From an uncultured Acidobacteriota bacterium (GTDB lineage: Bacteria > Acidobacteriota > Thermoanaerobaculia > Gp7-AA8), in NCBI GenBank assembly GCA_963822445.1, contig CAWGHO010000003.1, forward strand, positions 1,280,001 to 1,344,000: a DNA stretch of 64,000 nt, written 5' to 3'. The notes beneath the pieces are model-generated. The model was not told the DNA's origin and did not search any database. It worked only from the letters and a program-made list of their open reading frames with translations. Of the stretch, positions 1 to 64,000 are shown in pieces; within the stretch, counting starts at the first letter, position 1, and the number at the start of each line of letters is the position of its first letter. The translations under genes were made by a program, and so were the position numbers.

Positions 1-280
1 AGACGATCATCATCAGATTGTCGACCGTGCCGCCGAGCTCGGTGACGGTGACGAGGTCGGAGGAGAGGGCGCCGCGGAGCACGCGCTCGACGCGGAAGCG
101 GTAGTCGGTGACGATGGCCCGATCGGCGGTGCGGGAGGCCTCGCTTTCCACGGTGGCGATGACCACCAGGTCGGCGCGCTCGATCAGCTGTCCATCGGTG
201 ACCGGGCGATCGAAGGTAGCCGCCGGAAGGGTGGAAACAGCAAGAAAAAAGAACAAAACGGCCAGGAAGGCACGACGCAT
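1..280 (-). CDS. 5' part of a secreted protein running off the window. The N-terminal domain is of a type often found before matrixin-like metalloproteases.
   Basis: Manual translation gives MRRAFLAVLFFFLAVSTLPA-ATFDRPVTDGQLIERADLVVIATV...VTDYRFRVERVLRG...VTELGGTVD. It has a signal peptide, and GGAGG lies 9 nt before the ATG at 280. Not in the ORF track because it is open-ended. Confidence 0.7.
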   Translation of the reverse strand, partial: MRRAFLAVLFFFLAVSTLPAATFDRPVTDGQLIERADLVVIATVESEASRTADRAIVTDYRFRVERVLRGALSSDLVTVTELGGTVDNLMMIV

Positions 281-365
281 GGGGAACATCCTCCGGTTCG
301 GTCTGAGAGAGTTATTGTAGTCGAGCCTGACCGCGTAAAGCGCTTTGCGGTACCATTTCCGTGCG

Positions 366-950
366 ATGCCCGAGCCCGCCCCGATTCACGAGCATGCCTT
401 CGACAATCTCCGCTACATCCGCGAGGCGATGGAGCGCGCCAGCGCGTTCACGTCGATCCCCGGCTGGGGCGGAGTGCTGGTCGGAGTGACCGGCGTGATT
501 ACGGCGGTGATCGCCCATCCCAAACCGGCGTCGAGGGAGTGGCTCTGGACGTGGCTCGTCGACGCGTTCGTGGCCGCCTTGATCGGCGGCGTGGCGATGG
601 CCCGAAAGGCAAAGCAGGCCAATGTCTCGTTCACGGGGGCGCCGGCCCGGCGATTTTTCGTGAGCTACCTGGCACCGATCGTGGCCGCGGCGATCCTCAC
701 ACTGCTGCTGGCGAGGCTGGGCATGTTTGCCGCCCTTCCGGCGACCTGGCTGCTGCTGTACGGCGCGTCGTTCATCAGCAGCGGTGCGTATTCGATTCGC
801 GTGGTGCCGGTAATGGGCGTGTGCTTCATGGTCCTCGGCGTGATCGCCTGTTTCGTGCCCTTCACGATCGGAAATGCTTTATTGGGCACCGGCTTCGGCG
901 GCCTGCACATCATCTTCGGTTACGTAATCGCAAGGAGCTACGGTGGCTAG
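366..950 (+). CDS. Conserved multi-pass membrane protein, typically paired with a winged-helix regulator
   Basis: ORF 345..950; likely start MPEPAPIHEHAFDNLRYIREAMERAS. About 6 hydrophobic segments, and a C-terminal GFGGLHIIFG motif. Confidence 0.8.
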   Translation: MPEPAPIHEHAFDNLRYIREAMERASAFTSIPGWGGVLVGVTGVITAVIAHPKPASREWLWTWLVDAFVAALIGGVAMARKAKQANVSFTGAPARRFFVSYLAPIVAAAILTLLLARLGMFAALPATWLLLYGASFISSGAYSIRVVPVMGVCFMVLGVIACFVPFTIGNALLGTGFGGLHIIFGYVIARSYGG

Positions 951-1021
951 CGGGCACGGCCCGCAGCGCCGGTTGCCCAAGGCTTAGGCACGAGAGTCGT
1001 CAAACGCAGGAGCAAACTAGG

Positions 1022-1396
1022 ATGGCTTCAAGAGCAACAGCAGCAGCACGAAAGACTTCCGAACAACCCGCACCGCGCCGGCAGCCGGTCGAAACGCAGA
1101 TCCCCGATTTCGATCGCCTGATTCACGAGAAGACCCGCCTGGCGATCGTGAGCGCGCTGGCCGTGAATACGACCCTGAGCTTCAACGAGCTCAAGGCGAT
1201 CCTCAAGACGACCGACGGCAACGTGAGCGTGCACGCCCGCAAGCTCGAGGAAGCGGGTTACCTCTCGTGCAAGAAGTCGTTCGAGGGGCGCATGCCCAAG
1301 ACTGAGTACTCGCTGACCGCCGCGGGGAAGAGAGCGCTGGAGAAGTACCTCGGGCACATGGAAGCGCTGATTACTGCGGTAGGCGGTAGGCGGTAG
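1022..1396 (+). CDS. Winged-helix transcriptional regulator (HTH_34/MarR-ArsR-like)
   Basis: FDRLIHEKTRLAIVSALA...LSFNELK..L.TTDGNVSVHARKLEEAGY...K.FEGRMPKTEYSLT..G..AL..YL..ME. The real start is probably MASR at 1022, within ORF 539..1396. Confidence 0.9.
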   Translation: MASRATAAARKTSEQPAPRRQPVETQIPDFDRLIHEKTRLAIVSALAVNTTLSFNELKAILKTTDGNVSVHARKLEEAGYLSCKKSFEGRMPKTEYSLTAAGKRALEKYLGHMEALITAVGGRR

Positions 1397-1488
1397 GCAG
1401 TAGGCGGGAGAACGTTGTTGCTGGTTCTCCTGCCTACCGCCTACCGCGAGCCGCGCCTTGGCGCGGCGTACTGCCTACTGCCTACTGC
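1376..1488. repeat. Heptamer (GCRGTAG)n inverted-repeat element between convergent genes; probable bidirectional terminator or REP-like element
   Basis: GCGGTAG x3, GCAGTAG, GCGGGAGAAC-loop-GTTCTCC, CTACCGC x2, hairpin GCCGCGCC-TT-GGCGCGGC, CTACTGC repeats. A second copy lies at 25307-25407. Confidence 0.85.
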
Positions 1489-4400
1489 GCTGGCACGTAC
1501 GTCGGGTCGTTCGTCTTTGCGTCGATCACTGATGCATACGCCGTGGCCCGGCCCTCGCCGCCGACGGCGCGGACGGTGACGCGGGCGTTGTAGACGTCGC
1601 CCATCCCCAGGCCGGCCAGCATGCTGGTGATCTGGCGGAACTCATTGGGGGCCAGATCGACCTGAACGGTTGCCGTGAGTTTCGCGTCGGGGGGCACGAT
1701 CGAGACTTCGAGCGAGACCGGCTTGCCGGTCACTTCGGCGAGGCCGATGTTCGAGCGATACCTTGGCGACTCTTCGACCTGCAGGAGCTGCAGCGGACGC
1801 GAGCCCACACCGACCGCTTCGGCCGGCGTGACCGCGGCGATGAACTGGCCGTACGTGCCCTGGGTGGTCAGGTTGTACGTCCGGGCGGTGGCGATGAGTC
1901 GCGCGGAATCCGCGCTGGTGACGTGCACCGCGCCGCCGTTCTGACTCACACCGAACGTCCCGGTCAGGATCTTGTCGAGCTGGCGCACTTCGCCGGGCTG
2001 CAAGGTCATGCTGGTGACCTTCGGCGCGCCGCCGTTCTGCGAATAGAACGAAAGCGTCAGCTGCTCGGCCGTCGAGCCGGCGTTGAACACGCGCATGTCC
2101 GTCTGCCAGTTCGCGGCGCCGTTGTTCAGATCCGCGACGCCGGGGACGACCCATCTCGTGTTGGCGCTGTCGCTCAGCGTGACCGGCGAGACCAGCAGCG
2201 GATCGGCGGTCTTGTTGTCGAGCACCGACGCGTACGCGGTGACCTTGCCGTTGCCGCTGGTGACGGACACTTCCACGCGGCCGTCATCGAGCGAGGTGAT
2301 GCCGTGCTGCGAGAGGAATCCGTTGAGCTGCGTGTGCTGGCCGCCCTTGAGCAGGACCTCGAACTCGGTGAGCTTCGCGCCGGTCGAGCCGAAGACCTTG
2401 ACCAGCAGGTTGGCCGGCTCGCCCGAGCCTTCGACCAGGCCGAGGTTCGTGCGGTATTGCGAGGAGTGGGCGATCTGCTGCAGCGAAAGCACCTTCGACT
2501 GATCGACGAAATTCGCGAACGGAATGGCGGGGATGTACTGACCGAACGTGCCGTTTGGGGTGATGTTGAACGTGCGCGACGAGGCGAAGGTGACGATGTT
2601 CGCGAGCGCGCCAACCGCCGCGCTCGACGTCGACTTCGCGACCTCGGTCAAAGGCCGGACTTCGAGCGAGCCGACGGAGTTCGTCGAGCCCGTGCCGAAC
2701 CAGGTCTTCAGGATGTCGTCGAGGGCGACGGTGCGCCCGGGCTCGATCGAGAAGGTGGTCTGCCGGCCGGCGGTGATGCCCGCGTCGCCGCTGGGGATGA
2801 AGCTGAGCTGGTACTTCATGACCTGCGCGGAGGTGTTGCTCACGCGGACGTCGGACTGGAAGTGCGAGCCGATGCCGTCCGCATTCGCGACCGCGGGGAT
2901 CACCAGCGCATCGGGCGGCGGTGTGTTCTTCGGCGTCGGCGTGACCGGCGAAACGAGGCTGATGGACACCGGCTTGGTCACGGTCGTACCTGTCGTTCCG
3001 GTGCGGCCGGAGGAACCGGTGGTGATCGCAACGCCGCCGATGTTCGTGCCCGGAGGCAGACCGGCGGTGTTGACGACGACGGTGAGCGTGCGGCCGCCCG
3101 GCGGCACGCTGCCGTTCGACGGGGAGACGGTGATCCACGACGCGGTCGGCGTCGCGGTGAAGGGTTCGCCGGCCAGCTCGGGTCCGAGGGTCAGCGTGTA
3201 CTCGACGAAGTTGGCGTCACCGATCGGCGAAGAGCCCTCGGAGGTCGACTCGGGAAGGATGTAGACGAGCGCCGTCGAGGAGTACGGTCCCATGTTCGAC
3301 GGATTGCAGCGCGTGTCGATCGCGCGTACTCGAACATATTTCGCGATCGGCTCGGTACCACGGTTGGTGAACAGGACGGCGCGCTGGCGCGCGTTGCCGG
3401 TGTCGTTCGTCGTCGTCGAGCCCGCGGCGAAATCAGGATCGGTGGAGATCTCGAACGAGTAGCTGGTCGCGCCGGGAACGAAGGACCATTGCAGGAGACT
3501 TACGACACCAGAAGAGAGCTGACCCGGCGCCGAGATGACCGGCGCTTCGAGTTGCGAACAGGCCGCGACTTGCGGAATCACGACGAAGCGGCTTTCTGTC
3601 GAGTCGAGCGCGGCACAACCCTGAGCGAAGCGGGTCCGGACGAACCAGCGTCCGGCGCCGAGCTGGCGCTGCACGTTCGGCGCGTCGGATTCATCCGTCG
3701 TTCTGACGAGCTCCGGTTCGGCATTGCCGTGCGAGACGTACAACTCGTACGAGGTCGCGCCGGCAACGTCGTTCCAGTCGAGGAACATCGGCGAGGCGAT
3801 GCGCTCACCCTCGGACGGCGCGTGCAGAACGGCGCGCTCGTTGGCGGTGCAGTTCGGCGGCGGCTCGTAGGTGAACCGGCGATGATCGGACTCGGTCGCG
3901 CCGCAACCGCTGAAGATCGCGCGAACGAACCACTCCAGATGACCCGTCGCTACTTCCGCGGTCGCCGACGTCGACGGCGTGGTGACGATGAGCGTCGGCA
4001 CGCCGCCGACCGGCGCAAGGTAAAGCTCGTATTCGATCGCGTTTGCCACCGTGGTCCAGGAGAAGTTCACCGTGGCATTCGAGGTGGTGAAGTCGATCGA
4101 CGGGCTGAGGAGCGCCGGGCGTCCGCGATCGTCGCAGTTCTGCGCGGGAAGAACGGTGAACGTCCATCGCTGCGACTCGCGTGATGGGCATCCGGGGAAG
4201 AGCGTCTCGACCCACCAGGTGTGCGTCCCGGCGGGGATGACTTTCGTCAGCGTGGTATCGAGCGTCGAAGCGAGAACCTCGGGCGCACTCATTCCGGACT
4301 GCAACCAGACGCGATAACCGCTCGATGCGCTCACCGCGGTCCAGCGGAACTCGATCATGCCGTTGGAGATGCTGATGCCGTTCGCGGGCTGGGTCAGCGT

Positions 4401-7400
4401 CGCGACGCCTTCGCACGTCGCCGGCTGCTCGACGGTGAACGACTCCTCGGTGGAGCGGGTCGACGGACAGCCGCTGAAGAGCGTGTCGACGACGAAGGTG
4501 ATGGCGCCCGGCGGGAACGACGCGGTGAGCGAGGTCGCGGTGGTCATCGGGCCCGCGTCCTGGAGTGCTTCGTCGCCGAGGCGATAACGGACGATGTAGC
4601 CGATCGCGTTCGGCACGGCGTTCCAGGACAGGGTCACCGGTGAATCGAACGAGCCGCCGTCCGGCGAGAGGCCGGTGGCAACGCCGTTTCCGGCGCAGGT
4701 GTCGATCTGAGGAACGGTGAAGGAGCGGACGGCCGACGGTTTCGGCGTGCACGACTGCGCGCCGTTCGCGATGACCTGCCAATTGAATGAGCCGCTGGAC
4801 AGCTCGATCGTGAACGCGGTGTTCGCCGTTGTCGCGGCGAGCGTCAGATCGTCACCCGCTTCGCCGATCCAGAGCTCGTACAGCGTCGCGTTCGCGACCG
4901 GATCCCAGTCGAAGGTCACCGGCGAGGTGAGGTTGTTCGCGCCGTTTTCGGGCGCGACGAGATTCGGCTCGTTGGGCGGGCACTGCGCGGGCGGCGCGGA
5001 GACCGACGTCGTCGCGGAGCTGCTGTCGTTGCTGTTGCTCGGATCGGCGCTGGTCGTGCTGACCGTGGCGATGTTGGTGACCGTCGCCGGGCCCTGCGGT
5101 GCGGTGACGTCGATGGTGATGACCTGCGAGGCGCCGGCGGCGAGCGTGCCGAGGCTGCAGTTCACATTCGGACCGCTGGTGCAGAGACCAGATGAGACGG
5201 AGACGAAGGTGACGTTCGCGGGCAGGATGTCGCTCACCGTCACCGCGTCGGCGTTCGCCGGTCCGTTGTTGGTGATGGTCAGCGTGTAGGTGAAGCTCGC
5301 GGCCGAGGCGACATTCGCCGGTGCGGACTTGGTGATGGCTACGTCGGCCTGGTTGCTCGTGACGGTGATCTGGTGCGTTGCGCTGCCGGTGCACTGGCCG
5401 GCGGTCACGTTCACGCCGAGCTGGGTGGTGCCGACCGAGCCGGCGGTGACGGTGATGTTGTTCGTGCCCTGGCCGCCAGTGATGGTGCCGTTGGTGATCG
5501 ACCAGTTGTAGGTTGCGCCGCTGACGGCGGTCGCGGTCGCGGCTCCGTTCGCGCCGGGATTGAGCGCGGTGGGAGCGGTGATGCTGATCGTCGGACAGGC
5601 GGAGATGGCGGTCGTGATCGAAGCCGTGTGCGGATTCGGATCGCTCGAGGACGTAACCGTCGCGACGTTCGTCACCGAGTACGCCGGTCCGCCGCTGAAC
5701 GAGTAGGTCGCCTGAACCGATGCGCTCTGTCCGGAGTTGAGCGTGCCGAGCGAGCAGGGGAACGCCGTGCAGGCGCCGGTGGCAGAAACGAAGGTCAGAT
5801 CGGCAGGCGTCGGATCGGAGAGCGTGACGCTGTTCGCCGCGGACGCTCCGCCGTTGGTCACGTTGATGGTGTAGGTGATGGTGCTGGCGTTCGTCGGCGA
5901 GACGCTCGTTGGGCCGGTCTTCGTCACGCTCAGCGTGGTGGCGGTGATGGGGAAGGCCGTGTTTGCGTTGCTCGAGCACGAGTTGACGGTAGCCGTCACG
6001 TTGAGGCTCACCGTGCCGCTCGGGCCGGCGGTGAGGTTGATGGTGTTCGTGCCCTGGCCGCCGGTGATCGTGCCGTTGGTGATCGACCAGCTGTAGGTCG
6101 CGCCGGCAACGGACGTCGCGGTCGCAGTTCCAGCCGCGCCGGGCTCGAGTGAGGTGGGAGCGGTGATGGTGATCGTCGGGCAGGCCGCGACGTTCGTGAC
6201 GACCGAGGCGCTGTTGTTGCCGGAGTTCGGATCGTTGGCCGAGGAAACGGTGGCGACGTTGGTCACCGCGTATGCCGAACCGCCGGTGAACGAGTAGGTC
6301 ACCTGCACGTTCGCTGTCTGTCCGTTGGTGAGTGTGCCGAGCGAGCAGGGGAACGCCGAACAGGCGCCGGTTGCGGAGACGAAGGTGAGGTTGGCCGGCG
6401 TCGGATCGGACAACGTGACGCTGTTCGCGACCGACGGGCCGTTGTTGGTCACGTCGATCGAGTAGGTGAAGGTGCTGGCCGTCGCCGGCGAGACGTTCGC
6501 CGGGCCGCTCTTCGCCACGGAGAGATCGGCGTGGACGGGATTGATGGTGACGACCGCGCTCGGATTGCTGACGCAGCTGCCGCTGGTGACGTTGACGCCG
6601 AGGCTCACCGTGCCGCTCGTACCGGCGGTGAAGGTGATGCTCGAAGTGCCCTGGCCGCCGGTGATCGTGCCGTTGCCGATCGACCAGTTGTAGGTCGCAC
6701 CGGCGACACTGGTGACGCTGGCGACGTTGCCGGCCGATCCGCCGTTGACCGCGCCGGGCGCGGTGATGGACGTGGCCGGGCAGTTGGAGACGGTCGTGAC
6801 GACCGACGAGGAATCGTTGCTCGTGTTGCTGTCTGCGGCCGAGCTGACCGTGGCGGTGTTGGTGTAAGTCGTACCGACCGCGCCGCTGATGGAGTAGGTG
6901 ACCTGAACGTTGCTGGTCTGGCCGACGCTCATCACGCCGAGGTTGCAGGGGAGGGTGGCGCAGTCACCGGTGACGCTGAGCTGCGTCAACCCGTTCGGCG
7001 TCGAATCATCGAGAGTCACCGCGCTCGCTTCGGAAGGACCGTTGTTCGTGACCGCGATCGAGTAGGTCACGGTGCTGCCCGACTCCGGCGGCACGTTGGA
7101 CGGACCGGCTTTCACGACCGCGACGTCCGCTTCCTGGGCGATGGCGTTGGTCGCCGTGGAGGTGTCGTCGCTGGAATCGAGATCGGTCGGCGACGCGGCA
7201 CTGACGCTCGCCGCGATCTGCGCGTTGCCGGTCGCGTTCGGAGAGACGCTCCAGGTCGCATTGATGGTGACCGACTGACCGATGGTGAGGTTGCCGAGCG
7301 CGCAGGGGAAGCCGTTCGTGCACGCTCCGCTGGCCGAGCTGAAGGTGAGCTGCGCGGACGGTGTGATCGCGAGCGTCACGCTGTTCGCGGTGTCGGGACC

Positions 7401-10400
7401 GTTGTTGGTGACGACGATCGAGTAGTCGGACGTTGCTCCGGCGACCGGGGCGAGGGTGTTGGTCACGCCGACGCTGAGGTCCGCGTTCGCCGTAACCGTT
7501 GCGGATGCATTCGCGGTGTTGTTCGCGCCGTTCGGATCGAACTGGCTCGCGGCGACGGACACGGTCATGGACGCGCTGCCGGCGGCGCTCGTGGCGACGG
7601 TGATGGTCACGTTGACCGTGGCCTGATCGGCGAGGTTGCCGATGGTGCAGGTCAGGTTCGGCGCGCCGGTGCAGATGGCCGGGCTGGCGCTGACGAAGGT
7701 CACGTTCGCCGGGAGCGACGCGCTGAAGGCGACGCCGGAGGCATTCGAGCCGCCGTTGTTCGTGACGGAGACGTTGTAGGTGAACGAGTCGCCGGTGTTC
7801 ACCGTCGACGGCGTGGCGGTCATGGCGATGGAGATGTCCGCCTGCACGGTGTTCGTCGTCAGCTGCAGATCGGTCGCGCTGTACGCCGGAATGAGATTCG
7901 TCCCGAAGCCGAGGTTCAGGCCGTTCTTGTTGGCGAAGTCGGTGTTGCCGGGACGCGACCCAAAGGTGAGGATCTGGAAGGTATTGCCCGAGGCGGGGAG
8001 GAAGCTGTTGATGGTGGAGATGTTCAGATCGCTGGCGAGCGTGACCGCGCCGGTGACGACGAGTTGGTCGTAGCCGCTGCCGGCGGTGGTGCCGCCCAGC
8101 TCGATGTCGAGCGTGCCGCTGCTGGACTGGGTGTAGGGGCCGGTGATGTTCAGCGTTCCCGCGGCGGAGGCGCCGCCGGGGATCACCGCCGCGCCGGAGT
8201 TGTTGACCGTCGCGGTGATGGTGCCGGTGCCGCCGACCGTTCCACCCTGGAAGGACATGGGCTGGGTGGCGGAGACGTTGCCGCCGGTGAGCTTCAGCGC
8301 GCCCGCGGTCTGGGTGAAGTTGTAGGAGTTGAAGGCCAGCGTTCCGGTCTGGCTTTCGACAGTGCCGCTGTTGTTCACCGTCACCGCCATCATCGAGGTG
8401 CCGGTCCGGCCGTTCTTCCGGAACATGCCGCTGTTGTTGAACGGGCCGCCGTTGGTGATGGCCTCGTCGCCGAGGAGCTCGAACGTGCCCTCGTTGTCGA
8501 ACTGGCTGCCGTCGGTGTAGATGTGCAGGTAGGGGTAGGTATTCGGATTCGACGTCGTCCCGTACTGGACGCTTCCTCGGTTCGTGACCGTGCGCCCGCC
8601 AGTGATGTAGGTGTAGGTGGTGCTGGGCATCGAGACGGTGGTGCCGGTCTCGAAGATGGTCGTGCCGGCGCCGGTCATCGAGCCGCCGGACCAGATGTGG
8701 GCCGTGGCGGTGCCAGTGGCGGTGACGGTGCCGGTTCCGCCGAGCGTGCCGTTGGACATCTTCAGGAGGACGGTGTTGGTGGCGGCGTTGAAGTTCGCGA
8801 TGCCGCTGGTGATCTCGATCTCGTCGGTGGTGACGGCCACGTTGAAGGTGTTCGTGCCGTTGGTGATTTTCGTCTTCGTGGTGCCGCTGGTGTTGTAGGC
8901 GGCGTCGACGACGGTCGTGCCGCCGCTGAGGAGCAGGGTGCCGCCGGTGTTGGTGATCGAACTGGCTGACTGGATAGCGTGCGCTCCGTAGCCGCCGAAC
9001 TGCAGCGTCGTTCCCGCGCCGATGTTGAACGGGCCGGTGTGCGTTCCGCCGCCGCCGTTGAAGGCGAGCGTGCCCGTGGAGACGCTGGTCGTGCCAGCAT
9101 TGTTGAACGTGACCTGGAGATCGGAGCTGTTGCCGCCGGTCTTGGTGACCGTGCCGGTGCCGGTGTTGGTGAACGTGCCGCCGTTGGTGATGCTCTCGTT
9201 CCCGACGAGGGTGAACGTGCCGTGGTTGGTGAGCGAGCTGCCGTCGTTGTAGATGTGCAGATAGGGGTAGTAGTTCGGATTGCTGGTCGTGCCGTAGGTC
9301 GTCGCACCCTTGAGGGTGAGCGCACGGCCGCTGGTGAGATAGGTGTAGGTGGTACTGGGCATCGACAGCGTGGTGCCGCTCTCGAAGATCGTGGCGCCGG
9401 CGCCGGTCATGCTGCCGCCCGACCAGACGTGGGTGGTGGCCGTGCCGTTGACGGTGACCGTGCCCGTGCCGCCGAGCGTGCCGTTGCTCATCTGGAAGCG
9501 CGTGGCCGTGGTGGCGCCGTTGAAGTTGCCGGTGCCGTTGGTGAGCTCGATCAGATCGTTGCTCACCGGCGTGTTGAAGGTGACCGTTCCTCCTGTCACA
9601 CGGGTTGTGGTCGAGCCGCTGGTCGAATAGGTGCCGTTGACGACGGTTGTGCCGGCGGACTGCTGAAGGGTGCCGTTGGAGGTGATCGAGCTCGCCGCCT
9701 GAACAGTATGCGTCCCGTAGCCGCCGAACAAGAGCGTGGAGCCCGCGGCGATGCTGAACGGACCGCCGTGCGTGCCGCCGCCGCCGCTGAGGGCGATGGC
9801 CCCCGAGGAGACGTTGACCGAGCCGTTGTTGTTGAACGTGACGGCGAGGTCCGAGGTGCCGGTCCCGGCGGTCTTGGCGAACGTGGCGCCGGGATTGTTG
9901 TTGAACGTCCCGCCGTTGGTGAAGCTTTCGTTCGCGATCAGCGTGACCGAGCCGTTGTTGTTGAAGGTGCTGCCGTCGTTGTAGATGTGCAGGTAGGGGT
10001 AGTAGTTGACGTTGCCGTTCGTGCCGTAGGTGAGCGCGCCTTTGTTGTCGAGCGTGCGGCCGGAAGTCAGATAAGTGTAGTTGGTGGTCGGCATCGAAAT
10101 AGTGGTGCCGGTGTCGAAGATCGTCGTGCCGGTGCCGGTCATCGTGCCCCCCGACCAGACCAGCGGGTTCACGGTGCCGGAGAGGGTCACCGTGCCCGTT
10201 CCGGCGAGCACGCCGCCGCTCATGCTGAAGCGCGAGGAGGCGGTTGCGGCATTGAAGATCGCGGTGCCGTTGGTGATCTCGATCAGGTCGTTCGAGACCG
10301 TGGTGTTGAAGGTGATGGTGCCGCCGATGGCACGGGTGGCGCTCGCGCCGCTGGTGTTGTAGGCGCCGTTGACGACGGTCGAGCCGCCGGTGTTGGTGAG

Positions 10401-13400
10401 CGTGCCCGCGGAGGTGATCGAGCTGGTGGCCTGAACGGAATGCGTCGCGCCGCCGCCGAAGGTCAGGCCCGCGCCCGCGGCCACGTTGAACGGGCCGGTG
10501 TGCGTGCCGCCGCTGCCGGTCAGGGCGATCGTGCCGGTCGTAGCGGTCAGCGTGCCCTCGTTGTGGAAGACGACGCTGAGGTCGGACGTCCCGGTGCCGC
10601 CGGTCTTTGTGAACGTGCCGCCCGAAGCATTCTGGAACGTGCCGTTGTTGACGATGCTCTCGTTGGCGATGAGCGTGAACGAGCCGTTGTTCACGATCTT
10701 GCTGCCGTCGCTGTAGATGTGCAGGTAGGGGTAGTAGTTCGGATTGGCGGCCGTTCCGTAGCTGATCGTGCCGTTGTTGGTGATCGTGCGGCCGCCGGTG
10801 ACGTAGGTGTAGCTCGTGGTCGGCATCACCAGGGTCGTGCCGGTGTCGAAGACGGTGTTGCCGGTGCCGGTCATGGTGCCGCCCGACCAGGTGTGCGTGG
10901 AGAGGCCTGTCACCGTGACCGTCCCGGCTCCGCCGAGAACGCCGCCGGTCTGCTGGAATTGCGAGGTGACGGAAACCGCGGCGTTCGCGTTGAAGGTGCC
11001 GTTGGTGATCTCGAGGATGCTTGTCGTAGCGGCGGCGTTCATGTTCACGGTGCCGCCGGCGGCGCGGGTCTCACCGGTGACGGCATACGTCCCGGCGATG
11101 TTGGTGGTGTTGCCCGAGAAGAGGATGAGACCCGCCCCGTTGACCGTGGACGAGGCATCGAGGTTGTGGGTGTTGTTCGCGAACTCGAGCGTCGCCGACG
11201 TCACCGCGGTGAACGTGCCGCTGTGCGTGCCGGAGGTCTCGATGCGCATCGTGCCGCTCTGGCTCTCGATGGTCCCGGTGTTGGCGAAGGTCATCGTGCC
11301 GGCGACGTAGCTGATGCCGGTGCCGTTCAGCTTGCGGAGCGTGCCCGCGTTGGTGAACGTCGGCGTGGCGCCGGTGTAGTGGCAGACGCAGGACTCGGTG
11401 CTGCCGTTGGCGAGTGTGAAGTTGAGGAAGGCCGACGGCCGGTTGGTGAAGGTGGCCCCGGTGCTGAGATAGAGATAGCCGGTGCCGGAGATGTTGATCG
11501 TGCCGTAGTTGTCGAGGGTGCGGGCGTCGTTGTATCCGAGCATGCGCGCGGTGGTCCCAGGGAGGTTGAGCGTGCCGTCGGAATTGATCAGCGTCGTGCC
11601 GCCGCCCTCCATGTAGCCGCCGTTCCAGGTGATCGTTCCGGCGACGCCGCTGGTCAGCGTTCCCGGGCCGTTGATCGTGCCGCTGTCGAAGACCAGGGTG
11701 GGCATGGGGATGGTGACGCCCGTGGGGATGGTCACCGTCGCGCCGGCGATGCGGACGGTCCCCTGCGTGGTCAGGGCCGTGCCGCTGTTGAAGGTGAAGG
11801 TGCCGCCGGGGAAAACGTAGCTCGTGCCGGTCACGGCGTCCAGCGTGCCGCTGTTCGAGCCGCCGCCCTCGAAACGGATCGTGCCGGTCTCCAGGTCGAT
11901 CGTGCCGGTGTTTGTGAAGGCGACGCCGTTGCCGATCGGCGTGTAACCCGTGCTGGTGCCGCCGGATTTGCGGAACGTGCCGGCGTTGCTGAAGCTCACG
12001 CCGCTGCCGGTGTAGAGGCAGACGCAGGCCTCGATGTTGCCGGCGAAGCTCGCAGTGACGTGAAAGAGTCCCGTGGACTGGTTGATGAAGGTCGCCCCGC
12101 TGGACAGGTAGAGGTAGCCGGTCGAGGAGAGATTGATCGTGCCGGAGTTGTCGAGCGTGCGTGAGCCGGTGTAGCCGACGTACTTGCTGGACGTGCCGGG
12201 CATGTTCAGCGTGCCGCCGAGCGGAATGAGAGTCGTGCCGCCGCCGTCCATGGTGCCGTTGTTCCAGGTGATCGTGCCGGTGGCGCCGGTGCTCAGCGTG
12301 CCGCCGCCGTTGATGGTGCCGGCGTCGAAGCTCAGGGTCGGCATCTCCACGGTGACGCCGGTGGGGATGGTCACGGTCGCGCCGACGACCTGCACCGTCG
12401 ACAGCGTGGTCAGCGTCGACCCGGTGTTGAACGTGAAGGTGCCGCCCGGGAACACGTACTTCGTTCCGGCGATACCGTCGAGCGTTCCGTGGTTCGTGCC
12501 GCCATTCTCGAAGCGGATCGACCCGCTCTCGAGATCGATCGTTCCGGTGGACGCATTGGTGAAGAGGATCCCGCTGCCGATTTGGGTGTAGCCGGTGCTC
12601 GAGCCGCCCGTCTTACGGAACGTACCGGCGTTGGTGAAGGTCGCGCTGGCGCCCGTGTAGAAGCAGATGCACGACTCGAGGTTGCCGGCGTAGCTGGCGG
12701 TGATCTCGTAGAGCGCGCCGGCGCGGTTGGTGAACGTCGAGGCCGCGCTCAGATAGAGATAGCCCGTGCCGGTGACGTTGATCGTGCCGTAGTTGTCGAG
12801 GGTGCGCGCCGCGCTCATGCCGAAATACTTGTGCCCTGTGCCGGGCATGTTCAGCGTGCCGCCGGCGGGGATGAGCGTGGTTCCGGGGCCGTCCATGGTC
12901 CCGTTGTTCCAGGTGATGGTTCCGGTGGTGCCCGGGCTGAGCGTGCCGGCGCCGTTGATGGTGCCGCCGTCGAAGATGAGCGTGGGCATTTCGGCGGTCA
13001 GGCCGGTGGCAATGGTGAGGGTCCCGGCGACCATGCGGAACGTCGGCAGCGCGCTCAGCGTCGTTCCGCTGTTCAAAGTGAAGGTGGAGTTCGAGAAGTA
13101 GTAGGTCGCACCGGCCAGCCCATCGAGCGTGCCGCTGTTCGAGCCGCCGAAGTCGAAGCGGATCGTGCCGGTCTGGAGATCGACGGTGCCGGAGTTGGTG
13201 AAGGTGACGCTGTTGCCGAGGTAGGTGGTTCCTGTGCTCGAGCCGCCCGACTTGCGGAGCGTACCGGCATTGTTGAAAGTCGAGCCCGGGCCGCTGTAGT
13301 GGCAGACGCACGATTCGGTGCCGCCGGCCACGTTCGTGGTGATGTGGACCAGACCGGAGGGCTGATTGGTGAACGTGGCCGCGTCGCCCATGTAGAGGTA

Positions 13401-14567
13401 GCCGGTCCCGGTCAGGTTGATGGTTCCGGAGTTGTCGAGCGTCCGGCTGCCGGTGATGCCCAGGTACTTGTGGCTCGAGCCGGGCATGTTCAGCGTGCCG
13501 CCGTTGGGGACGAGGGTCGTGCCGCCGCCGTCCATCGTTCCGGCGTTCCAGGTGATGGTGCCGGTGGAGCCGGTGCTCAGCGTTCCGGTGCCGTTGATGG
13601 TGCCGTTGTCGAAGACGAGCGTCGGCAGAGCGAGGGTCACGCCGTTGGCGATGGTGGCCGTGCCGCCGGCCATGCGCATCGTTCCCGTTCCGGTCCAGTT
13701 CACGCCGGTGTTGAGATTGAAGGTGCCCCCCTGAAACTGGATCGTGCCCGGCGAGGCGGCGTTGAGCGTGCCGGCGATCGTTCCGCCGTTATCGAGACGG
13801 ATCGTTCCGCTCTGCGCGTCGATCGTGCCGCTGCTGCTGAAGACGATCCCGCTGCTGATCACCGTCACACCGGTTGCCGTCGACTTCCGCAGCGTGCCCG
13901 CGTTGGTGAACGTCGGCGTGGCGCCGGTGTAGTGATACAGGCCGGTGTCGGAGGTGTTCTGAATCAATCCGCTGGCCTGGTTGGCGAGCGTGGAGCCGTT
14001 GGCCATGTAGAGCAGGCCGGTGTCGCTCCAGGTGATGATGCCGTTGTTGGTGAGCGTCCGGGTATCGAGATACTTCGTCGACGTGGTGGACAGCGAGGCC
14101 GTGCCGTTGATCGTCAACGCTCCCGATCCGCTGATCCAGCCATTGGTCCAATTGAGCGCTCCATTGACGGTGAGAGCGCCGGCGCCGGTGACGGTGCCGT
14201 TGTTGATGTACAGCGTGGCGCCGGCGTCGACGGTCGATGCCGAGGCGATGGTGAGCGTGACGCCGCTTTTGACTTCGAGGGTCGGGTTATTGGTGAAGGC
14301 GTTGCCGACCGTGACGCTGTTGGCGGTGGCGGCGGTGTCGACGATGAGGTAGTTCGAGGTCTGGTCGGTGACGCCGATCTCGACGTCGTCCGAGGACGTC
14401 GGAACTCCGGCCGGACTCCAGTTCGAAGGCGTATTCCATTTGCCGTCGCCCGAGCCGTTGTTGTTCGTCCAGGTTTTCGTCACCGCAAGTGCCGGTGAAG
14501 ACAGGACTAATGCAAGAAATCCAACGGAGACCGCCCGCGCGGTTGCCCCGCAAAATTGGTAATGCAT
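1482..14567 (-). CDS. Giant secreted surface protein or adhesin C (4361 aa): signal peptide, G/T/N-rich beta-solenoid repeats, DUF11/Ig repeats, FN3-like stalk, shared C-terminal module
   Basis: Uninterrupted 13-kb ORF with signal peptide ...LVLSSPALA. It has 4 repeats carrying E[SA]C[VI]C and 4 repeats carrying YPYLHIY, plus DUF11 motifs (ADLSVAKSGP...VTNNGPS...DPNSGNNSAS). Confidence 0.92.
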   Translation of the reverse strand: MHYQFCGATARAVSVGFLALVLSSPALAVTKTWTNNNGSGDGKWNTPSNWSPAGVPTSSDDVEIGVTDQTSNYLIVDTAATANSVTVGNAFTNNPTLEVKSGVTLTIASASTVDAGATLYINNGTVTGAGALTVNGALNWTNGWISGSGALTINGTASLSTTSTKYLDTRTLTNNGIITWSDTGLLYMANGSTLANQASGLIQNTSDTGLYHYTGATPTFTNAGTLRKSTATGVTVISSGIVFSSSGTIDAQSGTIRLDNGGTIAGTLNAASPGTIQFQGGTFNLNTGVNWTGTGTMRMAGGTATIANGVTLALPTLVFDNGTINGTGTLSTGSTGTITWNAGTMDGGGTTLVPNGGTLNMPGSSHKYLGITGSRTLDNSGTINLTGTGYLYMGDAATFTNQPSGLVHITTNVAGGTESCVCHYSGPGSTFNNAGTLRKSGGSSTGTTYLGNSVTFTNSGTVDLQTGTIRFDFGGSNSGTLDGLAGATYYFSNSTFTLNSGTTLSALPTFRMVAGTLTIATGLTAEMPTLIFDGGTINGAGTLSPGTTGTITWNNGTMDGPGTTLIPAGGTLNMPGTGHKYFGMSAARTLDNYGTINVTGTGYLYLSAASTFTNRAGALYEITASYAGNLESCICFYTGASATFTNAGTFRKTGGSSTGYTQIGSGILFTNASTGTIDLESGSIRFENGGTNHGTLDGIAGTKYVFPGGTFTFNTGSTLTTLSTVQVVGATVTIPTGVTVEMPTLSFDAGTINGGGTLSTGATGTITWNNGTMDGGGTTLIPLGGTLNMPGTSSKYVGYTGSRTLDNSGTINLSSTGYLYLSSGATFINQSTGLFHVTASFAGNIEACVCLYTGSGVSFSNAGTFRKSGGTSTGYTPIGNGVAFTNTGTIDLETGTIRFEGGGSNSGTLDAVTGTSYVFPGGTFTFNSGTALTTQGTVRIAGATVTIPTGVTIPMPTLVFDSGTINGPGTLTSGVAGTITWNGGYMEGGGTTLINSDGTLNLPGTTARMLGYNDARTLDNYGTINISGTGYLYLSTGATFTNRPSAFLNFTLANGSTESCVCHYTGATPTFTNAGTLRKLNGTGISYVAGTMTFANTGTIESQSGTMRIETSGTHSGTFTAVTSATLEFANNTHNLDASSTVNGAGLILFSGNTTNIAGTYAVTGETRAAGGTVNMNAAATTSILEITNGTFNANAAVSVTSQFQQTGGVLGGAGTVTVTGLSTHTWSGGTMTGTGNTVFDTGTTLVMPTTSYTYVTGGRTITNNGTISYGTAANPNYYPYLHIYSDGSKIVNNGSFTLIANESIVNNGTFQNASGGTFTKTGGTGTSDLSVVFHNEGTLTATTGTIALTGSGGTHTGPFNVAAGAGLTFGGGATHSVQATSSITSAGTLTNTGGSTVVNGAYNTSGASATRAIGGTITFNTTVSNDLIEITNGTAIFNAATASSRFSMSGGVLAGTGTVTLSGTVNPLVWSGGTMTGTGTTIFDTGTTISMPTTNYTYLTSGRTLDNKGALTYGTNGNVNYYPYLHIYNDGSTFNNNGSVTLIANESFTNGGTFNNNPGATFAKTAGTGTSDLAVTFNNNGSVNVSSGAIALSGGGGTHGGPFSIAAGSTLLFGGYGTHTVQAASSITSNGTLQQSAGTTVVNGTYSTSGSTTTRVTGGTVTFNTPVSNDLIELTNGTGNFNGATTATRFQMSNGTLGGTGTVTVNGTATTHVWSGGSMTGAGATIFESGTTLSMPSTTYTYLTSGRALTLKGATTYGTTSNPNYYPYLHIYNDGSSLTNHGTFTLVGNESITNGGTFTNTGTGTVTKTGGNSSDLQVTFNNAGTTSVSTGTLAFNGGGGTHTGPFNIGAGTTLQFGGYGAHAIQSASSITNTGGTLLLSGGTTVVDAAYNTSGTTKTKITNGTNTFNVAVTTDEIEITSGIANFNAATNTVLLKMSNGTLGGTGTVTATGTATAHIWSGGSMTGAGTTIFETGTTVSMPSTTYTYITGGRTVTNRGSVQYGTTSNPNTYPYLHIYTDGSQFDNEGTFELLGDEAITNGGPFNNSGMFRKNGRTGTSMMAVTVNNSGTVESQTGTLAFNSYNFTQTAGALKLTGGNVSATQPMSFQGGTVGGTGTITATVNNSGAAVIPGGASAAGTLNITGPYTQSSSGTLDIELGGTTAGSGYDQLVVTGAVTLASDLNISTINSFLPASGNTFQILTFGSRPGNTDFANKNGLNLGFGTNLIPAYSATDLQLTTNTVQADISIAMTATPSTVNTGDSFTYNVSVTNNGGSNASGVAFSASLPANVTFVSASPAICTGAPNLTCTIGNLADQATVNVTITVATSAAGSASMTVSVAASQFDPNGANNTANASATVTANADLSVGVTNTLAPVAGATSDYSIVVTNNGPDTANSVTLAITPSAQLTFSSASGACTNGFPCALGNLTIGQSVTINATWSVSPNATGNAQIAASVSAASPTDLDSSDDTSTATNAIAQEADVAVVKAGPSNVPPESGSTVTYSIAVTNNGPSEASAVTLDDSTPNGLTQLSVTGDCATLPCNLGVMSVGQTSNVQVTYSISGAVGTTYTNTATVSSAADSNTSNDSSSVVTTVSNCPATSITAPGAVNGGSAGNVASVTSVAGATYNWSIGNGTITGGQGTSSITFTAGTSGTVSLGVNVTSGSCVSNPSAVVTINPVHADLSVAKSGPANVSPATASTFTYSIDVTNNGPSVANSVTLSDPTPANLTFVSATGACSAFPCSLGTLTNGQTANVQVTYSFTGGSAYAVTNVATVSSANDPNSGNNSASVVTNVAACPTITITAPTSLEPGAAGTATATSVAGATYSWSITNGTITGGQGTNTINLTAGPSGTVSLNVTATVNSCSSNANTAFPITATTLSVTKTGPTSVSPTNASTITYTINVTNGGASAANSVTLSDPTPADLTFVSATGACTAFPCSLGTLNSGQSASVQATYSFSGGPAYSVTNVATVTSSSDPNPHTASITTAISACPTISITAPTALNPGANGAATATAVSGATYNWSITNGTITGGQGTNNITVTAGSVGTTQLGVNVTAGQCTGSATHQITVTSNQADVAITKSAPANVASAASFTYTLTITNNGPANADAVTVSDILPANVTFVSVSSGLCTSGPNVNCSLGTLAAGASQVITIDVTAPQGPATVTNIATVSTTSADPSNSNDSSSATTSVSAPPAQCPPNEPNLVAPENGANNLTSPVTFDWDPVANATLYELWIGEAGDDLTLAATTANTAFTIELSSGSFNWQVIANGAQSCTPKPSAVRSFTVPQIDTCAGNGVATGLSPDGGSFDSPVTLSWNAVPNAIGYIVRYRLGDEALQDAGPMTTATSLTASFPPGAITFVVDTLFSGCPSTRSTEESFTVEQPATCEGVATLTQPANGISISNGMIEFRWTAVSASSGYRVWLQSGMSAPEVLASTLDTTLTKVIPAGTHTWWVETLFPGCPSRESQRWTFTVLPAQNCDDRGRPALLSPSIDFTTSNATVNFSWTTVANAIEYELYLAPVGGVPTLIVTTPSTSATAEVATGHLEWFVRAIFSGCGATESDHRRFTYEPPPNCTANERAVLHAPSEGERIASPMFLDWNDVAGATSYELYVSHGNAEPELVRTTDESDAPNVQRQLGAGRWFVRTRFAQGCAALDSTESRFVVIPQVAACSQLEAPVISAPGQLSSGVVSLLQWSFVPGATSYSFEISTDPDFAAGSTTTNDTGNARQRAVLFTNRGTEPIAKYVRVRAIDTRCNPSNMGPYSSTALVYILPESTSEGSSPIGDANFVEYTLTLGPELAGEPFTATPTASWITVSPSNGSVPPGGRTLTVVVNTAGLPPGTNIGGVAITTGSSGRTGTTGTTVTKPVSISLVSPVTPTPKNTPPPDALVIPAVANADGIGSHFQSDVRVSNTSAQVMKYQLSFIPSGDAGITAGRQTTFSIEPGRTVALDDILKTWFGTGSTNSVGSLEVRPLTEVAKSTSSAAVGALANIVTFASSRTFNITPNGTFGQYIPAIPFANFVDQSKVLSLQQIAHSSQYRTNLGLVEGSGEPANLLVKVFGSTGAKLTEFEVLLKGGQHTQLNGFLSQHGITSLDDGRVEVSVTSGNGKVTAYASVLDNKTADPLLVSPVTLSDSANTRWVVPGVADLNNGAANWQTDMRVFNAGSTAEQLTLSFYSQNGGAPKVTSMTLQPGEVRQLDKILTGTFGVSQNGGAVHVTSADSARLIATARTYNLTTQGTYGQFIAAVTPAEAVGVGSRPLQLLQVEESPRYRSNIGLAEVTGKPVSLEVSIVPPDAKLTATVQVDLAPNEFRQITSMLAGLGMGDVYNARVTVRAVGGEGRATAYASVIDAKTNDPTYVPAQ

Positions 14568-14616
14568 GAACCCCCCCAGTGGACCGGAAAACTGCCTCGA
14601 TTTGCCGAAGAAACAA

Positions 14617-14638
14617 AGTGTAACGGGAAACGTTCCCG
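14617..14638 (-). promoter_or_regulatory. Putative promoter for giant gene C: -10 TACACT with an adjacent palindrome
   Basis: Minus-strand TACACT at 14622-14617. Inverted repeat CGGGAA-acg-TTCCCG at 14624-14638. Confidence 0.4.
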
Positions 14639-14658
14639 CGCTGTGATTCAGCGCACGA

Positions 14659-14681
14659 GATGGGCCCCTGGCGGGCCCATC
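14659..14681 (-). terminator. GC-rich hairpin just after the stop of giant gene B
   Basis: GATGGGCCC-ctggc-GGGCCCATC, a few nt after TAA. No strong U-tract. Confidence 0.5.
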
Positions 14682-14685
14682 CGGC

Positions 14686-17600
14686 TTACTGTGCAGGGAT
14701 ATACGTCGGATCGTTGGTCTTCAGATCTATGACCGACGCATAGGTGGTGGCGCGCCCCTCGCCGCTGACGGCGCGGACGCTGACACGGGCGTTGTAGATG
14801 TCGCCGACGCCTACTCCGGTCAGCATTGAATTCAGCTGGCGGAACTCGTTCGGTCCGAGATCGACTTGGAGGGTCGCGGTGAACTTCGCGTCCGGCGGAA
14901 CGATCGAAACCTCGAGCGTCACCGGCTTCCCGGTCACCTCGGCGAACCCGATGTTCGACCGGTAACGCGCCGACTCCTCGACCTGCAGGAGCTGCAGCGG
15001 ACGCGATCCGACCGCGACCGACTCCGCGGGCGTCACCGCGGAGATGAACTGGCCGTACGTGCCCTGGGTGGTCTGATTGTAGGTGCGGGCGGTGGCGATG
15101 AGGCGCGACTCGGTCGGCGTGGCGATGTGCAGCGCGCCACCATCCTGCGAGGCGTTGAACAGCGACAGCACGCGATCGAGCTGGCGGACTTCGCCCGCGG
15201 CCAGAGTCATGGTCGTCGTCTTCGGCTCGCCGCCGTTCTGGGAGATGAACGAGAGCGTCACGTCGGTGCTGGTGCTGCCGGCGTTGAAGACGCGGACGTC
15301 GCTCTGCCAGTTGGTGGTGCCGTTGCTGATGTCGGCGACGCCGGGCACGACCCACTTGGTGTTGCCGGTGCTGCTCAAGGTGACCGGCGAGACGAGGAGC
15401 GGATCGGCGGTCTTGTTGTCGAGCACCGAGGCGTACGCGGTGACCTTGCCGTTGCCGCTCGCAACCTGCACTTCGACGCGGCCGTCATCGAGCGAGGTGA
15501 TGCCGTGCTGCGCGAGGACGCCGTTGAGCTGCGTGTGCTGGCCGCCGTTCAGCTTGACCTCGAACTCGGTCAGCTTCTGGCCGGTCGCGCCGAAGACTTT
15601 GACGAGCAAATGCGCCGGTTCACCGGAGGCTTCGACGAAGCCGAGGTTCGTGCGGTACTTGTCGGATTGGGCGATCTGCTGCAGCGACAGGATGGTCGGC
15701 TGCAACGCGTCGGTCGACTTGCCGATGAAGTTCGCGAACGGAATGGCGGGGATGTACTGACCGAAGGTGCCGTTCGGCGTGGCGTTGAACGTGCGCGACG
15801 AGGCGAAGGTAACGAGATTCGCGAGCGCTCCGACCGCGGCGCTCGACGTCGACTTCGCAACTTCGGTCAGCGGACGGACTTCGAGCGAGCCGACGGCGTT
15901 GCTCGTGCCGGTGCCGAACCAGGTCTTGAGGATGTCGTCGAGGGCGACGGTGCGGCCGGGCTCGATGGTGAACGTGGTCTGGCGTCCGGCGGTGATGCCC
16001 GCCTCGCCGGTCGGGACGAAGCTGAGCTGGTACTTCATCAACTGCGCAGAGGTGTTGCTGACGCGCACGTCGGACTGGAAGTGGGAGCCGATACCGTCGG
16101 CATTCGCGACCGCGGGGATGACCAGCGCGTCGGGCGGCGGGGTGTTCTTCGGCGTCGGGGTGACCGGCGTGACGAGGCTGACCCCGAACGGCACGCTGAC
16201 GCTCGTCCCCTCGGTCTTCACCCGTCCCGATTCATTGAGGTTGATCGTGACCGAGCCGAGGCTGGTGCCGGGGGGCAGGCCGGCGGTGTTGGCGGTGACG
16301 GTGAGGATGATGCCGCCGGCCGGAACGACACCCGAGGCTGGAGAAACGCTCAACCATGCCTCGGTGGTGATCGCGGTGAAGGTCTGACCGGCGAGCTCGG
16401 CGCCGAGCGGAAGTGTGTAGGTGATCACGCTGCCGTCGCCGAACTGCGCGGATCCGTCGGACTCGTTGCTCGGGAGGATGAAGATCGCCGAGACGGGACC
16501 GAAAGCGCCGACCGTCGCTGTCGGTGTGCAGCGCGCGTCGAGGGCGCGAACGCGCGCGTAACGCGCCGTCGGCGTGGTGGTGGCCACGACGAGCTCATGT
16601 TCGGTCGCGGTGGTGCTGATGACGCTGGACGGCTCGAAGCTCTCGCTGGTCGAAAGCTGGAGCTGATACGACGTGGCGCCGGCGATCGGCGTCCACTGCA
16701 GGACGAACTCGACGCCGCTGGAGATCTGTCCTGGCGCGGAGACGATCGGCGTGCTCAGCGTGGCGCAGGCGGCCGGCGTCGAAATGATCTCGAGGGTGTG
16801 CTCGATCGAGTCGAGCGGCGCACAGGTTTCGCCGTAGAACGCGCGTACGAACCAGCGGTAGTTTCCGGTGGCCAGGGCGATGTCGTTGGCTTCGGACGCG
16901 GTCGTGTTCGCGATCATGACCGGCGCATCCGTGCCGCGAATCACGTACAGCTCGTAGCGTGAGGCACCGGGATGGTTCCAGTCGAAGTCGACCGGCGCGG
17001 CGATGGAAGCGTCGTCGAGCGGCGCCGAAAGCAGGGCACGGTGATTCTGCTCGCACGCTGCCGGCGGCGTGTAGGTGAAGCGCGCGGACTGCGAGTCGCG
17101 CGTGGGGCAGCGATCGATGAGCGCACGGACGAACCAGGACAGCTCGCCGGGCGGCACGAGATGGACGAGCGACGTCACCGTCGCGGGCGTGGTGGCGATG
17201 AGCGTCGGCGTGCCGTTGTCGAGACCGAGCCAGACTTCGTAGCCGATGGCGTCAGCGACGCCGTTCCAGTCGAGGGTCACGGTCGCGGTGGTGACGTTCT
17301 GCTGATTCACCGGCGAGACGAGTTGGGGCTTGTCGTTGCTGCACTCGTTGCGCGCGGGGATGGTGAAGCGATGGCGCGCGGACTCGGTCGCGGCGCAACC
17401 GTCGTAGAGCGCCTGGACGAACCAGATCACGTCGCCGCGCTCGAAGGTCGTGCGCAGGGAGGTCTCACTGGTCGTCTCTCCGACGACGGCCGGTGCCGCA
17501 CCGTCGACCGAAGCAAACACGCGATACCCATCGGCGGTCGCGGCTTCGGTCCACTGCATCTCGACCGAGGAGGAGTTGATGAGGGTGTTGTTCGCGGGCG

Positions 17601-20600
17601 CGATCAGCGCGACCGAGGTGCGGCCGGCGCAGGGATCGGGCTGCGGAACGGTGAAGGTGATCGCGTCCGAGCGCGTGTTCGGGCAGGCGCTGAAGCGCGC
17701 GTCGACGTAGGCGACGATCGAACCGGGAGGAACAATGGCGCTGAGCGAGAGCGCGCCGTCGGTGCTGCCGATGTTCTGCGCGGCCGTGCCGTCGACTTCG
17801 ATCCAGAGGTTGTAGCCGATGGCGTTGGCGACGGCGTTCCAGGAGAAGAGGACGGGCGAAGTCTGAATCGCTCCTGCCGGCGCGGTGAATTGCGGGCGGC
17901 CGTTGGTCGCGCAGGTGCTCGAGGGCGGGACGGTGAAGGCGTGCTGCGCGGACGTCAGCGGGTTGCAGCCCGAAGCGAGGTTGGCCACGACGTACCAGGA
18001 GCTGACGCCGCTGGGGACCGGGCGGGTGAGTTTCAACGAGGAAGTCGAGCCGGCCAGCGTGGTCGCGCCTTCGGTGGTGATCCAGACGTCGTAGCTGACG
18101 GCGTTCGCCACCGCGCTCCATTCGAACGTCACCGGCGCACTGACCGTCGCACCGTTGGCCGGCGAGAGCAGCGAAGCGGGCGTCGTCGCGCAAACGGGCG
18201 AGGGCAGGGTGATGACGGTCGTTGCCGACGCGGAGTTGTTTGCGCTGTTCGGGTCGGGCGTGACGTTGCCGTTGACCAGGGCGGTGTTGGTGATCGTTCC
18301 TGCCTGCGAGGGGGCCAGCACGAGGAGGCTGATCGTGCTCGACGAGCCCGCGGGCACGTTGCCGCTGCATTTGAACTCGCCCGGCAGCGAGGAGCAGGTC
18401 CAGATGCCGTCGGTGAAGCTGACGACAGTGAGGCCGGCCGGGAGCAGGTCGACGATCGACGCGTTCTGCGACAGGGCCGGACCGTTGTTGACGACGCCGA
18501 TCGTGTAGGTGAACTGCGATCCGGCCTGCACGCTGGCGGGCGCGGACTTGGTGATGGACAGGTCGGCGGCCGCGGGCGTGCTGCTCGCGACTTCGACGGC
18601 GGCGCTGCCGGTGCTGGTGCAGCCGTTCAGGGTGACGTTGACGGTCAGCGTGATCGGGCCGTTCTCACCGGCGGAGAAGGTGATGCTCGAAGTTCCCGCG
18701 CCGGCGCTGATGGTGCCGTTGGTGATCGACCAGGCGTAGGTCGCGCCGGCTTCCGGCGTCACCGAGGCGACGTGGCCGTTGGTCGAGGCGTCGACGGTCG
18801 ACGGCGCGGTGATGACCGAGCTCGGAACGGGAGTGATGGGAATCGTCGCGTTGCCGGTAGAGGTGCAGCTGCCGGTGGTGACGGTGACGCCGAGGACGAC
18901 CTGGGTGGTGATCTGCGCGGTGAAGCTCACCGATGGGCCGTCGCTGGCACCGTTGAAGAAGCCGCCGCTGATGGTCCAGGCGTAGCTCGATCCAGGCTGC
19001 GAGGGAACTGATGCAACGTGGCCGCTCGAGCCGGCGCAGACGCTGGCCGGCGCGGTGATGTTCGCGGTGGGGCTGCTGTTCAGCGTGACCGTGTGCGTGT
19101 CGCTGGCCGGGCAGCCGTTGGCATCCGTGACGTTGACGGTGTAGGTCGTGTCCGCCACAGGCGTGACGGTGATCGTCTGCGAGGTCGCGCCGGTGGACCA
19201 GGAGTAGCTGGCGAAATTCGGACCGGCATCGAGGACCACCGGCGACGCCGGGCAGGTCGAGGTCGGACCGGAGATGACCACGGACGGCGCTGGAGTGACG
19301 GTCACGTTCGTCGCTGCCGACGTCGCGGTGCAACCGTTCGCATCGGTCACGGTGACGCTGAAGTTGCCGGAGGTCGCAACGGTGATCGACGGCGTGGTGG
19401 CGCCGTTGGACCAGAGGTACGACGAACCGGCGCTGGCGGTCAGGGTGACGCTGCCGCCGGGGCAGAACGTGGTTGGGCCGGAAGGCGTGATCGTGGCCGG
19501 CTGGGCCTGAAGCACGGTGACGCTGGTCGGCGACGAGGTGGCGCTGCAACCGCCGGCGTTGGTGACGGTCACGGTGTGCGAGCTGGTGTTGGAAACCGTG
19601 ATCGATTGCGAGGTCGCGCCGTTGGACCAGGCGTAACTGGTCATACCCACCGGAGCGGTGAGGGTGACGCTGCCGCCGGCGCAGAACGTGGTGGGGCCGG
19701 ATGCGGTGATCGTGGCCGTGGGAGGCGGCGTGACGGTGACGTTCGTCGGCGACGAGGTTGCGCTGCAGCCGCTGCCGTCGGTGACGGTGACGCTGAACGA
19801 ACCGGTGGCGTTGACGGTGATCGATTGCGACGTGGCGCCGGTGGACCACAGATAGCTGGTCATCGCCGCGGGCGCGGTAAGGGTCACGCTGCCGCCGGTG
19901 CAGAAGGTGGTCGGACCGGACGAGGTGATGGTGGTGTCGGGCGCGGGATTGACGGTCACCGCAACCGGCGCCGAGGTGGCGGTGCAGCCCGAACCGTCGG
20001 TGACGGTCACGCTGTACGAGCCGGTGGCGTTGACGGTGATCTGCTGCGTGGTCGCGCCGTTCGACCAGAGGTAATCGGTCATGCCTGCGTTCGCGGTCAG
20101 GGTGACGCTGCCGCCCGCGCAGAACGTGGTCGGACCGGAAGCGGTGATGCTCGCGGTCGGCGCGGGATTGACGCCGACGTTCGTCGCAGCCGACGTGGCC
20201 GTGCAGCCGTTGCCGTCGGTGACGGTCACGCTGTACGAGCCGCTGCTGGTGACGTTGATCGATTGCGTGTTGCCGCCGTTCGACCAGGCGTAGGTGGTCA
20301 TGCCCGCCGGTGCGGTGAGGGTGACGCTGCCGCCGGCGCAGAACGTCGTCGGGCCGGACGGAGTGATGGTCGTATCGGGCGGTGCGTTGACGGTGACGAG
20401 GGTCGGAGCGGACGTCGCCGAGCAGCTGTTCGCGTCGGTGATGGTCACCGCGTACGAGCCGGTGTTGGTCACGACGATCGACGGCGTGGTCGCGCCGTTG
20501 GACCAGGCGTAGCTGGTTATGCCCGCGGGCGCGTTCAGTGTGACCTGGCCGCCGGTGCAGAACGTGGTCGGGCCGGACGGGGTGATGGTGGCGTTGGGCG

Positions 20601-23600
20601 GGTTGTTGACGGTGACGACCGTCGGTGCGGACGTGGCCATGCAGCCCGCCGCGTCGGTGACGTCGACGGTCAGAGTCTCGGTCGCGGAGATGACCACGGA
20701 CTGCGTGGTCGCGCCGTTGGACCAGAGCCAGGACGCGCCGTTGTTGGCGTTCAGGGTGACGCTGCCGCCGGTGCAGAAGGTGGTCGGGCCGGAGGGGGTG
20801 ATCGTCGCCGTCGGCGTGGAGACATTGACGGTGAAGACAGTCGTCGCCGTGGGACAGCTCGTGACGAAGACGTCGACCTGAATGCTGAGCGGATTCACGG
20901 TGCCGGCATCGAAGGTGATGCTCGTGCCGTTCGTCGGCGAAGTGATGGTGCCGTTGCCGGCGATGACGGTCCAGGCGTAGGTCGCGCTGGGGACCGCCGG
21001 AATCGAGGCGGTGTGGCCGGTCGTATTCGCGCAGACCGTCGCCGGATAGGTCACGACCGGGTTGGCCGGGCAGCCGACGACGCCGACGGAGACGCTGCTG
21101 CTGTTGTTGCCGCTGTTCGCATCAGGCGTGGTGGTGCTGACCGTGGCCGTGTTGACGACGGTGGTGCCGCTGGCCGGAGCCGTGACGTTGAGAGTGATGT
21201 TCGGAGCCGCGCCGGGTGCCAGCGCGCCCGCGTTGTACGTGCAGGTAATGGTGGTCGTGCCGGTGCAGTTCCAGTTGGTGTCGCTCGGGTCCGCGTTGAG
21301 CGTGACGCCGGCGGGCAGCGTGTCGGTGACGGTGACGTTCGCTGCCGTGCCCGCGCCGATGTTGCTGACGGCGAGCGTGTAGCTGAAGACAGAACTGGTC
21401 GGAACCGTCGCGGCGGAGGCCGTCTTGGAGATGGTCAGGTCCGGCGCCGGCGTGACGGTGAACGTACCGCCGGTGGTGGTGCCGACGGAGTTCGTGATCG
21501 AGATCGCGCCGGTGGTCGCGCCGCTGGGCACGGTCGCGGTGATCGAGCCGTTGCCGTTGACGGTGAAGATCGAGTTGACGCCGTTGAACTTCACGGCGGT
21601 CGAGGAGAAGAAGTTCGAGCCGGTGATGGTCACCGTCGTGCCGACCGGTCCGCTGGTGGGCGTGAAGCCGCTGATGGTCGGCGCCGAGCCGGGGTTGATG
21701 TTGGTCGTGTCGGTGTCGGTGTTGTTCGCCGGGAGGTGATCGCTTTGATCGGCGGTGACCGAAGCGGTCGCGCTGATCTGACCGACCTGCGTGGGGGTGA
21801 CGATGACGGTGATGTTCTTCGAGGTCGACCCCGCGACCTGGGTCCAGGTGCAGGTGAGGGTGCTTCCGCTGAGGCTGCACGCGCCGGCGTCGCTGGTCGT
21901 CGGCGCGGCCGAGACAAAGGTAGTGGTCGGATCGAGGGCCAGGGTCATCACCGGATTGGTGGCCTTCGAGCTCGAGGCGTTGAAGACGGTGATGCTGTAG
22001 GTGACGTTGCCGGCGGCGAGGACGCGCGGATCCGGGCTGTCGGTCATCGTCAGCTGCAGGTTGATCGTGGCGTTGACGGTCGTCGTTTCGCTGCCGCTGT
22101 TGTTGCCCGGCACGTGATCGCCCTGATCGGCGGCCACGGATGCGGTGAGCGTGTTCGTGCCGCCGGCGCCGGGTGTGACGATGAGGGTGACGGACGGCTG
22201 GTTGAAGGCGTTGTGGTTGGCCCAGGTGCAGGTCACGACGCCCGGTGACGACAGCGTGCAGGTGCCGCTCAGAGTGGCGGTCGCGGAAACGAACGTCGAC
22301 GAGGCCGGGAGGTTCAGCGTGAGGACGGCGTTCGTGGCTTTCGAGGTGGAGGCGTTGTAGGTGTTGATGGTGTAGGTGACGTTGCCCTGGCCGAGGGTGA
22401 TGTCGGCAGGGTTGTCGTTGAGGCTCGTGACCTGCAGATCGATCGTCGCGTTGACGGTCGTCGTTTCCGACTCGGAATTGTTCGCGGGAACGTGGTCGCT
22501 CTGATCACTGCTCGCGTAGCTGGCGGTCAGCGTGTTCGTGCCGCCAGCACCGGGCGTGATGATGAGGGTGATCGAGGGCTGGTTGAAGGCGTTGTGCGTG
22601 GCCCAGTTGCAGGTCACGACGCCGGGTGAGGTCAGGCTGCACGTTCCGCTCAGGGTTGCGCTCGCGGAAACGAACGTCGACGAGGCCGGGAGGTTGAGAG
22701 TGAGGGCGGTGTTGGTGGCCTTCGACGACGAGGCGTTGTAGGTGCTGATGCTGTAGGTGACGTTGCCCTGGCCGAGGGTGACGTCGGCGGGGCTGTCGTT
22801 GATGCCATTCATCTGCAGGTCGATGGTGGCGTTGACGGTTGTCGTCTCCGACTCGCTGTTGTTGCCGGGAACGTGATCGCTCTGATCGCTGCTCGCGTAG
22901 CTCGCGGTCAGCGTGTTGGTACCGCCGGCGCCGGGGGTGACGATGAGCGTGACGGACGGCTGGTTGAAGGCGTTATGCGTGGCCCAGTTGCAGGTCACCA
23001 CGCCGGGCGTGGTCTCGCTGCAGGTACCGCTGAGCGTGGCGCTGGCGGAGACGAACGTCGACGAAGCCGGGAGATTGAGGGTGAGCACGGTGTTGGTGGC
23101 CTTCGACGTCGAGGCGTTGTACGTGCTGATGGTGTAGGTGACGTTGCCCTGCCCCAGGGTGATGTCGGCGGGGTTGTCGCTGATGCCATTCATCTGCAGA
23201 TCGATGGTGGCGTTGACGGTCGTGGTCTCGGACTCGCTGTTGTTGCCGGGGAGGTGATCGCTCTGATCGCTGCTGGCGTAGCTCGCGGTGAGCGTGTTCG
23301 TGCCACCCGCGCCAGGCGTCACGATGAGCGTGACCGTAGGCTGGTTGAAAGCGTTGTGGGTGGCCCAGTTGCAGGCGACGACGCCGGGCGTGGTCTCGCT
23401 GCACGTGCCGCTGAGCGTTGCACTCGCGGAAACGAACGTCGAGGAGGCGGGGAGATTGATCGTGAGAACGGTGTTGGTGGCCTTCGAGGTCGAGGCGTTG
23501 TAGGTGCTGATGCTGTACTGGACGTTGCCCTGACCCAGAGTGATGTCAGCCGGGTTGTCGCTGATGCCATTCATCTGCAGGTCGATGGTGGCGTTGACGG

Positions 23601-25188
23601 TCGTCGTCTCCGACTCGCTGTTGTTCCCGGGGACGTGATCGCTCTGATCGCTGCTGGCGTAATTCGCGGTGAGCGTGTTCGTGCCGCCGGCACCGGGGGT
23701 GACGATGAGCGTGACCGACGGTTGGTTGAAGGCGTTGTGGACGGCCCAGTTGCAGGTGACGACACCGGGCGTGGTCTCGCTGCACGTGCCGCTGAGCGTT
23801 GCGCTCGCGGAGACGAACGTCGATGAGGCCGGGAGATTCAGGGTCAGGACGGTGTTGGTGGCCTTCGAGGTCGAGGCGTTGTAGGTGCTGATGGTGTACT
23901 GGACGTTGCCCTGGCCCAAAGTGACATCGGGCGGGTTGTCGCTGATGCCATTCATCTGCAGATCGATGGTGGCGTTGACGGTCGTGGTCTCCGACTCGCT
24001 GTTGTTGCCGGGAAGGTGATCGCCCTGGTCGGTGCTGGCGTAGCTCGCGTTCAGCGTGTTGGTGCCGCCGGCACCGGGCGTGATGATGAGCGTGACCGAA
24101 GGCTGGTTGAAGGCGTTGTGGACGGCCCAGTTGCAGGTGACGACACCGGGCGTGGTCTCACTGCACGTGCCGCTGAGGGTCGCGCTGGCCGAAACGAACG
24201 AAGACGAGGCCGGGAGATTGAGGGTCAGGACGGTATTGGTCGCCTTCGAGGTCGAGGCGTTGTAGGTGCTGATGTTGTACTGGACGTTGCCCTGCCCGAG
24301 GGTGACGTCAGCCGGGTTGTCGCTGATGCCATTCATCTGCAGGTCGATGGTGGCGTTGACGGTCGTGGTCTCCGACTCGCTGTTGTTGCCGGGAACGTGA
24401 TCGCCCTGGTCGGTGCTGGCGTAGCTGGCGGTCAGCGTGTTGGTGCCGCCGGCGCCGGGCGTGATGATGAGCGTGACGGAAGGCTGGTTGAAGGCGTTGT
24501 GGACGGCCCAGTTGCAGGTGACCACGCCCGGCGACGACTCACTGCACGTCCCGCTGAGAGTCGCACTCGCGGACACGAAGGTCGACGAGGCGGGGAGGTT
24601 GATGGTGAGAACGGTGTTGGTCGCCTTCGACGACGAGGCGTTGTAGGTGCTGAGGTTGTACTGAACGTTGCCCTGCCCGAGGGTGATGTCCGCCGGGTTG
24701 TCGCTGATGCCATTCATCTGCAGGTCGATGGTGGCGTTGACCGTGGTGGTCTCCGACTCGGTGTTGTTCAGCAGGTTGGGATCGCCCTGATCGCCGGTGA
24801 CGCTGGCGGTGAACGTGTTCGTACCGCCAGCGCCGGGCGTGACGATGATGGTGGCCGTGGCGGAGTTGAAGGCGTTGAGCGTGGGCCAGGTGCACTCGAC
24901 CTGTCCGCCGCCGATGTCGCCGCAGACGCCGCTGCCGGTTGCGCTCGACGAAACGTACGTCGCCGAGGTGGGCAGGGTGTTCGTCAGGACGACGTTGGTC
25001 GCCGTCGACGAGCCGGTGGAGTTGTAGATGTTGACCGTGTACTGGACGTTGCCCTGGCCGAGGGTGATGTCGGGCGGGTTGTCACTGATCCCGTTCATCT
25101 GCAGATCGATGGACTGCGCGAAGGCAGCCCCGCAGAAAAGCAGTGAGCACACAATCGCCGCAACGGCGCTGGTCGAGAACTTGCGCAT
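14686..25188 (-). CDS. Giant secreted surface protein B (3500 aa): signal peptide, 9 tandem DUF11-like repeats, IPT/TIG, Cys-bridged Ig repeats, FN3-like stalk, shared C-terminal module
   Basis: Signal peptide MRKFSTSAVAAIVCSLLFCGAAFA. It has IDLQMNGISDNP repeats, an IPT domain (PTISGFTPTSGPVGTTVTITGSNF) and TITPSGPTTFC..GSVTLTA...YLWS.GAT repeats. Confidence 0.93.
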   Translation of the reverse strand: MRKFSTSAVAAIVCSLLFCGAAFAQSIDLQMNGISDNPPDITLGQGNVQYTVNIYNSTGSSTATNVVLTNTLPTSATYVSSSATGSGVCGDIGGGQVECTWPTLNAFNSATATIIVTPGAGGTNTFTASVTGDQGDPNLLNNTESETTTVNATIDLQMNGISDNPADITLGQGNVQYNLSTYNASSSKATNTVLTINLPASSTFVSASATLSGTCSESSPGVVTCNWAVHNAFNQPSVTLIITPGAGGTNTLTASYASTDQGDHVPGNNSESETTTVNATIDLQMNGISDNPADVTLGQGNVQYNISTYNASTSKATNTVLTLNLPASSSFVSASATLSGTCSETTPGVVTCNWAVHNAFNQPSVTLIITPGAGGTNTLNASYASTDQGDHLPGNNSESETTTVNATIDLQMNGISDNPPDVTLGQGNVQYTISTYNASTSKATNTVLTLNLPASSTFVSASATLSGTCSETTPGVVTCNWAVHNAFNQPSVTLIVTPGAGGTNTLTANYASSDQSDHVPGNNSESETTTVNATIDLQMNGISDNPADITLGQGNVQYSISTYNASTSKATNTVLTINLPASSTFVSASATLSGTCSETTPGVVACNWATHNAFNQPTVTLIVTPGAGGTNTLTASYASSDQSDHLPGNNSESETTTVNATIDLQMNGISDNPADITLGQGNVTYTISTYNASTSKATNTVLTLNLPASSTFVSASATLSGTCSETTPGVVTCNWATHNAFNQPSVTLIVTPGAGGTNTLTASYASSDQSDHVPGNNSESETTTVNATIDLQMNGINDSPADVTLGQGNVTYSISTYNASSSKATNTALTLNLPASSTFVSASATLSGTCSLTSPGVVTCNWATHNAFNQPSITLIITPGAGGTNTLTASYASSDQSDHVPANNSESETTTVNATIDLQVTSLNDNPADITLGQGNVTYTINTYNASTSKATNAVLTLNLPASSTFVSATATLSGTCTLSSPGVVTCTWANHNAFNQPSVTLIVTPGAGGTNTLTASVAADQGDHVPGNNSGSETTTVNATINLQLTMTDSPDPRVLAAGNVTYSITVFNASSSKATNPVMTLALDPTTTFVSAAPTTSDAGACSLSGSTLTCTWTQVAGSTSKNITVIVTPTQVGQISATASVTADQSDHLPANNTDTDTTNINPGSAPTISGFTPTSGPVGTTVTITGSNFFSSTAVKFNGVNSIFTVNGNGSITATVPSGATTGAISITNSVGTTTGGTFTVTPAPDLTISKTASAATVPTSSVFSYTLAVSNIGAGTAANVTVTDTLPAGVTLNADPSDTNWNCTGTTTITCTYNAGALAPGAAPNITLNVTAPASGTTVVNTATVSTTTPDANSGNNSSSVSVGVVGCPANPVVTYPATVCANTTGHTASIPAVPSATYAWTVIAGNGTITSPTNGTSITFDAGTVNPLSIQVDVFVTSCPTATTVFTVNVSTPTATITPSGPTTFCTGGSVTLNANNGASWLWSNGATTQSVVISATETLTVDVTDAAGCMATSAPTVVTVNNPPNATITPSGPTTFCTGGQVTLNAPAGITSYAWSNGATTPSIVVTNTGSYAVTITDANSCSATSAPTLVTVNAPPDTTITPSGPTTFCAGGSVTLTAPAGMTTYAWSNGGNTQSINVTSSGSYSVTVTDGNGCTATSAATNVGVNPAPTASITASGPTTFCAGGSVTLTANAGMTDYLWSNGATTQQITVNATGSYSVTVTDGSGCTATSAPVAVTVNPAPDTTITSSGPTTFCTGGSVTLTAPAAMTSYLWSTGATSQSITVNATGSFSVTVTDGSGCSATSSPTNVTVTPPPTATITASGPTTFCAGGSVTLTAPVGMTSYAWSNGATSQSITVSNTSSHTVTVTNAGGCSATSSPTSVTVLQAQPATITPSGPTTFCPGGSVTLTASAGSSYLWSNGATTPSITVATSGNFSVTVTDANGCTATSAATNVTVTPAPSVVISGPTSTCPASPVVLDAGPNFASYSWSTGATSQTITVTPVADTTYTVNVTDANGCPASDTHTVTLNSSPTANITAPASVCAGSSGHVASVPSQPGSSYAWTISGGFFNGASDGPSVSFTAQITTQVVLGVTVTTGSCTSTGNATIPITPVPSSVITAPSTVDASTNGHVASVTPEAGATYAWSITNGTISAGAGTSSITFSAGENGPITLTVNVTLNGCTSTGSAAVEVASSTPAAADLSITKSAPASVQAGSQFTYTIGVVNNGPALSQNASIVDLLPAGLTVVSFTDGIWTCSSLPGEFKCSGNVPAGSSSTISLLVLAPSQAGTITNTALVNGNVTPDPNSANNSASATTVITLPSPVCATTPASLLSPANGATVSAPVTFEWSAVANAVSYDVWITTEGATTLAGSTSSLKLTRPVPSGVSSWYVVANLASGCNPLTSAQHAFTVPPSSTCATNGRPQFTAPAGAIQTSPVLFSWNAVANAIGYNLWIEVDGTAAQNIGSTDGALSLSAIVPPGSIVAYVDARFSACPNTRSDAITFTVPQPDPCAGRTSVALIAPANNTLINSSSVEMQWTEAATADGYRVFASVDGAAPAVVGETTSETSLRTTFERGDVIWFVQALYDGCAATESARHRFTIPARNECSNDKPQLVSPVNQQNVTTATVTLDWNGVADAIGYEVWLGLDNGTPTLIATTPATVTSLVHLVPPGELSWFVRALIDRCPTRDSQSARFTYTPPAACEQNHRALLSAPLDDASIAAPVDFDWNHPGASRYELYVIRGTDAPVMIANTTASEANDIALATGNYRWFVRAFYGETCAPLDSIEHTLEIISTPAACATLSTPIVSAPGQISSGVEFVLQWTPIAGATSYQLQLSTSESFEPSSVISTTATEHELVVATTTPTARYARVRALDARCTPTATVGAFGPVSAIFILPSNESDGSAQFGDGSVITYTLPLGAELAGQTFTAITTEAWLSVSPASGVVPAGGIILTVTANTAGLPPGTSLGSVTINLNESGRVKTEGTSVSVPFGVSLVTPVTPTPKNTPPPDALVIPAVANADGIGSHFQSDVRVSNTSAQLMKYQLSFVPTGEAGITAGRQTTFTIEPGRTVALDDILKTWFGTGTSNAVGSLEVRPLTEVAKSTSSAAVGALANLVTFASSRTFNATPNGTFGQYIPAIPFANFIGKSTDALQPTILSLQQIAQSDKYRTNLGFVEASGEPAHLLVKVFGATGQKLTEFEVKLNGGQHTQLNGVLAQHGITSLDDGRVEVQVASGNGKVTAYASVLDNKTADPLLVSPVTLSSTGNTKWVVPGVADISNGTTNWQSDVRVFNAGSTSTDVTLSFISQNGGEPKTTTMTLAAGEVRQLDRVLSLFNASQDGGALHIATPTESRLIATARTYNQTTQGTYGQFISAVTPAESVAVGSRPLQLLQVEESARYRSNIGFAEVTGKPVTLEVSIVPPDAKFTATLQVDLGPNEFRQLNSMLTGVGVGDIYNARVSVRAVSGEGRATTYASVIDLKTNDPTYIPAQ
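21690..25110 (-). repeat. Nine tandem DUF11-like units; the central units have an exact 381-bp (127-aa) period
   Basis: GCTGATGCCATTCATCTGCA recurs at ~24703, 24322, 23941, 23560 and 23179, with the homologous position at ~22798. Confidence 0.92.
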
Positions 25189-25217
25189 CTGGCCCCTCTC
25201 TGGGTTGGAGAACGCTC

Positions 25218-25243
25218 ATTTTACAAGAGTTTCAAATAACTCT
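25218..25243 (-). promoter_or_regulatory. Putative promoter for giant gene B: -10 TAAAAT with an adjacent palindrome
   Basis: AT-rich gap with minus-strand TAAAAT at 25223-25218. Inverted repeat AGAGTT-tcaaat-AACTCT at 25226-25243. Confidence 0.45.
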
Positions 25244-25306
25244 GGAAGGGGAGCGTCGATTAGATGTAAGTCGGGGGAGGGAGGGGGGCAGTGCGGAAGG
25301 TCACAA

Positions 25307-25407
25307 GCAGTGGGCAGTGGGCAGTAGGCAGGGAGGAGAACCTCTAACTGGTTCTCCTGCCTACTGCCTACTGCGAGCCGCGCTTGGCGCGGCGTACTGC
25401 CTACTGC
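25307..25407. repeat. Second heptamer inverted-repeat element, at the 3' end of giant gene A
   Basis: GCAGTGG GCAGTGG GCAGTAG GCAG-GGAGGAGAACC-loop-GGTTCTCCT-GC CTACTGC CTACTGC, hairpin GCCGCGC-TTG-GCGCGGC, TACTGC CTACTGC. Same layout as 1376-1488. Confidence 0.85.
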
Positions 25408-28400
25408 GCTGGTACGTACGTCGGGTCGTTCGTCTTCATGTCGATCACGCTGGCGTAGGCCGCGACGCGGCCGGCGCCTTCGACGACGCGGACGGTCACG
25501 CGGGCGTTGAAGGTATCGGCCAGCCCGACGGTCTTGAGGAGTGAGCCGATCTGGCGGAACTCGTTCGGACCGAGATCGACCTGCAGCAGTGCGGTGAACT
25601 TCGCGTCCGGCGGCACGACACTGATCTCCACCCGAACCGGACTCCCCATCACCTCGGCCAGACCGATGTTCGAGCGGAACCGGTCCGACTCCTCGACCTG
25701 CAGCAGCTGCAAGGGCCGGGTGCCGGCGCCGGCGGCTTCGAGCGGGGTGACGGCGGAAATGAACTGGCCGTACGTGCCCTGCGTGGTCTGGTTGTAGGTG
25801 CGGGCCGTGGCGATGAGCCGCGCGTCGGAGGCCGTGTCGATGTGCACGGCGCCGCCGTCGTTCGCCGCGCCGAACACGGTCGAGAGGGTCTTGTCGTAGT
25901 TGAGAACCTGACCGGCGGGGATGGTGACGTTGGCCGTCTTCGGCGCGCCGCCGTTCTGCGAGTAGAACGACAGCGTGGCCGGTACTTCGGTCGTGCCGGC
26001 GTTGAAGACGCGCAGGTCGGTCTGCCAGTTGGCGGTGCCGTTGTTCAGATCGGCGACACCCGGCACGACCCACTTGCGGTTGCCTTCCGCGCCAAGGGTG
26101 ATCGGCGAAACGAGCAGCGGATCGCTGGTTTCGTTGTCGAGCACCGAAGCGTAGGCGGTGACCTTGCCGCCGCCGGAGACGACTTCGACTTCGATGCGTC
26201 CGTCGCTCAGCGAGCTGACGCCCTTCTGCGCGAGGACTCCGTTGAGCTGCAGATGCTGGCCGCCGTTGAGCACGACCGGGAAGTCGGTGAGCCGCTGGCC
26301 GTTGGAGCCGAAGACCTTCACCAGCAGCGAGGCCTGCTGGCCCGAGCCTTCGACGAGGCCGAGGTTGGTGCGGTACTTCGAGGACTGGGCGATCTGCTGC
26401 AGCGAAAGCACCGTCGGCGCGATTGAGTTGGCGGACTTGCCGATGAAGTTCGCGAACGGAATGGCCGGGATGTGCTGGCCGAAGGTTCCGTTCGAGGTGA
26501 CGTTGAACGTGCGCGACGAGGCGAACGTGGAGAGGTTCGCCAATGCGCCGACGATCGCGCTGGAGGTGTTGGTGGTGGTCTGCGTCAGCGGACGCACTTC
26601 CAGCGTGCCGGTGGAGCTGGCCGAGCCGGTGCCGAACCAGGACTTGAGGATGTCGTCCATGGCAACGGTGCGTCCGGGCTCGATCGAGAAGGTGGTCTGG
26701 CGTCCGGAGGTGATGCCGGCGTCGCCGCTGGGGATGTACGTCAGTTGATATTTGAGGAGCTGCGCCGAGGTGTTGCTGACGCGGACGTCGGACTGGAAGT
26801 GCGAGTTGATTCCGTCGGCGTTGGCGACGGCGGGGATGATCAGCGCGTCCGGCGGCGGAGTGCTCTTCGGCGACGGACTGACCGGCGTGACGAGACTCAT
26901 GTTGATCGGGCTCGTGACCGTGGTGGTGCCGGTCGACTTCACGCGGCCGGCGAGACCGTCATTGAGGGTGATGGTGATCCCGCCGAGGCTCGTGCCGACG
27001 CCGACGGCGCTGGTGTCGGCGGTGACGATCAGATTCATTCCGCCGGCCGGGACGACGCCAGATGCCGGCGCGACGGTGAGCCAGGTCTGGGTCGGAACGG
27101 CGGTGAAGCTCTGGCCGGCGAACTGCGCGCCGAGGTTGATGGTGTAGGTGACCGGCTCCGATCCGGCGAGCGGCGCGGCGCCTTCGCTGCCCTGCGCGGG
27201 CAGAACGAAGATCGCCGAGACCGGACCGTAAGCCGTGATCGCGGGCGACGGTGTGCAGCGGCTGTCGATGGCGCGAACACGCGCGTACAGACCGATTGCC
27301 GACGCGGCGTTGTTGGTGCGCACGATTTCGTACTGCGTCGCTGTCGTCGAAACGACTTCGGCACCATCGAAGGCCTCATTCGAAGCGACCTGCAGCTGAT
27401 ACGAGCTCGCACCGGCGACCGGCGTCCACTGCATGAGGAAGGGGATGCCGCTCGAGATCTGGCCGGGCGCGGAGATCACGGGCGGAACGAGGACCGCGCA
27501 TGCCGGCGGCGGCGCGACGATGGTCACGGGCTCTTCGCCCGAATCGAGCGGCGAGCAGCCGTCGAAGAAGGCGCGGACGAACCAGAGATACGAGCCGGCG
27601 GCGAGGGCGATGTCATTCGCCTGCGGCTGCGTGGTCGAGGCGACGAGCGCCGGCGGTTGCGTGGCGCGATGGACGTACAGCTCGTAACGCGTCGCTCCTT
27701 CCGGCGCGCTCCAGGAGAAGTCGGCCGGGGAGGTCAGCGGAGCGGGACCGATCGGGGAGATGGCGATCGGACGATCGTTGCCCTCGCAGGCCGCGGGCGG
27801 CTCGTGGGTGAAGCGGGCCGGCGTCGATTCGCGCGCCGGGCAGCGATCGATGAGCGCGCGGACGTGCCACACGAGATTGCCGGGAGGCACGGAGTAATTG
27901 AAGGTGGTGACGCCCGCGGCGGTGGTGCCGATCAGCGTGGCGCTTTCGTTGCCGAGAGCCAGCCAGACTTCGTAGGCGACGGCGTCGGCGACGCCGTTCC
28001 AGGTGAAGGTGACCGAGCCGTTGGCGACGGTGTTGCCGTTCGGTGCGATGAGCGTGGGCTTGGTGTTGCCGCATTCGTTGCGCGCGGGGATGGTGAAGTT
28101 GAAGCGCGGCGATTCGGTCGACGCGCAACCGGGGTAGAGATTCTCGACGTACCAGACCACCTGGCCGCGCTCGAACACTTCGCGGAGCGAGGTCTCGTTG
28201 GTCGTGCCGATGACTGCCGGGGGCGCGCCGTCGACGGAAGCCCAGACGCGGTACTCGGGCAGCGTCGTGCCGGCGGGAGCGGTCCAGCGCAGTTCGACGG
28301 ACGACGAGTTGACCTGGGAGTTGTTCGCTGGCGAGACCAGCGCGGCCGCACTGCGGTTCGCGCAGGGATCGGGCTGGGGTACGTTGAAGGCGACGCCATC

Positions 28401-31400
28401 GGAACGCGACGGCGGGCAGGCGTTGAAGAGCGCGTCGACGAAGACGTCGATCGCGCCCGGCGGCACGTTGACGCTGAGCGAAAGCGCGCCGTTCGTCGCG
28501 CCGACGTCCTGCGGCTCGGTGCCATCGACGGAAATCCAGACGCGGTAGCCGATGGCCTGTGGGACCGGAGTCCAGCTGATGGTGAGCGGCGAGGTGGCGT
28601 TGGCGCCCGCGCTCGGCGAGATGATCTGCGGCTTGCCGTTGTTGCCGCACGTCGAGGACGGAGCGACGGTGAAGGTGCGGCTGTCGGAGGTGAGCGATTC
28701 GCAACCGTTGCTGCCGTGGGCGACGACGTACCAGGTGGTGACGCCGCTGGCCACGCTCACCGAAAGCGAGTTGCCCGTGGTCGATCCGGCGAGCGTGAGC
28801 ACGCCTTCCGTGCTGACCCAGACGTCGTAGCTCGACGCGGAGTTGACTGTGTTCCACGACAGCGTGACCGGTGAGAAGACGTTGGTCGCGCCGTTCGCGG
28901 GCGAGGTGAGCGTGGGAGCGGAGGCGGGGCACGTCGGCGGCGCGACGTTGATCGTCGTCGAGACCGCGTCGGTGTTGTTCGAGTCGTTCGGGTCTTCGAC
29001 GGCCGAGCTCACGGTAACGGTGTTGGTCACGGTGGTCGCCTGCGCCGGCGCGCGAACGCCGATGAGGATGGTGCTGGACTGGCCGGCGAAGGCGCTGCCG
29101 GTGCAGGTGATCTGCGAGCCGGCCGTCGTGCAATCCCACGGACCGCCGTTGACGCTGAGCACGGTCAGCCCGGCGGGAATGGTGTCGACGATCGACAGAT
29201 CGGTCGCGGCGGCCGGGCCGTTGTTGGTGACGTTGATGGTGTAGGTGAACGTCGAACCGGCGGTGACGCTCGCCGGGGCGGACTTGTTCACGATGAGATC
29301 GGCGGCGGAGACCGGCGGCGGGACGTTGTCGACGGTGACGGTCTTGCTCGCGCTGGCCGTGCAGCCGTTGATGTTGACCGTGACCGACAGCGTGACCGGC
29401 GAGGACGTGCCGGCGCTGAAGGTGATCGACGGGCCGGAAGTCGCGCTGTCGAACGTGCCGTTGTTGATGCTCCAGAAATACGACGCGCCGGCCTGTGGAT
29501 CGATGCTCGCGGCGTGGCCGCCGGTCGACGCGGAGACCGAAGCGGGCGCGGTGATCACTGGCGTCGCCGGGGTGGGCGAGACGCCAACCGTGGCCGAACC
29601 GTTTGCCGTGCATGAACCGGTGGTCACAGTGACGTTGAGTTGCACCGAGGCCAGACCGGTCGGGTTGAAGGTGATGGACGGCGTATTGGTCGCGCCGGTG
29701 ATCGTGCCGTTGGTGATCGACCAGGCGTAGGTCGCGCCGGGCTGCGTGCCGACGGAGGCGGTGTGGCCAGTCGAGCCGCTGCAGATCAGCGCAGGCGCGG
29801 TGATGGTGGCCGTCGGATTCGCGGTGACCGTCACCTGATGCGTGTCGGTCGCGCTGCAGCCGCTGCCGTTGGTGACGGTGACGGTGTAGGTCGTCGTCGT
29901 CGTCGGATTGACGGTGATGCTCTGGGTGGTGAGGTTGCCCGGCTGCCAGAGGTAGGAGGAGAAGCCGGCGCCGGCGTCGAGCGTGACCGCGGCCGTGTCG
30001 CAGGTCGCTGTCGGACCGGTGATGGTCACGGCCGGATTCGGGTTTACGGTGACGGTGACGCTGTTCGATGTCGACGTGCAGCCGCCGGCGTCGGTGACGA
30101 TGACGCTGTAGGCGCCGCTGGCGTTGACGGTGATCGACGAGGTGGTCTCGCCGTTCGGCAGCCACTGGTACGACGCGCCCGCGCTGGCGTTGAGGACGAC
30201 GCTGCCGCCCGCGCAGAAGGTGGTGGGTCCGCTGGCCGTCGCCGTTGCGGGCGCCGGAGTGGTGACGTTGACCGTGTGCGACGTGCTCGACGTGCATCCG
30301 CCGGCGTCGGTCGCGGTGACGGTGTAGGTGGTGGTGGCCGTCGGGGTGACGTTGATCGTCGCGCCGGTGAGATTGCCCGGCTGCCACAGGTAGCTGGTGA
30401 AGCCGGCCGTCGCGTTCAGGGTGACGCTGTTGCCGGCGCAGCTGTTCGCGGGACCGGTGATGGAGACCGGCGCCGCGCTGGTGACGGTGATGCTGTGCGT
30501 CGCCGTTGACGTGCAGCCATTGGCGTCGGTCGCGGTGACGGTGTAGGTCGTCGTCGCGGTCGGGGAGACGTTGACGTTCGCGCCGGTGAGGTTGCCCGGT
30601 TGCCACAGATAGCTGCTGAAGCCGGCCGTCGCGTTCAGGGCGACGTTGTTGCCGCTGCAGCTGTTCGCCGCGCCGGTGACGGCCACCGGAGGCGCGCTGT
30701 TGACGGTGACCGTGACCGGCGTCGCGGTGGACGTGCAGCCATTCCCGTCGGTGACCGTGACGCCGTACGTGCCACTCGTGCTGACGGTGATCGATGACGT
30801 GATCTCGCCGTTCGGCGTCCAGACGAACGAGCTGCCCGCGCTGGCGGTGAGGGTGACGCTGCCGCCGGTGCAGAAGGTGGTCGGGCCGCTCGGGGTGATG
30901 CTCGCCGGTGCGGGAGTGTTGACCGTGACCGTGTGCGAGTCGCCGGACTGACAGCCGTTCCCGTCGGTCACGGTAACGGAGTAGGTCGTCGTGCTCGTCG
31001 GCGATACGGTGATGAACTGCGAGGTTTCGCCGCCGGGCAACCAGGCGTAGGTCACGCCCGGGCCGGCATCGAGGACGACCGAGTTGCCGCTGCAGCTCGA
31101 AGTCGGCCCGGCGATGGTGACCGCGGCCGGCGTGTTGACGGTGACGGTGTGCGTGTCGCTGTTGGAGCAGCCGCTGGCATCGGTCACGACGACGGTGTAC
31201 GTCGTGGTATTCGTCGGCGAGACGTTGATCGTCTGCGAGGTGAAGTTGCCCGGCGTCCAGAAGTAACTGCTGTGCAGGCCGGCGTCGAGAATCACGCTGC
31301 CGCCCGCGCAGACGGCGGTGTTGCCGGTGATGGTGACCGGCGGCGGTACGCAGCTCGTCGCGGCCATGGAGGCGGAGACTTCGGACGTACCGTCGTTCAC

Positions 31401-34400
31401 CGTCGCGCAGGCGCCGTCGGTGAACGAGGTCGCGGTGGCGACGATGCCGTCTCCGGCGATCACGCTGCCGAACGGCACGTTGATCAACTGGTTGGTGAGC
31501 GTGCGGCCGGCGAAGCAGGCCGTGCCGAGGAATTCGTTCGGCTCGCCGGACGCGTCGGCTTTGAACACTTCCACGCGGATGCTGTTCGTGGTCAGCACGG
31601 ACGCGGAGTCGACGCTGAACGTCACGTCCAGATCGCTGGGCGTGATCTCGACCAGCGAGATCACCGGTGCGTTCTGATGGTTGTTCGGTCCGGTGTCCGC
31701 GTCGCCGGCGTCGAGGATCTCGACGACGCCATCGCCGTCATGGTCGATGCCCAGGCCGGTGTTGTTGCGGATGGAATTGCCGAGGATGTGGTTGGCGGTG
31801 CCGAAGTTGAGGGCGATGCCGATGCCGTTGTTGGCGATCGCGTTGCCGAGCGACGGGTCGGTGCTGCCGATCACGTTCGCACCGGAGTTGACGAAGATGC
31901 CCTGCGTATTCGGCGCGGCGACGCCATTCGGCTTCACGCCGATCCAGTTCGCTTCGAAGGTGTGGCTGCCGCCGATGATGTTGATGCCGGCGGCGCCCGG
32001 TCCGGCGAAGCCGTAGATGGCCAGGCCGCGGATGACATGGGAGTCGCCATCGACGTTGAGGCCGGACGAGCCGGGGTTCGCGCTGGTGCCGTCGATCTCG
32101 ATCAGCGGCACGCGCGTGGTGGCGTTGTAGCCCGGCTGGGTGGTGCCGTCGATGGTGAGGTTCAGCACGTCGGCGACCGGGAGCGGGCCGGCGATCGGCG
32201 TCAGCGTGGCGATGTTGAAGGTGATCGTGCAGGGCGACGGGCAGACGCCGGCGTCGGCATCGAGCATTGCCTGGAAGAGTGAGCCGGTGCCGGACGCATT
32301 GCTGTTCGTGACGACGAGGGTGTTGTCACCGGTGATGGTGACCGTTGCCGTGCCGACGTCGTTGGCGTTGTTCGGATCGGCTTCAGTTGCCGAGGCCGCG
32401 ACTGAATTGGTGCGCGTGCCGCCTTCATTCGCGGTCGCGTTGATGGCGACGGTCACGGTGTTGCCGACGCCGATCGTGCCGACGTTGCAGGTGACGACGC
32501 TGCCGACGGTGTTGCACGAGCCGGTGCTCGGGGTCGCGCCGGTCACGGTCTGACCGGCCGGCAGCGTGTCGGTGATGACGACGCTCGTCGCCGGCGAGGG
32601 ACCGTTGTTGAGGACGTTGAGGTTCCAGGTGACGGTGCCGCCGAGGGCCACGGTGCCGACGGCCGCGCTCTTGGTGACGGCGAGATCGGCCTGCGCCGCA
32701 CCGACGTTGGTGACGGCGGTGGAGGTGTTGTCGCCGCCGCTGGAGTCGTTGCTCGCGGTCATGTTGGCGACGTTGCTGATGGCCTGCGGCGCTGACGGCG
32801 CGGTGACGTCGAACGTGATGGTGTGCGTGCCCGCGGCGAGGGTCGCCGCGGTGCAGGTGAGCGTCGTCGTGCCGGTGCAGGTGAAGGAAGGCGCGGAGAG
32901 GTTCGACGGAACCATGCCCGCCTGCATCACGTCGGTGACGCTGACGTTGCTGCCCGGGTCGGGGCCGGCGTTGACGACGGTGATGGTGTACGTGAAGACC
33001 TCGTTCGCGGCGACGTTCGCCGCGGCGGTCTTGGTGATCGACAGAGCAGCCGCCGCCGAGGCGGTGAGGGTGATGTTGGTGGGGTTGAGGCCGTAGTTGA
33101 GCGTGCCGCCGGTGAAGGTCAACCCGTTCTTCGTGGTGAAGTCGCCGCTGCGGCTGCCGAAGGAGAGGATCTGGTAGGTGTCGGCGTTCGCGGGCGTGTA
33201 GCCAATGCCGTAATTGATGTTGAGCGTGCCGGCGAGGTTGGCCTGGGCGCTGGTGGTCAGGCGCGAGAACTGGCCGGCGCCCGTGCCGGCGAGCTTCAGG
33301 GTGAGCGCGCCGGTGCCGGTCTGCGTGTAGTTCTGCGCGAATTGCAGCGTGCCGCTGATGATGTCGATGGTGCCGGTGTTGTTGACGACCCAGTTGGTGT
33401 CGAACGCGCTGGCGCCCGTGCCGACGGTCTTGTTCAGCGTGCCGCTGTTGTTGATGGTGACGCCGACCGCGCCGCTGGTGTTGTACGAGCCGAAGGGAAT
33501 GTCGCCGGCCAGCGTGAAGGTGCCGCCGTTGGCGAAGATCGCGCCGATGGACGCGCGCGAGTTGAGGCTGCCGCCGGTGACGTTCACGACGCCGTTGTTG
33601 GTGAGATTCGAGCCGGTCTCGAAGTTGATCGCGCCCGAGCTGAGAGTGAGGGTGTTGCCCGGGTCGATGGTGAGGGACGTCCGCAGCTCCGCGCTGCCGG
33701 CCCAAGTGTGAGACGGGGAGGGGCCGGCCAGGGTCAGACCGCCGGAGCCGGAGATCGTGCCGCCGGTGACGGTGAGGAGGTTCGTCGTCGCGGCTGTATT
33801 GAAGAAGACGTTGCCGGCGCTGACGAGTGTTGCGCCCGGCGCGTACGTGTTCGCGATGGTGGCGGTGCCGCCCGTCATGCGGAATGAGCCGGAGCCGGCG
33901 ATCGAGCCGGTGGTATTCGCGAAGGAGCCGCCGGCGACTTCGAACCCGCCCGGCGAGGTAACCGTGATTGCGCCTGCGTTCGTGCTGCCGCTGCCCTCGA
34001 GGCGGAGGATGCCGCTGGTGATGGCGATCGTGCCGGTTGCGCCGTTGCTGACCGCCCAGGTGGAGTCGAGCGTGGAGGTGGCGGCACCGGCGGTTTTGTT
34101 GATGTTGCCGCTGTTCACGATCGTCGTGCCGACCGCGCCGCTGGTGTTCCAGGAGCCGAACTGCACGTCGTTCGAGAGATTGACCACGCCGGGGTTGAGC
34201 CAGGTCGCGCCGATGGAGGCGCGCGAGTTGAAGCCGCCACCGGTGACGTTGAACGTCCCGTTGTTGGTGAGGTTGGAGCCGGTGTCGAAGACGAACGCGC
34301 CGCCGCTCATGGTCAGCGTGTTGCCCGGGTTGATGGTGAGCGCGGTCTGGACGACGGTGCTGCCGGTCCAGGTGTGGGTAGTGCCGGCGAGGGTAAGGCT

Positions 34401-37400
34401 GCCGGTGCCGGCGATCGTGCCGCCGGATGCGGTGAGGAGCGCGGTCGTTGCGGCGGTGTCGAAGGTCAGGGTGCCGGCGGTGATCGCGGTGCCGACGTTA
34501 TAGGTGCTGCTGATGGTCGAGGTGCCGCCGGCGCTGCGGAAGGTACCCGTTCCGGACAGCGATCCGGCGGTGCTGGAGAACGATCCCGTTCCGACCTCGA
34601 AGATGCCCGGCGAGGTGATGGTGATCGGGCCGGTGTTGGTGTTGCCGCTGCCGTCGAGGCGGAGCGTTCCGTCGGTCACGGTCAGCGCGCCGCTGTTGTT
34701 GAGGGCCCAGTTCACGTCGAAGCCGGTCGTGCCCGCGCCGGCGGATTTGGTGATCGTGCCGGTGCCGGTGTTGTTGATGGTGACGCCGACGCTTCCGCTG
34801 GTGTTGAACGAGCCGAAAGAGACGTTGCCGGTAATGTTGAAGGTGGCGTTGTTGGTGAGCGTGGAGCCGATGCCCGCGGGCGTGGCCACGGTGGCGCCGG
34901 CGAGGGTCAGCGTTCCGTTGTTGGTCAGGGACGCTCCCGGCTCGAACCGTAGCGTGCCGGTGACCGACAGCGCACCCGTGGCCGCGATGGTGCTGGGTCC
35001 GGTGAGGATGAGCGTTGCCGAGCCTACGCTCAGCGTTGCCCCGGCACCGACATGCACTCCGGTCACGGTCTGGTTGATGCCGCTCATGGTGACCGTGTAC
35101 GTGCCGGTGGCGTCGAGGTACGCCGTCTGCGCGGACGTCGGGACCACACCGGTGCTCCAGTTGGCGGCGGTGTTCCAGTTTCCGCTGACAGGATTGAGCC
35201 AGTGCGGATCGGCCGAGTAGACGTAGCCATTCGTCAGGGTCGCGTCAGCGGAGTCGGGGTGGGTGACGACGACATCGACCGTGCCGGCGGCATGGGCCGG
35301 CGTGGTCGCGGTGATGGTGCTGGTGTTGACGACGGTGATCGACGTCGCAGCGACGCCGTCGAAGGTTACGCCGGCGCCGGCGTGGAAGTTCGTGCCGCTG
35401 ATGGTGACGCTTTGACCACCCGCCGGCGAGCCGATGGCCGGCGCGATGCCGGTGACGGTGACGACCGGGCCGGTGAGCGGAGTGATGGTCGCGGCAATCC
35501 CCGTGCTGTCGTCGAGGTAGTTCCCATTGCCGTAGCCGACGGTCAGCTCGACGACGTCGCCGAGGTTCAGAGACCTGCGCAGGACGAAGCTCTGCGGCAC
35601 GTTGTAGGCGGTGACGTTGCCGCTGAACTGTTCGATGCCCCCGATGAGGACCGCCACGTCGGTAGTGGTCGGAGCCTGATCGACGCCCGTGAATGCGCCG
35701 CTGATCTGCCACTGACCGGCCGCGGGGGCCGTCCAGCGCACCACTGAGTTTTCCCCGGCCGCGCCGGAATGCCCGCCGAACGTGCCGGCGGGAACGGTGA
35801 CGTCGCCGGAGTGCGTGATTGGCGAGGCCGTCGGATTGTGGAACGCCGTCGGCGCCGCACCGACGTACCAGTAATCGTAGCCACTGCCATGGGTGGTGGA
35901 CGTCGTGAAGAGATTGAACGCGCTTCCGCGTGTGGCTGACCATCCGTAGGACCACGGTCCGGTCGGATTCACGGTCCTGGAGAAGTCCCGGGCGACGTCC
36001 CAGTTGTCGTTGTACGCGAACGCGCCGTTGGCGGAGCCGGCGGGGTTGGTGACGGAGACGACGATGTTGCCGGCGGCGTGTGCAGGCGCGATGACCTCGA
36101 GCAACGTCGCCGTCTGGTTGACGATCGTCGCGGGCGTGGAGTCGAAGACGATTGACGTGACCGTGTCGAGCGCGGTGCCGTCGATGTAAATGGTGGTGCC
36201 GCCGGCGACGTTGGCGTTGTTCGGACGCAACGCACTGACCGTCGGACCGGAGGTCGCGAGATAGGTGAAGCCGCCGACGCTGGTGGCCGGCTGGCCGTCA
36301 GGATTCGTGACGACGACGTCGATTGCCGCCGGAGCGGTTCCGCCGAACGCGGGCGTCGTGGCGGTGATCTGCGTCGGGCTGTTGAACGTGACCGAGGCCA
36401 CGACGCCGTCGAAAGTCACCGTGGGCGTGGCCGCGAAGCCGGTGCCGACGATGACGACGCTCGTGCCGCCGAACTCCGTGCCGGAATTCGGGGTGAGGCT
36501 GGTGATGGTCGGGCCGCTGGCGGTGAGCAGAACGCTGCTGCTGCCCGGATAGCTGACACCGAACGAGCGGCCGGCGCCGAAGCTGGTGCTGGTCGTGCCG
36601 AAGGTGCCGCTGACCGGCGACATGACCGACCAGGTCTGTCCGCCCTGCGGAACGAACGGGCCGACGACGTACGCGGTGAGCTGCGCACCGCCGATGTTCG
36701 GCGTGCCGGTGAAGGTCATCGTGCCGGCGGTGGTCGCGCTGCTGACGCCGAACTTGTAATGCGAGCTGGCGTTGCCAGCGATCGACTGGGTGTAGTTGAT
36801 GGCACCGCTCTCGACGTCGACGATGCCGCCGCTGTTGTCGGAGTTCACGCCCATCGTGAACGTGCCCGCGCCGGCCGTCTTCTTGATCGTGCCGGTGTTC
36901 ATCACCCAGGAGGGGTTGAACCGCGACCACGTTCCATCGACCTGCAGGTCGACCGTGCCGCTGTTGTTGAAGTTGCCGGTCTGGAAGGTGAGGCCGCCCG
37001 TCGATGTGTAAACGATGCTGCCCTGGTTGTTGAGGATGCGCTCCATCACCAGCGGGCTGCTGCCGCTGATCGTGGTCGCGCAAAGGAGGCCGAGAGTCAT
37101 CGTGCCGGCGCCGCTCGTGGAGCCGCCCGTCCAGTTGAAGGTGTCGCTGACGCTCATCGTGCCGGCGCCGTTCATCGTGCCGCTGCTGAAATCGAGGTTC
37201 GCGACGGTGGCGGTACCGCTGGTGGTCACGGTTGCGCCGGAGACCTGCAGCGAGCCGAGGCCGGTTTGCGTGGCGTTGAACGTGCTCCCGCCCGCGTTGT
37301 AGGCGACGGCGGTCCCGGCGGCGGTGGTGAACGTTCCGCTGCTCGTGCCACTGCCGTTCAGATTCAGCGCACCGCTGTTGATGGTGACCTGGTTGTTGTT

Positions 37401-40400
37401 GCTGAACGATTCGGAGAAGGTGAGCGTGCCCGCGCCGAGGGTCATCGTGCCGTCGTTGACGAACGTGCCCTGCCAGGTGCTCGAGCCGGTGCCCGTGGTC
37501 TTGTTGAAGTTCGCGCCGGTGGCGTTGGTGAACGTCGTGGCGTTGAAGCGCAGCCAGGTCGCGTTACTGAGCAGATTGAAGATGGCGTTGTTGGTGATGC
37601 TGCCCGTCTGCAGGGTGAACGAGCCGGTCATGTCGAAGTTGACGATGCCGTCGTTCGTAGCGACGCGCTCCATGGCCCGGTTGTTCGCGCCGGTGATGGT
37701 CGTCGTGCAGCCGCCACCGAGAATGAGCACGCCGCCACCGGTGAAGTCACCACCGCTCCAGAGGAAGGTGGTGTCGACGGTGAGGGCCGTGCCATTGATC
37801 GTGCCGCCGGTGAGCTCGAGGTTATTGGCGGCCGCACCGTTCGCCGAAACGGTTCCGCCGGTGACCTGCAGCTTCCCGCCGCTCGATTGAAGTCCACCGA
37901 AGGTGTGAGAGCCGGCGTTGTACGCGACCACCGTTCCTGCGACGGTGTCGAAAGTACCGGTGCTGGTGCCGCTGCCGTTCAGGTTCAGCGTTCCGCTGTT
38001 GACGGTAACGAGGTTGTTGTTGCTGAAGGACTCGGAGAACGTGAGCGTGCCCGCGCCGAGCGTCATCGTGCCGTCATTGACGAACGTGCCCTGCCACGTG
38101 CTCGTGCCGGCGGCGGTGGTCTTGTTGAAGTTTCCGCCGCTGGCGTTGGTGAAGATGGGCGCATTGAAGCGCAGCCAGGTGGCATTGCTCTGGAGGTTGA
38201 AGGTGCCGTTGTTGGTGAAGTTGCCGGTATTGAGGGTGAAGGCGCCGGTCACATCGAAGTTGATCGTGCCATTGTTCACCACCGTCGCGACGACGCGTGG
38301 CGAGGCGCCGCTGATCGTGGTCGTGCAGGTGCTGGCGAGGGTGAGAGCGTCGCTGACGAAGTCGCCGGCCGTCCATTGGAGAGAATCGTTGATGGCGAAC
38401 GCCGATGTGCCGGTCATCGTGCCCGCGGTGAGCTCGACGTTCGACGCCGTACCGCTCACAGTCACCGTCGCGCCCGATCCTCGGAGTTTCCCGCTGCCGG
38501 TGAACGCGCCGCTGAATGTGTGACTGCCGGCGGAGTACTCGACGATGCCCGTACCTGCGCCGGTGGCGAACGTGCCACTGCTCGAGCCGCTGCCGCTGAG
38601 TTTCAACGTGCCGGCGGTGACATTCACCAGGTTCGTGTTGCCGAAGGTCTCGGTGAAGTTCAGCGTGCCCGCGCCGAGGTTCATCGTTCCCGCGTTCGAG
38701 AACGTGCCCTGCCATGTAGAGGTGCCCGTGGCGAGGGTCTTGTTGAACGTGGCCGTCGCGGTGTTCAGGAAGGACGTGGAGTTGAAGCGCAGCCAGGTGG
38801 CGTCGCTCTGCAGATTGAACGTGCCGTTGTTGGTGAAGTTGCTGGTGTGCTGCGTGTACGTGCCGGTCATGTCGAAGGTGACCGTGCCGTTGTTGGTGAT
38901 GCCACCGGCGCTGTAGCGGGTGGTGGCGCCGGTGATGGTGGAGATCGAGCCCGTGTCGAGGACGAGCGCGGCGCCGAGGTCGCCGCCGTTCCAGGTCATG
39001 CCGCCGGTGACGGTCAGCGTGAATGCACCGCTGAGGCGCGTGCCCGAACCGTTGAAGGTGACGTTGGTCACGGAGCGGTTCGAGTCCAGCGCGACGTCGT
39101 GGTTGATGACGGCGCTGTCGTACGACTGCGGGAAGCTGCCCGCGCCCCAGGTGGCGGGATTGTTCCAGGCGCCGTTGGTGACGCTGGTGTACGTGGTGGC
39201 GGCGATGAAGGCGAATCCGTTCGTGAGCGAGCCCGTTCCGGCCGCGGTGGTGACGTCGACGTTGTACGTGCCGGAGGCGGTGGCAACGGTGGTCGCAGTG
39301 ATCTGCGACTGGGTGTTCGTGCCGATGCTGATGGGATTGCCGACGGTCACCGAGGCGCCGCTCATCGAGCTGCCGGCGATCGTGACGCCGGTGCCGCCCG
39401 CGGTGGTGCCGCTGGTGGGGTTGATGCTCAGAACGGTGGGCGCCGCCGGATAGCACTTACCAGCGTCGTCCGCATCGTAAATCGCCAGCACCTCGGCAGC
39501 AGAAAGAGCGCGGTTGTAGACCGAGACCTCATCGATCGAGCCGTTGAAGAAGTAGGCCAGGGATTCGTTCTCGTACTCGGCGCCGATCGTGAGCGGATGC
39601 GTGTCGTACGCGATCGACGCGAGCTCCGCGGCGCTCAGGGCGAGCTGGCCGTCGACGTAGAGGCGGATGTCGTTTGCGGCGTCATCGAAGGTCAGCGCGA
39701 CGTGGTACCAGACGCCGGTGGACGGCGTGAAGGCCGTGGTCTTGTAGGTGATGCCGCCCGGACCACCGACGCCGAAGTAGAGCAGGTTGTCCTTGTACGA
39801 GACGCCGTAGGACTCGAACGTGCCCGTGCCCGCCGTCTTGCCGAACAACATCGCGTAATTGCCCACCGGGACGCTGTTGAACTTGACCCATCCCTCGATG
39901 GTCACGTTCGGGGCGGGACGGCTCCAGACGGAGTCCGGGACGCTGACATGCTGGGTGCCGTTGAGAGCGAAGGCCTGCCCGACACGGCCCGCTGCATAGC
40001 CGCCGTTGTTGGTGCCGTTCGTTCCACCGGCGCCGTCGGTCGCATCTCCTTCGCCTCGGAACCACGACACGACGCCACTGGTGGTGATGTCGCAAAGCGC
40101 GGCGGCGTAACTGAACGCGCTGGTCAACGTGTCCGACCCGTCTGGATTGGTGACGGTGACGTTGACCGTGCCCGCGCCGGCCGGTGTGCGCACTTTGAGG
40201 ATCGGTGAGGTCGAGAGGATGGTGGCGTTGCTCGCTCCGAACTGAACCTGCGTGACGCTGCTGAGGTTCGTGCCGGAGATCTCGGTGTAGGTTCCGCCGT
40301 TGACCGTGCCGCTGGTGACGGAGAGCGCGGTGATCGTCGGCGAGCTCGCGTTGTACGTGAACGCATTGAGCTTCGTGTGCGCTTCGGTGTTCGCGTTGGT

Positions 40401-43400
40401 GACGGTGACATTGACCGCGCCCGCGGCGTGGGCGGGGGAGGTCGCGGTGAGCTCGGTCGCGCTCTGCCAGAGAACCGGCGTCGCGAAGGTCGTGTCGAAT
40501 TTGACCGTGCCGGTGAAGTTCTCGCCGGGCGTGGTGCCGGTGAAGCCGGTGCCGGTGATGGTGACCGCCGTGCCGCCGGTGAGGCCGCCCGACATCGGGG
40601 ACAGCGTGGTGATGGTCGGGCCACTCGCGGTCAGCGTGAGATCGTTCGCGTTGTAGGTCTCGGCCAGCGTACGCGTGCCGGCGAAGGTGTAGTTCTTGGT
40701 GATGAAGTCGCCGCTGCGACCGCCGAACGTCAGCACCTGGAACGCGGTGCCGCCATCGGGGACGTAGCCGATGTTCACTTCCGGAGTCGACGTTCCGGAA
40801 AGCGTCACGGTGCCGGTGACGGCGATGCGGCCGAAGTCCGTCAGCGGCGTCGGGCCGTTGATGGGGAACTTCAGCGTGCCGTTGCTGGTCAGGCCGCTGG
40901 GGAAGGCGAGGATGCCCGTGGCCGCGCCGATGGTGCCCGTCGCGGTGTTCGTGCAGACGCCGCCGCAATGAACGTTGCTCGTGCCGGTGCCTCCGGTCTT
41001 GCCGAAGAGACCACTGAGGCCGAAGGTGCCGGCGCCGCCGGTGCCGTCGTACCCGAAGTCGTGATCGCCGGTGATGGCCAGCGAGGCCAGAGCACCGGCG
41101 AGGCTGAAGGAGCCGCCGTTGCGGAAGCCAACCGTGGTGCCGGCGTTCATCGAGCCGGCGATGGTGATCGTTCCACCGTCGACCTTCGGGGTCTGCGTAC
41201 CGGCGACGGCGTTCAGCGTCGCGCCGCTGTCGATGGTCAGACCGCTGCCGGCGATCGATGCTTCCTTCCAGGTGAGGATGCCCGTCAGCGTGACGCCGTT
41301 GAAGGTCATCGTGTTCGCGCCGCGCAGCATCAGCACGCCGGTCGTCGGCGCGGCGATGTTGCCGGCGAAGCTCGCCGCGCTGTTGACGTCGTGCGTGCCG
41401 TTGCCGATGAAGCTCGCGCCGGTCAGGAAGGTCGCGCCGTTGCTGAAGCGAACGGTCGCGCCAGCCGCCGCGTTGAACGTGCCGTCGCTCGTGATCGGCG
41501 AAGTGATCTCGATGATTCCGCTGTCGGACTGGATCGTGCCCGAGCCGCTGAGCGTCGCGCCGCCGCCGAGGGACATCGGCAGCGAGCCGCCGCTCTTGAG
41601 GATCGTTCCGGAGTTGTCGATCGAGGCGACGAGGCCGACGCCGTCCCAGCGGAAGTCGCGATCGTCCTGGATGTCGACGAGACCGCCGATGTCCATCGAG
41701 GAGCCGTTGGTGAAATGGACGGCGGCGCCCTGGAGCTCGAGCGTGCCGTTGTTCTGCCACGCCAGTCCGTCAGCGATCTTCACCGTGCCGCCGCTGATGG
41801 TGGTGATGACCGTTCCCGGCGGGGTCTGCAGGGTGTTGCCGATGAACGTGGCGTCCTTCCACTCCAGATTGCCGGTGAAGGTGGCCGTGGTCCAGGTGAT
41901 GTTCGCGATCGCGTCGATCCGGAAGATGGTCGCGCTCGCGGAGATCGAGCCCTTGAGCTCGACCGCGCTGTTGATGAGGATCGTGCCCGTGCCGGTGAAG
42001 TCGGTGCCGGTCTCGAAGGTGCCGCCGGTCGAGAACTGCATCGTGGCGCCGTTGAGCACCTGGAAGGTTTGCGAGGCCGCGGGGTTCGCGGAGATCCTGC
42101 GGCCGCTGGTGGCGCTGCCAATGATGAAGCCGGCGGTGGTGATGTCGCTGGTGATGTTCAGCGTCCCCGACTCGCCGCTGATGAAGCCGATGTTGTTCAG
42201 CTCCGCGCCGCCGCCGAGCGAGCTCAGTCCCGCCCCGGCGATCTTCTTGATGATGCCGCTGTCGTTGTTGTCGATCTGAACGATGGCGCCTGCGCCGTTC
42301 CACATCAGGTCGAAATCGCCGTTGATGTTGATCGTCCCGTCGTTGTTCAGCGATGCCCCGTTTGACAGATGGAGGCTGGCCGCGTTGAGGTTGATCGTGC
42401 CGTCGTTGACGAGCGGCGAGAACTCGATGGTGTGGGTGACTGCAGTGGCGATGTTGAGAATCGACCCGTTGGAGATGGTCAGGCCCGCGGAGATCGTTCC
42501 GCTGTTCCAGGCCATCGTCCCGTCGACGGTGAGGTCGAGGGAGCCCCAGAGATTGGCGTTGAGCTGAATGTCGTTGATCGTCGCGCTGACGTCGACGGTC
42601 ACGTCGTGATTGACGACGACGTTGTCCCACGCGTTGGGAACGACGCCGCCCTGCCAGGTGGCCGTGCTCGACCAGTTGCCCGGACTCTGCGTCTGAATGG
42701 TCTGGGGCAGGGCGACGGTGAAGGACTTGAAGCTGGTGCCGATGGTGGAGGCGGTGACGCTGATCGTGCCCGTGGTCGCTCCGGCGGGGACGGTGGCGTA
42801 GATCTCGGTGTCCCCGCTGATCCCGAAGCCGGGGTCGGAGACGCCGTTGAACTTCACGTCGGTCGCGCCGGTGAAGTTCGAGCCGTAGAGGGTGACCGCG
42901 GTTCCGGTCGCGCCAATGGTCGGCGTGAAGCTGGCCACGGACGGATCAGTCGCGCCCCATTGCTGAGCGATGCCGGCGCCCCATTCCGTGGCGTAACTCG
43001 CCACCCCATTCACCTCGGCGAAAAGATTCGTCGTGTCGACCCAGCCCGCGGGAAACGTGGGAGTGGTTCCGAAGTCGCGAATGGGGACGAACGTCCGGAT
43101 GTCGCCACTCCAGTTGAGATTCGGCCAGTAGTACTTCAGGTCGACCGTGGACGGATCGCCGCTGAGGTTCCAGAGGAAGTTCACGCGTGACGTCGAGGTG
43201 ACGTCGGTGACCAGCACGTTGATCGTAGCCGCGGAGGCGGAGGTGATCTCGATCGGCGCGTATCCACCGGAGAGATCGCTGATGGTCTCGAACCTGCGCA
43301 TCTGTCCGGCGGGAATGGCGATGGAGAGGTTGCCCTGCACGCCGCCGAAGGTCCGGCTGATCGTTCCTGTCGAGGCAACGGTCAGCTTCCGCGGCGACTC

Positions 43401-46244
43401 GATCACGATGTTGCCGCCGCCGCTCAGATCCACGAGGTTGGTGACGGTGAGGTCGTAGCCGGCGAACGAGTCGAGCTCCATCCCGTAAGTGCCGGTGATG
43501 CGAAGAGTGGGAATCGAGATCGCGGCGGTGGACGCGCCGCTCAGCTCGCCCCACCACGAGGAGGCGGTGATCCAGAGCTCGCCGGTCGTGCCGCCGTTGA
43601 AAGCGCCGTCGATGATCAGGTAGGCGGCGATCTTCAGAATGCCGCTGTTCAGCTCGAGCGTGCCGGGCGTGTCGATGAGGACGACGTCCTGCGAGTCGAT
43701 CGCGAAGCTGCCGAGATTGAAGGTGCCGTCGAGGATGAACAGCTCGTCGGCGACGCTGGCGTTGCCGGCCAGCGTCGCCGTGCCGGAGGATTTGTCGATG
43801 GTCAGATCTTCGTACGCCGTGCCGCGGACGATCTGCGCGCCGGTGCCGTTGTAGGTGACGCCGGAGGAGTTGCTGACGAACGTGCCGGTGTGCAGAAAGT
43901 CGCCGCCGATCTCGAGCAGGCCAAGGCTCAGCACCAGCGCGCCATTGCCGGTCACGTCGCCGGTCACCACGGCGCCCCTGCTATTGAGGTCCAACGTGGC
44001 GAGGCCCGGTCCGTTGACGATGGCCAGCGATGCAGCGTTCAGCGCCGCAGGCGCGAAGCCGCTCAGAGTCTTGGTGGCGGCGGTGGCGCCGGTGGTGACG
44101 ATCACATGCCCGTAGAGCGGGGTGATGTCGATGATCTGGTTGCCGTCGGCCTCGTAGATGACGGTGCTGGTCGGATCGGTGATGTGCGTGCCGGCCGGCA
44201 TCGTCGCGCCGATGCGCAGGGTGGTGTTCGCGCCGAGGTTGACCGTGCCGTTGCTGGTGAGGGTGAAGCCGCCGTCGAAGAGCGTGCCGGCGGTGAGGGT
44301 GAGGATCGTCGCGGTGGCGGCGCCGCCGAGCGTGGCCGTGCCTGCGCTCTTGTTGATGGTCAGCGCGTCGTACAGCGTGCCGCGGATGGTCTGGGCATTC
44401 CCGCCGGAGAAGGTGATGTCGTAAGTCGGGGTGATCGTTCCGGAGAAGGCGGTGTTGCTTCCCTCGAGGATGACCAGGCCTCCGGCGCTCTTGGTGATCT
44501 CCCCCGCGCCGATGAGCGAGCCGTCGATGGTGAGGGTGTTGCTGCCGATGTCGAAGACGACCGTGGAATTGTTCTGATCGACTTCGAGCGAGCCGTTGAT
44601 CGAGATCGAACCGCTCGCGGTCTTGGTCACGTTCACCGCCGGCAGTCCGAACGCGGTGATGGTCAGGTTCTCGTAAAGAATGTTGGCGATGGTCTGGTTC
44701 GCACGGGCGTCGTAAGTGATGGTGCTGGTCGGAGAGAGGGCGTAGCTCTGGAAGACCGGCAGGGACGTGCCGTTCCCCGGTTGCGCGCCGGACGTGGTGC
44801 CGATGCGCAGCACCGCCCCGGCATTCATGAGCAGCGTGCCGCTGGTTCCCGGCCCTGTGATCTGGTAACCCTGGTCTTCGAGATAGCCGTCGATGCTGAG
44901 GTTGCCGTTGATGGTGGTGACGCCGCCGAGAAGGCGCGTTTCGAGCGCGCCGGTCGTGGTGAGATGGTGGTAGGTCGTGCCACGAACCGCGACGGGCGTG
45001 CCGGTGTAGTTGACGGTGTTTCCGCCGGCGCTGGCGTTGAAGGTGCCGACGGTGATCTGCCCTTCGACGTTCAGCGTGCCCGTCGAGCCCTGATTCCACG
45101 TGCCGCCCCCGGCGAGACCGGAGGCGTCGGTGAGCGTGATCGTGCCGTTGTTGAGGACCGATCCCGCAACGGTGATCGTGTTGGTGAGGGTCAGCGATTC
45201 GCCGGAGGGGATCTCGCGCGGCGTGCCGGTATCGAAGTACACCGGCGCGTTGATCGTGCCCAGTCCGATGAGCTGCGCGCCGGTGGTGCCGGGGAGGGTG
45301 AGGTCGGCCGTGCCGTTGATCGTTCCGGCGACGGTAGCGGTCCTGGTGACGGTCATGCCGAACGAGGACAGGTCGAGGACGCCCAGAACGGTCAAGTTGT
45401 TGACCGTCACGGAAGCGGTGTCGACGGTGACGGTGTGGCTGCCGTTGATCTGGACGTCGTCGATGCTGGTCGGGACCAGGCCGTTGTTCCAGGTCGACGG
45501 CGAGCTCCAGTTGCCGGAAGCGATGCTGGTGATCGGGCCGTCGGCCTGCGCCGCGAAGTGCGCGGCGATGCGCGCAGGGGAGAGAGCCGTGTTGTAGATC
45601 GCGACTTCATCGACCGCTCCGTTGAGGAAGCGGCCGGGGTTCTGGCCCATCCCGATGCGTACGTCGCCGGCGAGGTCGATGGAGGTGAACGTGCTGGCGT
45701 TCGAGCCGGTCTGCACGCCGTCGACGTAGAGCTTGGAGCCGCCGGTGGTGACGACGAGGACGACGTGATGCCACGCCGCCGGGGAGTCGGGAACGCTGCT
45801 GAGGTTCTGCTGGCTGCCGTCGAGATAGAGCTCGCAGAAACCGGTGCCGGCCTGCAGATGAACGAAGTCGGTCGTGGTGGCCGCGACGATGGCCTGGGTG
45901 CCGTTGGGATTGTCGACGTGGACCCAGGCCTCGATGGTGATCGCCGAGCCGCCGCCCCAGTTGCCGGGAAGCTGGACGTAGCTGGAGCCGCCGTCGAACG
46001 CGGCGGCGGTGGTGGCGCTGCCGAGGGCGCCGGCTGTCAGGATGACGTTGTTGTACGTGCCGTGGAGGCTGTTCCCGGAGATGTCGGTGGCAGTTGCGCC
46101 GGACGCGTCGTCGAGCGGGTAGTAGGCGACCGGGTTGTCGGACAGAACGACGGCGCGGTATTCACCGGAGGCTGCGAAGAGGGGGGTGGTCAGCAGCGCC
46201 GCCGCGACCAGCACAACCAAAGCACGACTGAACACACGGCTCAT
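25401..46244 (-). CDS. Giant secreted surface protein A (6947 aa): signal peptide, two LamG/concanavalin-like domains, beta-solenoid repeats, multiple IPT/TIG, DUF11, Ig repeats, FN3-like stalk, shared C-terminal module
   Basis: 20.8-kb ORF with signal peptide ...LLTTPLFA. LamG motifs (PVAYYPLDD...ITIEAWV...WHHVV...LYVDG...F.GAVDEVAIYN.AL) occur twice. Also IPT motifs (GGT.VTI.GT.F...V.F) and DUF11 motifs. Confidence 0.93.
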   Translation of the reverse strand: MSRVFSRALVVLVAAALLTTPLFAASGEYRAVVLSDNPVAYYPLDDASGATATDISGNSLHGTYNNVILTAGALGSATTAAAFDGGSSYVQLPGNWGGGSAITIEAWVHVDNPNGTQAIVAATTTDFVHLQAGTGFCELYLDGSQQNLSSVPDSPAAWHHVVLVVTTGGSKLYVDGVQTGSNASTFTSIDLAGDVRIGMGQNPGRFLNGAVDEVAIYNTALSPARIAAHFAAQADGPITSIASGNWSSPSTWNNGLVPTSIDDVQINGSHTVTVDTASVTVNNLTVLGVLDLSSFGMTVTRTATVAGTINGTADLTLPGTTGAQLIGLGTINAPVYFDTGTPREIPSGESLTLTNTITVAGSVLNNGTITLTDASGLAGGGTWNQGSTGTLNVEGQITVGTFNASAGGNTVNYTGTPVAVRGTTYHHLTTTGALETRLLGGVTTINGNLSIDGYLEDQGYQITGPGTSGTLLMNAGAVLRIGTTSGAQPGNGTSLPVFQSYALSPTSTITYDARANQTIANILYENLTITAFGLPAVNVTKTASGSISINGSLEVDQNNSTVVFDIGSNTLTIDGSLIGAGEITKSAGGLVILEGSNTAFSGTITPTYDITFSGGNAQTIRGTLYDALTINKSAGTATLGGAATATILTLTAGTLFDGGFTLTSNGTVNLGANTTLRIGATMPAGTHITDPTSTVIYEADGNQIIDITPLYGHVIVTTGATAATKTLSGFAPAALNAASLAIVNGPGLATLDLNSRGAVVTGDVTGNGALVLSLGLLEIGGDFLHTGTFVSNSSGVTYNGTGAQIVRGTAYEDLTIDKSSGTATLAGNASVADELFILDGTFNLGSFAIDSQDVVLIDTPGTLELNSGILKIAAYLIIDGAFNGGTTGELWITASSWWGELSGASTAAISIPTLRITGTYGMELDSFAGYDLTVTNLVDLSGGGNIVIESPRKLTVASTGTISRTFGGVQGNLSIAIPAGQMRRFETISDLSGGYAPIEITSASAATINVLVTDVTSTSRVNFLWNLSGDPSTVDLKYYWPNLNWSGDIRTFVPIRDFGTTPTFPAGWVDTTNLFAEVNGVASYATEWGAGIAQQWGATDPSVASFTPTIGATGTAVTLYGSNFTGATDVKFNGVSDPGFGISGDTEIYATVPAGATTGTISVTASTIGTSFKSFTVALPQTIQTQSPGNWSSTATWQGGVVPNAWDNVVVNHDVTVDVSATINDIQLNANLWGSLDLTVDGTMAWNSGTISAGLTISNGSILNIATAVTHTIEFSPLVNDGTINLNAASLHLSNGASLNNDGTININGDFDLMWNGAGAIVQIDNNDSGIIKKIAGAGLSSLGGGAELNNIGFISGESGTLNITSDITTAGFIIGSATSGRRISANPAASQTFQVLNGATMQFSTGGTFETGTDFTGTGTILINSAVELKGSISASATIFRIDAIANITWTTATFTGNLEWKDATFIGNTLQTPPGTVITTISGGTVKIADGLAWQNNGTLELQGAAVHFTNGSSMDIGGLVDIQDDRDFRWDGVGLVASIDNSGTILKSGGSLPMSLGGGATLSGSGTIQSDSGIIEITSPITSDGTFNAAAGATVRFSNGATFLTGASFIGNGTHDVNSAASFAGNIAAPTTGVLMLRGANTMTFNGVTLTGILTWKEASIAGSGLTIDSGATLNAVAGTQTPKVDGGTITIAGSMNAGTTVGFRNGGSFSLAGALASLAITGDHDFGYDGTGGAGTFGLSGLFGKTGGTGTSNVHCGGVCTNTATGTIGAATGILAFPSGLTSNGTLKFPINGPTPLTDFGRIAVTGTVTLSGTSTPEVNIGYVPDGGTAFQVLTFGGRSGDFITKNYTFAGTRTLAETYNANDLTLTASGPTITTLSPMSGGLTGGTAVTITGTGFTGTTPGENFTGTVKFDTTFATPVLWQSATELTATSPAHAAGAVNVTVTNANTEAHTKLNAFTYNASSPTITALSVTSGTVNGGTYTEISGTNLSSVTQVQFGASNATILSTSPILKVRTPAGAGTVNVTVTNPDGSDTLTSAFSYAAALCDITTSGVVSWFRGEGDATDGAGGTNGTNNGGYAAGRVGQAFALNGTQHVSVPDSVWSRPAPNVTIEGWVKFNSVPVGNYAMLFGKTAGTGTFESYGVSYKDNLLYFGVGGPGGITYKTTAFTPSTGVWYHVALTFDDAANDIRLYVDGQLALSAAELASIAYDTHPLTIGAEYENESLAYFFNGSIDEVSVYNRALSAAEVLAIYDADDAGKCYPAAPTVLSINPTSGTTAGGTGVTIAGSSMSGASVTVGNPISIGTNTQSQITATTVATASGTYNVDVTTAAGTGSLTNGFAFIAATTYTSVTNGAWNNPATWGAGSFPQSYDSAVINHDVALDSNRSVTNVTFNGSGTRLSGAFTLTVTGGMTWNGGDLGAALVLDTGSISTITGATTRYSAGGITNNGTVTFDMTGTYTQHTSNFTNNGTFNLQSDATWLRFNSTSFLNTATATFNKTLATGTSTWQGTFSNAGTMNLGAGTLNFTETFGNTNLVNVTAGTLKLSGSGSSSGTFATGAGTGIVEYSAGSHTFSGAFTGSGKLRGSGATVTVSGTASNVELTAGTMTGTSAFAINDSLQWTAGDFVSDALTLASTCTTTISGASPRVVATVVNNGTINFDVTGAFTLNTGNFTNNGTFNLQSNATWLRFNAPIFTNASGGNFNKTTAAGTSTWQGTFVNDGTMTLGAGTLTFSESFSNNNLVTVNSGTLNLNGSGTSTGTFDTVAGTVVAYNAGSHTFGGLQSSGGKLQVTGGTVSANGAAANNLELTGGTINGTALTVDTTFLWSGGDFTGGGVLILGGGCTTTITGANNRAMERVATNDGIVNFDMTGSFTLQTGSITNNAIFNLLSNATWLRFNATTFTNATGANFNKTTGTGSSTWQGTFVNDGTMTLGAGTLTFSESFSNNNQVTINSGALNLNGSGTSSGTFTTAAGTAVAYNAGGSTFNATQTGLGSLQVSGATVTTSGTATVANLDFSSGTMNGAGTMSVSDTFNWTGGSTSGAGTMTLGLLCATTISGSSPLVMERILNNQGSIVYTSTGGLTFQTGNFNNSGTVDLQVDGTWSRFNPSWVMNTGTIKKTAGAGTFTMGVNSDNSGGIVDVESGAINYTQSIAGNASSHYKFGVSSATTAGTMTFTGTPNIGGAQLTAYVVGPFVPQGGQTWSVMSPVSGTFGTTSTSFGAGRSFGVSYPGSSSVLLTASGPTITSLTPNSGTEFGGTSVVIVGTGFAATPTVTFDGVVASVTFNSPTQITATTPAFGGTAPAAIDVVVTNPDGQPATSVGGFTYLATSGPTVSALRPNNANVAGGTTIYIDGTALDTVTSIVFDSTPATIVNQTATLLEVIAPAHAAGNIVVSVTNPAGSANGAFAYNDNWDVARDFSRTVNPTGPWSYGWSATRGSAFNLFTTSTTHGSGYDYWYVGAAPTAFHNPTASPITHSGDVTVPAGTFGGHSGAAGENSVVRWTAPAAGQWQISGAFTGVDQAPTTTDVAVLIGGIEQFSGNVTAYNVPQSFVLRRSLNLGDVVELTVGYGNGNYLDDSTGIAATITPLTGPVVTVTGIAPAIGSPAGGQSVTISGTNFHAGAGVTFDGVAATSITVVNTSTITATTPAHAAGTVDVVVTHPDSADATLTNGYVYSADPHWLNPVSGNWNTAANWSTGVVPTSAQTAYLDATGTYTVTMSGINQTVTGVHVGAGATLSVGSATLILTGPSTIAATGALSVTGTLRFEPGASLTNNGTLTLAGATVATPAGIGSTLTNNATFNITGNVSFGSFNTSGSVGVTINNTGTGTITKSAGAGTTGFDVNWALNNSGALTVTDGTLRLDGSGNTNTGPITITSPGIFEVGTGSFSSTAGSLSGTGTFRSAGGTSTISSTYNVGTAITAGTLTFDTAATTALLTASGGTIAGTGSLTLAGTTHTWTGSTVVQTALTINPGNTLTMSGGAFVFDTGSNLTNNGTFNVTGGGFNSRASIGATWLNPGVVNLSNDVQFGSWNTSGAVGTTIVNSGNINKTAGAATSTLDSTWAVSNGATGTIAITSGILRLEGSGSTNAGAITVTSPGGFEVAGGSFANTTGSIAGSGSFRMTGGTATIANTYAPGATLVSAGNVFFNTAATTNLLTVTGGTISGSGGLTLAGPSPSHTWAGSAELRTSLTIDPGNTLTLSSGAINFETGSNLTNNGVVNVTGGSLNSRASIGAIFANGGTFTLAGDIPFGSYNTSGAVGVTINNSGTLNKTVGTGASAFDTNWVVNNTGTIDIISGTLQFAQNYTQTGTGALTLKLAGTGAGQFSRLTTSAQANLAGTLNINYGIGYTPANADTYQILSFGSRSGDFTTKNGLTFTGGTLNYGLNPTNITLTASAAAALSITKTAAANVAANEVFTYTITVVNAGPDPGSNVSVTDVMQAGMVPSNLSAPSFTCTGTTTLTCTAATLAAGTHTITFDVTAPSAPQAISNVANMTASNDSSGGDNTSTAVTNVGAAQADLAVTKSAAVGTVALGGTVTWNLNVLNNGPSPATSVVITDTLPAGQTVTGATPSTGSCNTVGSVVTCNVGTIGVGNTVTVAINATANEGGTRTNSVAASATEADPNNANDVGTATVTITGDNTLVVTNSNASGTGSLFQAMLDADAGVCPSPCTITFNIATLTPIAGPLPVADVLNLTIDGTTQPGYNATTRVPLIEIDGTSANPGSSGLNVDGDSHVIRGLAIYGFAGPGAAGINIIGGSHTFEANWIGVKPNGVAAPNTQGIFVNSGANVIGSTDPSLGNAIANNGIGIALNFGTANHILGNSIRNNTGLGIDHDGDGVVEILDAGDADTGPNNHQNAPVISLVEITPSDLDVTFSVDSASVLTTNSIRVEVFKADASGEPNEFLGTACFAGRTLTNQLINVPFGSVIAGDGIVATATSFTDGACATVNDGTSEVSASMAATSCVPPPVTITGNTAVCAGGSVILDAGLHSSYFWTPGNFTSQTINVSPTNTTTYTVVVTDASGCSNSDTHTVTVNTPAAVTIAGPTSSCSGNSVVLDAGPGVTYAWLPGGETSQFITVSPTSTTTYSVTVTDGNGCQSGDSHTVTVNTPAPASITPSGPTTFCTGGSVTLTASAGSSFVWTPNGEITSSITVSTSGTYGVTVTDGNGCTSTATPVTVTVNSAPPVAVTGAANSCSGNNVALNATAGFSSYLWQPGNLTGANVNVSPTATTTYTVTATDANGCTSTATHSITVTSAAPVSITGPANSCAGNSVTLNATAGFTSYLWQPGNLTGATINVTPTATTTYTVTATDAGGCTSSTSHTVNVTTPAPATATASGPTTFCAGGSVVLNASAGASYQWLPNGETTSSITVNASGAYSVIVTDAGGCTSTSNSVTVTVNPNPAVTITGPTATCDTAAVTLDAGAGFSSYLWQPGNLTTQSITVNPTTTTTYTVTVTNGSGCSATDTHQVTVTANPTATITAPALICSGSTGHTASVGTQPGATYAWSITNGTITGATNTPSITFNPTGLASVQLNVTVTTGSCTANGSATVGVSPTPATPVITAPASVSASTGGHAASIDPQAGASYFWSINNGTFDSATSGPSITFSAGTSSPVTLSVTVNINGCTASASKTVTVDNVPPPVSAADLIVNKSAPASVTAGSTFTYTINVTNNGPAAATDLSIVDTIPAGLTVLSVNGGPWDCTTAGSQITCTGSAFAGQSSTILIGVRAPAQATTVTNTVTVSSAVEDPNDSNNTDAVSTTINVAPPTCPASAPTLTSPANGATNVFSPVTLSWNTVNSASSYDVWVSTEGVLTLAGSTTGNSLSVSVASGVTTWYVVAHGSNGCESLTSDSRTFTVAPSSTCGNNGKPQIISPSAGANATSPLTISWTPVPQAIGYRVWISVDGTEPQDVGATNGALSLSVNVPPGAIDVFVDALFNACPPSRSDGVAFNVPQPDPCANRSAAALVSPANNSQVNSSSVELRWTAPAGTTLPEYRVWASVDGAPPAVIGTTNETSLREVFERGQVVWYVENLYPGCASTESPRFNFTIPARNECGNTKPTLIAPNGNTVANGSVTFTWNGVADAVAYEVWLALGNESATLIGTTAAGVTTFNYSVPPGNLVWHVRALIDRCPARESTPARFTHEPPAACEGNDRPIAISPIGPAPLTSPADFSWSAPEGATRYELYVHRATQPPALVASTTQPQANDIALAAGSYLWFVRAFFDGCSPLDSGEEPVTIVAPPPACAVLVPPVISAPGQISSGIPFLMQWTPVAGASSYQLQVASNEAFDGAEVVSTTATQYEIVRTNNAASAIGLYARVRAIDSRCTPSPAITAYGPVSAIFVLPAQGSEGAAPLAGSEPVTYTINLGAQFAGQSFTAVPTQTWLTVAPASGVVPAGGMNLIVTADTSAVGVGTSLGGITITLNDGLAGRVKSTGTTTVTSPINMSLVTPVSPSPKSTPPPDALIIPAVANADGINSHFQSDVRVSNTSAQLLKYQLTYIPSGDAGITSGRQTTFSIEPGRTVAMDDILKSWFGTGSASSTGTLEVRPLTQTTTNTSSAIVGALANLSTFASSRTFNVTSNGTFGQHIPAIPFANFIGKSANSIAPTVLSLQQIAQSSKYRTNLGLVEGSGQQASLLVKVFGSNGQRLTDFPVVLNGGQHLQLNGVLAQKGVSSLSDGRIEVEVVSGGGKVTAYASVLDNETSDPLLVSPITLGAEGNRKWVVPGVADLNNGTANWQTDLRVFNAGTTEVPATLSFYSQNGGAPKTANVTIPAGQVLNYDKTLSTVFGAANDGGAVHIDTASDARLIATARTYNQTTQGTYGQFISAVTPLEAAGAGTRPLQLLQVEESDRFRSNIGLAEVMGSPVRVEISVVPPDAKFTALLQVDLGPNEFRQIGSLLKTVGLADTFNARVTVRVVEGAGRVAAYASVIDMKTNDPTYVPAQ

Positions 46245-46376
46245 TCATCAGCTCCGAACGGCGCGGAGACAGCTCTCCACGCGAGGCAGATTGTTCACAC
46301 CGGGGGATTGGACCTTCGCACGCACGCGGACCCACGCGTGCACACGGAAAACTCTCTCTGGTAATGCGTGCCGGCG

Positions 46377-46385
46377 ATTCTACCA
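46377..46385 (-). promoter_or_regulatory. Putative extended -10 promoter (TG-G-TAGAAT) for giant gene A
   Basis: Minus strand reads TGGTAGAAT about 130 nt upstream of the ATG at 46244. Confidence 0.5.
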
Positions 46386-46499
46386 CCGGTTATTTGTGGA
46401 AACTATGGCCCTGAGGATAGGGCAAGGCGGGCGGGAGGCTGGTGAGGGGGATCACCAGGGACGCGAGTCACGCCGCGATGGCGGATGTCTCTCTCTGAT

Positions 46500-47196
46500 T
46501 CACTTCAGCCTGTAATTGATGGTGAGGCAGAAAGTCGATTCCACCGCTGCGCCATCCACCATCGCAGGCTTGAACCGCCATCGACGGAGGGCCTCGAGCG
46601 CGGCGTACGCCAACGGCGTGGGCAATGGCTTCACGACCCGCGGTTCGGTCACGCTGCCGTCCGCGCCGATCTTGGCCGCAACGATCAGAAGCCCCTGATT
46701 GCCAAAAGCGACCGCACCTCGGGGGTAACTCGGCTCGGCCGTGGAGATGACGGCGGGCGGAGTGGTTGCTTCCGACGGCGGTCGAGGGCACTTCTCCGGG
46801 TTGGGCGAGGGGAGGATGTTGTTCTTGAGAATGACGCCGGGCTCGCCGAACGCGGACAGATCGCTTTCCGCGCTCTTCGGGAAGAGGGTCTGGGCCATGT
46901 GCCAATGCCACAGCCCGGCCGCGCGATCTCCGCTACCGACTTCGGCCAGCGCCGTCTGGATCAGCGGGACGACCAGGACGTAGGTCGTCTCATCGCTGGG
47001 ACCGAGCGCATCGAGCATCTCCGCATTCAGCTTCTTGAATGGGGAGCGCCTCGCGGTACGAGCCCTTCTTGAGGAGGATCGAAGTCTTCTCGAGCCGCTT
47101 CGTCCATTCCTGCGCGCGCCATTTCGGGAGCGCGGCGGCGGCGTCGAGCGCGAGCAGAGAGGCGATGAGCCAGGGGAGCGATCGCTTCTTAGTCAC
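46500..47196 (-). pseudogene. Secreted TonB C-terminal-domain protein, frameshifted near 47037 (pseudogene or sequencing error)
   Basis: The signal-peptide ORF (…SLPWLIASLLALDAAA…EALPI) continues in another frame as KKLNAEMLDALG…, ending in TonB_C (P.YP..A...G.QG...V...IGADG.V...RVVK......AALEALRRWRFKPA.VDG). Confidence 0.75.
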
Positions 47197-47261
47197 GGCA
47201 CAGCATTCGTGCAACACCGCAGCCACTCGGATCACGTTCAACCCGCTATTAGACTTGCCGC

Positions 47262-48371
47262 GTGAACCGGACCACGGCACTCCTGCTCGAGAAATGGGCG
47301 ATCTGGATCTCCCTGATCGGCATCCTCTTTCTTCTCCGCCATCTGTTCCCGATCTTCTTCCTTACGTTCGTGCTCTCGTACATGGGCAATACGGCCGTGA
47401 ATGCGCTTTCGAAACGCTTCCCGCGCCGCAGACTGAACGTGGTCCTGGTTTACGCGACGTTTCTGGCGGTGCTCGCCGGCGTGACCGTGCTGGTCGTGCC
47501 CAGGATGCTCAACGAGGCCAGGGGGCTGGCGCGGCAATACATCGCTGCCGAGGCGGCTCGGGAGGAGGGTGGGGAGACATTCATCCGCCGGGAAGCGCGC
47601 GACCTCGTGGATTCGGTCGGTCTGGGCATCGCCGGTACGGAGACGTTTCAGGATTTCAGGCAGTCCGACGCGTACGTGGCCATCGTCGACCGGCTCGCGG
47701 AGGCGATGACGACGACCAGCCGCCGGATCACTGTCGAGGTCACGCAATTTGCGAACGTCGCGCTGATCCTGGCCTTTCAATTCGTCCTGGCGATGATCCT
47801 GTCGTTCGTGCTGATCTGGGACCTGCCGAAGATGAAGGAACGGCTCCGGCAGTTCTCGAAAGGCCGGACCGCTGAAATTTACGCCGAGATCACTCCCAGC
47901 CTCAGCGCGTTCGGAACGATGCTCGGCCGCGCGTTCGAGGCCCAGAGTGTAGTGGCCGTGGTCAACGCGATTCTCTCCGTAATCGTGTTCCTTCTCCTCG
48001 GCCTCCCCTCAATCGCGCTCCTGGCCATGATCGTGTTCGTCTGTTCGTACATCCCGGTCATGGGCATGATCCTGTCGACGCTGCCGGCAGCGTTTCTCGC
48101 ATTGAAGATAGGCGGCGTGACCCGTGTGCTGTGGCTCGTCGCCGGCATCCTGATCATTCACGCGATCGAGGCGTACATGCTCAATCCGCTGATCTATGGA
48201 CGGCACCTGCGGCTGCATCCGGTGGCCGTTTTGCTGATCCTGATCATTGCCGAACACCTTTTCGGCGTATGGGGACTGCTCCTGGGCGTTCCCATCGCGG
48301 CGTTTGTGGTGAAGTACGTGATCGAGGGGCAGCCGATCGGGCCTGCGGCGGAAGGTTCGGTAGCGGCCTAG
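47262..48371 (+). CDS. AI-2E (PerM/UPF0118) family transporter
   Basis: Multi-TM protein with SYIPVMG, IEAYMLNPLIYGRHLRLHPVAVLL....EHLFGVWGLLLGVP motifs. Confidence 0.92.
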   Translation: MNRTTALLLEKWAIWISLIGILFLLRHLFPIFFLTFVLSYMGNTAVNALSKRFPRRRLNVVLVYATFLAVLAGVTVLVVPRMLNEARGLARQYIAAEAAREEGGETFIRREARDLVDSVGLGIAGTETFQDFRQSDAYVAIVDRLAEAMTTTSRRITVEVTQFANVALILAFQFVLAMILSFVLIWDLPKMKERLRQFSKGRTAEIYAEITPSLSAFGTMLGRAFEAQSVVAVVNAILSVIVFLLLGLPSIALLAMIVFVCSYIPVMGMILSTLPAAFLALKIGGVTRVLWLVAGILIIHAIEAYMLNPLIYGRHLRLHPVAVLLILIIAEHLFGVWGLLLGVPIAAFVVKYVIEGQPIGPAAEGSVAA

Positions 48372-48425
48372 GTTTTCGCTCGGTCGCGGTCACAGAAATG
48401 AGAGCTCTTTTAGTCGGTGTCTCCG
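48318..48425 (+). repeat. 108-bp direct repeat, left copy
   Basis: Aligns without gaps to 50328-50435 with 9 mismatches by manual count. Spans the convergent AI-2E/archaemetzincin stop junction. Confidence 0.92.
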
Positions 48426-49625
48426 TTAGCGTTTCTTAGCGTGCTCCTCGAGGTCTTCCAATGTGCCCTTGAAGGTGAATGTGATTGTCGATCCACCGTC
48501 CTTGACCTCCTGCTCGAGCGACACACGCGACCAGCCGTGAGGAAGTTGCTCGAACTTCGTCAGCCAGAGAGGGTAGGAACCGAACGTGTCGTCGAAGTTC
48601 GCGTTCCACGAATCAGTCGTCACGTAAATGAACGGACGCTTTCCGGTGAGCTGCCGGATTCGGTCGAGGTATCGATGCAAGCGGGCACTGAGGTCTTTCG
48701 TTGGTTGATTGCCGCTTTGAAGCGGCGATACGTTCACTCCTAACAGCACGTCGTACTCCGACGGTTTGACAGTCTGGATGAATCGGTCCGCTTGTGCTAT
48801 CGGATCGCGTATGTCGTATAACACCTGATAGGCTCCGCCAATCAGATTTCGAGAGCGCACTTCCTCCCGCATTCGCGAAAACTCCGGTTGATCGGCATCG
48901 ACGAAGGCGAAGGACACATCTCGTAGCTCCGGATTGGCCCAATCACGGTTCTTCATATATCCGACGTCGACTCCCACGGGGTTGATTGTCGACACCAGTG
49001 GTGGCGACGGTGAAGGCGCGCGTCCGGTATTGGACGTATCGGTCCCTACATCGGCGCCCACCCATTTCTTCGTGGCCATGAAGACCAAGGCCAGCGCCAG
49101 CATCACCGCGAGAGCTGCAAAGACGGTCCGTTGCGTGAACAGCGGCGACGGGTTCCGCTTCTTCCGTCGCACGATCTCCTTACGGATTGACTTGGCGAGA
49201 TGCTCATAATCGGCACGCCAGTGACGGTCCGTCATCTCCATCATCTGCCGGCCCAGGAACGACTTTAACTCGCCCGGCAGAACTGCGGCACTTGGCAACG
49301 TGGCGTCGTTGACGAGCACTGGAATGATCCGCACGTCGCGTTCGAGCGCGCTGGAGATCTCGCGGCGCACGATATCCTCCGGATCGGCCAGCCGAGCCGG
49401 CCGCCAGTTGGTACCGATCATGACTATGAGCGCCGCACACGATTCGAGCCGCTCATCGATGACCTGCTTCCAGTCGTCCCCTGCGTCAATGCCACCGCCG
49501 CGGTCGAAGAACACGTTGTCTTCGCCGAAGTCATTGCACAAGGCGTCGTTCAATCGCCCGGCGTACGCTCCAGTATCGTCGCGTCGATAGCAGATGAAGA
49601 TTTGCCGGGCCGGTCTAGCTCGCAT
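48426..49625 (-). CDS. TIR domain - transmembrane helix - GH25 muramidase-like domain with degenerate catalytic residues
   Basis: TIR: IFICYRRDD...FGEDNVFFD...IDAGDDW...VRREI..AL...IIPVLV. TM: TVFAALAVMLALALVFMAT. GH25-like: GVDV..DW...VSFAFV...GAYQ...AQADRF...TGKRPFIY...W...F.SYPLWL. Start taken at MRARP (49625). Confidence 0.85.
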   Translation of the reverse strand: MRARPARQIFICYRRDDTGAYAGRLNDALCNDFGEDNVFFDRGGGIDAGDDWKQVIDERLESCAALIVMIGTNWRPARLADPEDIVRREISSALERDVRIIPVLVNDATLPSAAVLPGELKSFLGRQMMEMTDRHWRADYEHLAKSIRKEIVRRKKRNPSPLFTQRTVFAALAVMLALALVFMATKKWVGADVGTDTSNTGRAPSPSPPLVSTINPVGVDVGYMKNRDWANPELRDVSFAFVDADQPEFSRMREEVRSRNLIGGAYQVLYDIRDPIAQADRFIQTVKPSEYDVLLGVNVSPLQSGNQPTKDLSARLHRYLDRIRQLTGKRPFIYVTTDSWNANFDDTFGSYPLWLTKFEQLPHGWSRVSLEQEVKDGGSTITFTFKGTLEDLEEHAKKR

Positions 49626-49697
49626 CAGGGTTTCGGTTCGACGTTTACCACATTGTCGATCGGAATCACAGTTCAGGGAACCTGCGGAGGACGATCG

Positions 49698-49770
49698 GGC
49701 CGACGGATGATGTAGGCGCTTTAGCGCCGCACCGAAGCCGAGCCGCGACGCCTTCTGGCAGTAGTTGAGC
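49698..49770 (-). mobile_element. Degenerate, shortened attC site of the same family as those at 53.6-56.3 kb
   Basis: + strand end CTTCTGGCAGTAGTTGAGC matches CTTCTGGCAGTAGTTAGGC of the 56145-56343 site. The other end, GGCCGAC, matches the 53651 copy. AGGCG/CGCCT can pair. Confidence 0.6.
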
Positions 49771-49907
49771 GCCGGCCGAACGGAACCACTTCTTCGTGGC
49801 CTCAGCGAGTTCCGGTCGGCGGGGCTCAAGCGTCACGACGATCGGGATGCTCACTTTCCTTCTCGCGCAGGTACTTGCACAAAGCCGCCAGGGCCACCAA
49901 GAAATAG

Positions 49908-50282
49908 TCAAGGCTCGAAATCAGGGTCACCCAGTTCAATGTAGCGGCGGAAGCGTCCGTCTACAAAGATAATCTCGCAGTCGAAGCTGTCCGTCACACC
50001 CGATGGGTCAAGGCAGGCCTGCAGCGTGGTGGGAGTCTTATCGCTACCGAGGCTGACCAATTAGTAGCTTCGACCTTTCGTCGTGACGACGTATGGGGTA
50101 CCCCACGGATCCTCGATTGGAAGAGCTGTACCGAGCAATCTATTCGCGTGCGCCACGCCCGAGAGCGTCGGATACCCATTTACTGTCGACAGAACTGCCG
50201 CCTTCCAGGACCGTCGTCGAACGAGCACGTAACCAGCCACCGCAGGAATGATCACGAGCGCTATCAAGACCGCGAAAATCAA
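49908..50282 (-). pseudogene. GspG/pseudopilin-like C-terminal-domain gene remnant with an in-frame stop
   Basis: Reading through the TAA at 50061-50063 gives LPIEDPWGTPY...GRSY*LVSLGSD...TDSFDCEIIFVDGRF. The 5' end is truncated. Confidence 0.55.
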
Positions 50283-50327
50283 AGGATATGTGATGGCCGA
50301 ATATTAGCGTGGCGTACCGGTCTGGCA

Positions 50328-50435
50328 GTGATCGAGGGCCAGCCGATTGGGCCTGCAGCGGAAGGTTCGGTACCTGCCTAGGTTTTCACTCGCTCGCGGT
50401 TACAGAAATGAGAGCTCTTGTAGTCGGTGTCTCCG
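50328..50435 (+). repeat. 108-bp direct repeat, right copy
   Basis: See 48318-48425. Confidence 0.92.
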
Positions 50436-50980
50436 AGGGAGTTCGAAAAGTGCATGACGCACGTTCGATCGGGACAGTGGGCGAATCCGAAGGTGTGGCC
50501 CAACTCGTGAGCGGTCTCCTTGACGACCCGCTCGCGAAGCCGGCCAGGATCTTCGGGCCATCCTCGGAATGACTCGCGAAGACGCGGCAGAGCGACCACT
50601 GCGAACCGGCCCGGCTTCTGGGCCTGGCCGAAGATGAAGTTGAGCCCTGGCGCGTACGCATCGGCATCGATGATTCCGACGATCCGATCGGCATCCGCAA
50701 CGTCCTGCCGCGCGAGGTCTTCGAGAAGAGCGGTCCCTCGATATTGCCGCCGCGACGGATCGAGCGCTTGTTCGGGGAGAGGCACCGCGGCTCCGACGAC
50801 GACGTCCCGTTTCACGATCGCCGGTAACTCTCTCTGCAGATGGCTCAGAACATCCTGCGGAACTGGTCCAATGGGGATGATGACGATGCGGCGCGACACC
50901 TGGCGATCGTCGCCCGAACAGCCGATGAGGGCAAGAACGACGACTACGAACCGCGCAATGCGCCCGGGGATGTTCGTCAT
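50378..50980 (-). CDS. Archaemetzincin-family (M54) Zn metalloprotease, predicted lipoprotein
   Basis: RRQY, DAYAPGLNFIFGQA, HELGHTFGFAHC...CVMHFSNSL.DTD.K..FC motifs. Lipobox LIG-C follows MTNIPGRIARFVVVVLA. Confidence 0.9.
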   Translation of the reverse strand: MTNIPGRIARFVVVVLALIGCSGDDRQVSRRIVIIPIGPVPQDVLSHLQRELPAIVKRDVVVGAAVPLPEQALDPSRRQYRGTALLEDLARQDVADADRIVGIIDADAYAPGLNFIFGQAQKPGRFAVVALPRLRESFRGWPEDPGRLRERVVKETAHELGHTFGFAHCPDRTCVMHFSNSLGDTDYKSSHFCNRERVKT

Positions 50981-51083
50981 GGAATGATGACGCTTACGGA
51001 CGATTACAGGTTTCGTCCTGCCTCGGCCACCGCAAGAAATCGATATAACAACCATCCGTTGGTGATGGGGCGATCAGCACCGC

Positions 51084-51245
51084 ACCAAGCGGTGGCATCC
51101 TGCCCTGCAGCATTCCGTGAAGCGTTCCGGGACGATACAGATCGAAGTAGTCGCCGTAGACGTAACAGAACATCACGCTCACCCATAGACTGGCAATCTT
51201 CAGTCGCACGGATGCAGGCGCGTCGTGAAGCGTGTTCGATTTCAT
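51084..51245 (-). pseudogene. N-terminal fragment of a DUF6326-like membrane protein
   Basis: MKSNTLHDAPASVRLKIASLWVSVMFCYVYGDYFDLYRPGTLHGMLQGRMPPLG, after which the similarity is lost. Confidence 0.6.
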
Positions 51246-51298
51246 GGGCTTCCGGTCGTTACGGTGAGGTGAGACCAGCGCGGATGAAGCCAGGCAGC

Positions 51299-51949
51299 CT
51301 ATGTGTCGGCAGGCGCGTCGTCCCAGTCCATGACCTGCCGATCGCATATCCATTCGAGCGCCTTTCGGCGTTCCACGATGACATCGAGGTTGAAGACGCC
51401 GGTATCGTAACCCCCTAGTTGCCCGTCGCGCGCGTACCAGTGCGCACGGTAATACAAGTCGAGCATCGGGTAAATCTGATCGAAAGGACGGAGAGAGAAG
51501 CGAGCACGAAACCGTTCCCCGGTTTCGCCGACCTGCAGATTCGGAAGTAGCGACGCCAGATGGTCACCCACGGGCTGAGGGATCGGAACGTCCGGTATGA
51601 GCTGGCCGGCCCACACCAGAGTCCAGAGAGATTCTACGTACCAATAGAGATCGACCTTGTCCTGTTCGCTCAACTGGGCGTTCGATCTCCGAAGAATCTG
51701 CGACTCACGCCGGGAGAGAGAACCTCGAAGACCATTGGATGTGATCCACCCGTCGATGACGTTTATCGGCGCGCCAAAGTAGATCTGCAGTAACGCATTC
51801 ATGACCAATGCGCGATCGGCGACCTGTCCGGATTCGCGCGGCTGCGTCCTGTCGAGCCAGGGGAGCGCGTCGAGAACCTCTCCTCCCAGGGTTCGGATGA
51901 TGCGCTCGGATTCCGCTTTGACGTCGTGAGGCAGGGTGCTGTTTGCCAT
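51299..51949 (-). CDS. DUF4272 domain protein
   Basis: LP.L...R....VADRAL, W.VESLW.L.WA, LDLYYRAHWYARD, VIVERRKALEW, WDD...DT motifs. Confidence 0.85.
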   Translation of the reverse strand: MANSTLPHDVKAESERIIRTLGGEVLDALPWLDRTQPRESGQVADRALVMNALLQIYFGAPINVIDGWITSNGLRGSLSRRESQILRRSNAQLSEQDKVDLYWYVESLWTLVWAGQLIPDVPIPQPVGDHLASLLPNLQVGETGERFRARFSLRPFDQIYPMLDLYYRAHWYARDGQLGGYDTGVFNLDVIVERRKALEWICDRQVMDWDDAPADT

Positions 51950-52012
51950 GCGCGAATGTTCGCACGACGGCAGGTCGCCGTCAGAGAACGTCTATGCCTC
52001 GAGATGCACCCG

Positions 52013-53482
52013 CTATTTTCTCACCGACCGACGACGCGGCCGGTCGTCGTCATAGAGCGTCAAGGTCAGGATGTTGGTCTCGAGGACGGAGCCGCCGGTC
52101 GGACTCGCCAGCGTGATGATGACGGTCTTCGAGTCGCCGATTACTTCGTTGTTGAAGACCGGAACCGTAAACGTCTTGCTGGCGGCATCACCATCAATCC
52201 AGCTCAAGACACCGCTCACACTCTGATAGTCGATCCCATCTACAGCGGTGCCGCCCGTGACGGCATACGCCACGCTCACCGCGCCGTCGGAGCCGTCGGT
52301 TCGCTGCACCTCGATGGTGGCGCTGCCGGCGCTCTCTACGACGCTGAACGCCGGTGATGAAAAGGACAGCGTTCCAGGTACGGGATCCGCCAATCCGACC
52401 GCTGGCCGGTACACCTGGTTGAGAGTGCTGCCGGAGCTGCCCCCGATACCGGTGCCGCCACCGGTCGCCCAGATCAGACCGTCCACGAAGGCTGAGCCGA
52501 CAATGCCATGAACCGGGATAGGCATGTCGGGGAGTTCTGTCCATGTGTTGGTCTGAGGGTTGTAGTAGTCATGGTCGGGGAACATGCCGGCCGGCCCCTC
52601 GCCGCCCCAGATGTGGAACAAACCGCGGGCCATGACCCCGTTCATGCCGCTGCGGGGTTCCACCATGGGGGCGGCGGTCGTCCAGCTTTGCGTTTGAGGG
52701 TCAAAAACTTCGTGCGCGGTCGTCATGAGGGGCGACAATCCATTGCCTTGCCGCCCGCCGACGTAGTGGATGCGGCCGTTGATCGCCGCGCCGGTGAAGT
52801 GGTTGCGCTGCGTGGGCAGGTTCGGCAGCACCTGCCAGGTATTGGCCGCCGGGTCGTAGACGGCGAAGTCGGATCCACGCGGCAATCGTCCACCGGCGAC
52901 GTAGATCTGGCCGTCGTGCACAACGGCAACGCCGGAGCTGCGCGCCGTGGGCATCGGGGCCTTCGTGACCCATACACCGACGGCGGGATCCAGTTCGTAG
53001 ACGGTGTTCACGTAGCTGTTCGTGTTCGGGGGGTCATCGGCGTTCAACTGGCCGCCGAGGAGGTAGATCTTCCCGTTCACGCTGGCCGCCATCCCGTGGT
53101 TGTTGGGCAGCGGGAGCTGTGGACCGTAGGCCCAGCTGTCAGTGGCGATGTCGTAAATCTGGACCGTACGGGCGGTCACCCGATTCGGCGGATAGCCGCC
53201 CATGAGGTAGAGCTTGCCGTTCGCTTCCGCGAGGGCCAACTCGGAGAGGGGTTCGAGCGTCGAGGCTCGCATCCCCCATTCGCCGGGGGCCGGCTGCTGC
53301 GCTGTCGCCGCCGAGGCGAGGCCGAGCAGTGCGAGGCACGGAGCGATGCGGACGAGAAGCCTCGCAGCGCGAGATGTACGAGAACCCAGTTCAATGACGC
53401 GCCGACGATGAGCAACAACGGCGCTGGTGGCGTCGATCGAGACAGCAGCAAACCTGTTGGTTAGAGTGGCCATTGTGCGCAT
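52013..53482 (-). CDS. Secreted Kelch beta-propeller plus Calx-beta domain protein with a C-terminal RRRSVRK tail
   Basis: Six Kelch-type blades (GKLYLMGG...YD..TD.W...P) and a Calx-beta domain (LSFSSPAFSVVESAG.ATIEV.R..G..GAVSV.Y...GTA..G.DY). The start is uncertain; signal peptide ...LLGLASAATA. Confidence 0.88.
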   Translation of the reverse strand: MRTMATLTNRFAAVSIDATSAVVAHRRRVIELGSRTSRAARLLVRIAPCLALLGLASAATAQQPAPGEWGMRASTLEPLSELALAEANGKLYLMGGYPPNRVTARTVQIYDIATDSWAYGPQLPLPNNHGMAASVNGKIYLLGGQLNADDPPNTNSYVNTVYELDPAVGVWVTKAPMPTARSSGVAVVHDGQIYVAGGRLPRGSDFAVYDPAANTWQVLPNLPTQRNHFTGAAINGRIHYVGGRQGNGLSPLMTTAHEVFDPQTQSWTTAAPMVEPRSGMNGVMARGLFHIWGGEGPAGMFPDHDYYNPQTNTWTELPDMPIPVHGIVGSAFVDGLIWATGGGTGIGGSSGSTLNQVYRPAVGLADPVPGTLSFSSPAFSVVESAGSATIEVQRTDGSDGAVSVAYAVTGGTAVDGIDYQSVSGVLSWIDGDAASKTFTVPVFNNEVIGDSKTVIITLASPTGGSVLETNILTLTLYDDDRPRRRSVRK

Positions 53483-53650
53483 GGAACCGCGAGTTTAATC
53501 TCCGGTCCCGCCTCGCCACGGATTCACATTGGTTACAACCTGCTACGTGCGCTGGGCTGCCCGATCGGATCACAGGAACGACCGACGCTGAGCATTGCGA
53601 GTACGCGGAATTCATGGAAGCGTGCAATACGCGTCACCTGTAATTCGTCC

Positions 53651-53836
53651 GGCCGACGTCTGTCGCCTAAGCTGCGGCGAGCCCCACGCGCGTGCGGGCA
53701 GAGCGGCACGCCGGTCGCCGCGATTGACGTCGACCGATCTGCGAGCGGCGTGCCGCCGCGCATCTTGAAAGAATCGAGGGGCTTCAGCCCCGGGCGCGGT
53801 AAACGGGTCGCTGACGGTTGCTGGCAGGACTTGGGC
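53651..53836 (-). mobile_element. Long attC site with degenerate core boxes (186 bp)
   Basis: + strand GGCCGAC-GTCTGTCGCCTAAGCTGCGGCGA ... CTGGCAGGA-CTTGGGC. Internal stems are homologous to the other copies. Confidence 0.75.
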
Positions 53837-53907
53837 GGCTTTGTCACGGTCTACCCGGACTTGATGTTTCGGGTAGGGATAAATCGTCCGGCGTCACTCC
53901 TATCGAT

Positions 53908-54939
53908 GTGAGCGATGACATCGATCGAAGCTCCATCGCCGAGCAGATCCGCGATGTGCTTCAGAACAACTACAAAGACGTGCGCCACGTTGAGCTTGAG
54001 ACCGCCGCGGCAATCGCGAACCGCGTCATGGGTTGGGCGAAAGTCTTCGGCTTCTTTGCCGGTATTCCACTCGTGCTAATCGCAGTGTGGCTTGGCTGGA
54101 TCGGTTACAAGTCGATCAGCGATTTGGAAAAGCTCCAGGACCAGATTGCCGCGTTGCAGACCGACGTCATATCCAAACAGGCGCAGCTAGCAAAGCTAAA
54201 GGAGCTCGACTCGCTCGAACAGCGGCTAACAAGTCTTGCCACTCGAGTGAAATCGCTCGAAGTGAAATTCAGCGGCTCGGCGGACGTCGGAACCGACGCA
54301 AGGCGCCGTATCGAAGACGTCCTCACTCGATATCAGGCTCATTTCGCCTCCCTCGGGGTCCGTTTCGCCGCGAATCAGGAAACGAACATCCGCATTGAGA
54401 AGTCAGACGTGATGGCCGAGAAGAATTCACTCGCGTATTACGATCCGGAGAAAAATGAGATGGTCGTCAGTGAAGACTATATCGCTAACGACGACGTCGT
54501 GCTCCGCGAGTATACGCACCTCGTTCTCGCGCTCGCAAATCCAGACGCAAAAGCAATGGGCACGCCGAATCTCTATGCACTCGAATCTGGTCTCGCTGAC
54601 TACTTTTCGCGAAGCTTCGCTGGCTCTCCCGCATACGAATCGCTCCCTGAACGCACTCTCGCGAACGACTTGAAAATTCGATCTGCGCGCGACTTCGCTG
54701 ACGCGCACACCGTCGGATTGGCTTGGGGTGCATTCGCGTGGGACTTGCGAGAAAAACTGGGCACAGAAGCCACCGACAGGCTCCTCTTGGAGGTCTGGAA
54801 AACGCCCGGGTGGAGTCGCGCGTCCAATCTCGTCGAGAGCTTTGTAACCGCGCTCTTCAATGTTGATGACGTCTTCAACGAAGGCGCGAACGAGAAATTA
54901 CTCCGGACTCTGCTTGTGAAACACGGCGTCGTGGACTGA
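53908..54939 (+). CDS. Cassette gene: TM helix + coiled coil + gluzincin (M4/M36-like) fold with altered zinc ligands
   Basis: AYY...DVVLREYTHLVL...ALESGLADYF...H..G.AWG...WDLREKLG. The ORF track starts at 53818, inside the attC, so GTG 53908 is more plausible. Confidence 0.75.
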   Translation: MSDDIDRSSIAEQIRDVLQNNYKDVRHVELETAAAIANRVMGWAKVFGFFAGIPLVLIAVWLGWIGYKSISDLEKLQDQIAALQTDVISKQAQLAKLKELDSLEQRLTSLATRVKSLEVKFSGSADVGTDARRRIEDVLTRYQAHFASLGVRFAANQETNIRIEKSDVMAEKNSLAYYDPEKNEMVVSEDYIANDDVVLREYTHLVLALANPDAKAMGTPNLYALESGLADYFSRSFAGSPAYESLPERTLANDLKIRSARDFADAHTVGLAWGAFAWDLREKLGTEATDRLLLEVWKTPGWSRASNLVESFVTALFNVDDVFNEGANEKLLRTLLVKHGVVD

Positions 54940-54985
54940 TACGGCCGAGGGATGTCGAGTCGTGTACTCTGCTCGTCTCGGGTCC

Positions 54986-55180
54986 GCCCAACGTCTATCG
55001 CCTCAGCGGCGGCGAGGCCCCGCGTGCCTACCGGGAAGCGGCGCGCCGCTTGCCGCAACTAACGAGATGTCGGCGGGCGCGATCTGCAAGCGGCGTGACG
55101 CCGTGCATCTTGGGACGAAACAGGGGCTTCAGCCCCGGGTCAGCGAACGGCCCGCCGTCCGCTGCTGGCAGTAGTTAGGC
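54986..55180 (-). mobile_element. Long attC site (195 bp)
   Basis: + strand GCCCAAC...CAGCGG-CGGCG...CGCCG-T-CCGCTG-C-TGG-CAGTA-GTTAGGC, i.e. RYYYAAC/GTTRRRY cores with paired arms and extrahelical bases. Confidence 0.88.
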
Positions 55181-55224
55181 GGCGCCTATACTTGAATCCG
55201 TTCGCGGAGGCGCGACGTTAAATC

Positions 55225-56034
55225 ATGACAGATTCTTCAGTTCTGGAGACGGTTGTGGATGCGGCTCGTCGCCCGGTGATTCCGCTGTTTGCCGCTCGTA
55301 GTCGCCGGCGTTTCGAACACGTCGGTTCCGCCGTTCTCGTCCGAACACGTGCACGTCGATTTGTGATCGTCACGGCCGGTCACGTGCTCGATAACGTAAT
55401 TCCAGATCCGCTTCTGACATGGGGCACGTCCGAGTCGGGTGCGATCCGCCTGCGGTACCGCGACGCGCTAACTAGTGAACCACGCTCGTTCAGACGCCGT
55501 GCCGATCGTGTCGACCTGGCAGCCTTCATCCTCGATGATCGTACAGCCGACAGGCTTAGTTCCATCGGTGCCGTTTTCGTGTCGGAACTCTTGTTCACCG
55601 ACCGTATCAACACTGAGGCGATCTACGCATTCGTAGGATACCCGCGCTCAGTGAACAAGGTTGACCGCGTTAAAACGGCCGGTGGACGCCTCCGGCAAAT
55701 GCTTCCAAATACCGCCGCGTTCATGCCGGCGCAGGCATCCGAACAAAGGGCGTACGAACTTGTGAACGCGATCGCAAGTGTGAACTTCGTTGCGCGGTTT
55801 GATCGTGATAACTCCCAGCGATACGACGACGCGCGAAGGCCTCTACCCGACCCCAACGGAATGAGCGGCGGAGCTGTGTATTGCTTCGGGAACTCCGTCG
55901 CCGATGATTGGTACGCACTCGATCATTTACAGCTTGTGGGTGTTGGCACGGAGTACCACCGACGCGAACGATTATTCGTCGCAGCGAACTCGCGTGCGGT
56001 TCAGCACTTGCTTCGCGCACTTGATCAAAGCTAA
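55225..56034 (+). CDS. Cassette gene: trypsin-like serine protease, no signal peptide
   Basis: Catalytic triad motifs GSAVLV...VTAGHV, VDLAAF, VGYP and PNGMSGGAVY, LVGV..EY. Confidence 0.85.
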   Translation: MTDSSVLETVVDAARRPVIPLFAARSRRRFEHVGSAVLVRTRARRFVIVTAGHVLDNVIPDPLLTWGTSESGAIRLRYRDALTSEPRSFRRRADRVDLAAFILDDRTADRLSSIGAVFVSELLFTDRINTEAIYAFVGYPRSVNKVDRVKTAGGRLRQMLPNTAAFMPAQASEQRAYELVNAIASVNFVARFDRDNSQRYDDARRPLPDPNGMSGGAVYCFGNSVADDWYALDHLQLVGVGTEYHRRERLFVAANSRAVQHLLRALDQS

Positions 56035-56144
56035 CGATCCGATCGCACGCGAACCGCAGCAGGAAATGACCTTGAGCGGCCTCCATGTTGGTCCATTCGC
56101 GGAGCTTCATGGAAGCGTGCGAAAACACAACTTTTGATTCGTCC

Positions 56145-56343
56145 GCCTAACGTCTGTCGCCTAAGCTGCGGCGGGTGCGCGAGTGCAACCGGCTGAGCGG
56201 CGCGGCCGTTGCCGCGACTAACGCCTTTTCAGGCAGGAGCGATCTGCAACGGCCGTGACGCCGCGCAGATTGGAGTCGGCCGAGTCGGCTCGGCCGACGG
56301 GCCACGGAGACAGCCCGCCGACAGCTTCTGGCAGTAGTTAGGC
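56145..56343 (-). mobile_element. Long attC site (199 bp)
   Basis: + strand GCCTAAC...AAGCTG-CGGCGGG...CCCGCCG-A-CAGCTT-C-TGG-CAGTA-GTTAGGC. Confidence 0.9.
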
Positions 56344-56379
56344 GGCTCCATTCATACTAAACAGTGTCGTAAGCGATCC

Positions 56380-56895
56380 TTAACGCGAAATACTTTCCGG
56401 GAAACACTGAATGACGACCGCGAGCGCCACGTCCGCCACAGCCAGAACTACTGATAGCGCAACGTTCAAGCGAGCGGCGCGAAACGGGGCCGGCCATTGT
56501 GGACGAGGCGCAAGACGGAAGGGCTTGACCGTCGGATCGCCGTGATCGTCGCCGGTTCGGCGAAGTAATTCAGAAGGGACGCCTTGCCCGATGTACTTCT
56601 TCGAGAGCTCGTAACCAAGCCACGTGAGTAAGTGGCCGTTGGCATCTCGAATCTTCGCATCGCGGAGCATCATAAAGACGAGTGCGATCGTTAGAATCGC
56701 CGCGGCGACGAGTAACACCGCGGAGAGCCAGTCGGTTCGAAGAGAAAGTGCTCCACCGAGTGCACCGGCTTGAATCGCGAGTATTATTTGCACCCGACTC
56801 CACATGAGCGCGTCCTGATGACAAAAGTGCGCCATCAGAGTTGCGAACAGATTGGCGTCGGGCTCCGGTTTGTTTTCCGGTGATGCGTTGGTCAT
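56380..56895 (-). CDS. Cassette gene: small 3-TM membrane protein (RipA/SLATT-like layout)
   Basis: HF.HQD.LMWSR...ILAIQAGAL followed by two TM segments, a soluble loop and a C-terminal TM segment. Confidence 0.7.
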   Translation of the reverse strand: MTNASPENKPEPDANLFATLMAHFCHQDALMWSRVQIILAIQAGALGGALSLRTDWLSAVLLVAAAILTIALVFMMLRDAKIRDANGHLLTWLGYELSKKYIGQGVPSELLRRTGDDHGDPTVKPFRLAPRPQWPAPFRAARLNVALSVVLAVADVALAVVIQCFPESISR

Positions 56896-57122
56896 CGATC
56901 CTCGCAGACGGCAACGACGGTTCCATGAATTCTAGCGAACGTTGCGGCCAATCGAATGGGCGATTACCTATTTTGACACAATTGCGCATTTCGGTTGTTT
57001 GGAGCTGGTCTGCCGGAGCGATTGCGCTGCCTTGCCTGGTAGGATAGGACGATTGGCTCGAACAAGCGTCTGTCACGCGCTCGGACGAACGTCGGGCCAC
57101 CTCTGGATTCTCGCTCCAGTCC

Positions 57123-57141
57123 GCCTAACTCCTGATTAGCC
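57123..57141 (-). mobile_element. attI-like simple site heading the cassette array
   Basis: Minus strand GGCTAAT-CAGGA-GTTAGGC: inverted 7-bp boxes with a 5-bp spacer and no attC hairpin. Confidence 0.6.
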
Positions 57142-57210
57142 AGCGTAGCCGGCCCCCGGCGTCCACTCGGGTTGGAGGCAAGGTAGCAGCCGACGGTTAG
57201 CGAACGCGTC

Positions 57211-59529
57211 TCACCACGGCGCGTAATACCCAGCCGGTGCTCGTACCTCGCGACCCCGCCCGGCCACATCGACGTCGATCGTCCGCCAGTCGTTCTCACT
57301 CCTGCCTGGATCGGTGCGAATCACGACCAGGGATTGCGCACGCAGGGCGGCGGCGATCTTCTCGTATACCTCGGGGAGCTCTGTGAGGTTGCGGAGGGAA
57401 TGGGTGTTGCCGCCGGTCGAGCGGATCACGTTTACGAAACCGGCGAAGTTGATCGACCAGGAATCGCCGGCGACGGACTGCACCGTGAAACCGTCGCGGG
57501 AATTGGGGCCGGCCGCGCGCGTGGGCGCGTTGGCGAAGGGGCGGGCGGTGGGTGGGGCGGCGATCAGGTAAATGGGGATGTTGCTGCGCCTGGCCAGGTC
57601 CTCGACGTGTTTCGTCTCGTAGCGGCTGACCCGGTCGTCGCCGTCGCTGAAGACGATCATGGCTCGCCGGCCTTTGATTCCTTCGAATTGCAGGAGGCCG
57701 AGGATCATGGCGTCGTAGAGAGCGGTATCGCCTTGTGTGCGCAGCGCCATGATCTTGTTGCGCAATAAGGCGCGATCGGAGGTTGGTGTCTGAATTAAGC
57801 GCGCTGTAGTGTCGAACGTAATCAGAAAGGCGCGGTCATTGGGGCCGAGGGCTGTATCGAGAAAGCGGATGGCGGCTTCCTGCACGTCGAGCAGGTTCTT
57901 GTACATGCTCCCGGACGTGTCGAAGACGAGGCCCACCGTCAATGGGGCGTCGCTCCCGCTGATGACTGACTCAATGGCGCGTTTCATCCGGCCTTCGCGG
58001 ACCGTCACATCCTTCGTCGTAAGGCGGACAGGGGCGCCGTCATCCGTGATCGTGACCGGAAGCTCGACGAGCAGCACATTGGACTGCTCGACGTAACCCG
58101 TCGTGTTGAGCAGCACCGCGTCTTCCGTGGTGCGGCCATCATCGAGCTCCGCGACCGCTTTCAGGATTCCGAGCTCCGTCGGGATGCGAACATCCGCTTG
58201 CCAGGGCTCTCTGGTGATCACCGCGCGTTCGGCGTCATTCCAGGAAACGACCACGCGTTTCACATTACGGCCGGCCGGCGCGCGCATGGTCGTGGTCACG
58301 CGCACATTGCCGCTGGCCTTGCCCGCTCGCGGCTCGATCAGCCGGAGCCAGAACATGTCGCCGGCATGGTTGACGGTCAGCTCATGCCGCCCGATCTCTT
58401 TCCCCTTCACGTTGAATGCGACGGCACGAATGGTTTTCGCCTGCGGGATGCGCCCGAAATCGACGCTCGTCGAAAACGGCGGCCGATCGACAGCCGCTTT
58501 CTGATCGCCGTCGACGGTGAACACGACCCGCGCGACGTGGGTCGACGAAACGGAGGTCAGGATGCGCTGCGGTCCGGTGACGATCTGTTCCTGCGGCGGA
58601 ATGATCCGGATCGGCGTCGACTGCGGAGCTGCGGCCGCCGGCTGGAGCGACGCCAGGGCCTCGCTGGCGCTGGCGCGCGTGCCGCTGCCGCGCGGCGCGA
58701 GCTCGATCGCTTTCCTGTACGCCTGCGTCGCTTCATCGGTTGCACCTGCACTGCGATGAATGGTCGCGATTCCCATCCACGCCGTCGCAGCCGCCTCGGT
58801 ATTGCTCGCGTTGGCGGCCAGCGTCTGCAGGGACTGCAAGGCCTCGCTTCGCTTCGGCCCGTTCGAGTCGAGCATGGCCAGCGCCACGATCGCCATCTCC
58901 CGCGTGGACGCACTTCCGTGCAAGCTGGCGCGCTCGATGGCGGCGCGACCTTCGTCGCCGCGTCCGAGGATGTACAGGGCGGTTGCCAGTTCGAGCTCGC
59001 CTTCATGCGGACCTTTGGTTTCCGCGAGCGCGGCTGCGTTCTCGAGATTCGGTTTGGCCGACACGATGCCGTCGAGCATCGCCGCGAAGACGGTGTTGTC
59101 GGCCGGAAGTCCTCCGAGCCTGGCTACGGGTTTCCCGCGACGATCGTGCAGAACCAGGTCGCTGATCTGCATTTCCGGCGGCCCGAAGAGCGGCCGCGTC
59201 ACGAACACGATCTCGGCCAGACGCCGCTGAACGCCGGGGTGTTTCAGCAGTTTGTCTTCGAAGTCGGCGCAGCGGCGTTGCGCCTTGCACTTGGCCGGTT
59301 TCTCGAAGAGCAGGATCGGCTTCTTCTCGCGTCCGGCGCGCTCCAGCGCCTCGCGCCACGAAGCATCGGTCGCGGGATCGACGGCCGGAGGCTCGGCTTC
59401 GACCTCGTCATCGCTCTCGTCATGGATCTCGATCTCGCCCATCGAGACCGCCGGCTTCGGCGCGGGCTGCTGTGCGGGAAGAGGAACGGCGAATATCGAA
59501 ACGAGAACAGCGACTGACCAGAGTCGCAC
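57211..59529 (-). CDS. Secreted VWA-domain protein (thioredoxin-like + TPR + Ig + acidobacterial-type VWFA)
   Basis: Signal peptide; A.REKKPILL thioredoxin-like region; TPR helices; MIDAS motif DTSGSM, then TALYDA, SDGDD and TGG. Confidence 0.88.
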   Translation of the reverse strand: MRLWSVAVLVSIFAVPLPAQQPAPKPAVSMGEIEIHDESDDEVEAEPPAVDPATDASWREALERAGREKKPILLFEKPAKCKAQRRCADFEDKLLKHPGVQRRLAEIVFVTRPLFGPPEMQISDLVLHDRRGKPVARLGGLPADNTVFAAMLDGIVSAKPNLENAAALAETKGPHEGELELATALYILGRGDEGRAAIERASLHGSASTREMAIVALAMLDSNGPKRSEALQSLQTLAANASNTEAAATAWMGIATIHRSAGATDEATQAYRKAIELAPRGSGTRASASEALASLQPAAAAPQSTPIRIIPPQEQIVTGPQRILTSVSSTHVARVVFTVDGDQKAAVDRPPFSTSVDFGRIPQAKTIRAVAFNVKGKEIGRHELTVNHAGDMFWLRLIEPRAGKASGNVRVTTTMRAPAGRNVKRVVVSWNDAERAVITREPWQADVRIPTELGILKAVAELDDGRTTEDAVLLNTTGYVEQSNVLLVELPVTITDDGAPVRLTTKDVTVREGRMKRAIESVISGSDAPLTVGLVFDTSGSMYKNLLDVQEAAIRFLDTALGPNDRAFLITFDTTARLIQTPTSDRALLRNKIMALRTQGDTALYDAMILGLLQFEGIKGRRAMIVFSDGDDRVSRYETKHVEDLARRSNIPIYLIAAPPTARPFANAPTRAAGPNSRDGFTVQSVAGDSWSINFAGFVNVIRSTGGNTHSLRNLTELPEVYEKIAAALRAQSLVVIRTDPGRSENDWRTIDVDVAGRGREVRAPAGYYAPW

Positions 59530-59534
59530 TGTGT

Positions 59535-61469
59535 TTAGCCCTCCGCGGCTGCCTTCTTCGCTTTCTTCGCCATTACCTCACGCTGGGAGTGGTCCAGAAC
59601 AGTCTTGCGGATGCGAATTGACTCAGGCGTAACTTCCACCAGCTCGTCATCTTCGATCCACTCCAGGCACTGCTCGAGCGTCAGCTGCTTCGGCGGGGTG
59701 AGCCGCACGGCCATGTCCGATCCCGAGGCGCGCATGTTGGTGAGGTGCTTGGCGCGGCAGACCTGGACGACCATGTCGCTGTCGCGCGAGTTCTCCCCGA
59801 CGACCTGCCCGCCGTAAACCTTGACGCCCGGTCCGAGGAAGAAGGTGGTGCGCTCCTGCAGCGGCTCGATTGCGTAGGCGGTGGTGTCCCCGGTCTCCTT
59901 GGCCACGAGCGCGCCGCGATTGCGCGAGGCCAGCTCGCCGCGATACGGACCGTATTCGAGGAAGGTGTGAAACAGCAGGCCCGTGCCGCGCGTCTCGGTC
60001 AGGAACTCGGTGCGGATGCCGAAGAGGCCGCGCGTCGGAATCTTGAACTCGATGCGCACGCGACCGGTGCCGGGATTGACCATGTCCGTCATCTCGCCGC
60101 GGCGCTCCTGGATCTTCTCCATGATCGCGCCGGTGTGCGCTTCTTCGATGTCGACGACCAGGGCCTCGTACGGCTCCATGGTCTGGCCGCCGATGTTCTT
60201 GAGGATGACCTGCGGCCGCGACAGCGCGAACTCGTAGCCCTCGCGGCGCATGTTCTCGGCGAGGATCGACAGGTGGAGCTCGCCCCGTCCCGACACTTCG
60301 AAGCGATCGGCCTGACCGGTCTCTTTGACGCGCAGCGCGACGTCTTTGCGCAGCTCGCGCTCGAGGCGGTCTTTGATGTTGCGGGAGGTGACGTACTTGC
60401 CTTCCGTGCCGGCGAACGGGGAGTCGTTGACCATCCAGAACATGGACACGGTCGGCTCGTCGATGGCGATCGGCTCGAGGCGTTCCGGCGCATCGATGGC
60501 GGAGAAGGTCTCGCCGATCTCCACGTCGGTGAATCCGGCGATGGCCACGATCTCTCCAGCTGCCGCTTCCTCGACCTCGGTCCGCTTGAGACCTTCGAAG
60601 ACCGTCAGCTTGGTGACGCGGCCTTTCTTGTGCGTGCCGTCGCGGCGGATGAGGACGACGTCGGAGGCCTGGCGGATCGTGCCACGCTGGATGCGGCCTA
60701 CGCCGAGGCGGCCGACGTATTCGTTGTAGTCGACGGAGCTGACCAGGAGCTGCAGCGCGCCCTCGGCATTGCCGGGCGGGGGCGGGATGCGCTTGAGCAC
60801 GGCATCGAACAGCGGCCGGCAGTCTTCGGTAGTGTCGGCGAGCTCGGTTCGGACGATGCCCTTGCGGCCGATGGCGTAGAGGATGGGGAAGTCGAGCTGT
60901 TCGTCGGACGCGCCGAGCTCGATCATCAGATCGAACACTTCGTTCACGACCTCGGTCGGCCGCGCGTCGGAGCGATCGATCTTGTTGATGACGACGATCG
61001 GCAGGAGGCCGAGGATGAGCGCTTTCCGCAGGACGAACCGCGTCTGCGGCATCGGCCCCTCGGCGGCATCGACGAGGAGGATGACCCCTTCGACCATCGA
61101 CAGCACACGCTCCACTTCGCCGCCGAAGTCGGCATGGCCGGGGGTGTCGACGATGTTGATCTTCACTTCGCTGGGGTGGACGAACTCCGCGGGAAGGTCG
61201 TGTCCGCTGGCCGTGTGGGTGGCCTCGTGATGGACCGGGTGGCCGAGGGCGTCTGGCTGGTCGACGAGGTAGCGGACGGAAGTGTTCTTGGCGAGGATGG
61301 TGATCCCGCGCTCCTTCTCGAGGTCGTTCGAGTCCATGACGCGCTCATCCATGTGCTGGTTCGCACGGACGGCGCCGGACTGCTTGAGAAGCGCGTCGAC
61401 GAGCGTGGTTTTCCCGTGGTCGACGTGCGCGATGATGGCTACGTTTCTGATGTCGTGTCTAAACTGCAT
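59535..61469 (-). CDS. typA: Translational GTPase TypA/BipA
   Basis: [79 protein letters not shown]. Confidence 0.98.
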
Positions 61470-61569
61470 GCCCGACCCTTAACGCTCTGAGTCTTCAGAC
61501 ATTCCGGTCGCACTTGCCGAAAACGGAATGTCGTGCACAATAGGCGCGGTTCTCCATCCACACACCCAT

Positions 61570-62238
61570 ATGTCGAACGTACTTCTCGAGCCGGATGAGC
61601 GCCGGCAGTTTGGTCGCGTAACGCCCGTCCAGCGGATTCGCGGGATGGTCGGGACCGTGCCGATCTACGTCCTGGACGTGTCGCTGGCGGGCGTGCGCGT
61701 GGCGCATCAGGACCCGCTTCCGGCGATCGGCCAGACGGCGACGCTGGTCTTCGAATGGCAAGGCCGCCGCTTCACCGGGAAGGCCGAAGTGCGGCGGACG
61801 AAGGTCGAGAAGGCGGCGCGATCGAGGTACGAGAAGTCGCTGCATCACTCCGGCCTCTTCATCACGCCGAACGACGCGTTTTCGCAGGCGATCATCAAGG
61901 ACATCATCGAGAGCTGCTACGAGCGGGCGATGGACGAGCAGCGCGCGAACGCGGAAGGCATTCCGGCGATCGCCGCGCAGTCGTTCCAGACCGGCAAGGG
62001 CGATAACTTCGTCCGCTGCGAGCTCCGCGCGACGGGGTGGATGAAGTTCGATACGAAAGACCCGCAACAGCCGCCGAACGGCTTCACCATCTCGGCGAGC
62101 GAAACGCCGGCGAAGATCGCGACGCTGTGCAGGACCTGGGAGATCGGCGACGCCGAAGCGCGCCGGCTGATCAAGACCTTCGCGGCGTTGAGTATCTCGA
62201 AGACCGAGGGGATACCGACGCGGCGCTACGCGCCTTAG
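61570..62238 (+). CDS. PilZ-domain (c-di-GMP-binding) protein
   Basis: RRQFGR (RxxxR) and DVSLAG (DxSxxG) motifs, followed by an extra C-terminal domain. Confidence 0.8.
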   Translation: MSNVLLEPDERRQFGRVTPVQRIRGMVGTVPIYVLDVSLAGVRVAHQDPLPAIGQTATLVFEWQGRRFTGKAEVRRTKVEKAARSRYEKSLHHSGLFITPNDAFSQAIIKDIIESCYERAMDEQRANAEGIPAIAAQSFQTGKGDNFVRCELRATGWMKFDTKDPQQPPNGFTISASETPAKIATLCRTWEIGDAEARRLIKTFAALSISKTEGIPTRRYAP

Positions 62239-62240
62239 TT

Positions 62241-62272
62241 GCGGGGTTTCGGGGTTACGAGGTTTCGGGGTA
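62241..62272 (+). repeat. Octamer tandem repeat (NCGRGGTT)x4 filling the intergenic gap
   Basis: GCGGGGTT TCGGGGTT ACGAGGTT TCGGGGTA. Confidence 0.7.
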
Positions 62273-63060
62273 TGCGAATCGCTCTCCTTCTCCTTCTCGC
62301 CACGTCCGCGTTCGCGCAAGAGCGCGACATGTCGCGCATCAACTGGATGGAGTTCCGAGAGACGGTTCCTTCGAAAATCAAGACGGTCCTCCTGCCCACG
62401 GGCACGCTCGAGCCGCATGGCGTGATCAACAACGGTGCGGACATTACCGCGCCGGTGGCGATGGCCAATGCGATTGCGCCGCGGGTGAACGCGATGATCG
62501 CGCCGGCGGTGCCGTATGGGATCACCGGCTCGATGGAGGCGTATCCCGGTGCGTTTCAGATCCCTGAGGCCGCGTACCGCCCGTACATCAAGGCTGTGCT
62601 GGAAGGGCTGGCGAAGAATGGCTTCCGCAGCATCATCATCCTCAACGGCCATGGCGGACCGCAGACCGCGGTGCTGAATGCCGTCGCCGCGGAAGTAGCC
62701 ACGGAAAAGCGCGTGCGCACGCTGGTCATCAACTGGTGGTCCTTCGCGTCGGACGTCACGAAGGAAGTGTTCGGCGAAGACGGCGGGCACGCCGGCTGGA
62801 ACGAGACCGCGTACGTGCAGGCCGCGGATCGCACGCTCGTGCATCCCGAACGCTACAGCGACAAGCTAGCGACCGCGTATCCCGCGCCGGGAACGTGGTC
62901 GGCGGTGCCATTCCCCTCGTCGATCGGGCTGTATCAGCCGGGGCAGGGCTATCCGAAGTTCGATCAGGCCAAAGCGGATGAGTACTTCCGCAAGGTGAAC
63001 GACAAGGTCGCGGCGCTGATCCGCGACACGATCGAAAAGTGGGACGCGGCCGGGCTGTGA
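62272..63060 (+). CDS. Creatininase-family amidohydrolase with a signal peptide
   Basis: [11 protein letters not shown]....D, NGHGG and HAGWNET motifs; N-terminus [16 protein letters not shown]. Confidence 0.88.
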
Positions 63061-63641
63061 TTCGGAGAATCTGCGTCTTCTGCGGATCGAACAGCGGATC
63101 GGATCCTGCGTACGCCGAGGCGGCGCGGTCGCTGGGGCGGCTTCTCGCTCGGGACGGGATCGGTCTCGTGTACGGCGGCGGGAGCGTCGGCCTGATGGGC
63201 GAGGTCGCCGACGCCGCGCTGCACGCGGGTGGGGAAGTGATCGGCGTGATTCCGCACGCGCTCTGGGCGCGCGAGGTCGGTCATCGCGGCCTCACCGATC
63301 TGCGCATCGTCGAGACCATGCACGAGCGCAAGGCGATGATGGCCGATCTCGCCGATGCCTTCATCGCGCTGCCCGGCGGACTGGGAACGCTGGAAGAGAT
63401 CTTCGAGATCTGGACCTGGGCCCAGCTCGGGCTGCATGCGAAACCGCTCGGCTTTCTCGATGTGAACGGCTTCTTCACACCGCTGATGGTCTTCCTCGAC
63501 CGCGCCGTCCGCGAGCGTTTCGTGAAAGAGCCTTATCGCTCGATCGCCTTGCTCGATGCCGACGCCGAACGGCTCCTGCGCCGCTTCGACGAATGGAAGC
63601 CGCCCCGCGTGGAGAAGTGGATCACGCGGGACGAGACATGA
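63057..63641 (+). CDS. LOG family (TIGR00730) nucleotide phosphoribohydrolase
   Basis: ICVFCGS, LVYGGG..GLMG, MHERK..M and PGGLGTLEE motifs. The GTG start overlaps the upstream TGA. Confidence 0.95.
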
Positions 63642-64000
63642 AGCGCATCGCCCTCTGGTTCGGCGTCGCCGTTCCCATCCTCTATTACGGGACGCAGTTC
63701 GCGGCCATGCCGTTCTATCCCGGGTATCGCATCCTCCGTCAGGTCGCGAGCGAGCTCGGATCGAATCAGTCGACGAATCCCACGGTCTTCAACGCCGGCG
63801 CGGTGGCAACCGGGATCGCCGCGTTGATCGCGGCATTCGGGTTCCTGCACGCGCTCGGAACGCGGCGCGTGCTGAGCTGGCTCGTGTTTCTGGCGATGCT
63901 GTCGAACGGCGCCGCGGGGATCTGGGCCGGCATGCATCCGTTGCCCGATCCGCGGCACAACCCCGGCGCCATCGGCGCGGGGATGTTCGCGCTGCCGTTC
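63638..64000 (+). CDS. DUF998-like membrane protein (runs off the window)
   Basis: Manual translation gives [18 protein letters not shown]......YPGY...RQVASELG...P.VFN...P.PDPRH. ATGA overlap with the LOG gene stop. Confidence 0.75.

Follow-up and report, generated by a model that had tools for sequence, protein, structure and literature searches.

A Class-Specific C-Terminal Tail of Giant Exported Proteins in Thermoanaerobaculia with a Predicted ASRAH-Type Beta-Sandwich

Three tandem giant proteins encoded in a 64,000-nucleotide stretch of DNA from an uncultured Acidobacteriota bacterium (GCA_963822445.1, contig CAWGHO010000003.1; the whole stretch is hereafter referred to as the window) share a C-terminal tail whose family is as yet uncatalogued and was found in the class of the window only. 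The tail is best described as a module in which four related beta-sandwiches of two subtypes alternate (a-b-a'-b'); of these, a' is modeled as an ASRAH-type sandwich akin to Thermotoga maritima TM1070 and the sensory rhodopsin transducer of Anabaena (ASRT). As to its role, we give about an even chance to a predicted non-covalent, glycan-binding tether for surface display, based on the modeled fold and on the setting in which the tail occurs. The ASRAH fold class and extracellular ASRAH tetrads were already published in 2009 (PMC2739507); the module family, the giant-protein architecture and the restriction to a single class are not described in the literature searched, and no Pfam or NCBIfam model exists for the family. 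In the same library, searches returned no paper on giant, adhesin or surface proteins of Thermoanaerobaculia or on such a C-terminal domain, nothing on the module under TM1070, DUF1362 or ASRT, and nothing on DUF5719, with the 2009 paper as the sole relevant entry on ASRAH domains.

Architecture of the three proteins and their shared module

Genes A (1482..14567, 4361 aa), B (14686..25188, 3500 aa) and C (25401..46244, 6947 aa) follow one another on the minus strand with a G+C content of 64-69%, and the original prediction of three tandem giant proteins holds exactly as to ORF coordinates and sizes. Each of the genome's three longest ORFs has the module, and a fourth tandem module gene sits just beyond the window edge. 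In each of the three proteins the N-terminus features one or two K/R residues, then 12 hydrophobic residues (Kyte-Doolittle 2.4-2.9) with an A-x-A-like site after them, in agreement with the Sec-type signal peptides claimed for them, as far as hydropathy and the putative site can indicate. Beyond residue 40, no 19-aa hydrophobic window is found in genes A, B or C, nor do they contain a transmembrane segment or a lipobox; the absence of a membrane anchor is thus upheld for all three, with no membrane-like segment after the N-terminus. On the opposite strand, a small winged-helix gene (124 aa, HTH_34; 1022..1396, plus strand) is convergent with gene A. A longer ORF at 2-1396 was rejected as a gene, its coding appearance being limited to its last 124 codons.

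A Pfam scan of the whole proteins shows that their N-terminal regions differ. Gene A encodes beta-helix-type repeats, six DUF11 stretches, a Cys-paired stalk, a BACON-like domain and the C-terminal module; gene B features eleven DUF11 stretches, PKD-like/Ig repeats, a Cys-paired stalk, a BACON_2 match (26 bits) and the module; and gene C comprises two Laminin_G_3 and six TIG stretches, repeat regions, DUF11, Ig_7, a Cys-paired stalk and the module. The FN3-like stalk upstream of the module (in gene A at 3303..4979, minus strand) is built of six Cys-paired repeats of ~95 aa, in which Cys-Cys gaps of 75-84 residues alternate with gaps of 18-19, and the module itself is devoid of Cys residues. 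Pfam matches on the stalk are weak (fn3 at 13.6-22.6 bits, GH85_C at 27-35 bits), and the BACON_2-like stretch lying directly before the module of gene A (3018..3161, minus strand) scores 20.9 bits against a cut-off of 25, within a range of 17-26 bits before the modules and with gene B at 26.0 in the same place. The regular Cys spacing over six repeats therefore bears out the Cys-paired stalk, whereas the labels 'FN3-like' and 'BACON-like' originally given to this region rest on weak Pfam matches.

Alignment of the last 1500 residues of each protein reveals a sharp onset of the common module at ~492 aa before each stop. In gene A, where the module is delimited by the identity jump and by the AlphaFold2 model, it spans 1482..2960 (492 aa plus stop); sequence comparison places it at 14686..16179 in gene B (497 aa plus stop) and at 25401..26897 in gene C (498 aa plus stop), and the three copies are encoded on the minus strand. 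Pairwise amino-acid identities among the three genes are 0.825, 0.740 and 0.734 within the module, against 0.425, 0.386 and 0.561 over 970-990 aligned residues upstream. All three proteins thus share the C-terminal module of ~490 aa that was first proposed, and its description as near-identical is too strong for sequences that are 73-83% identical.

The module is internally duplicated, as had been proposed. In all three proteins, BLASTP aligns unit 1, of 253-259 aa, with unit 2, of 222-223 aa, at an identity of 27-35% and with E values from 1e-24 to 4e-34, and the previously noted a and b motifs represent the halves of each unit. In gene A, and on the minus strand throughout, unit 1 consists of sub-domain a (module residues 14-146; 2523..2921), which carries the strand F-Q-S-D-V-R-V-S-N, and sub-domain b (residues 147-258; 2187..2522), and unit 2 consists of sub-domain a' (residues 262-380; 1821..2177), the modeled ASRAH-type sandwich, and sub-domain b' (residues 381-492; 1485..1820), which ends in DPTYVPAQ. 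Profile-profile comparison with hhalign links the equivalent sub-domains of the two units (a1-a2 at 99.8%, E 4e-28; b1-b2 at 99.9%, E 3e-35) as well as the two subtypes to each other (b1-a2 at 91.9% probability, E 7e-7; a2-b2 at 90.4%, E 1.4e-6), and it is because of the b1-a2 and a2-b2 links that we describe the module as four related sandwiches of two subtypes. No link between subtypes was seen by hhalign for a1-b1 (2.7%) or a1-b2 (31%).

When only four-fold degenerate sites are compared, identity amounts to 0.62-0.67 within the module, against 0.48-0.57 in the upstream sequence. With values this low even in the module, the paralogues are old, and the module's high protein identity is attributed mainly to purifying selection, any past exchange having been modest at most; constraint on the module exceeds that on the remainder of the protein. 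On the same values we rejected recent gene conversion as the main cause of the similarity, and they give no indication that the originally suggested swapping of variable tips onto the module took place by recent recombination.

Predicted fold, conserved residues and relationship to ASRAH domains

Pfam and NCBIfam scans of the modules returned nothing above cut-off, and the NCBIfam scan no relevant match. We used AlphaFold2 with an alignment of 68 sequences to model the module of gene A, and obtained an all-beta structure (pLDDT 90.5, pTM 0.89) that features four sub-domains of about eight strands each, at residues 19-144 (a), 157-257 (b), 263-380 (a') and 381-490 (b'); unit 2 modeled alone gives a pLDDT of 94.3. 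When the module model was aligned against 48,161 PDB representative chains, only two chains reached Z>=8, both from the ASRT family: 1nc7_A (T. maritima TM1070), which superposes on module residues 263-380 with Z 13.5 and an rmsd of 3.5 Å over 113/116 aligned residues, and 2ii7_A (ASRT), with Z 9.0. All other chains remain at Z <= 7.4 with the module model, and the model of unit 2 repeats the result (1nc7_A Z 12.9, 2ii7_A Z 8.9). At the domain level, Foldseek places 1nc7 chains at ranks 1-3 (probability 1.00, TM 0.72-0.73), and with the whole 492-aa model it returns multi-Ig chains only, at an uninformative TM of 0.09-0.15. Sub-domain b finds generic sandwich matches only (carbohydrate-binding modules (CBMs), GOLD and macroglobulin-type domains; Z <= 7.4), and b' has its best matches at Z <= 7.2, values under 8 lying in the range that the search tool calls common.

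On the strength of this superposition on TM1070 and ASRT we place a' in the ASRAH superfamily, defined from these two proteins by De Souza, Iyer and Aravind in 2009 (PMC2739507), and the module is therefore not 'unrecognised' as to its modeled fold. A match to a known ligand-binding domain was named at the outset as an outcome that would speak against the original prediction, and the present result comes near to it, because ASRAH domains are predicted to bind small molecules, probably sugars. As described in that paper, the fold is an eight-strand sandwich formed by two four-strand repeats, whose hallmarks are, where strand 1 begins, a polar residue followed by a conserved Trp and, closing strand 2, an almost invariant Asn; residues of strand 2, with the signature SHEshChhN, line the ligand cleft, and in TM1070 H25 and C29 contact the ligand (PMC2739507). 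Extracellular versions are reported there as dyads or tetrads linked to cell-envelope glycans, exemplified by a dyad in an actinobacterial lipoprotein that adjoins WhiB and a glycosyltransferase and by tetrads in Chloroflexi amidases, and sugar binding is, for all versions, a prediction from context (PMC2739507). TM1070 and ASRT are tetramers, and the dyads and tetrads have been suggested to mimic that arrangement (PMC2739507).

This organization recurs here, with four sub-domains per module and with other proteins of the genome carrying one unit, that is, two sub-domains. The near-invariant strand-2 Asn of ASRAH domains is likewise present in the module family, at a predicted strand end (N42 and N293). 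Among the 68 sequences, S36, D37 and N42 of sub-domain a in unit 1 are invariant, N293 is conserved in at least 90%, and the pairs D37/D288 and R39/R290 are invariant or at least 90% conserved; among 21 diverse sub-domain a sequences, N32, which ends the predicted strand E23-32, is conserved in at least 90%. The Asn-bearing strand thus also holds an Asp and an Arg, both conserved, within the motif [FW]-Q-[ST]-D-x-R-x-x-N, and by register with SHEshChhN these two residues would lie on the same strand face as H25 and C29 of TM1070. At the position of the strand-1 Trp, R/K-W is found in unit 2 of all three window proteins and Leu in unit 1, and 10/21 sequences of the alignment are aromatic there. 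The last strand of the module is conserved as D-P-x-[YF]-[VI]-P-A-Q, and its internal equivalent in unit 1 reads D-P-L-L-V.

At the sequence level, the connection to ASRT is at best indirect. The ASRT family PF07100 (DUF1362) has no match on the modules at E<=1 and none in the genome, in a search for which the T. maritima control was positive; a profile of sub-domain a against PDB sequences retrieves no ASRT chain and one chance-level match, and the module profile retrieves the BACON-like stretch of 4zmh as its sole match. DUF5719 (PF18986) and protein clusters of the Atlas constitute the only bridges, and these are borderline. In a genome scan, DUF5719 matches seven unit-bearing ORFs at 17.5-28.2 bits against a cut-off of 26.2 (25.9, 25.4 and 22.7 bits for the window genes, 28.2 bits for a neighboring gene of 1359 aa), the matches spanning sub-domains b and a'; on the isolated modules it scores 24.0 bits for gene B, and the other two show no match at E<=1. 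The nearest named Atlas clusters carry DUF5719, and in one of them 39% of members have DUF5719 and 13% ASRT.

The module resembles three described groups to different degrees. With TM1070 (1nc7) and ASRT (2ii7, PF07100) it would share the eight-strand beta-sandwich, the strand-2 Asn and polar residues on the ligand-contact strand. ASRT proteins are small, intracellular, stand-alone tetramers, whereas the module fuses four domains of two alternating subtypes at the end of giant exported proteins and gives no sequence-level match to them. The Chloroflexi ASRAH tetrads are secreted, hold four ASRAH domains per chain and are predicted to bind envelope glycans; they are fused to N-acetylmuramoyl-L-alanine amidases, and it is by their published description only that they can be set apart here (PMC2739507), the module being found in another phylum and joined to adhesin-like repeats and metalloproteases. 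DUF5719, mostly from Actinomycetota, is close to the module by its borderline profile matches and as the nearest named Atlas cluster, and is probably the actinobacterial two-ASRAH lipoprotein family of PMC2739507. It differs from the module in that profile scores straddle the threshold and in that the module has four domains rather than two, with neither a lipobox nor a WhiB/glycosyltransferase neighborhood.

Other C-terminal devices for surface attachment were looked for as well. In line with the original prediction, Pfam and NCBIfam scans of the modules at E<=1 and Pfam scans of the complete proteins (E<=0.001) reveal no autotransporter, RTX, SLH, LPXTG or PEP-CTERM domain, and the modeled module consists of sandwiches rather than a barrel. 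A C-terminus made of a short motif, a hydrophobic helix and a basic tail, as in PEP-CTERM/IPTL-CTERM proteins, is absent from genes A-C, whose modules have no corresponding NCBIfam match.

Distribution, position and passengers

Among the representatives, obtained by clustering at 50% identity, of a library of 1.84 billion proteins, 3986 are related to the module at E<=0.001; at E<=1e-30 the number is 831. The source labels returned by a near-length search read 'hypothetical protein' throughout and name Thermoanaerobaculia or unclassified Acidobacteriota. Among sequencing runs, no RNA data set was listed for the sequence, and 14 DNA runs contain only 0.05-0.08 of the sampled words. Within the class, 216/301 sampled genomes match the module at E<=1e-10 (212/297 without four unpublished genomes, three from the window's own family, f1, and one from f16). 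All 72 genomes of f1 match with strong scores (69/69 without the unpublished ones); other families give weaker matches, with 0/33 genomes in f13, 0/10 in f10 and 0/8 in f15. Across the phylum, with one unit as query, 23/401 genomes match at E<=1e-8 (22/400 without one unpublished genome), all of them in the window's class and none among the sampled genomes of other classes. The candidate system was proposed to be lineage-specific, and this distribution supports as much for the module at the level of the class, Thermoanaerobaculia by the source labels.

The position of the tail is just as marked. Among the 150 relatives listed (top homologues, 512-5870 aa), the match ends 0-3 residues from the protein end in 150/150. 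In the genome itself (6.0 Mb, 3 contigs, 94.7% complete), an HMM of the unit detects 29 ORFs, of which 16 hold a pair of units and 13 a single unit, and nine genes hold the full tetrad ending in DPTY[VI]P[AS]Q; the last unit lies at most 11 residues from the stop in 22/29, and sequence continues after the unit in the other seven. Outside the window's family we selected 20 loci on score, in 14 genomes belonging to seven families; there, the last unit is 0-7 residues before the stop in 18/20, and in the remaining two the frame runs on for at least 178 and 193 residues. From these three counts we regard the tail position as a strong rule with exceptions, so that the question whether the module is always C-terminal, raised at the outset, is answered in the affirmative for most proteins and not for all. 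The 13 single-unit ORFs encode proteins of 239-1059 aa, eleven of them of 239-382 aa, and most of these eleven with signal-like N-termini; five single-unit proteins, scanned with Pfam, gave nothing above cut-off. As these small proteins carry the unit alone, the unit is more than a tag.

The passengers that precede the unit in the genome comprise DUF11 arrays, Big_9, cadherin-like, beta-helix and PKD domains and LRR repeats, together with three proteases, two of them matrixin-like M10 metalloproteases and one an M36-like protease with a P-domain; no glycoside hydrolase occurs among the passengers identified. Passengers are therefore very different both in genes A-C and across the genome, as the original prediction of different N-terminal regions on one module implied. 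The only recurring neighbors of unit genes in the genome are histidine kinases and ABC ATPases, both generic families, and no glycan-synthesis or outer-membrane gene recurs beside them. Two secretin genes and a single, weak match to an exosortase are also present in the genome. In five other long ORFs the C-terminus consists of IPT[LA]-[ST]-[EQ]-W, a hydrophobic helix and then a basic tail, and two of these five tails were scanned, both scoring above the TIGR04174 (IPTL-CTERM) cut-off; a different set of giant proteins of this genome thus bears a second tag, of exosortase type.

Proposed function of the tail

Because the tail is lineage-specific, nearly always C-terminal, exported and preceded by very different passengers, anchoring or targeting is its best reading. 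Of the export or anchoring domain originally proposed, anchoring is thus favored, with the qualification that the fold is of a known type and the unit more than a tag. A non-covalent glycan tether in particular is suggested by the ASRAH fold, the tetrad, the polar residues on the cleft strand and the tail position behind non-glycosidase passengers, as well as by the constraint on the module, the lack of a membrane or lipid anchor and a covalent-type sorting tag that exists separately in the genome. Our estimate stays near the midpoint because sugar binding in the superfamily is itself predicted and because no glycan partner is visible in the neighborhood. In such a model, the proteins would be exported by Sec, as their signal-like N-termini suggest, and would then arrive at the cell exterior; two secretin genes exist in the genome, and the type IX secretion markers searched for gave no match, with silent controls. 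There, the C-terminal tetrad would bind an envelope or matrix polysaccharide non-covalently, a step that we infer from the fold, from the polar residues on the strand equivalent to the TM1070 cleft strand and from the published predictions for extracellular ASRAH domains. Finally, the Cys-paired FN3-like stalk may hold the adhesin-like or protease passenger off the anchor point, and the tail as a whole would represent a non-covalent counterpart of the IPTL-CTERM (exosortase-type) tails found on other giant proteins.

Several observations weigh against a tether. The module has no sequence-level link to ASRT, and sub-domain b has generic matches only; the small single-unit proteins are a setting where a pure anchor has no obvious use; and further sequence follows the unit in a minority of cases (7/29 in the genome, 2/20 elsewhere). 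No glycan-synthesis or outer-membrane gene recurs beside module genes, the sugar binding of ASRAH domains is a prediction made in 2009, and ASRT has been studied as a DNA-binding protein (PMC8660804).

The same fold evidence would serve a tail that acts as a working lectin end for a foreign or environmental glycan, be it from prey, a plant or a matrix polymer, in the manner of a CBM. Free single-unit secreted proteins would suit such a role, and sub-domain b has middling CBM matches (e.g., 5aot_A, Z 7.1-7.2 over 93 aligned residues), which nevertheless fall in the common range of Z under 8. Glycoside hydrolases and lyases are the usual partners of CBMs, and neither is found among the passengers identified; moreover, one constant tail stands behind many adhesin-like heads that themselves look like binding ends, and we consider a lectin end unlikely. 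By analogy with the C-terminal domain of type IX secretion (T9SS) cargo, the tail may instead be an export or attachment signal for an undescribed outer-membrane machinery. The T9SS C-terminal domain is a single beta-sandwich of about 70-100 aa. Like its model TIGR04183 from Bacteroidota, the module would combine a beta-sandwich with the extreme C-terminus of large surface proteins bearing Sec signals, and its near-strict position, conserved last strand D-P-x-[YF]-[VI]-P-A-Q and strong constraint, together with 29 ORFs in one genome, many with signal-like N-termini, fit a signal of this kind. However, TIGR04183 is a single domain, with a profile of 72 positions, some five times smaller than the ~492-aa module of four sub-domains, which is far larger than known sorting domains; the terminal motif is just the last strand of the last sub-domain, with D-P-L-L-V inside unit 1; units also occur internally or with domains after them; and no candidate machinery gene recurs nearby. 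Searches of the genome with SprA_N and TIGR04183 gave no match, a result of little weight as the control genomes were silent for both. We judge such a signal to be distinctly unlikely.

Docking into a surface lattice by protein-protein contacts, the S-layer idea put forward at the outset, or self-assembly, would accord with the tetramers of TM1070 and ASRT, which extracellular dyads and tetrads have been suggested to mimic (PMC2739507), and with the confident packing of four sub-domains in a single chain in the model (pTM 0.89). Yet the interfaces of an oligomer may already be taken up within the chain by the tetrad, the analysis identified neither an S-layer gene nor a lattice partner, and the neighborhood points to no partner protein, so we see little prospect for a lattice. 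Prediction of a complex of two module copies scored 0.00 against a mark of 0.42, which counts neither way for self-association. Least probable, and in our view very unlikely, is a folding or secretion helper removed after export, similar to the pre-peptidase C-terminal (PPC) domains of proteases: three unit-bearing proteins are metalloproteases, and b' matches a PPC domain (5sv5_A, Z 5.5) and a collagen-binding domain (1nqd_A, Z 5.9), but both matches are weak as well as generic, proteases are a minority among the passengers, and the size and tetrad organization of the module are unlike those of PPC domains.

Returning to the glycan-binding tether, its logic would be that of SLH and similar non-covalent modules, in which a conserved repeat tethers varied exported proteins to an envelope polysaccharide; the folds are unrelated, and Pfam scans give no SLH match. 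Thermoanaerobaculia are common soil and sediment bacteria with, to our knowledge, almost no experimental biology, and the tail caps the largest proteins of their genomes. Should it be such a tether, it would account for the retention of very large adhesins and proteases on the cell surface, would raise a first question about the ligand of extracellular ASRAH domains that can be tested, and would provide a practical handle for annotation and surface display in this class. An HMM of the ~230-aa unit would annotate thousands of proteins now labeled hypothetical.

More tentatively, and with the balance of probability somewhat against it, the tail might constitute a class-wide system of non-covalent display, in which the tetrad recognizes a Thermoanaerobaculia-specific envelope or matrix glycan and thereby retains giant adhesins and proteases, in parallel to IPTL-CTERM/exosortase sorting. 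Its function would then resemble that of SLH domains on a secondary cell-wall polymer, here in a diderm cell. Such a system may be controlled by the HTH_34 protein encoded next to gene A, homologues of which (72-83% identity) lie ~0.1-9 kb from module genes in 5/5 related genomes examined.

Additional module and IPTL-tailed proteins of the same genome

Genes A, B and C, the three tandem giant exported-protein ORFs of the window, are joined by a fourth tandem module gene on the minus strand, whose start lies within the first 289 bases (window 1-289) and which extends before the window (G000, the window's own genome, C3:1276210-1280289). Its 1359-aa product shares the C-terminal tetrad of beta-sandwiches with genes A-C, here ending in DPTYVPSQ, and also carries Ig_7 repeats and a matrixin-like M10 domain. 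Alongside these module proteins, the genome encodes a second surface-sorting class, consisting of five long ORFs with IPTL-like tails (C2:615880-624294, C1:1131509-1138081, C1:746899-752262, C2:1876793-1881733 and C3:1798026-1802903), which span 1625-2804 aa and feature signal-like N-termini in some cases; both of the tails scanned, out of the five, exceeded the cut-off of the IPTL-CTERM model TIGR04174.

Exceptions to the tail rule and a possibly broken copy of the unit

The rule that the last unit, or half-module, ends at the protein C-terminus has exceptions at L040 (G011:C3:190500-193200) and L041 (G021:C2:215900-217200), loci of genomes from other families, where the frame continues past that unit for at least 178 and at least 193 residues, respectively, and is still open at the edge of the sequence examined. 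In G000, a single-unit ORF on the plus strand with a signal-peptide-like N-terminus (C3:659816-660475) carries one in-frame TGA inside the unit and may represent either a pseudogene or a sequencing error.

A candidate regulator beside gene A

Convergent with gene A is a 124-aa HTH_34 winged-helix gene (window 1022-1396, plus strand), homologues of which (72-83% identity) are found about 0.1-9 kb from module-bearing genes in all five related genomes examined for this neighbourhood (G083, G147, G002, G012 and G215); its product is a candidate regulator of the tandem module arrays. The longer 464-aa open frame that includes it (window 2-1396, plus strand) is a mostly spurious, high-GC and R/G/D-rich frame and was rejected as a gene, with a coding appearance confined to its final 124 codons. 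Residues 51-363 nevertheless have 34-47% matches in related genomes, in separate frames and with stops in some, and such sequence matches suggest that the spurious part (window 2-1021, plus strand) may harbor a conserved element.

Other genes in the window

Domain matches in a 467-aa minus-strand protein (window 48426-49829) place TIR_2 at residues 77-208 and a GH25 lysozyme-type domain at 293-429, separated by a hydrophobic stretch, an unusual combination within one protein. Another minus-strand gene (window 52013-53482) encodes a 489-aa protein in which Kelch repeats and a Calx-beta domain accompany a hydrophobic segment at the N-terminus, and nearby lie genes for an M54 archaemetzincin-like peptidase (window 50378-51055) and a DUF4272 protein (window 51299-51949).

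Follow-up and report, generated by a model that had tools for sequence, protein, structure and literature searches.

Long integron attC sites (about 200 nt) and their conserved multi-hairpin interior in an Acidobacteriota genome

Introduction

The attC sites of integrons are usually described as hairpins of 57-141 bp, the length quoted by Nivina 2016 (PMC5027507) and Loot 2017 (PMC5371416), and their terminal structure is usually described as variable and unread by the integrase. In the attC geometry given by Nivina 2016 (PMC5027507), extra-helical bases lie near position 16 and at position 23/24, with a 6-bp stem between them. Groups of at least two attC sites with no integrase nearby are called CALIN, a term defined in Cury 2016 (PMC4889954) and PMC9024848.

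Here we describe three attC sites, E1 to E3, in the window (the whole stretch of 64,000 nucleotides of Acidobacteriota DNA that was analysed), together with the family of sites they belong to, which measure 186-201 nt from 7-mer to 7-mer. Several features are shared with the VCRs of Vibrio cholerae as described in PMC5027507 and PMC5371416. The VCRs, too, are lineage-specific and homogeneous, and they form a very large sedentary chromosomal array; they possess a long variable terminal structure with a branched fold, and they recombine on the bottom strand (which is predicted here), with extra-helical bases setting the strand choice. VCRs, however, are about 120-129 bp long, well below the length found here. 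Unlike the VCRs, the sites of this study have two to three defined hairpins and a sequence-conserved bulged stem common to at least 21 genera, and the integrase gene points towards the array. In the latter respect the layout resembles that of Treponema-type integrons, in which intI is transcribed towards attI and the cassettes and the ORFs are mostly co-directional (PMC3607928). The Treponema hosts belong to a different phylum and their attC sites are 63-132 bp long, those of 115-132 bp being the "long" ones in that paper.

A taxon-specific attC type of soil bacteria is also represented by the 'Acidobacteria' attC model of Ghaly et al. 2021 (PMC8352920), with which we compared our family by the model description. 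That model was made from 120 sites, has a maximal hit window of 247 and a consensus of 106 positions, and therefore a family of about 199 positions with a conserved interior is not what it describes. Gemmatirosa kalamazoonensis KBS708 carries an integron with the same arms and the same layout downstream of intI on a 1.1-Mb replicon, an element which is among the largest found by IntegronFinder 2.0 (PMC9024848). We detected 34 model matches on its - strand within 20 kb, but the Gemmatirosa sites are 96-132 nt long and do not have the long bulged hairpin. Related integrons of other phyla have the same arms as well, with sites of just 60-136 nt. A literature search on attC length, Acidobacteria and Thermoanaerobaculia, in which subscription journals were thinly covered, found no description of an attC site of about 200 nt.

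Three long attC sites in the window

The initial annotation had described three box-bounded elements, and these are indeed present, with confirmed lengths of 186, 195 and 199 nt, counted from core 7-mer to core 7-mer. The sites and the parts of E2 and E3 are as follows, the + strand being the predicted bottom strand.

53651 to 53836, + strand (predicted bottom strand): E1, attC site of 186 nt (covariance model R1, 143.5 bits; alignment)
54986 to 55180, + strand (predicted bottom strand): E2, attC site of 195 nt (covariance model R1, 196.8 bits)
54986 to 54992: R' box of E2
55038 to 55104: inner bulged hairpin of E2
55123 to 55136: side hairpin of E2
55158: extra-helical T in the 3' arm of E2
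55159 to 55164: 6-bp stem in the 3' arm of E2
55165 to 55166: CT loop in the 3' arm of E2
55174 to 55180: R'' box of E2
56145 to 56343, + strand (predicted bottom strand): E3, attC site of 199 nt (covariance model R1, 192.3 bits)
56145 to 56151: R' box of E3
56197 to 56264: inner bulged hairpin of E3
about 56274 to 56297: long side hairpin of E3
56321: extra-helical A in the 3' arm of E3
56322 to 56327: 6-bp stem in the 3' arm of E3
56337 to 56343: R'' box of E3

The three sites can be aligned end to end, with a mean column identity of 79% in the alignment of the three. A 19-nt pattern of the right end has three exact matches in the 64-kb window and one more match with two mismatches, compared to a mean of 0.13 matches and a maximum of one in any of 100 shuffles. 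The core 7-mers of E2 (GCCCAAC/GTTAGGC) and E3 (GCCTAAC/GTTAGGC) conform to RYYYAAC/GTTRRRY. Those of E1 are degenerate, with AAC changed to GAC and GTT to CTT, and its 6-bp stem is weakened; its interior is intact. Lacking both conserved triplets, E1 is therefore a decayed member of the family, and it is probably no longer recombined. It is the final site of the window array.

Most of the pairings proposed at the outset stand. The outer stems are AAGCTG/CAGCTT in E3 and CAGCGG/CCGCTG in E2 as described, but E1 has CGGTTG as the partner, with one mismatch and two wobbles. Likewise, the inner stems are correct for E2 and E3 but have one mismatch in E1, and both forms of the side hairpin match the sequence as described. 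Of the two interior motifs reported as conserved, GATCT is found in E1, E2 and E3, but its middle T is variable family-wide (98 copies, columns 111-114), and ACTAACG is found in E2 and E3 but replaced by ATTGACG in E1. Folded as a single DNA sequence, E3 reaches -69.9 kcal/mol with a z of -6.1, which is significant against shuffles, and E2 reaches -55.9 kcal/mol with a z of -1.5, which is not significant (13 of 200 shuffles are equally stable).

E1 to E3 are integron attC sites and belong to a type about 200 nt long, the interior of which is conserved and made of several hairpins. This type is a long variant of a well-known element and no new kind of system. The family has model-match lengths of 188-203 nt with a median of 199, which agrees with the earlier observation that the sites exceed the classical range. 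They differ from the usual description in two ways, in that they are longer and in that their interior is conserved across genera, rather than poorly conserved. The 57-141 bp range itself is descriptive and no mechanistic requirement.

Integrase and main array

The integrase gene intI is located at G000:C2:2118113-2119048 on the + strand and scores 456.4 bits against TIGR02249 (cut-off 265). Its frame of 321 amino acids is free of stops and of ordinary integrase length, its nearest named relatives are found in Acidobacteriota metagenome-assembled genomes with 66-71% identity, and a gene of trehalose synthase/maltokinase type adjoins it upstream. We found 98 full-length attC copies in the searched parts of this genome, of which 87 belong to a cassette array that spans 106 kb immediately downstream of intI on contig C2, with one site per cassette. 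Sites of this main array are 0.28-3.5 kb apart and the first one lies 1.5 kb downstream of intI. A GTTAGGC at L009:7405 is a candidate attI. Smaller attC clusters without an integrase are found at about eight other loci, including the window, and shorter sites (109-144 nt) with the same arms also occur in this genome. Beyond this genome, model R1 was searched against 117 other genomes from the same family. Matches were obtained for 72 of these genomes and for 21 of the 43 genera, both counts including four genomes flagged as unpublished.

The main array is also rich in defence-type genes, such as TIR, Mrr, Abi, DndB and AAA_15/21. Chromosomal integrons have recently been viewed as stores of anti-phage systems (bioRxiv 10.1101/2024.07.02.601686), and the defence-type genes of the main array fit this view.

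Canonical anatomy and strand

The AAC/GTT columns are paired in 97-98 of the 98 copies. Position 23 from the 3' end is filled in all 98 copies (A in 51, T in 33, C in 11 and G in 3), and the columns facing it are gapped in 78 of them. Positions 15-16 are CT facing a single T, and there are exactly 6 bp between both extra bases (98 copies). Extra-helical bases are present at the places where the published geometry has them, yet C/T and A/T take the place of the G and T usually found there. Part of the central spacer is paired, and a 3-nt bulge is present in one of the arms.

For the strand assignment we used the aac(6')-Ib attC of a class 1 integron as a calibration, for which model R1 gives 18.4 bits on the bottom strand and 8.9 bits on the top strand. 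ORF direction was examined for 84 cassettes of the main array. In 38 of them the direction was ambiguous and 46 had one dominant ORF, which was co-directional with intI in 35 cassettes; for ORFs with Pfam support the count was 17 out of 20. The model strand is more stable than its complement in 70 of 98 copies, with a mean gain of 4.0 kcal/mol (RNA energy parameters), and it has more purines, with a GC skew of +0.03 and an AT skew of +0.06 over the 98 copies. Counted over all pairs of the 98 copies, G:T outnumbers C:A by 296 to 44 on the bottom strand. For interior pairs the bottom-strand counts are 178:9, 97:21 and 67:7 in three copy sets, an excess that owes much to a small number of fixed columns that many copies have inherited. 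Wobbles, purines and folding energy all mark the bottom strand. The wobble asymmetry shows an interior apparently tuned to fold on the strand predicted to recombine, and it fits a role of the interior within attC itself.

Judged by these sequence features, the + strand of the window, on which the initial annotation had read the sites, is the putative recombinogenic bottom strand, and therefore the array would run from right to left. We rejected the opposite assignment, with the window + strand as the top strand. It would make intI and the cassettes converge, and it is ruled out by the class 1 calibration, the ORF counts and the published geometry of the extra-helical bases.

Structure and conservation of the interior

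The interior is branched and consists of a small hairpin, a hairpin of about 70 nt with a conserved 3-nt bulge, and a side hairpin of 14-24 nt. The initial annotation had proposed that the interior is under selection for pairing, to be followed up with a covariance model and a search of the genome and its relatives, and in these larger alignments the covariation holds. Among the 98 copies of this genome, 92.5% of the cells are paired compared to 81.8% in shuffled alignments, and none of 500 shuffles reaches the observed value. Changes on both sides are found in 32 of 52 pairs, and sliding the partner by 1-3 columns lowers the pairing to 30-47% (98 copies). The 61 copies from other species of the genus are 92.1% paired (77.5% shuffled) and the 33 copies from other genera 93.1% (78.0% shuffled), with compensatory changes in all three sets and support for all helices in each. 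These shuffle counts are not probabilities, because the alignments were fitted to the model structure and the copies are related.

In the long hairpin, the base and the bulge (CGTGACGCC) show no covariation, and their sequence is conserved across genera. T126, G127 and C129 are identical in 98 of 98 copies, the lower stem and bulge are otherwise near-invariant, and in copies from other genera they are at least 90% conserved. The upper stem of the same hairpin covaries in 7 of 11 pairs. The conserved sequence of the hairpin base and bulge exceeds the needs of a purely structural role. The same bulged hairpin also occurs, identically oriented and again with compensatory changes, in a repeat of 330-350 nt without R boxes, here called p-element, which sits at the 5' start of cassettes. 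Eight full copies of it are present in the main array, and further copies occur in G023 and G024.

Cassettes of the window and decay of the array

The window contains three attC sites and no integrase nearby. The sole TIGR02249 match above the cut-off sits on another contig, and therefore the window array is a CALIN, small and decaying. Its cassettes and remnants are listed from the upstream end.

57119 to 57129, given on the + strand: lone core half-site GTCCGCCTAAC, upstream end of the array and fourth copy of repeat family D5
56344 to 57129, - strand: cassette ending in E3, with a forward (co-directional) ORF of 171 aa at 56380-56895; no Pfam family
55181 to 56144, - strand: cassette ending in E2, with a sole long ORF of 269 aa at 55225-56034 on the + strand; no Pfam family
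53837 to 54985, - strand: cassette ending in E1, with a sole long ORF of 343-373 aa from 53818 or 53908 to 54939 on the + strand
53502 to 53650, - strand: 5'-start remnant of another cassette after E1, resembling the start of the cassette after E3 (repeat D9)
49637 to 49773, + strand: degenerate attC remnant (R1 with filters off, 16 bits, E 0.025) with recognisable side hairpin and right arm

With the + strand as the predicted bottom strand, the ORFs 55225-56034 and 53818/53908-54939 would therefore run against the array. The Pfam matches of the latter are weak, of coiled-coil type and all under the cut-offs. The remnant at 53502-53650 shares a 15-mer (53611-53625 and 56106-56120) with the cassette after E3 and is 80% identical to an attC-adjacent stretch in G011 (G011:C402:2754-2975 aligned to query 3-224, with the attC at L150:1651-1849). 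The degenerate remnant at 49637-49773 is oriented like E1 to E3 and matches the right-end pattern with two mismatches; this weak remnant suggests that the array may formerly have extended further left. In a search of 34 other genomes of the genus for the window cassettes, a DNA relative turned up for the 171-aa ORF alone, whose coding part is 77% identical to G001 DNA with no attC in common, and the comparison with these genomes gave no direct sign of cassette movement.

Discussion

We consider it probable, at roughly 0.85, that these sites are attC sites recombined on the bottom strand by the genome's own IntI, with an elaborated terminal structure, and that the array in the window is decaying. 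They would act as single-stranded DNA hairpins that end gene cassettes. The outer 45 nt or so on each side would be the canonical integrase-binding part, with the R box and its AAC cleavage triplet, the central spacer with its partial pairing, the L-box region with one extra base, the 6-bp stem and then another extra base. The other 130 nt or so would be a lineage-specific, elaborated variable terminal structure with a multi-branch junction. Local hairpins may fold fast on single-stranded DNA and keep the long interior compact. In this way the far-apart arms may come together, and the bottom strand may fold in preference to the top strand.

The conservation of the bulged hairpin raises the question of whether it is selected separately within the attC sites, as a platform bound by a factor, of the host or associated with the integron, through which folding, recombination or array stability is controlled. 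The near-invariant lower stem and bulge below a covarying upper stem point in this direction, as does the presence of the hairpin in the p-element, which has no R boxes. However, no candidate partner gene adjoins intI, whose product is an integrase of ordinary length, and the conservation could reflect copying from few master sites at cassette formation instead of selection on each copy, so that we regard this platform as rather unlikely. The p-elements, too, may descend from one decayed attC. In a more specific form, the hairpin would be an autonomous module shared by the attC sites of this family and a non-recombining cassette-leader p-element, and it would have a partner of its own, which may be a host protein or IntI in a second binding mode. 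We find this version unlikely as well; if true, site folding or cassette stability would be controlled at a level that is absent from classical integrons.

The interior might also act as RNA instead of as DNA, for instance as an element of cassette transcripts with a role in processing, stability or insulation. Its structure is strong and conserved, p-elements are located at the 5' start of cassettes, and attC sites are transcribed within arrays. Against this, the bottom-strand wobbles become C:A mismatches on sense transcripts of forward cassettes, no T run follows the hairpins on either strand, and Rfam has no family at E up to 1 for window positions 52000-58000, all of which makes a role as RNA improbable. 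In 40 kb of the main array, Rfam gave a lone sub-threshold match of 26.8 bits against a threshold of 45. Least probable, and in our view very doubtful, is an origin of the interior as a MITE- or REP-like selfish palindrome that was inserted into an ancestral attC and then carried along. The modular build of the interior and the shorter sites with the same arms, in this genome and in other phyla, would agree with such an origin, but the pairing has been kept by compensatory change across genera and the alignments show neither terminal inverted repeats nor target duplications at the interior junctions. The nested mobile element suggested in the initial annotation, and a dispersed element in general, are not supported by the whole-genome placement of a profile made from the interior only. 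This profile has 108 matches. Full-length attC copies contain 97 of them, attC remnants or p-elements of the array another 10, and the single match left is weak (E 0.0015) and lies elsewhere, outside integron contexts.

The accepted size and architecture of attC sites are stretched by these sites of about 200 nt, whose multiple hairpins covary across a family of soil bacteria. Given the size limits and generic models in use, surveys of cassettes in soil metagenomes may under-count such arrays. The family also provides a natural system for studying how a long terminal structure affects folding, the choice of strand and the stability of arrays.

Long attC sites in the window

The three window elements, E1 to E3, align end to end with a mean column identity of 79% (within 53000-57000).

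53651-53836, + strand: E1, 186 nt from 7-mer to 7-mer, both boxes mutated
54986-55180, + strand: E2, 195 nt from 7-mer to 7-mer
56145-56343, + strand: E3, 199 nt from 7-mer to 7-mer

E2 and E3 start with a GCCYAAC-type box and end with GTTAGGC; E1 is the exception and has lost both conserved triplets. The 19-nt pattern of the right end has three exact occurrences in the window versus 0.13 in shuffles. The stems and hairpins quoted in the initial annotation are present, except that in E1 the outer stem is weakened and ATTGACG replaces ACTAACG. Since the 64 kb hold three copies of the family and no integrase, the window array is a CALIN, an attC cluster without integrase. The window sites are real integron attC sites, an ordinary kind of element in an unusual form.

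The integron of the source genome

Only one match to TIGR02249 was above the cut-off in the source genome (456.4 bits versus 265). It lies at C2:2118113-2119048, where the integron integrase gene intI is an open frame of 321 amino acids. A profile of the three elements gave 134 matches in this genome, with 87 full-length copies within C2:2120564-2226592 at a spacing of 0.28-3.5 kb and the remainder in small clusters elsewhere. The family proposed from three elements was built into a covariance model, R1 (199 positions, 52 pairs), which found 98 full-length copies in the window and 14 other stretches of the genome (match length 188-203 nt, median 199) and also matched in relatives. E1 to E3 are attC sites belonging to the genome's own integron family.

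The region C2:2118113-2226592 (loci L009-L014), on a different contig from the window (C3:1280001-1344000), is a very large sedentary chromosomal integron, in which 87 long attC sites, here called the main array, extend over 106 kb after intI. A single attC is inverted (C2:2205449-2205646). No accessory gene was found beside intI. About 350 nt past the intI stop, GTTAGGC on the cassette strand at L009:7405 (region L009:7058-8560) is a candidate attI crossover, and the first cassette would then carry a glyoxalase-family ORF in reverse (7542-8048), along with an N-terminal GntR-like fragment. Pfam families were found in 20 of 38 dominant cassette ORFs, and many are defence-type: TIR_2 (six), CAP12/Pycsar TIR, Mrr_cat (two), Abi_C, DndB, AAA_15/AAA_21, FRG and Hjc. 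A short cassette without an evident ORF is present in about 12 copies, some in tandem (e.g. C2:2155130-2155610), and is made up of some 290 nt with 65-69% G+C and an attC of 191-192 nt that belongs to a distinct sub-family. One and the same 311-aa ORF recurs on both strands in three oversized cassettes (C2:2201748-2204391, 2211839-2213767 and 2219491-2221467) and may be an insertion sequence within the array.

Fold of the interior

The consensus fold runs from the R box through a central spacer, made of a 3-nt bulge and two 3-bp steps, to a 6-bp stem, a 9-bp stem and a multi-branch junction. The junction bears a small hairpin, a hairpin of about 70 nt with an internal bulge of 4 nt and a bulge of 3 nt, and a side hairpin of 14-24 nt.

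Base pairing in three copy sets; the alignments are fitted to R1 and the copies are related, and the pairing figures are not probabilities
Source genome: 98 copies; paired cells 92.5% versus 81.8% shuffled; two-sided changes in 32 of 52 pairs
17 other species of the genus: 61 copies; paired cells 92.1% versus 77.5% shuffled; two-sided changes in 35 of 52 pairs
13 genomes of other genera: 33 copies; paired cells 93.1% versus 78.0% shuffled; two-sided changes in 32 of 52 pairs

Pair counts back every helix in all three sets, the observed pairing was reached by no shuffle, and a shift of the 3' partners by 1-3 columns lowers it to 26-49%. The covariation of the interior, first seen in three elements, is thus upheld in the larger alignments of 98, 61 and 33 copies. 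With DNA parameters, both strands of E3 fold far more stably than their shuffles (z -6.1 and -5.96); for E2 z is -1.5 and 13 of 200 shuffles fold equally well.

Strand and direction of the arrays

Reading the window + strand as the top strand would make intI and the cassettes converge, and we know of no integron with this arrangement; this assignment was rejected, as four results contradict it. In a class 1 integron R1 favours the strand opposite to the aac(6')-Ib gene, with 18.4 versus 8.9 bits. Among 84 main-array cassettes examined, 38 are ambiguous and 46 have a single dominant ORF; this ORF runs in the direction of intI, opposite to R1, in 35 of the 46 clear cassettes, and so do 17 of the 20 dominant ORFs with Pfam support. 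In the other 11 the ORF points against the array, like two ORFs of the window.

In attC sites the bottom strand has RYYYAAC at its 5' end, and its 3' arm carries extra-helical bases at position 16 and at position 23 or 24 with a 6-bp stem between them (Nivina et al. 2016, PMC5027507). Along the R1 strand, all 98 copies have a base at position 23 counted from the 3' end, with its partner columns gapped in 78, positions 15-16 are CT facing a single T, and exactly six pairs separate the two features. The R1 strand is also purine-richer and folds more stably in 70 of the 98 copies, and the three window copies show the same folding bias. From the class 1 preference, the ORF directions, the extra-helical geometry and the fold and purine bias, the window + strand is the predicted recombinogenic bottom strand, and the window array therefore runs from right to left.

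57119-57129: lone core half-site, upstream end of the array
56380-56895, - strand: ORF, forward relative to the array
55225-56034, + strand: long ORF, against the array
53818-54939, + strand: long ORF, against the array
49637-49773: weak attC remnant

Beyond E1, 150 nt look like a cassette start and share 80% identity with DNA beside an attC in a relative (G011). The G+C content is 0.55-0.63 over 48000-57200, and to the right of this it is 0.60-0.68. A lower-G+C stretch left of the array (48426-53482) has four genes on the - strand, which encode a TIR and glycoside hydrolase 25 fusion, a peptidase M54, a DUF4272 protein and a Kelch/Calx-beta protein. The weak attC remnant lies within this stretch, and the four genes may once have been cassettes that lost their sites to decay.

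Role of the interior

The initial annotation had considered a nested mobile element or a structured RNA within the sites. An interior-only profile gave 108 genome matches, of which 97 lie inside full attC sites, 10 in attC remnants or p-elements of the array (see below) and one, weak, elsewhere, which rules out a dispersed element. No Rfam match was found in the window at 52000-58000 (E up to 1), and a search of 40 kb of the main array gave only one sub-threshold match. On the bottom strand, G:T cells far outnumber C:A cells among the interior pairs (178:9, 97:21 and 67:7 in the three copy sets), an excess which stems partly from a few fixed columns; the same positions would be mismatches on sense transcripts of forward cassettes. 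The folding of the interior is thus tuned to the recombining strand, a bias published for attC sites generally (PMC5027507), and this points to the interior being part of the attC itself.

In the long hairpin 7 of the 11 upper-stem pairs covary, the five pairs of the base never show a two-sided change, and the bulge with its flanks (CGTGACGCC) is invariant or nearly so in the source genome, with conservation of at least 90% in other genera. A GC-rich repeat of 330-350 nt without R boxes, the p-element, carries the same hairpin in unchanged orientation, with compensatory differences; the repeat lies 70-100 nt past an attC, at the 5' beginning of cassettes with unrelated ORFs.

p-element copies
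L011:200-560, 7890-8270, 13900-14300 and 18870-19260
L012:18650-19050
L013:9250-9640
L014:8080-8470

Eight full p-elements are found in the main array, others in G023 and G024, and partial ones in G007 and G013, all relatives. The repeat also has a hairpin of about 50 nt with clear compensatory changes, and matched no Rfam family. It could be a structured element not described before, or else derive from an attC. Given the conserved base and bulge of the long hairpin and the hairpin shared with the p-element, the interior may have a second function.

Comparison with known integrons and origin of the long type

The main array shares its layout with Treponema integrons, where intI transcription heads towards attI and the cassettes (PMC3607928). 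The range quoted for attC sites is 57-141 bp, with chromosomal sites mostly of 120-129 bp, and their terminal structures reach from 3 nt to the branched forms of VCRs (PMC5027507, PMC5371416). Terminal structures of 20-100 nt, and the most homogeneous sites in the largest arrays, are reported by Cury 2016 (PMC4889954). The long sites are about 1.4 times the quoted maximum, and R1 has 199 positions versus the 106 consensus positions given for the Acidobacteria attC model of Ghaly 2021 (PMC8352920). Our literature search for attC sites of about 200 nt found no description. The form is unusual in its multi-hairpin interior, conserved and covarying, which is common to a whole bacterial family.

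In a draw of relatives, including G002 and G030, which are flagged unpublished, R1 matched in 22 of 24 genomes of the genus and, weakly, in one (G030) of 16 genomes from other families. Sampling of the order (E up to 1e-6), including G002, G041, G075 and G083, likewise flagged unpublished, gave matches within the same family in 72 of 117 other genomes and in 21 of 43 genera, one of which depends on G075 alone; many matches are full-length (185-200 nt), and none was found in three genomes of two other families.

Integrons beside related IntI genes of other phyla have these same arm sequences but sites of only 60-136 nt, and those of Gemmatirosa share the arms of the long family but have 96-132 nt. 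A 136-nt site in a Thermoanaerobaculia MAG has the side hairpin and lacks the long one. Short sites with the same arms (109-144 nt), their interior wholly or partly missing, also occur in small integrase-less clusters of the source genome; they either arose by deletion or represent an older short form.

Short sites in the source genome
L022:2871-2979
L018:1969-2079
L016:3693-3824
L022:2290-2433

Considering these short relatives with the same arms and the family-limited spread, the long attC type looks like a stepwise elaboration that became fixed in one bacterial family.
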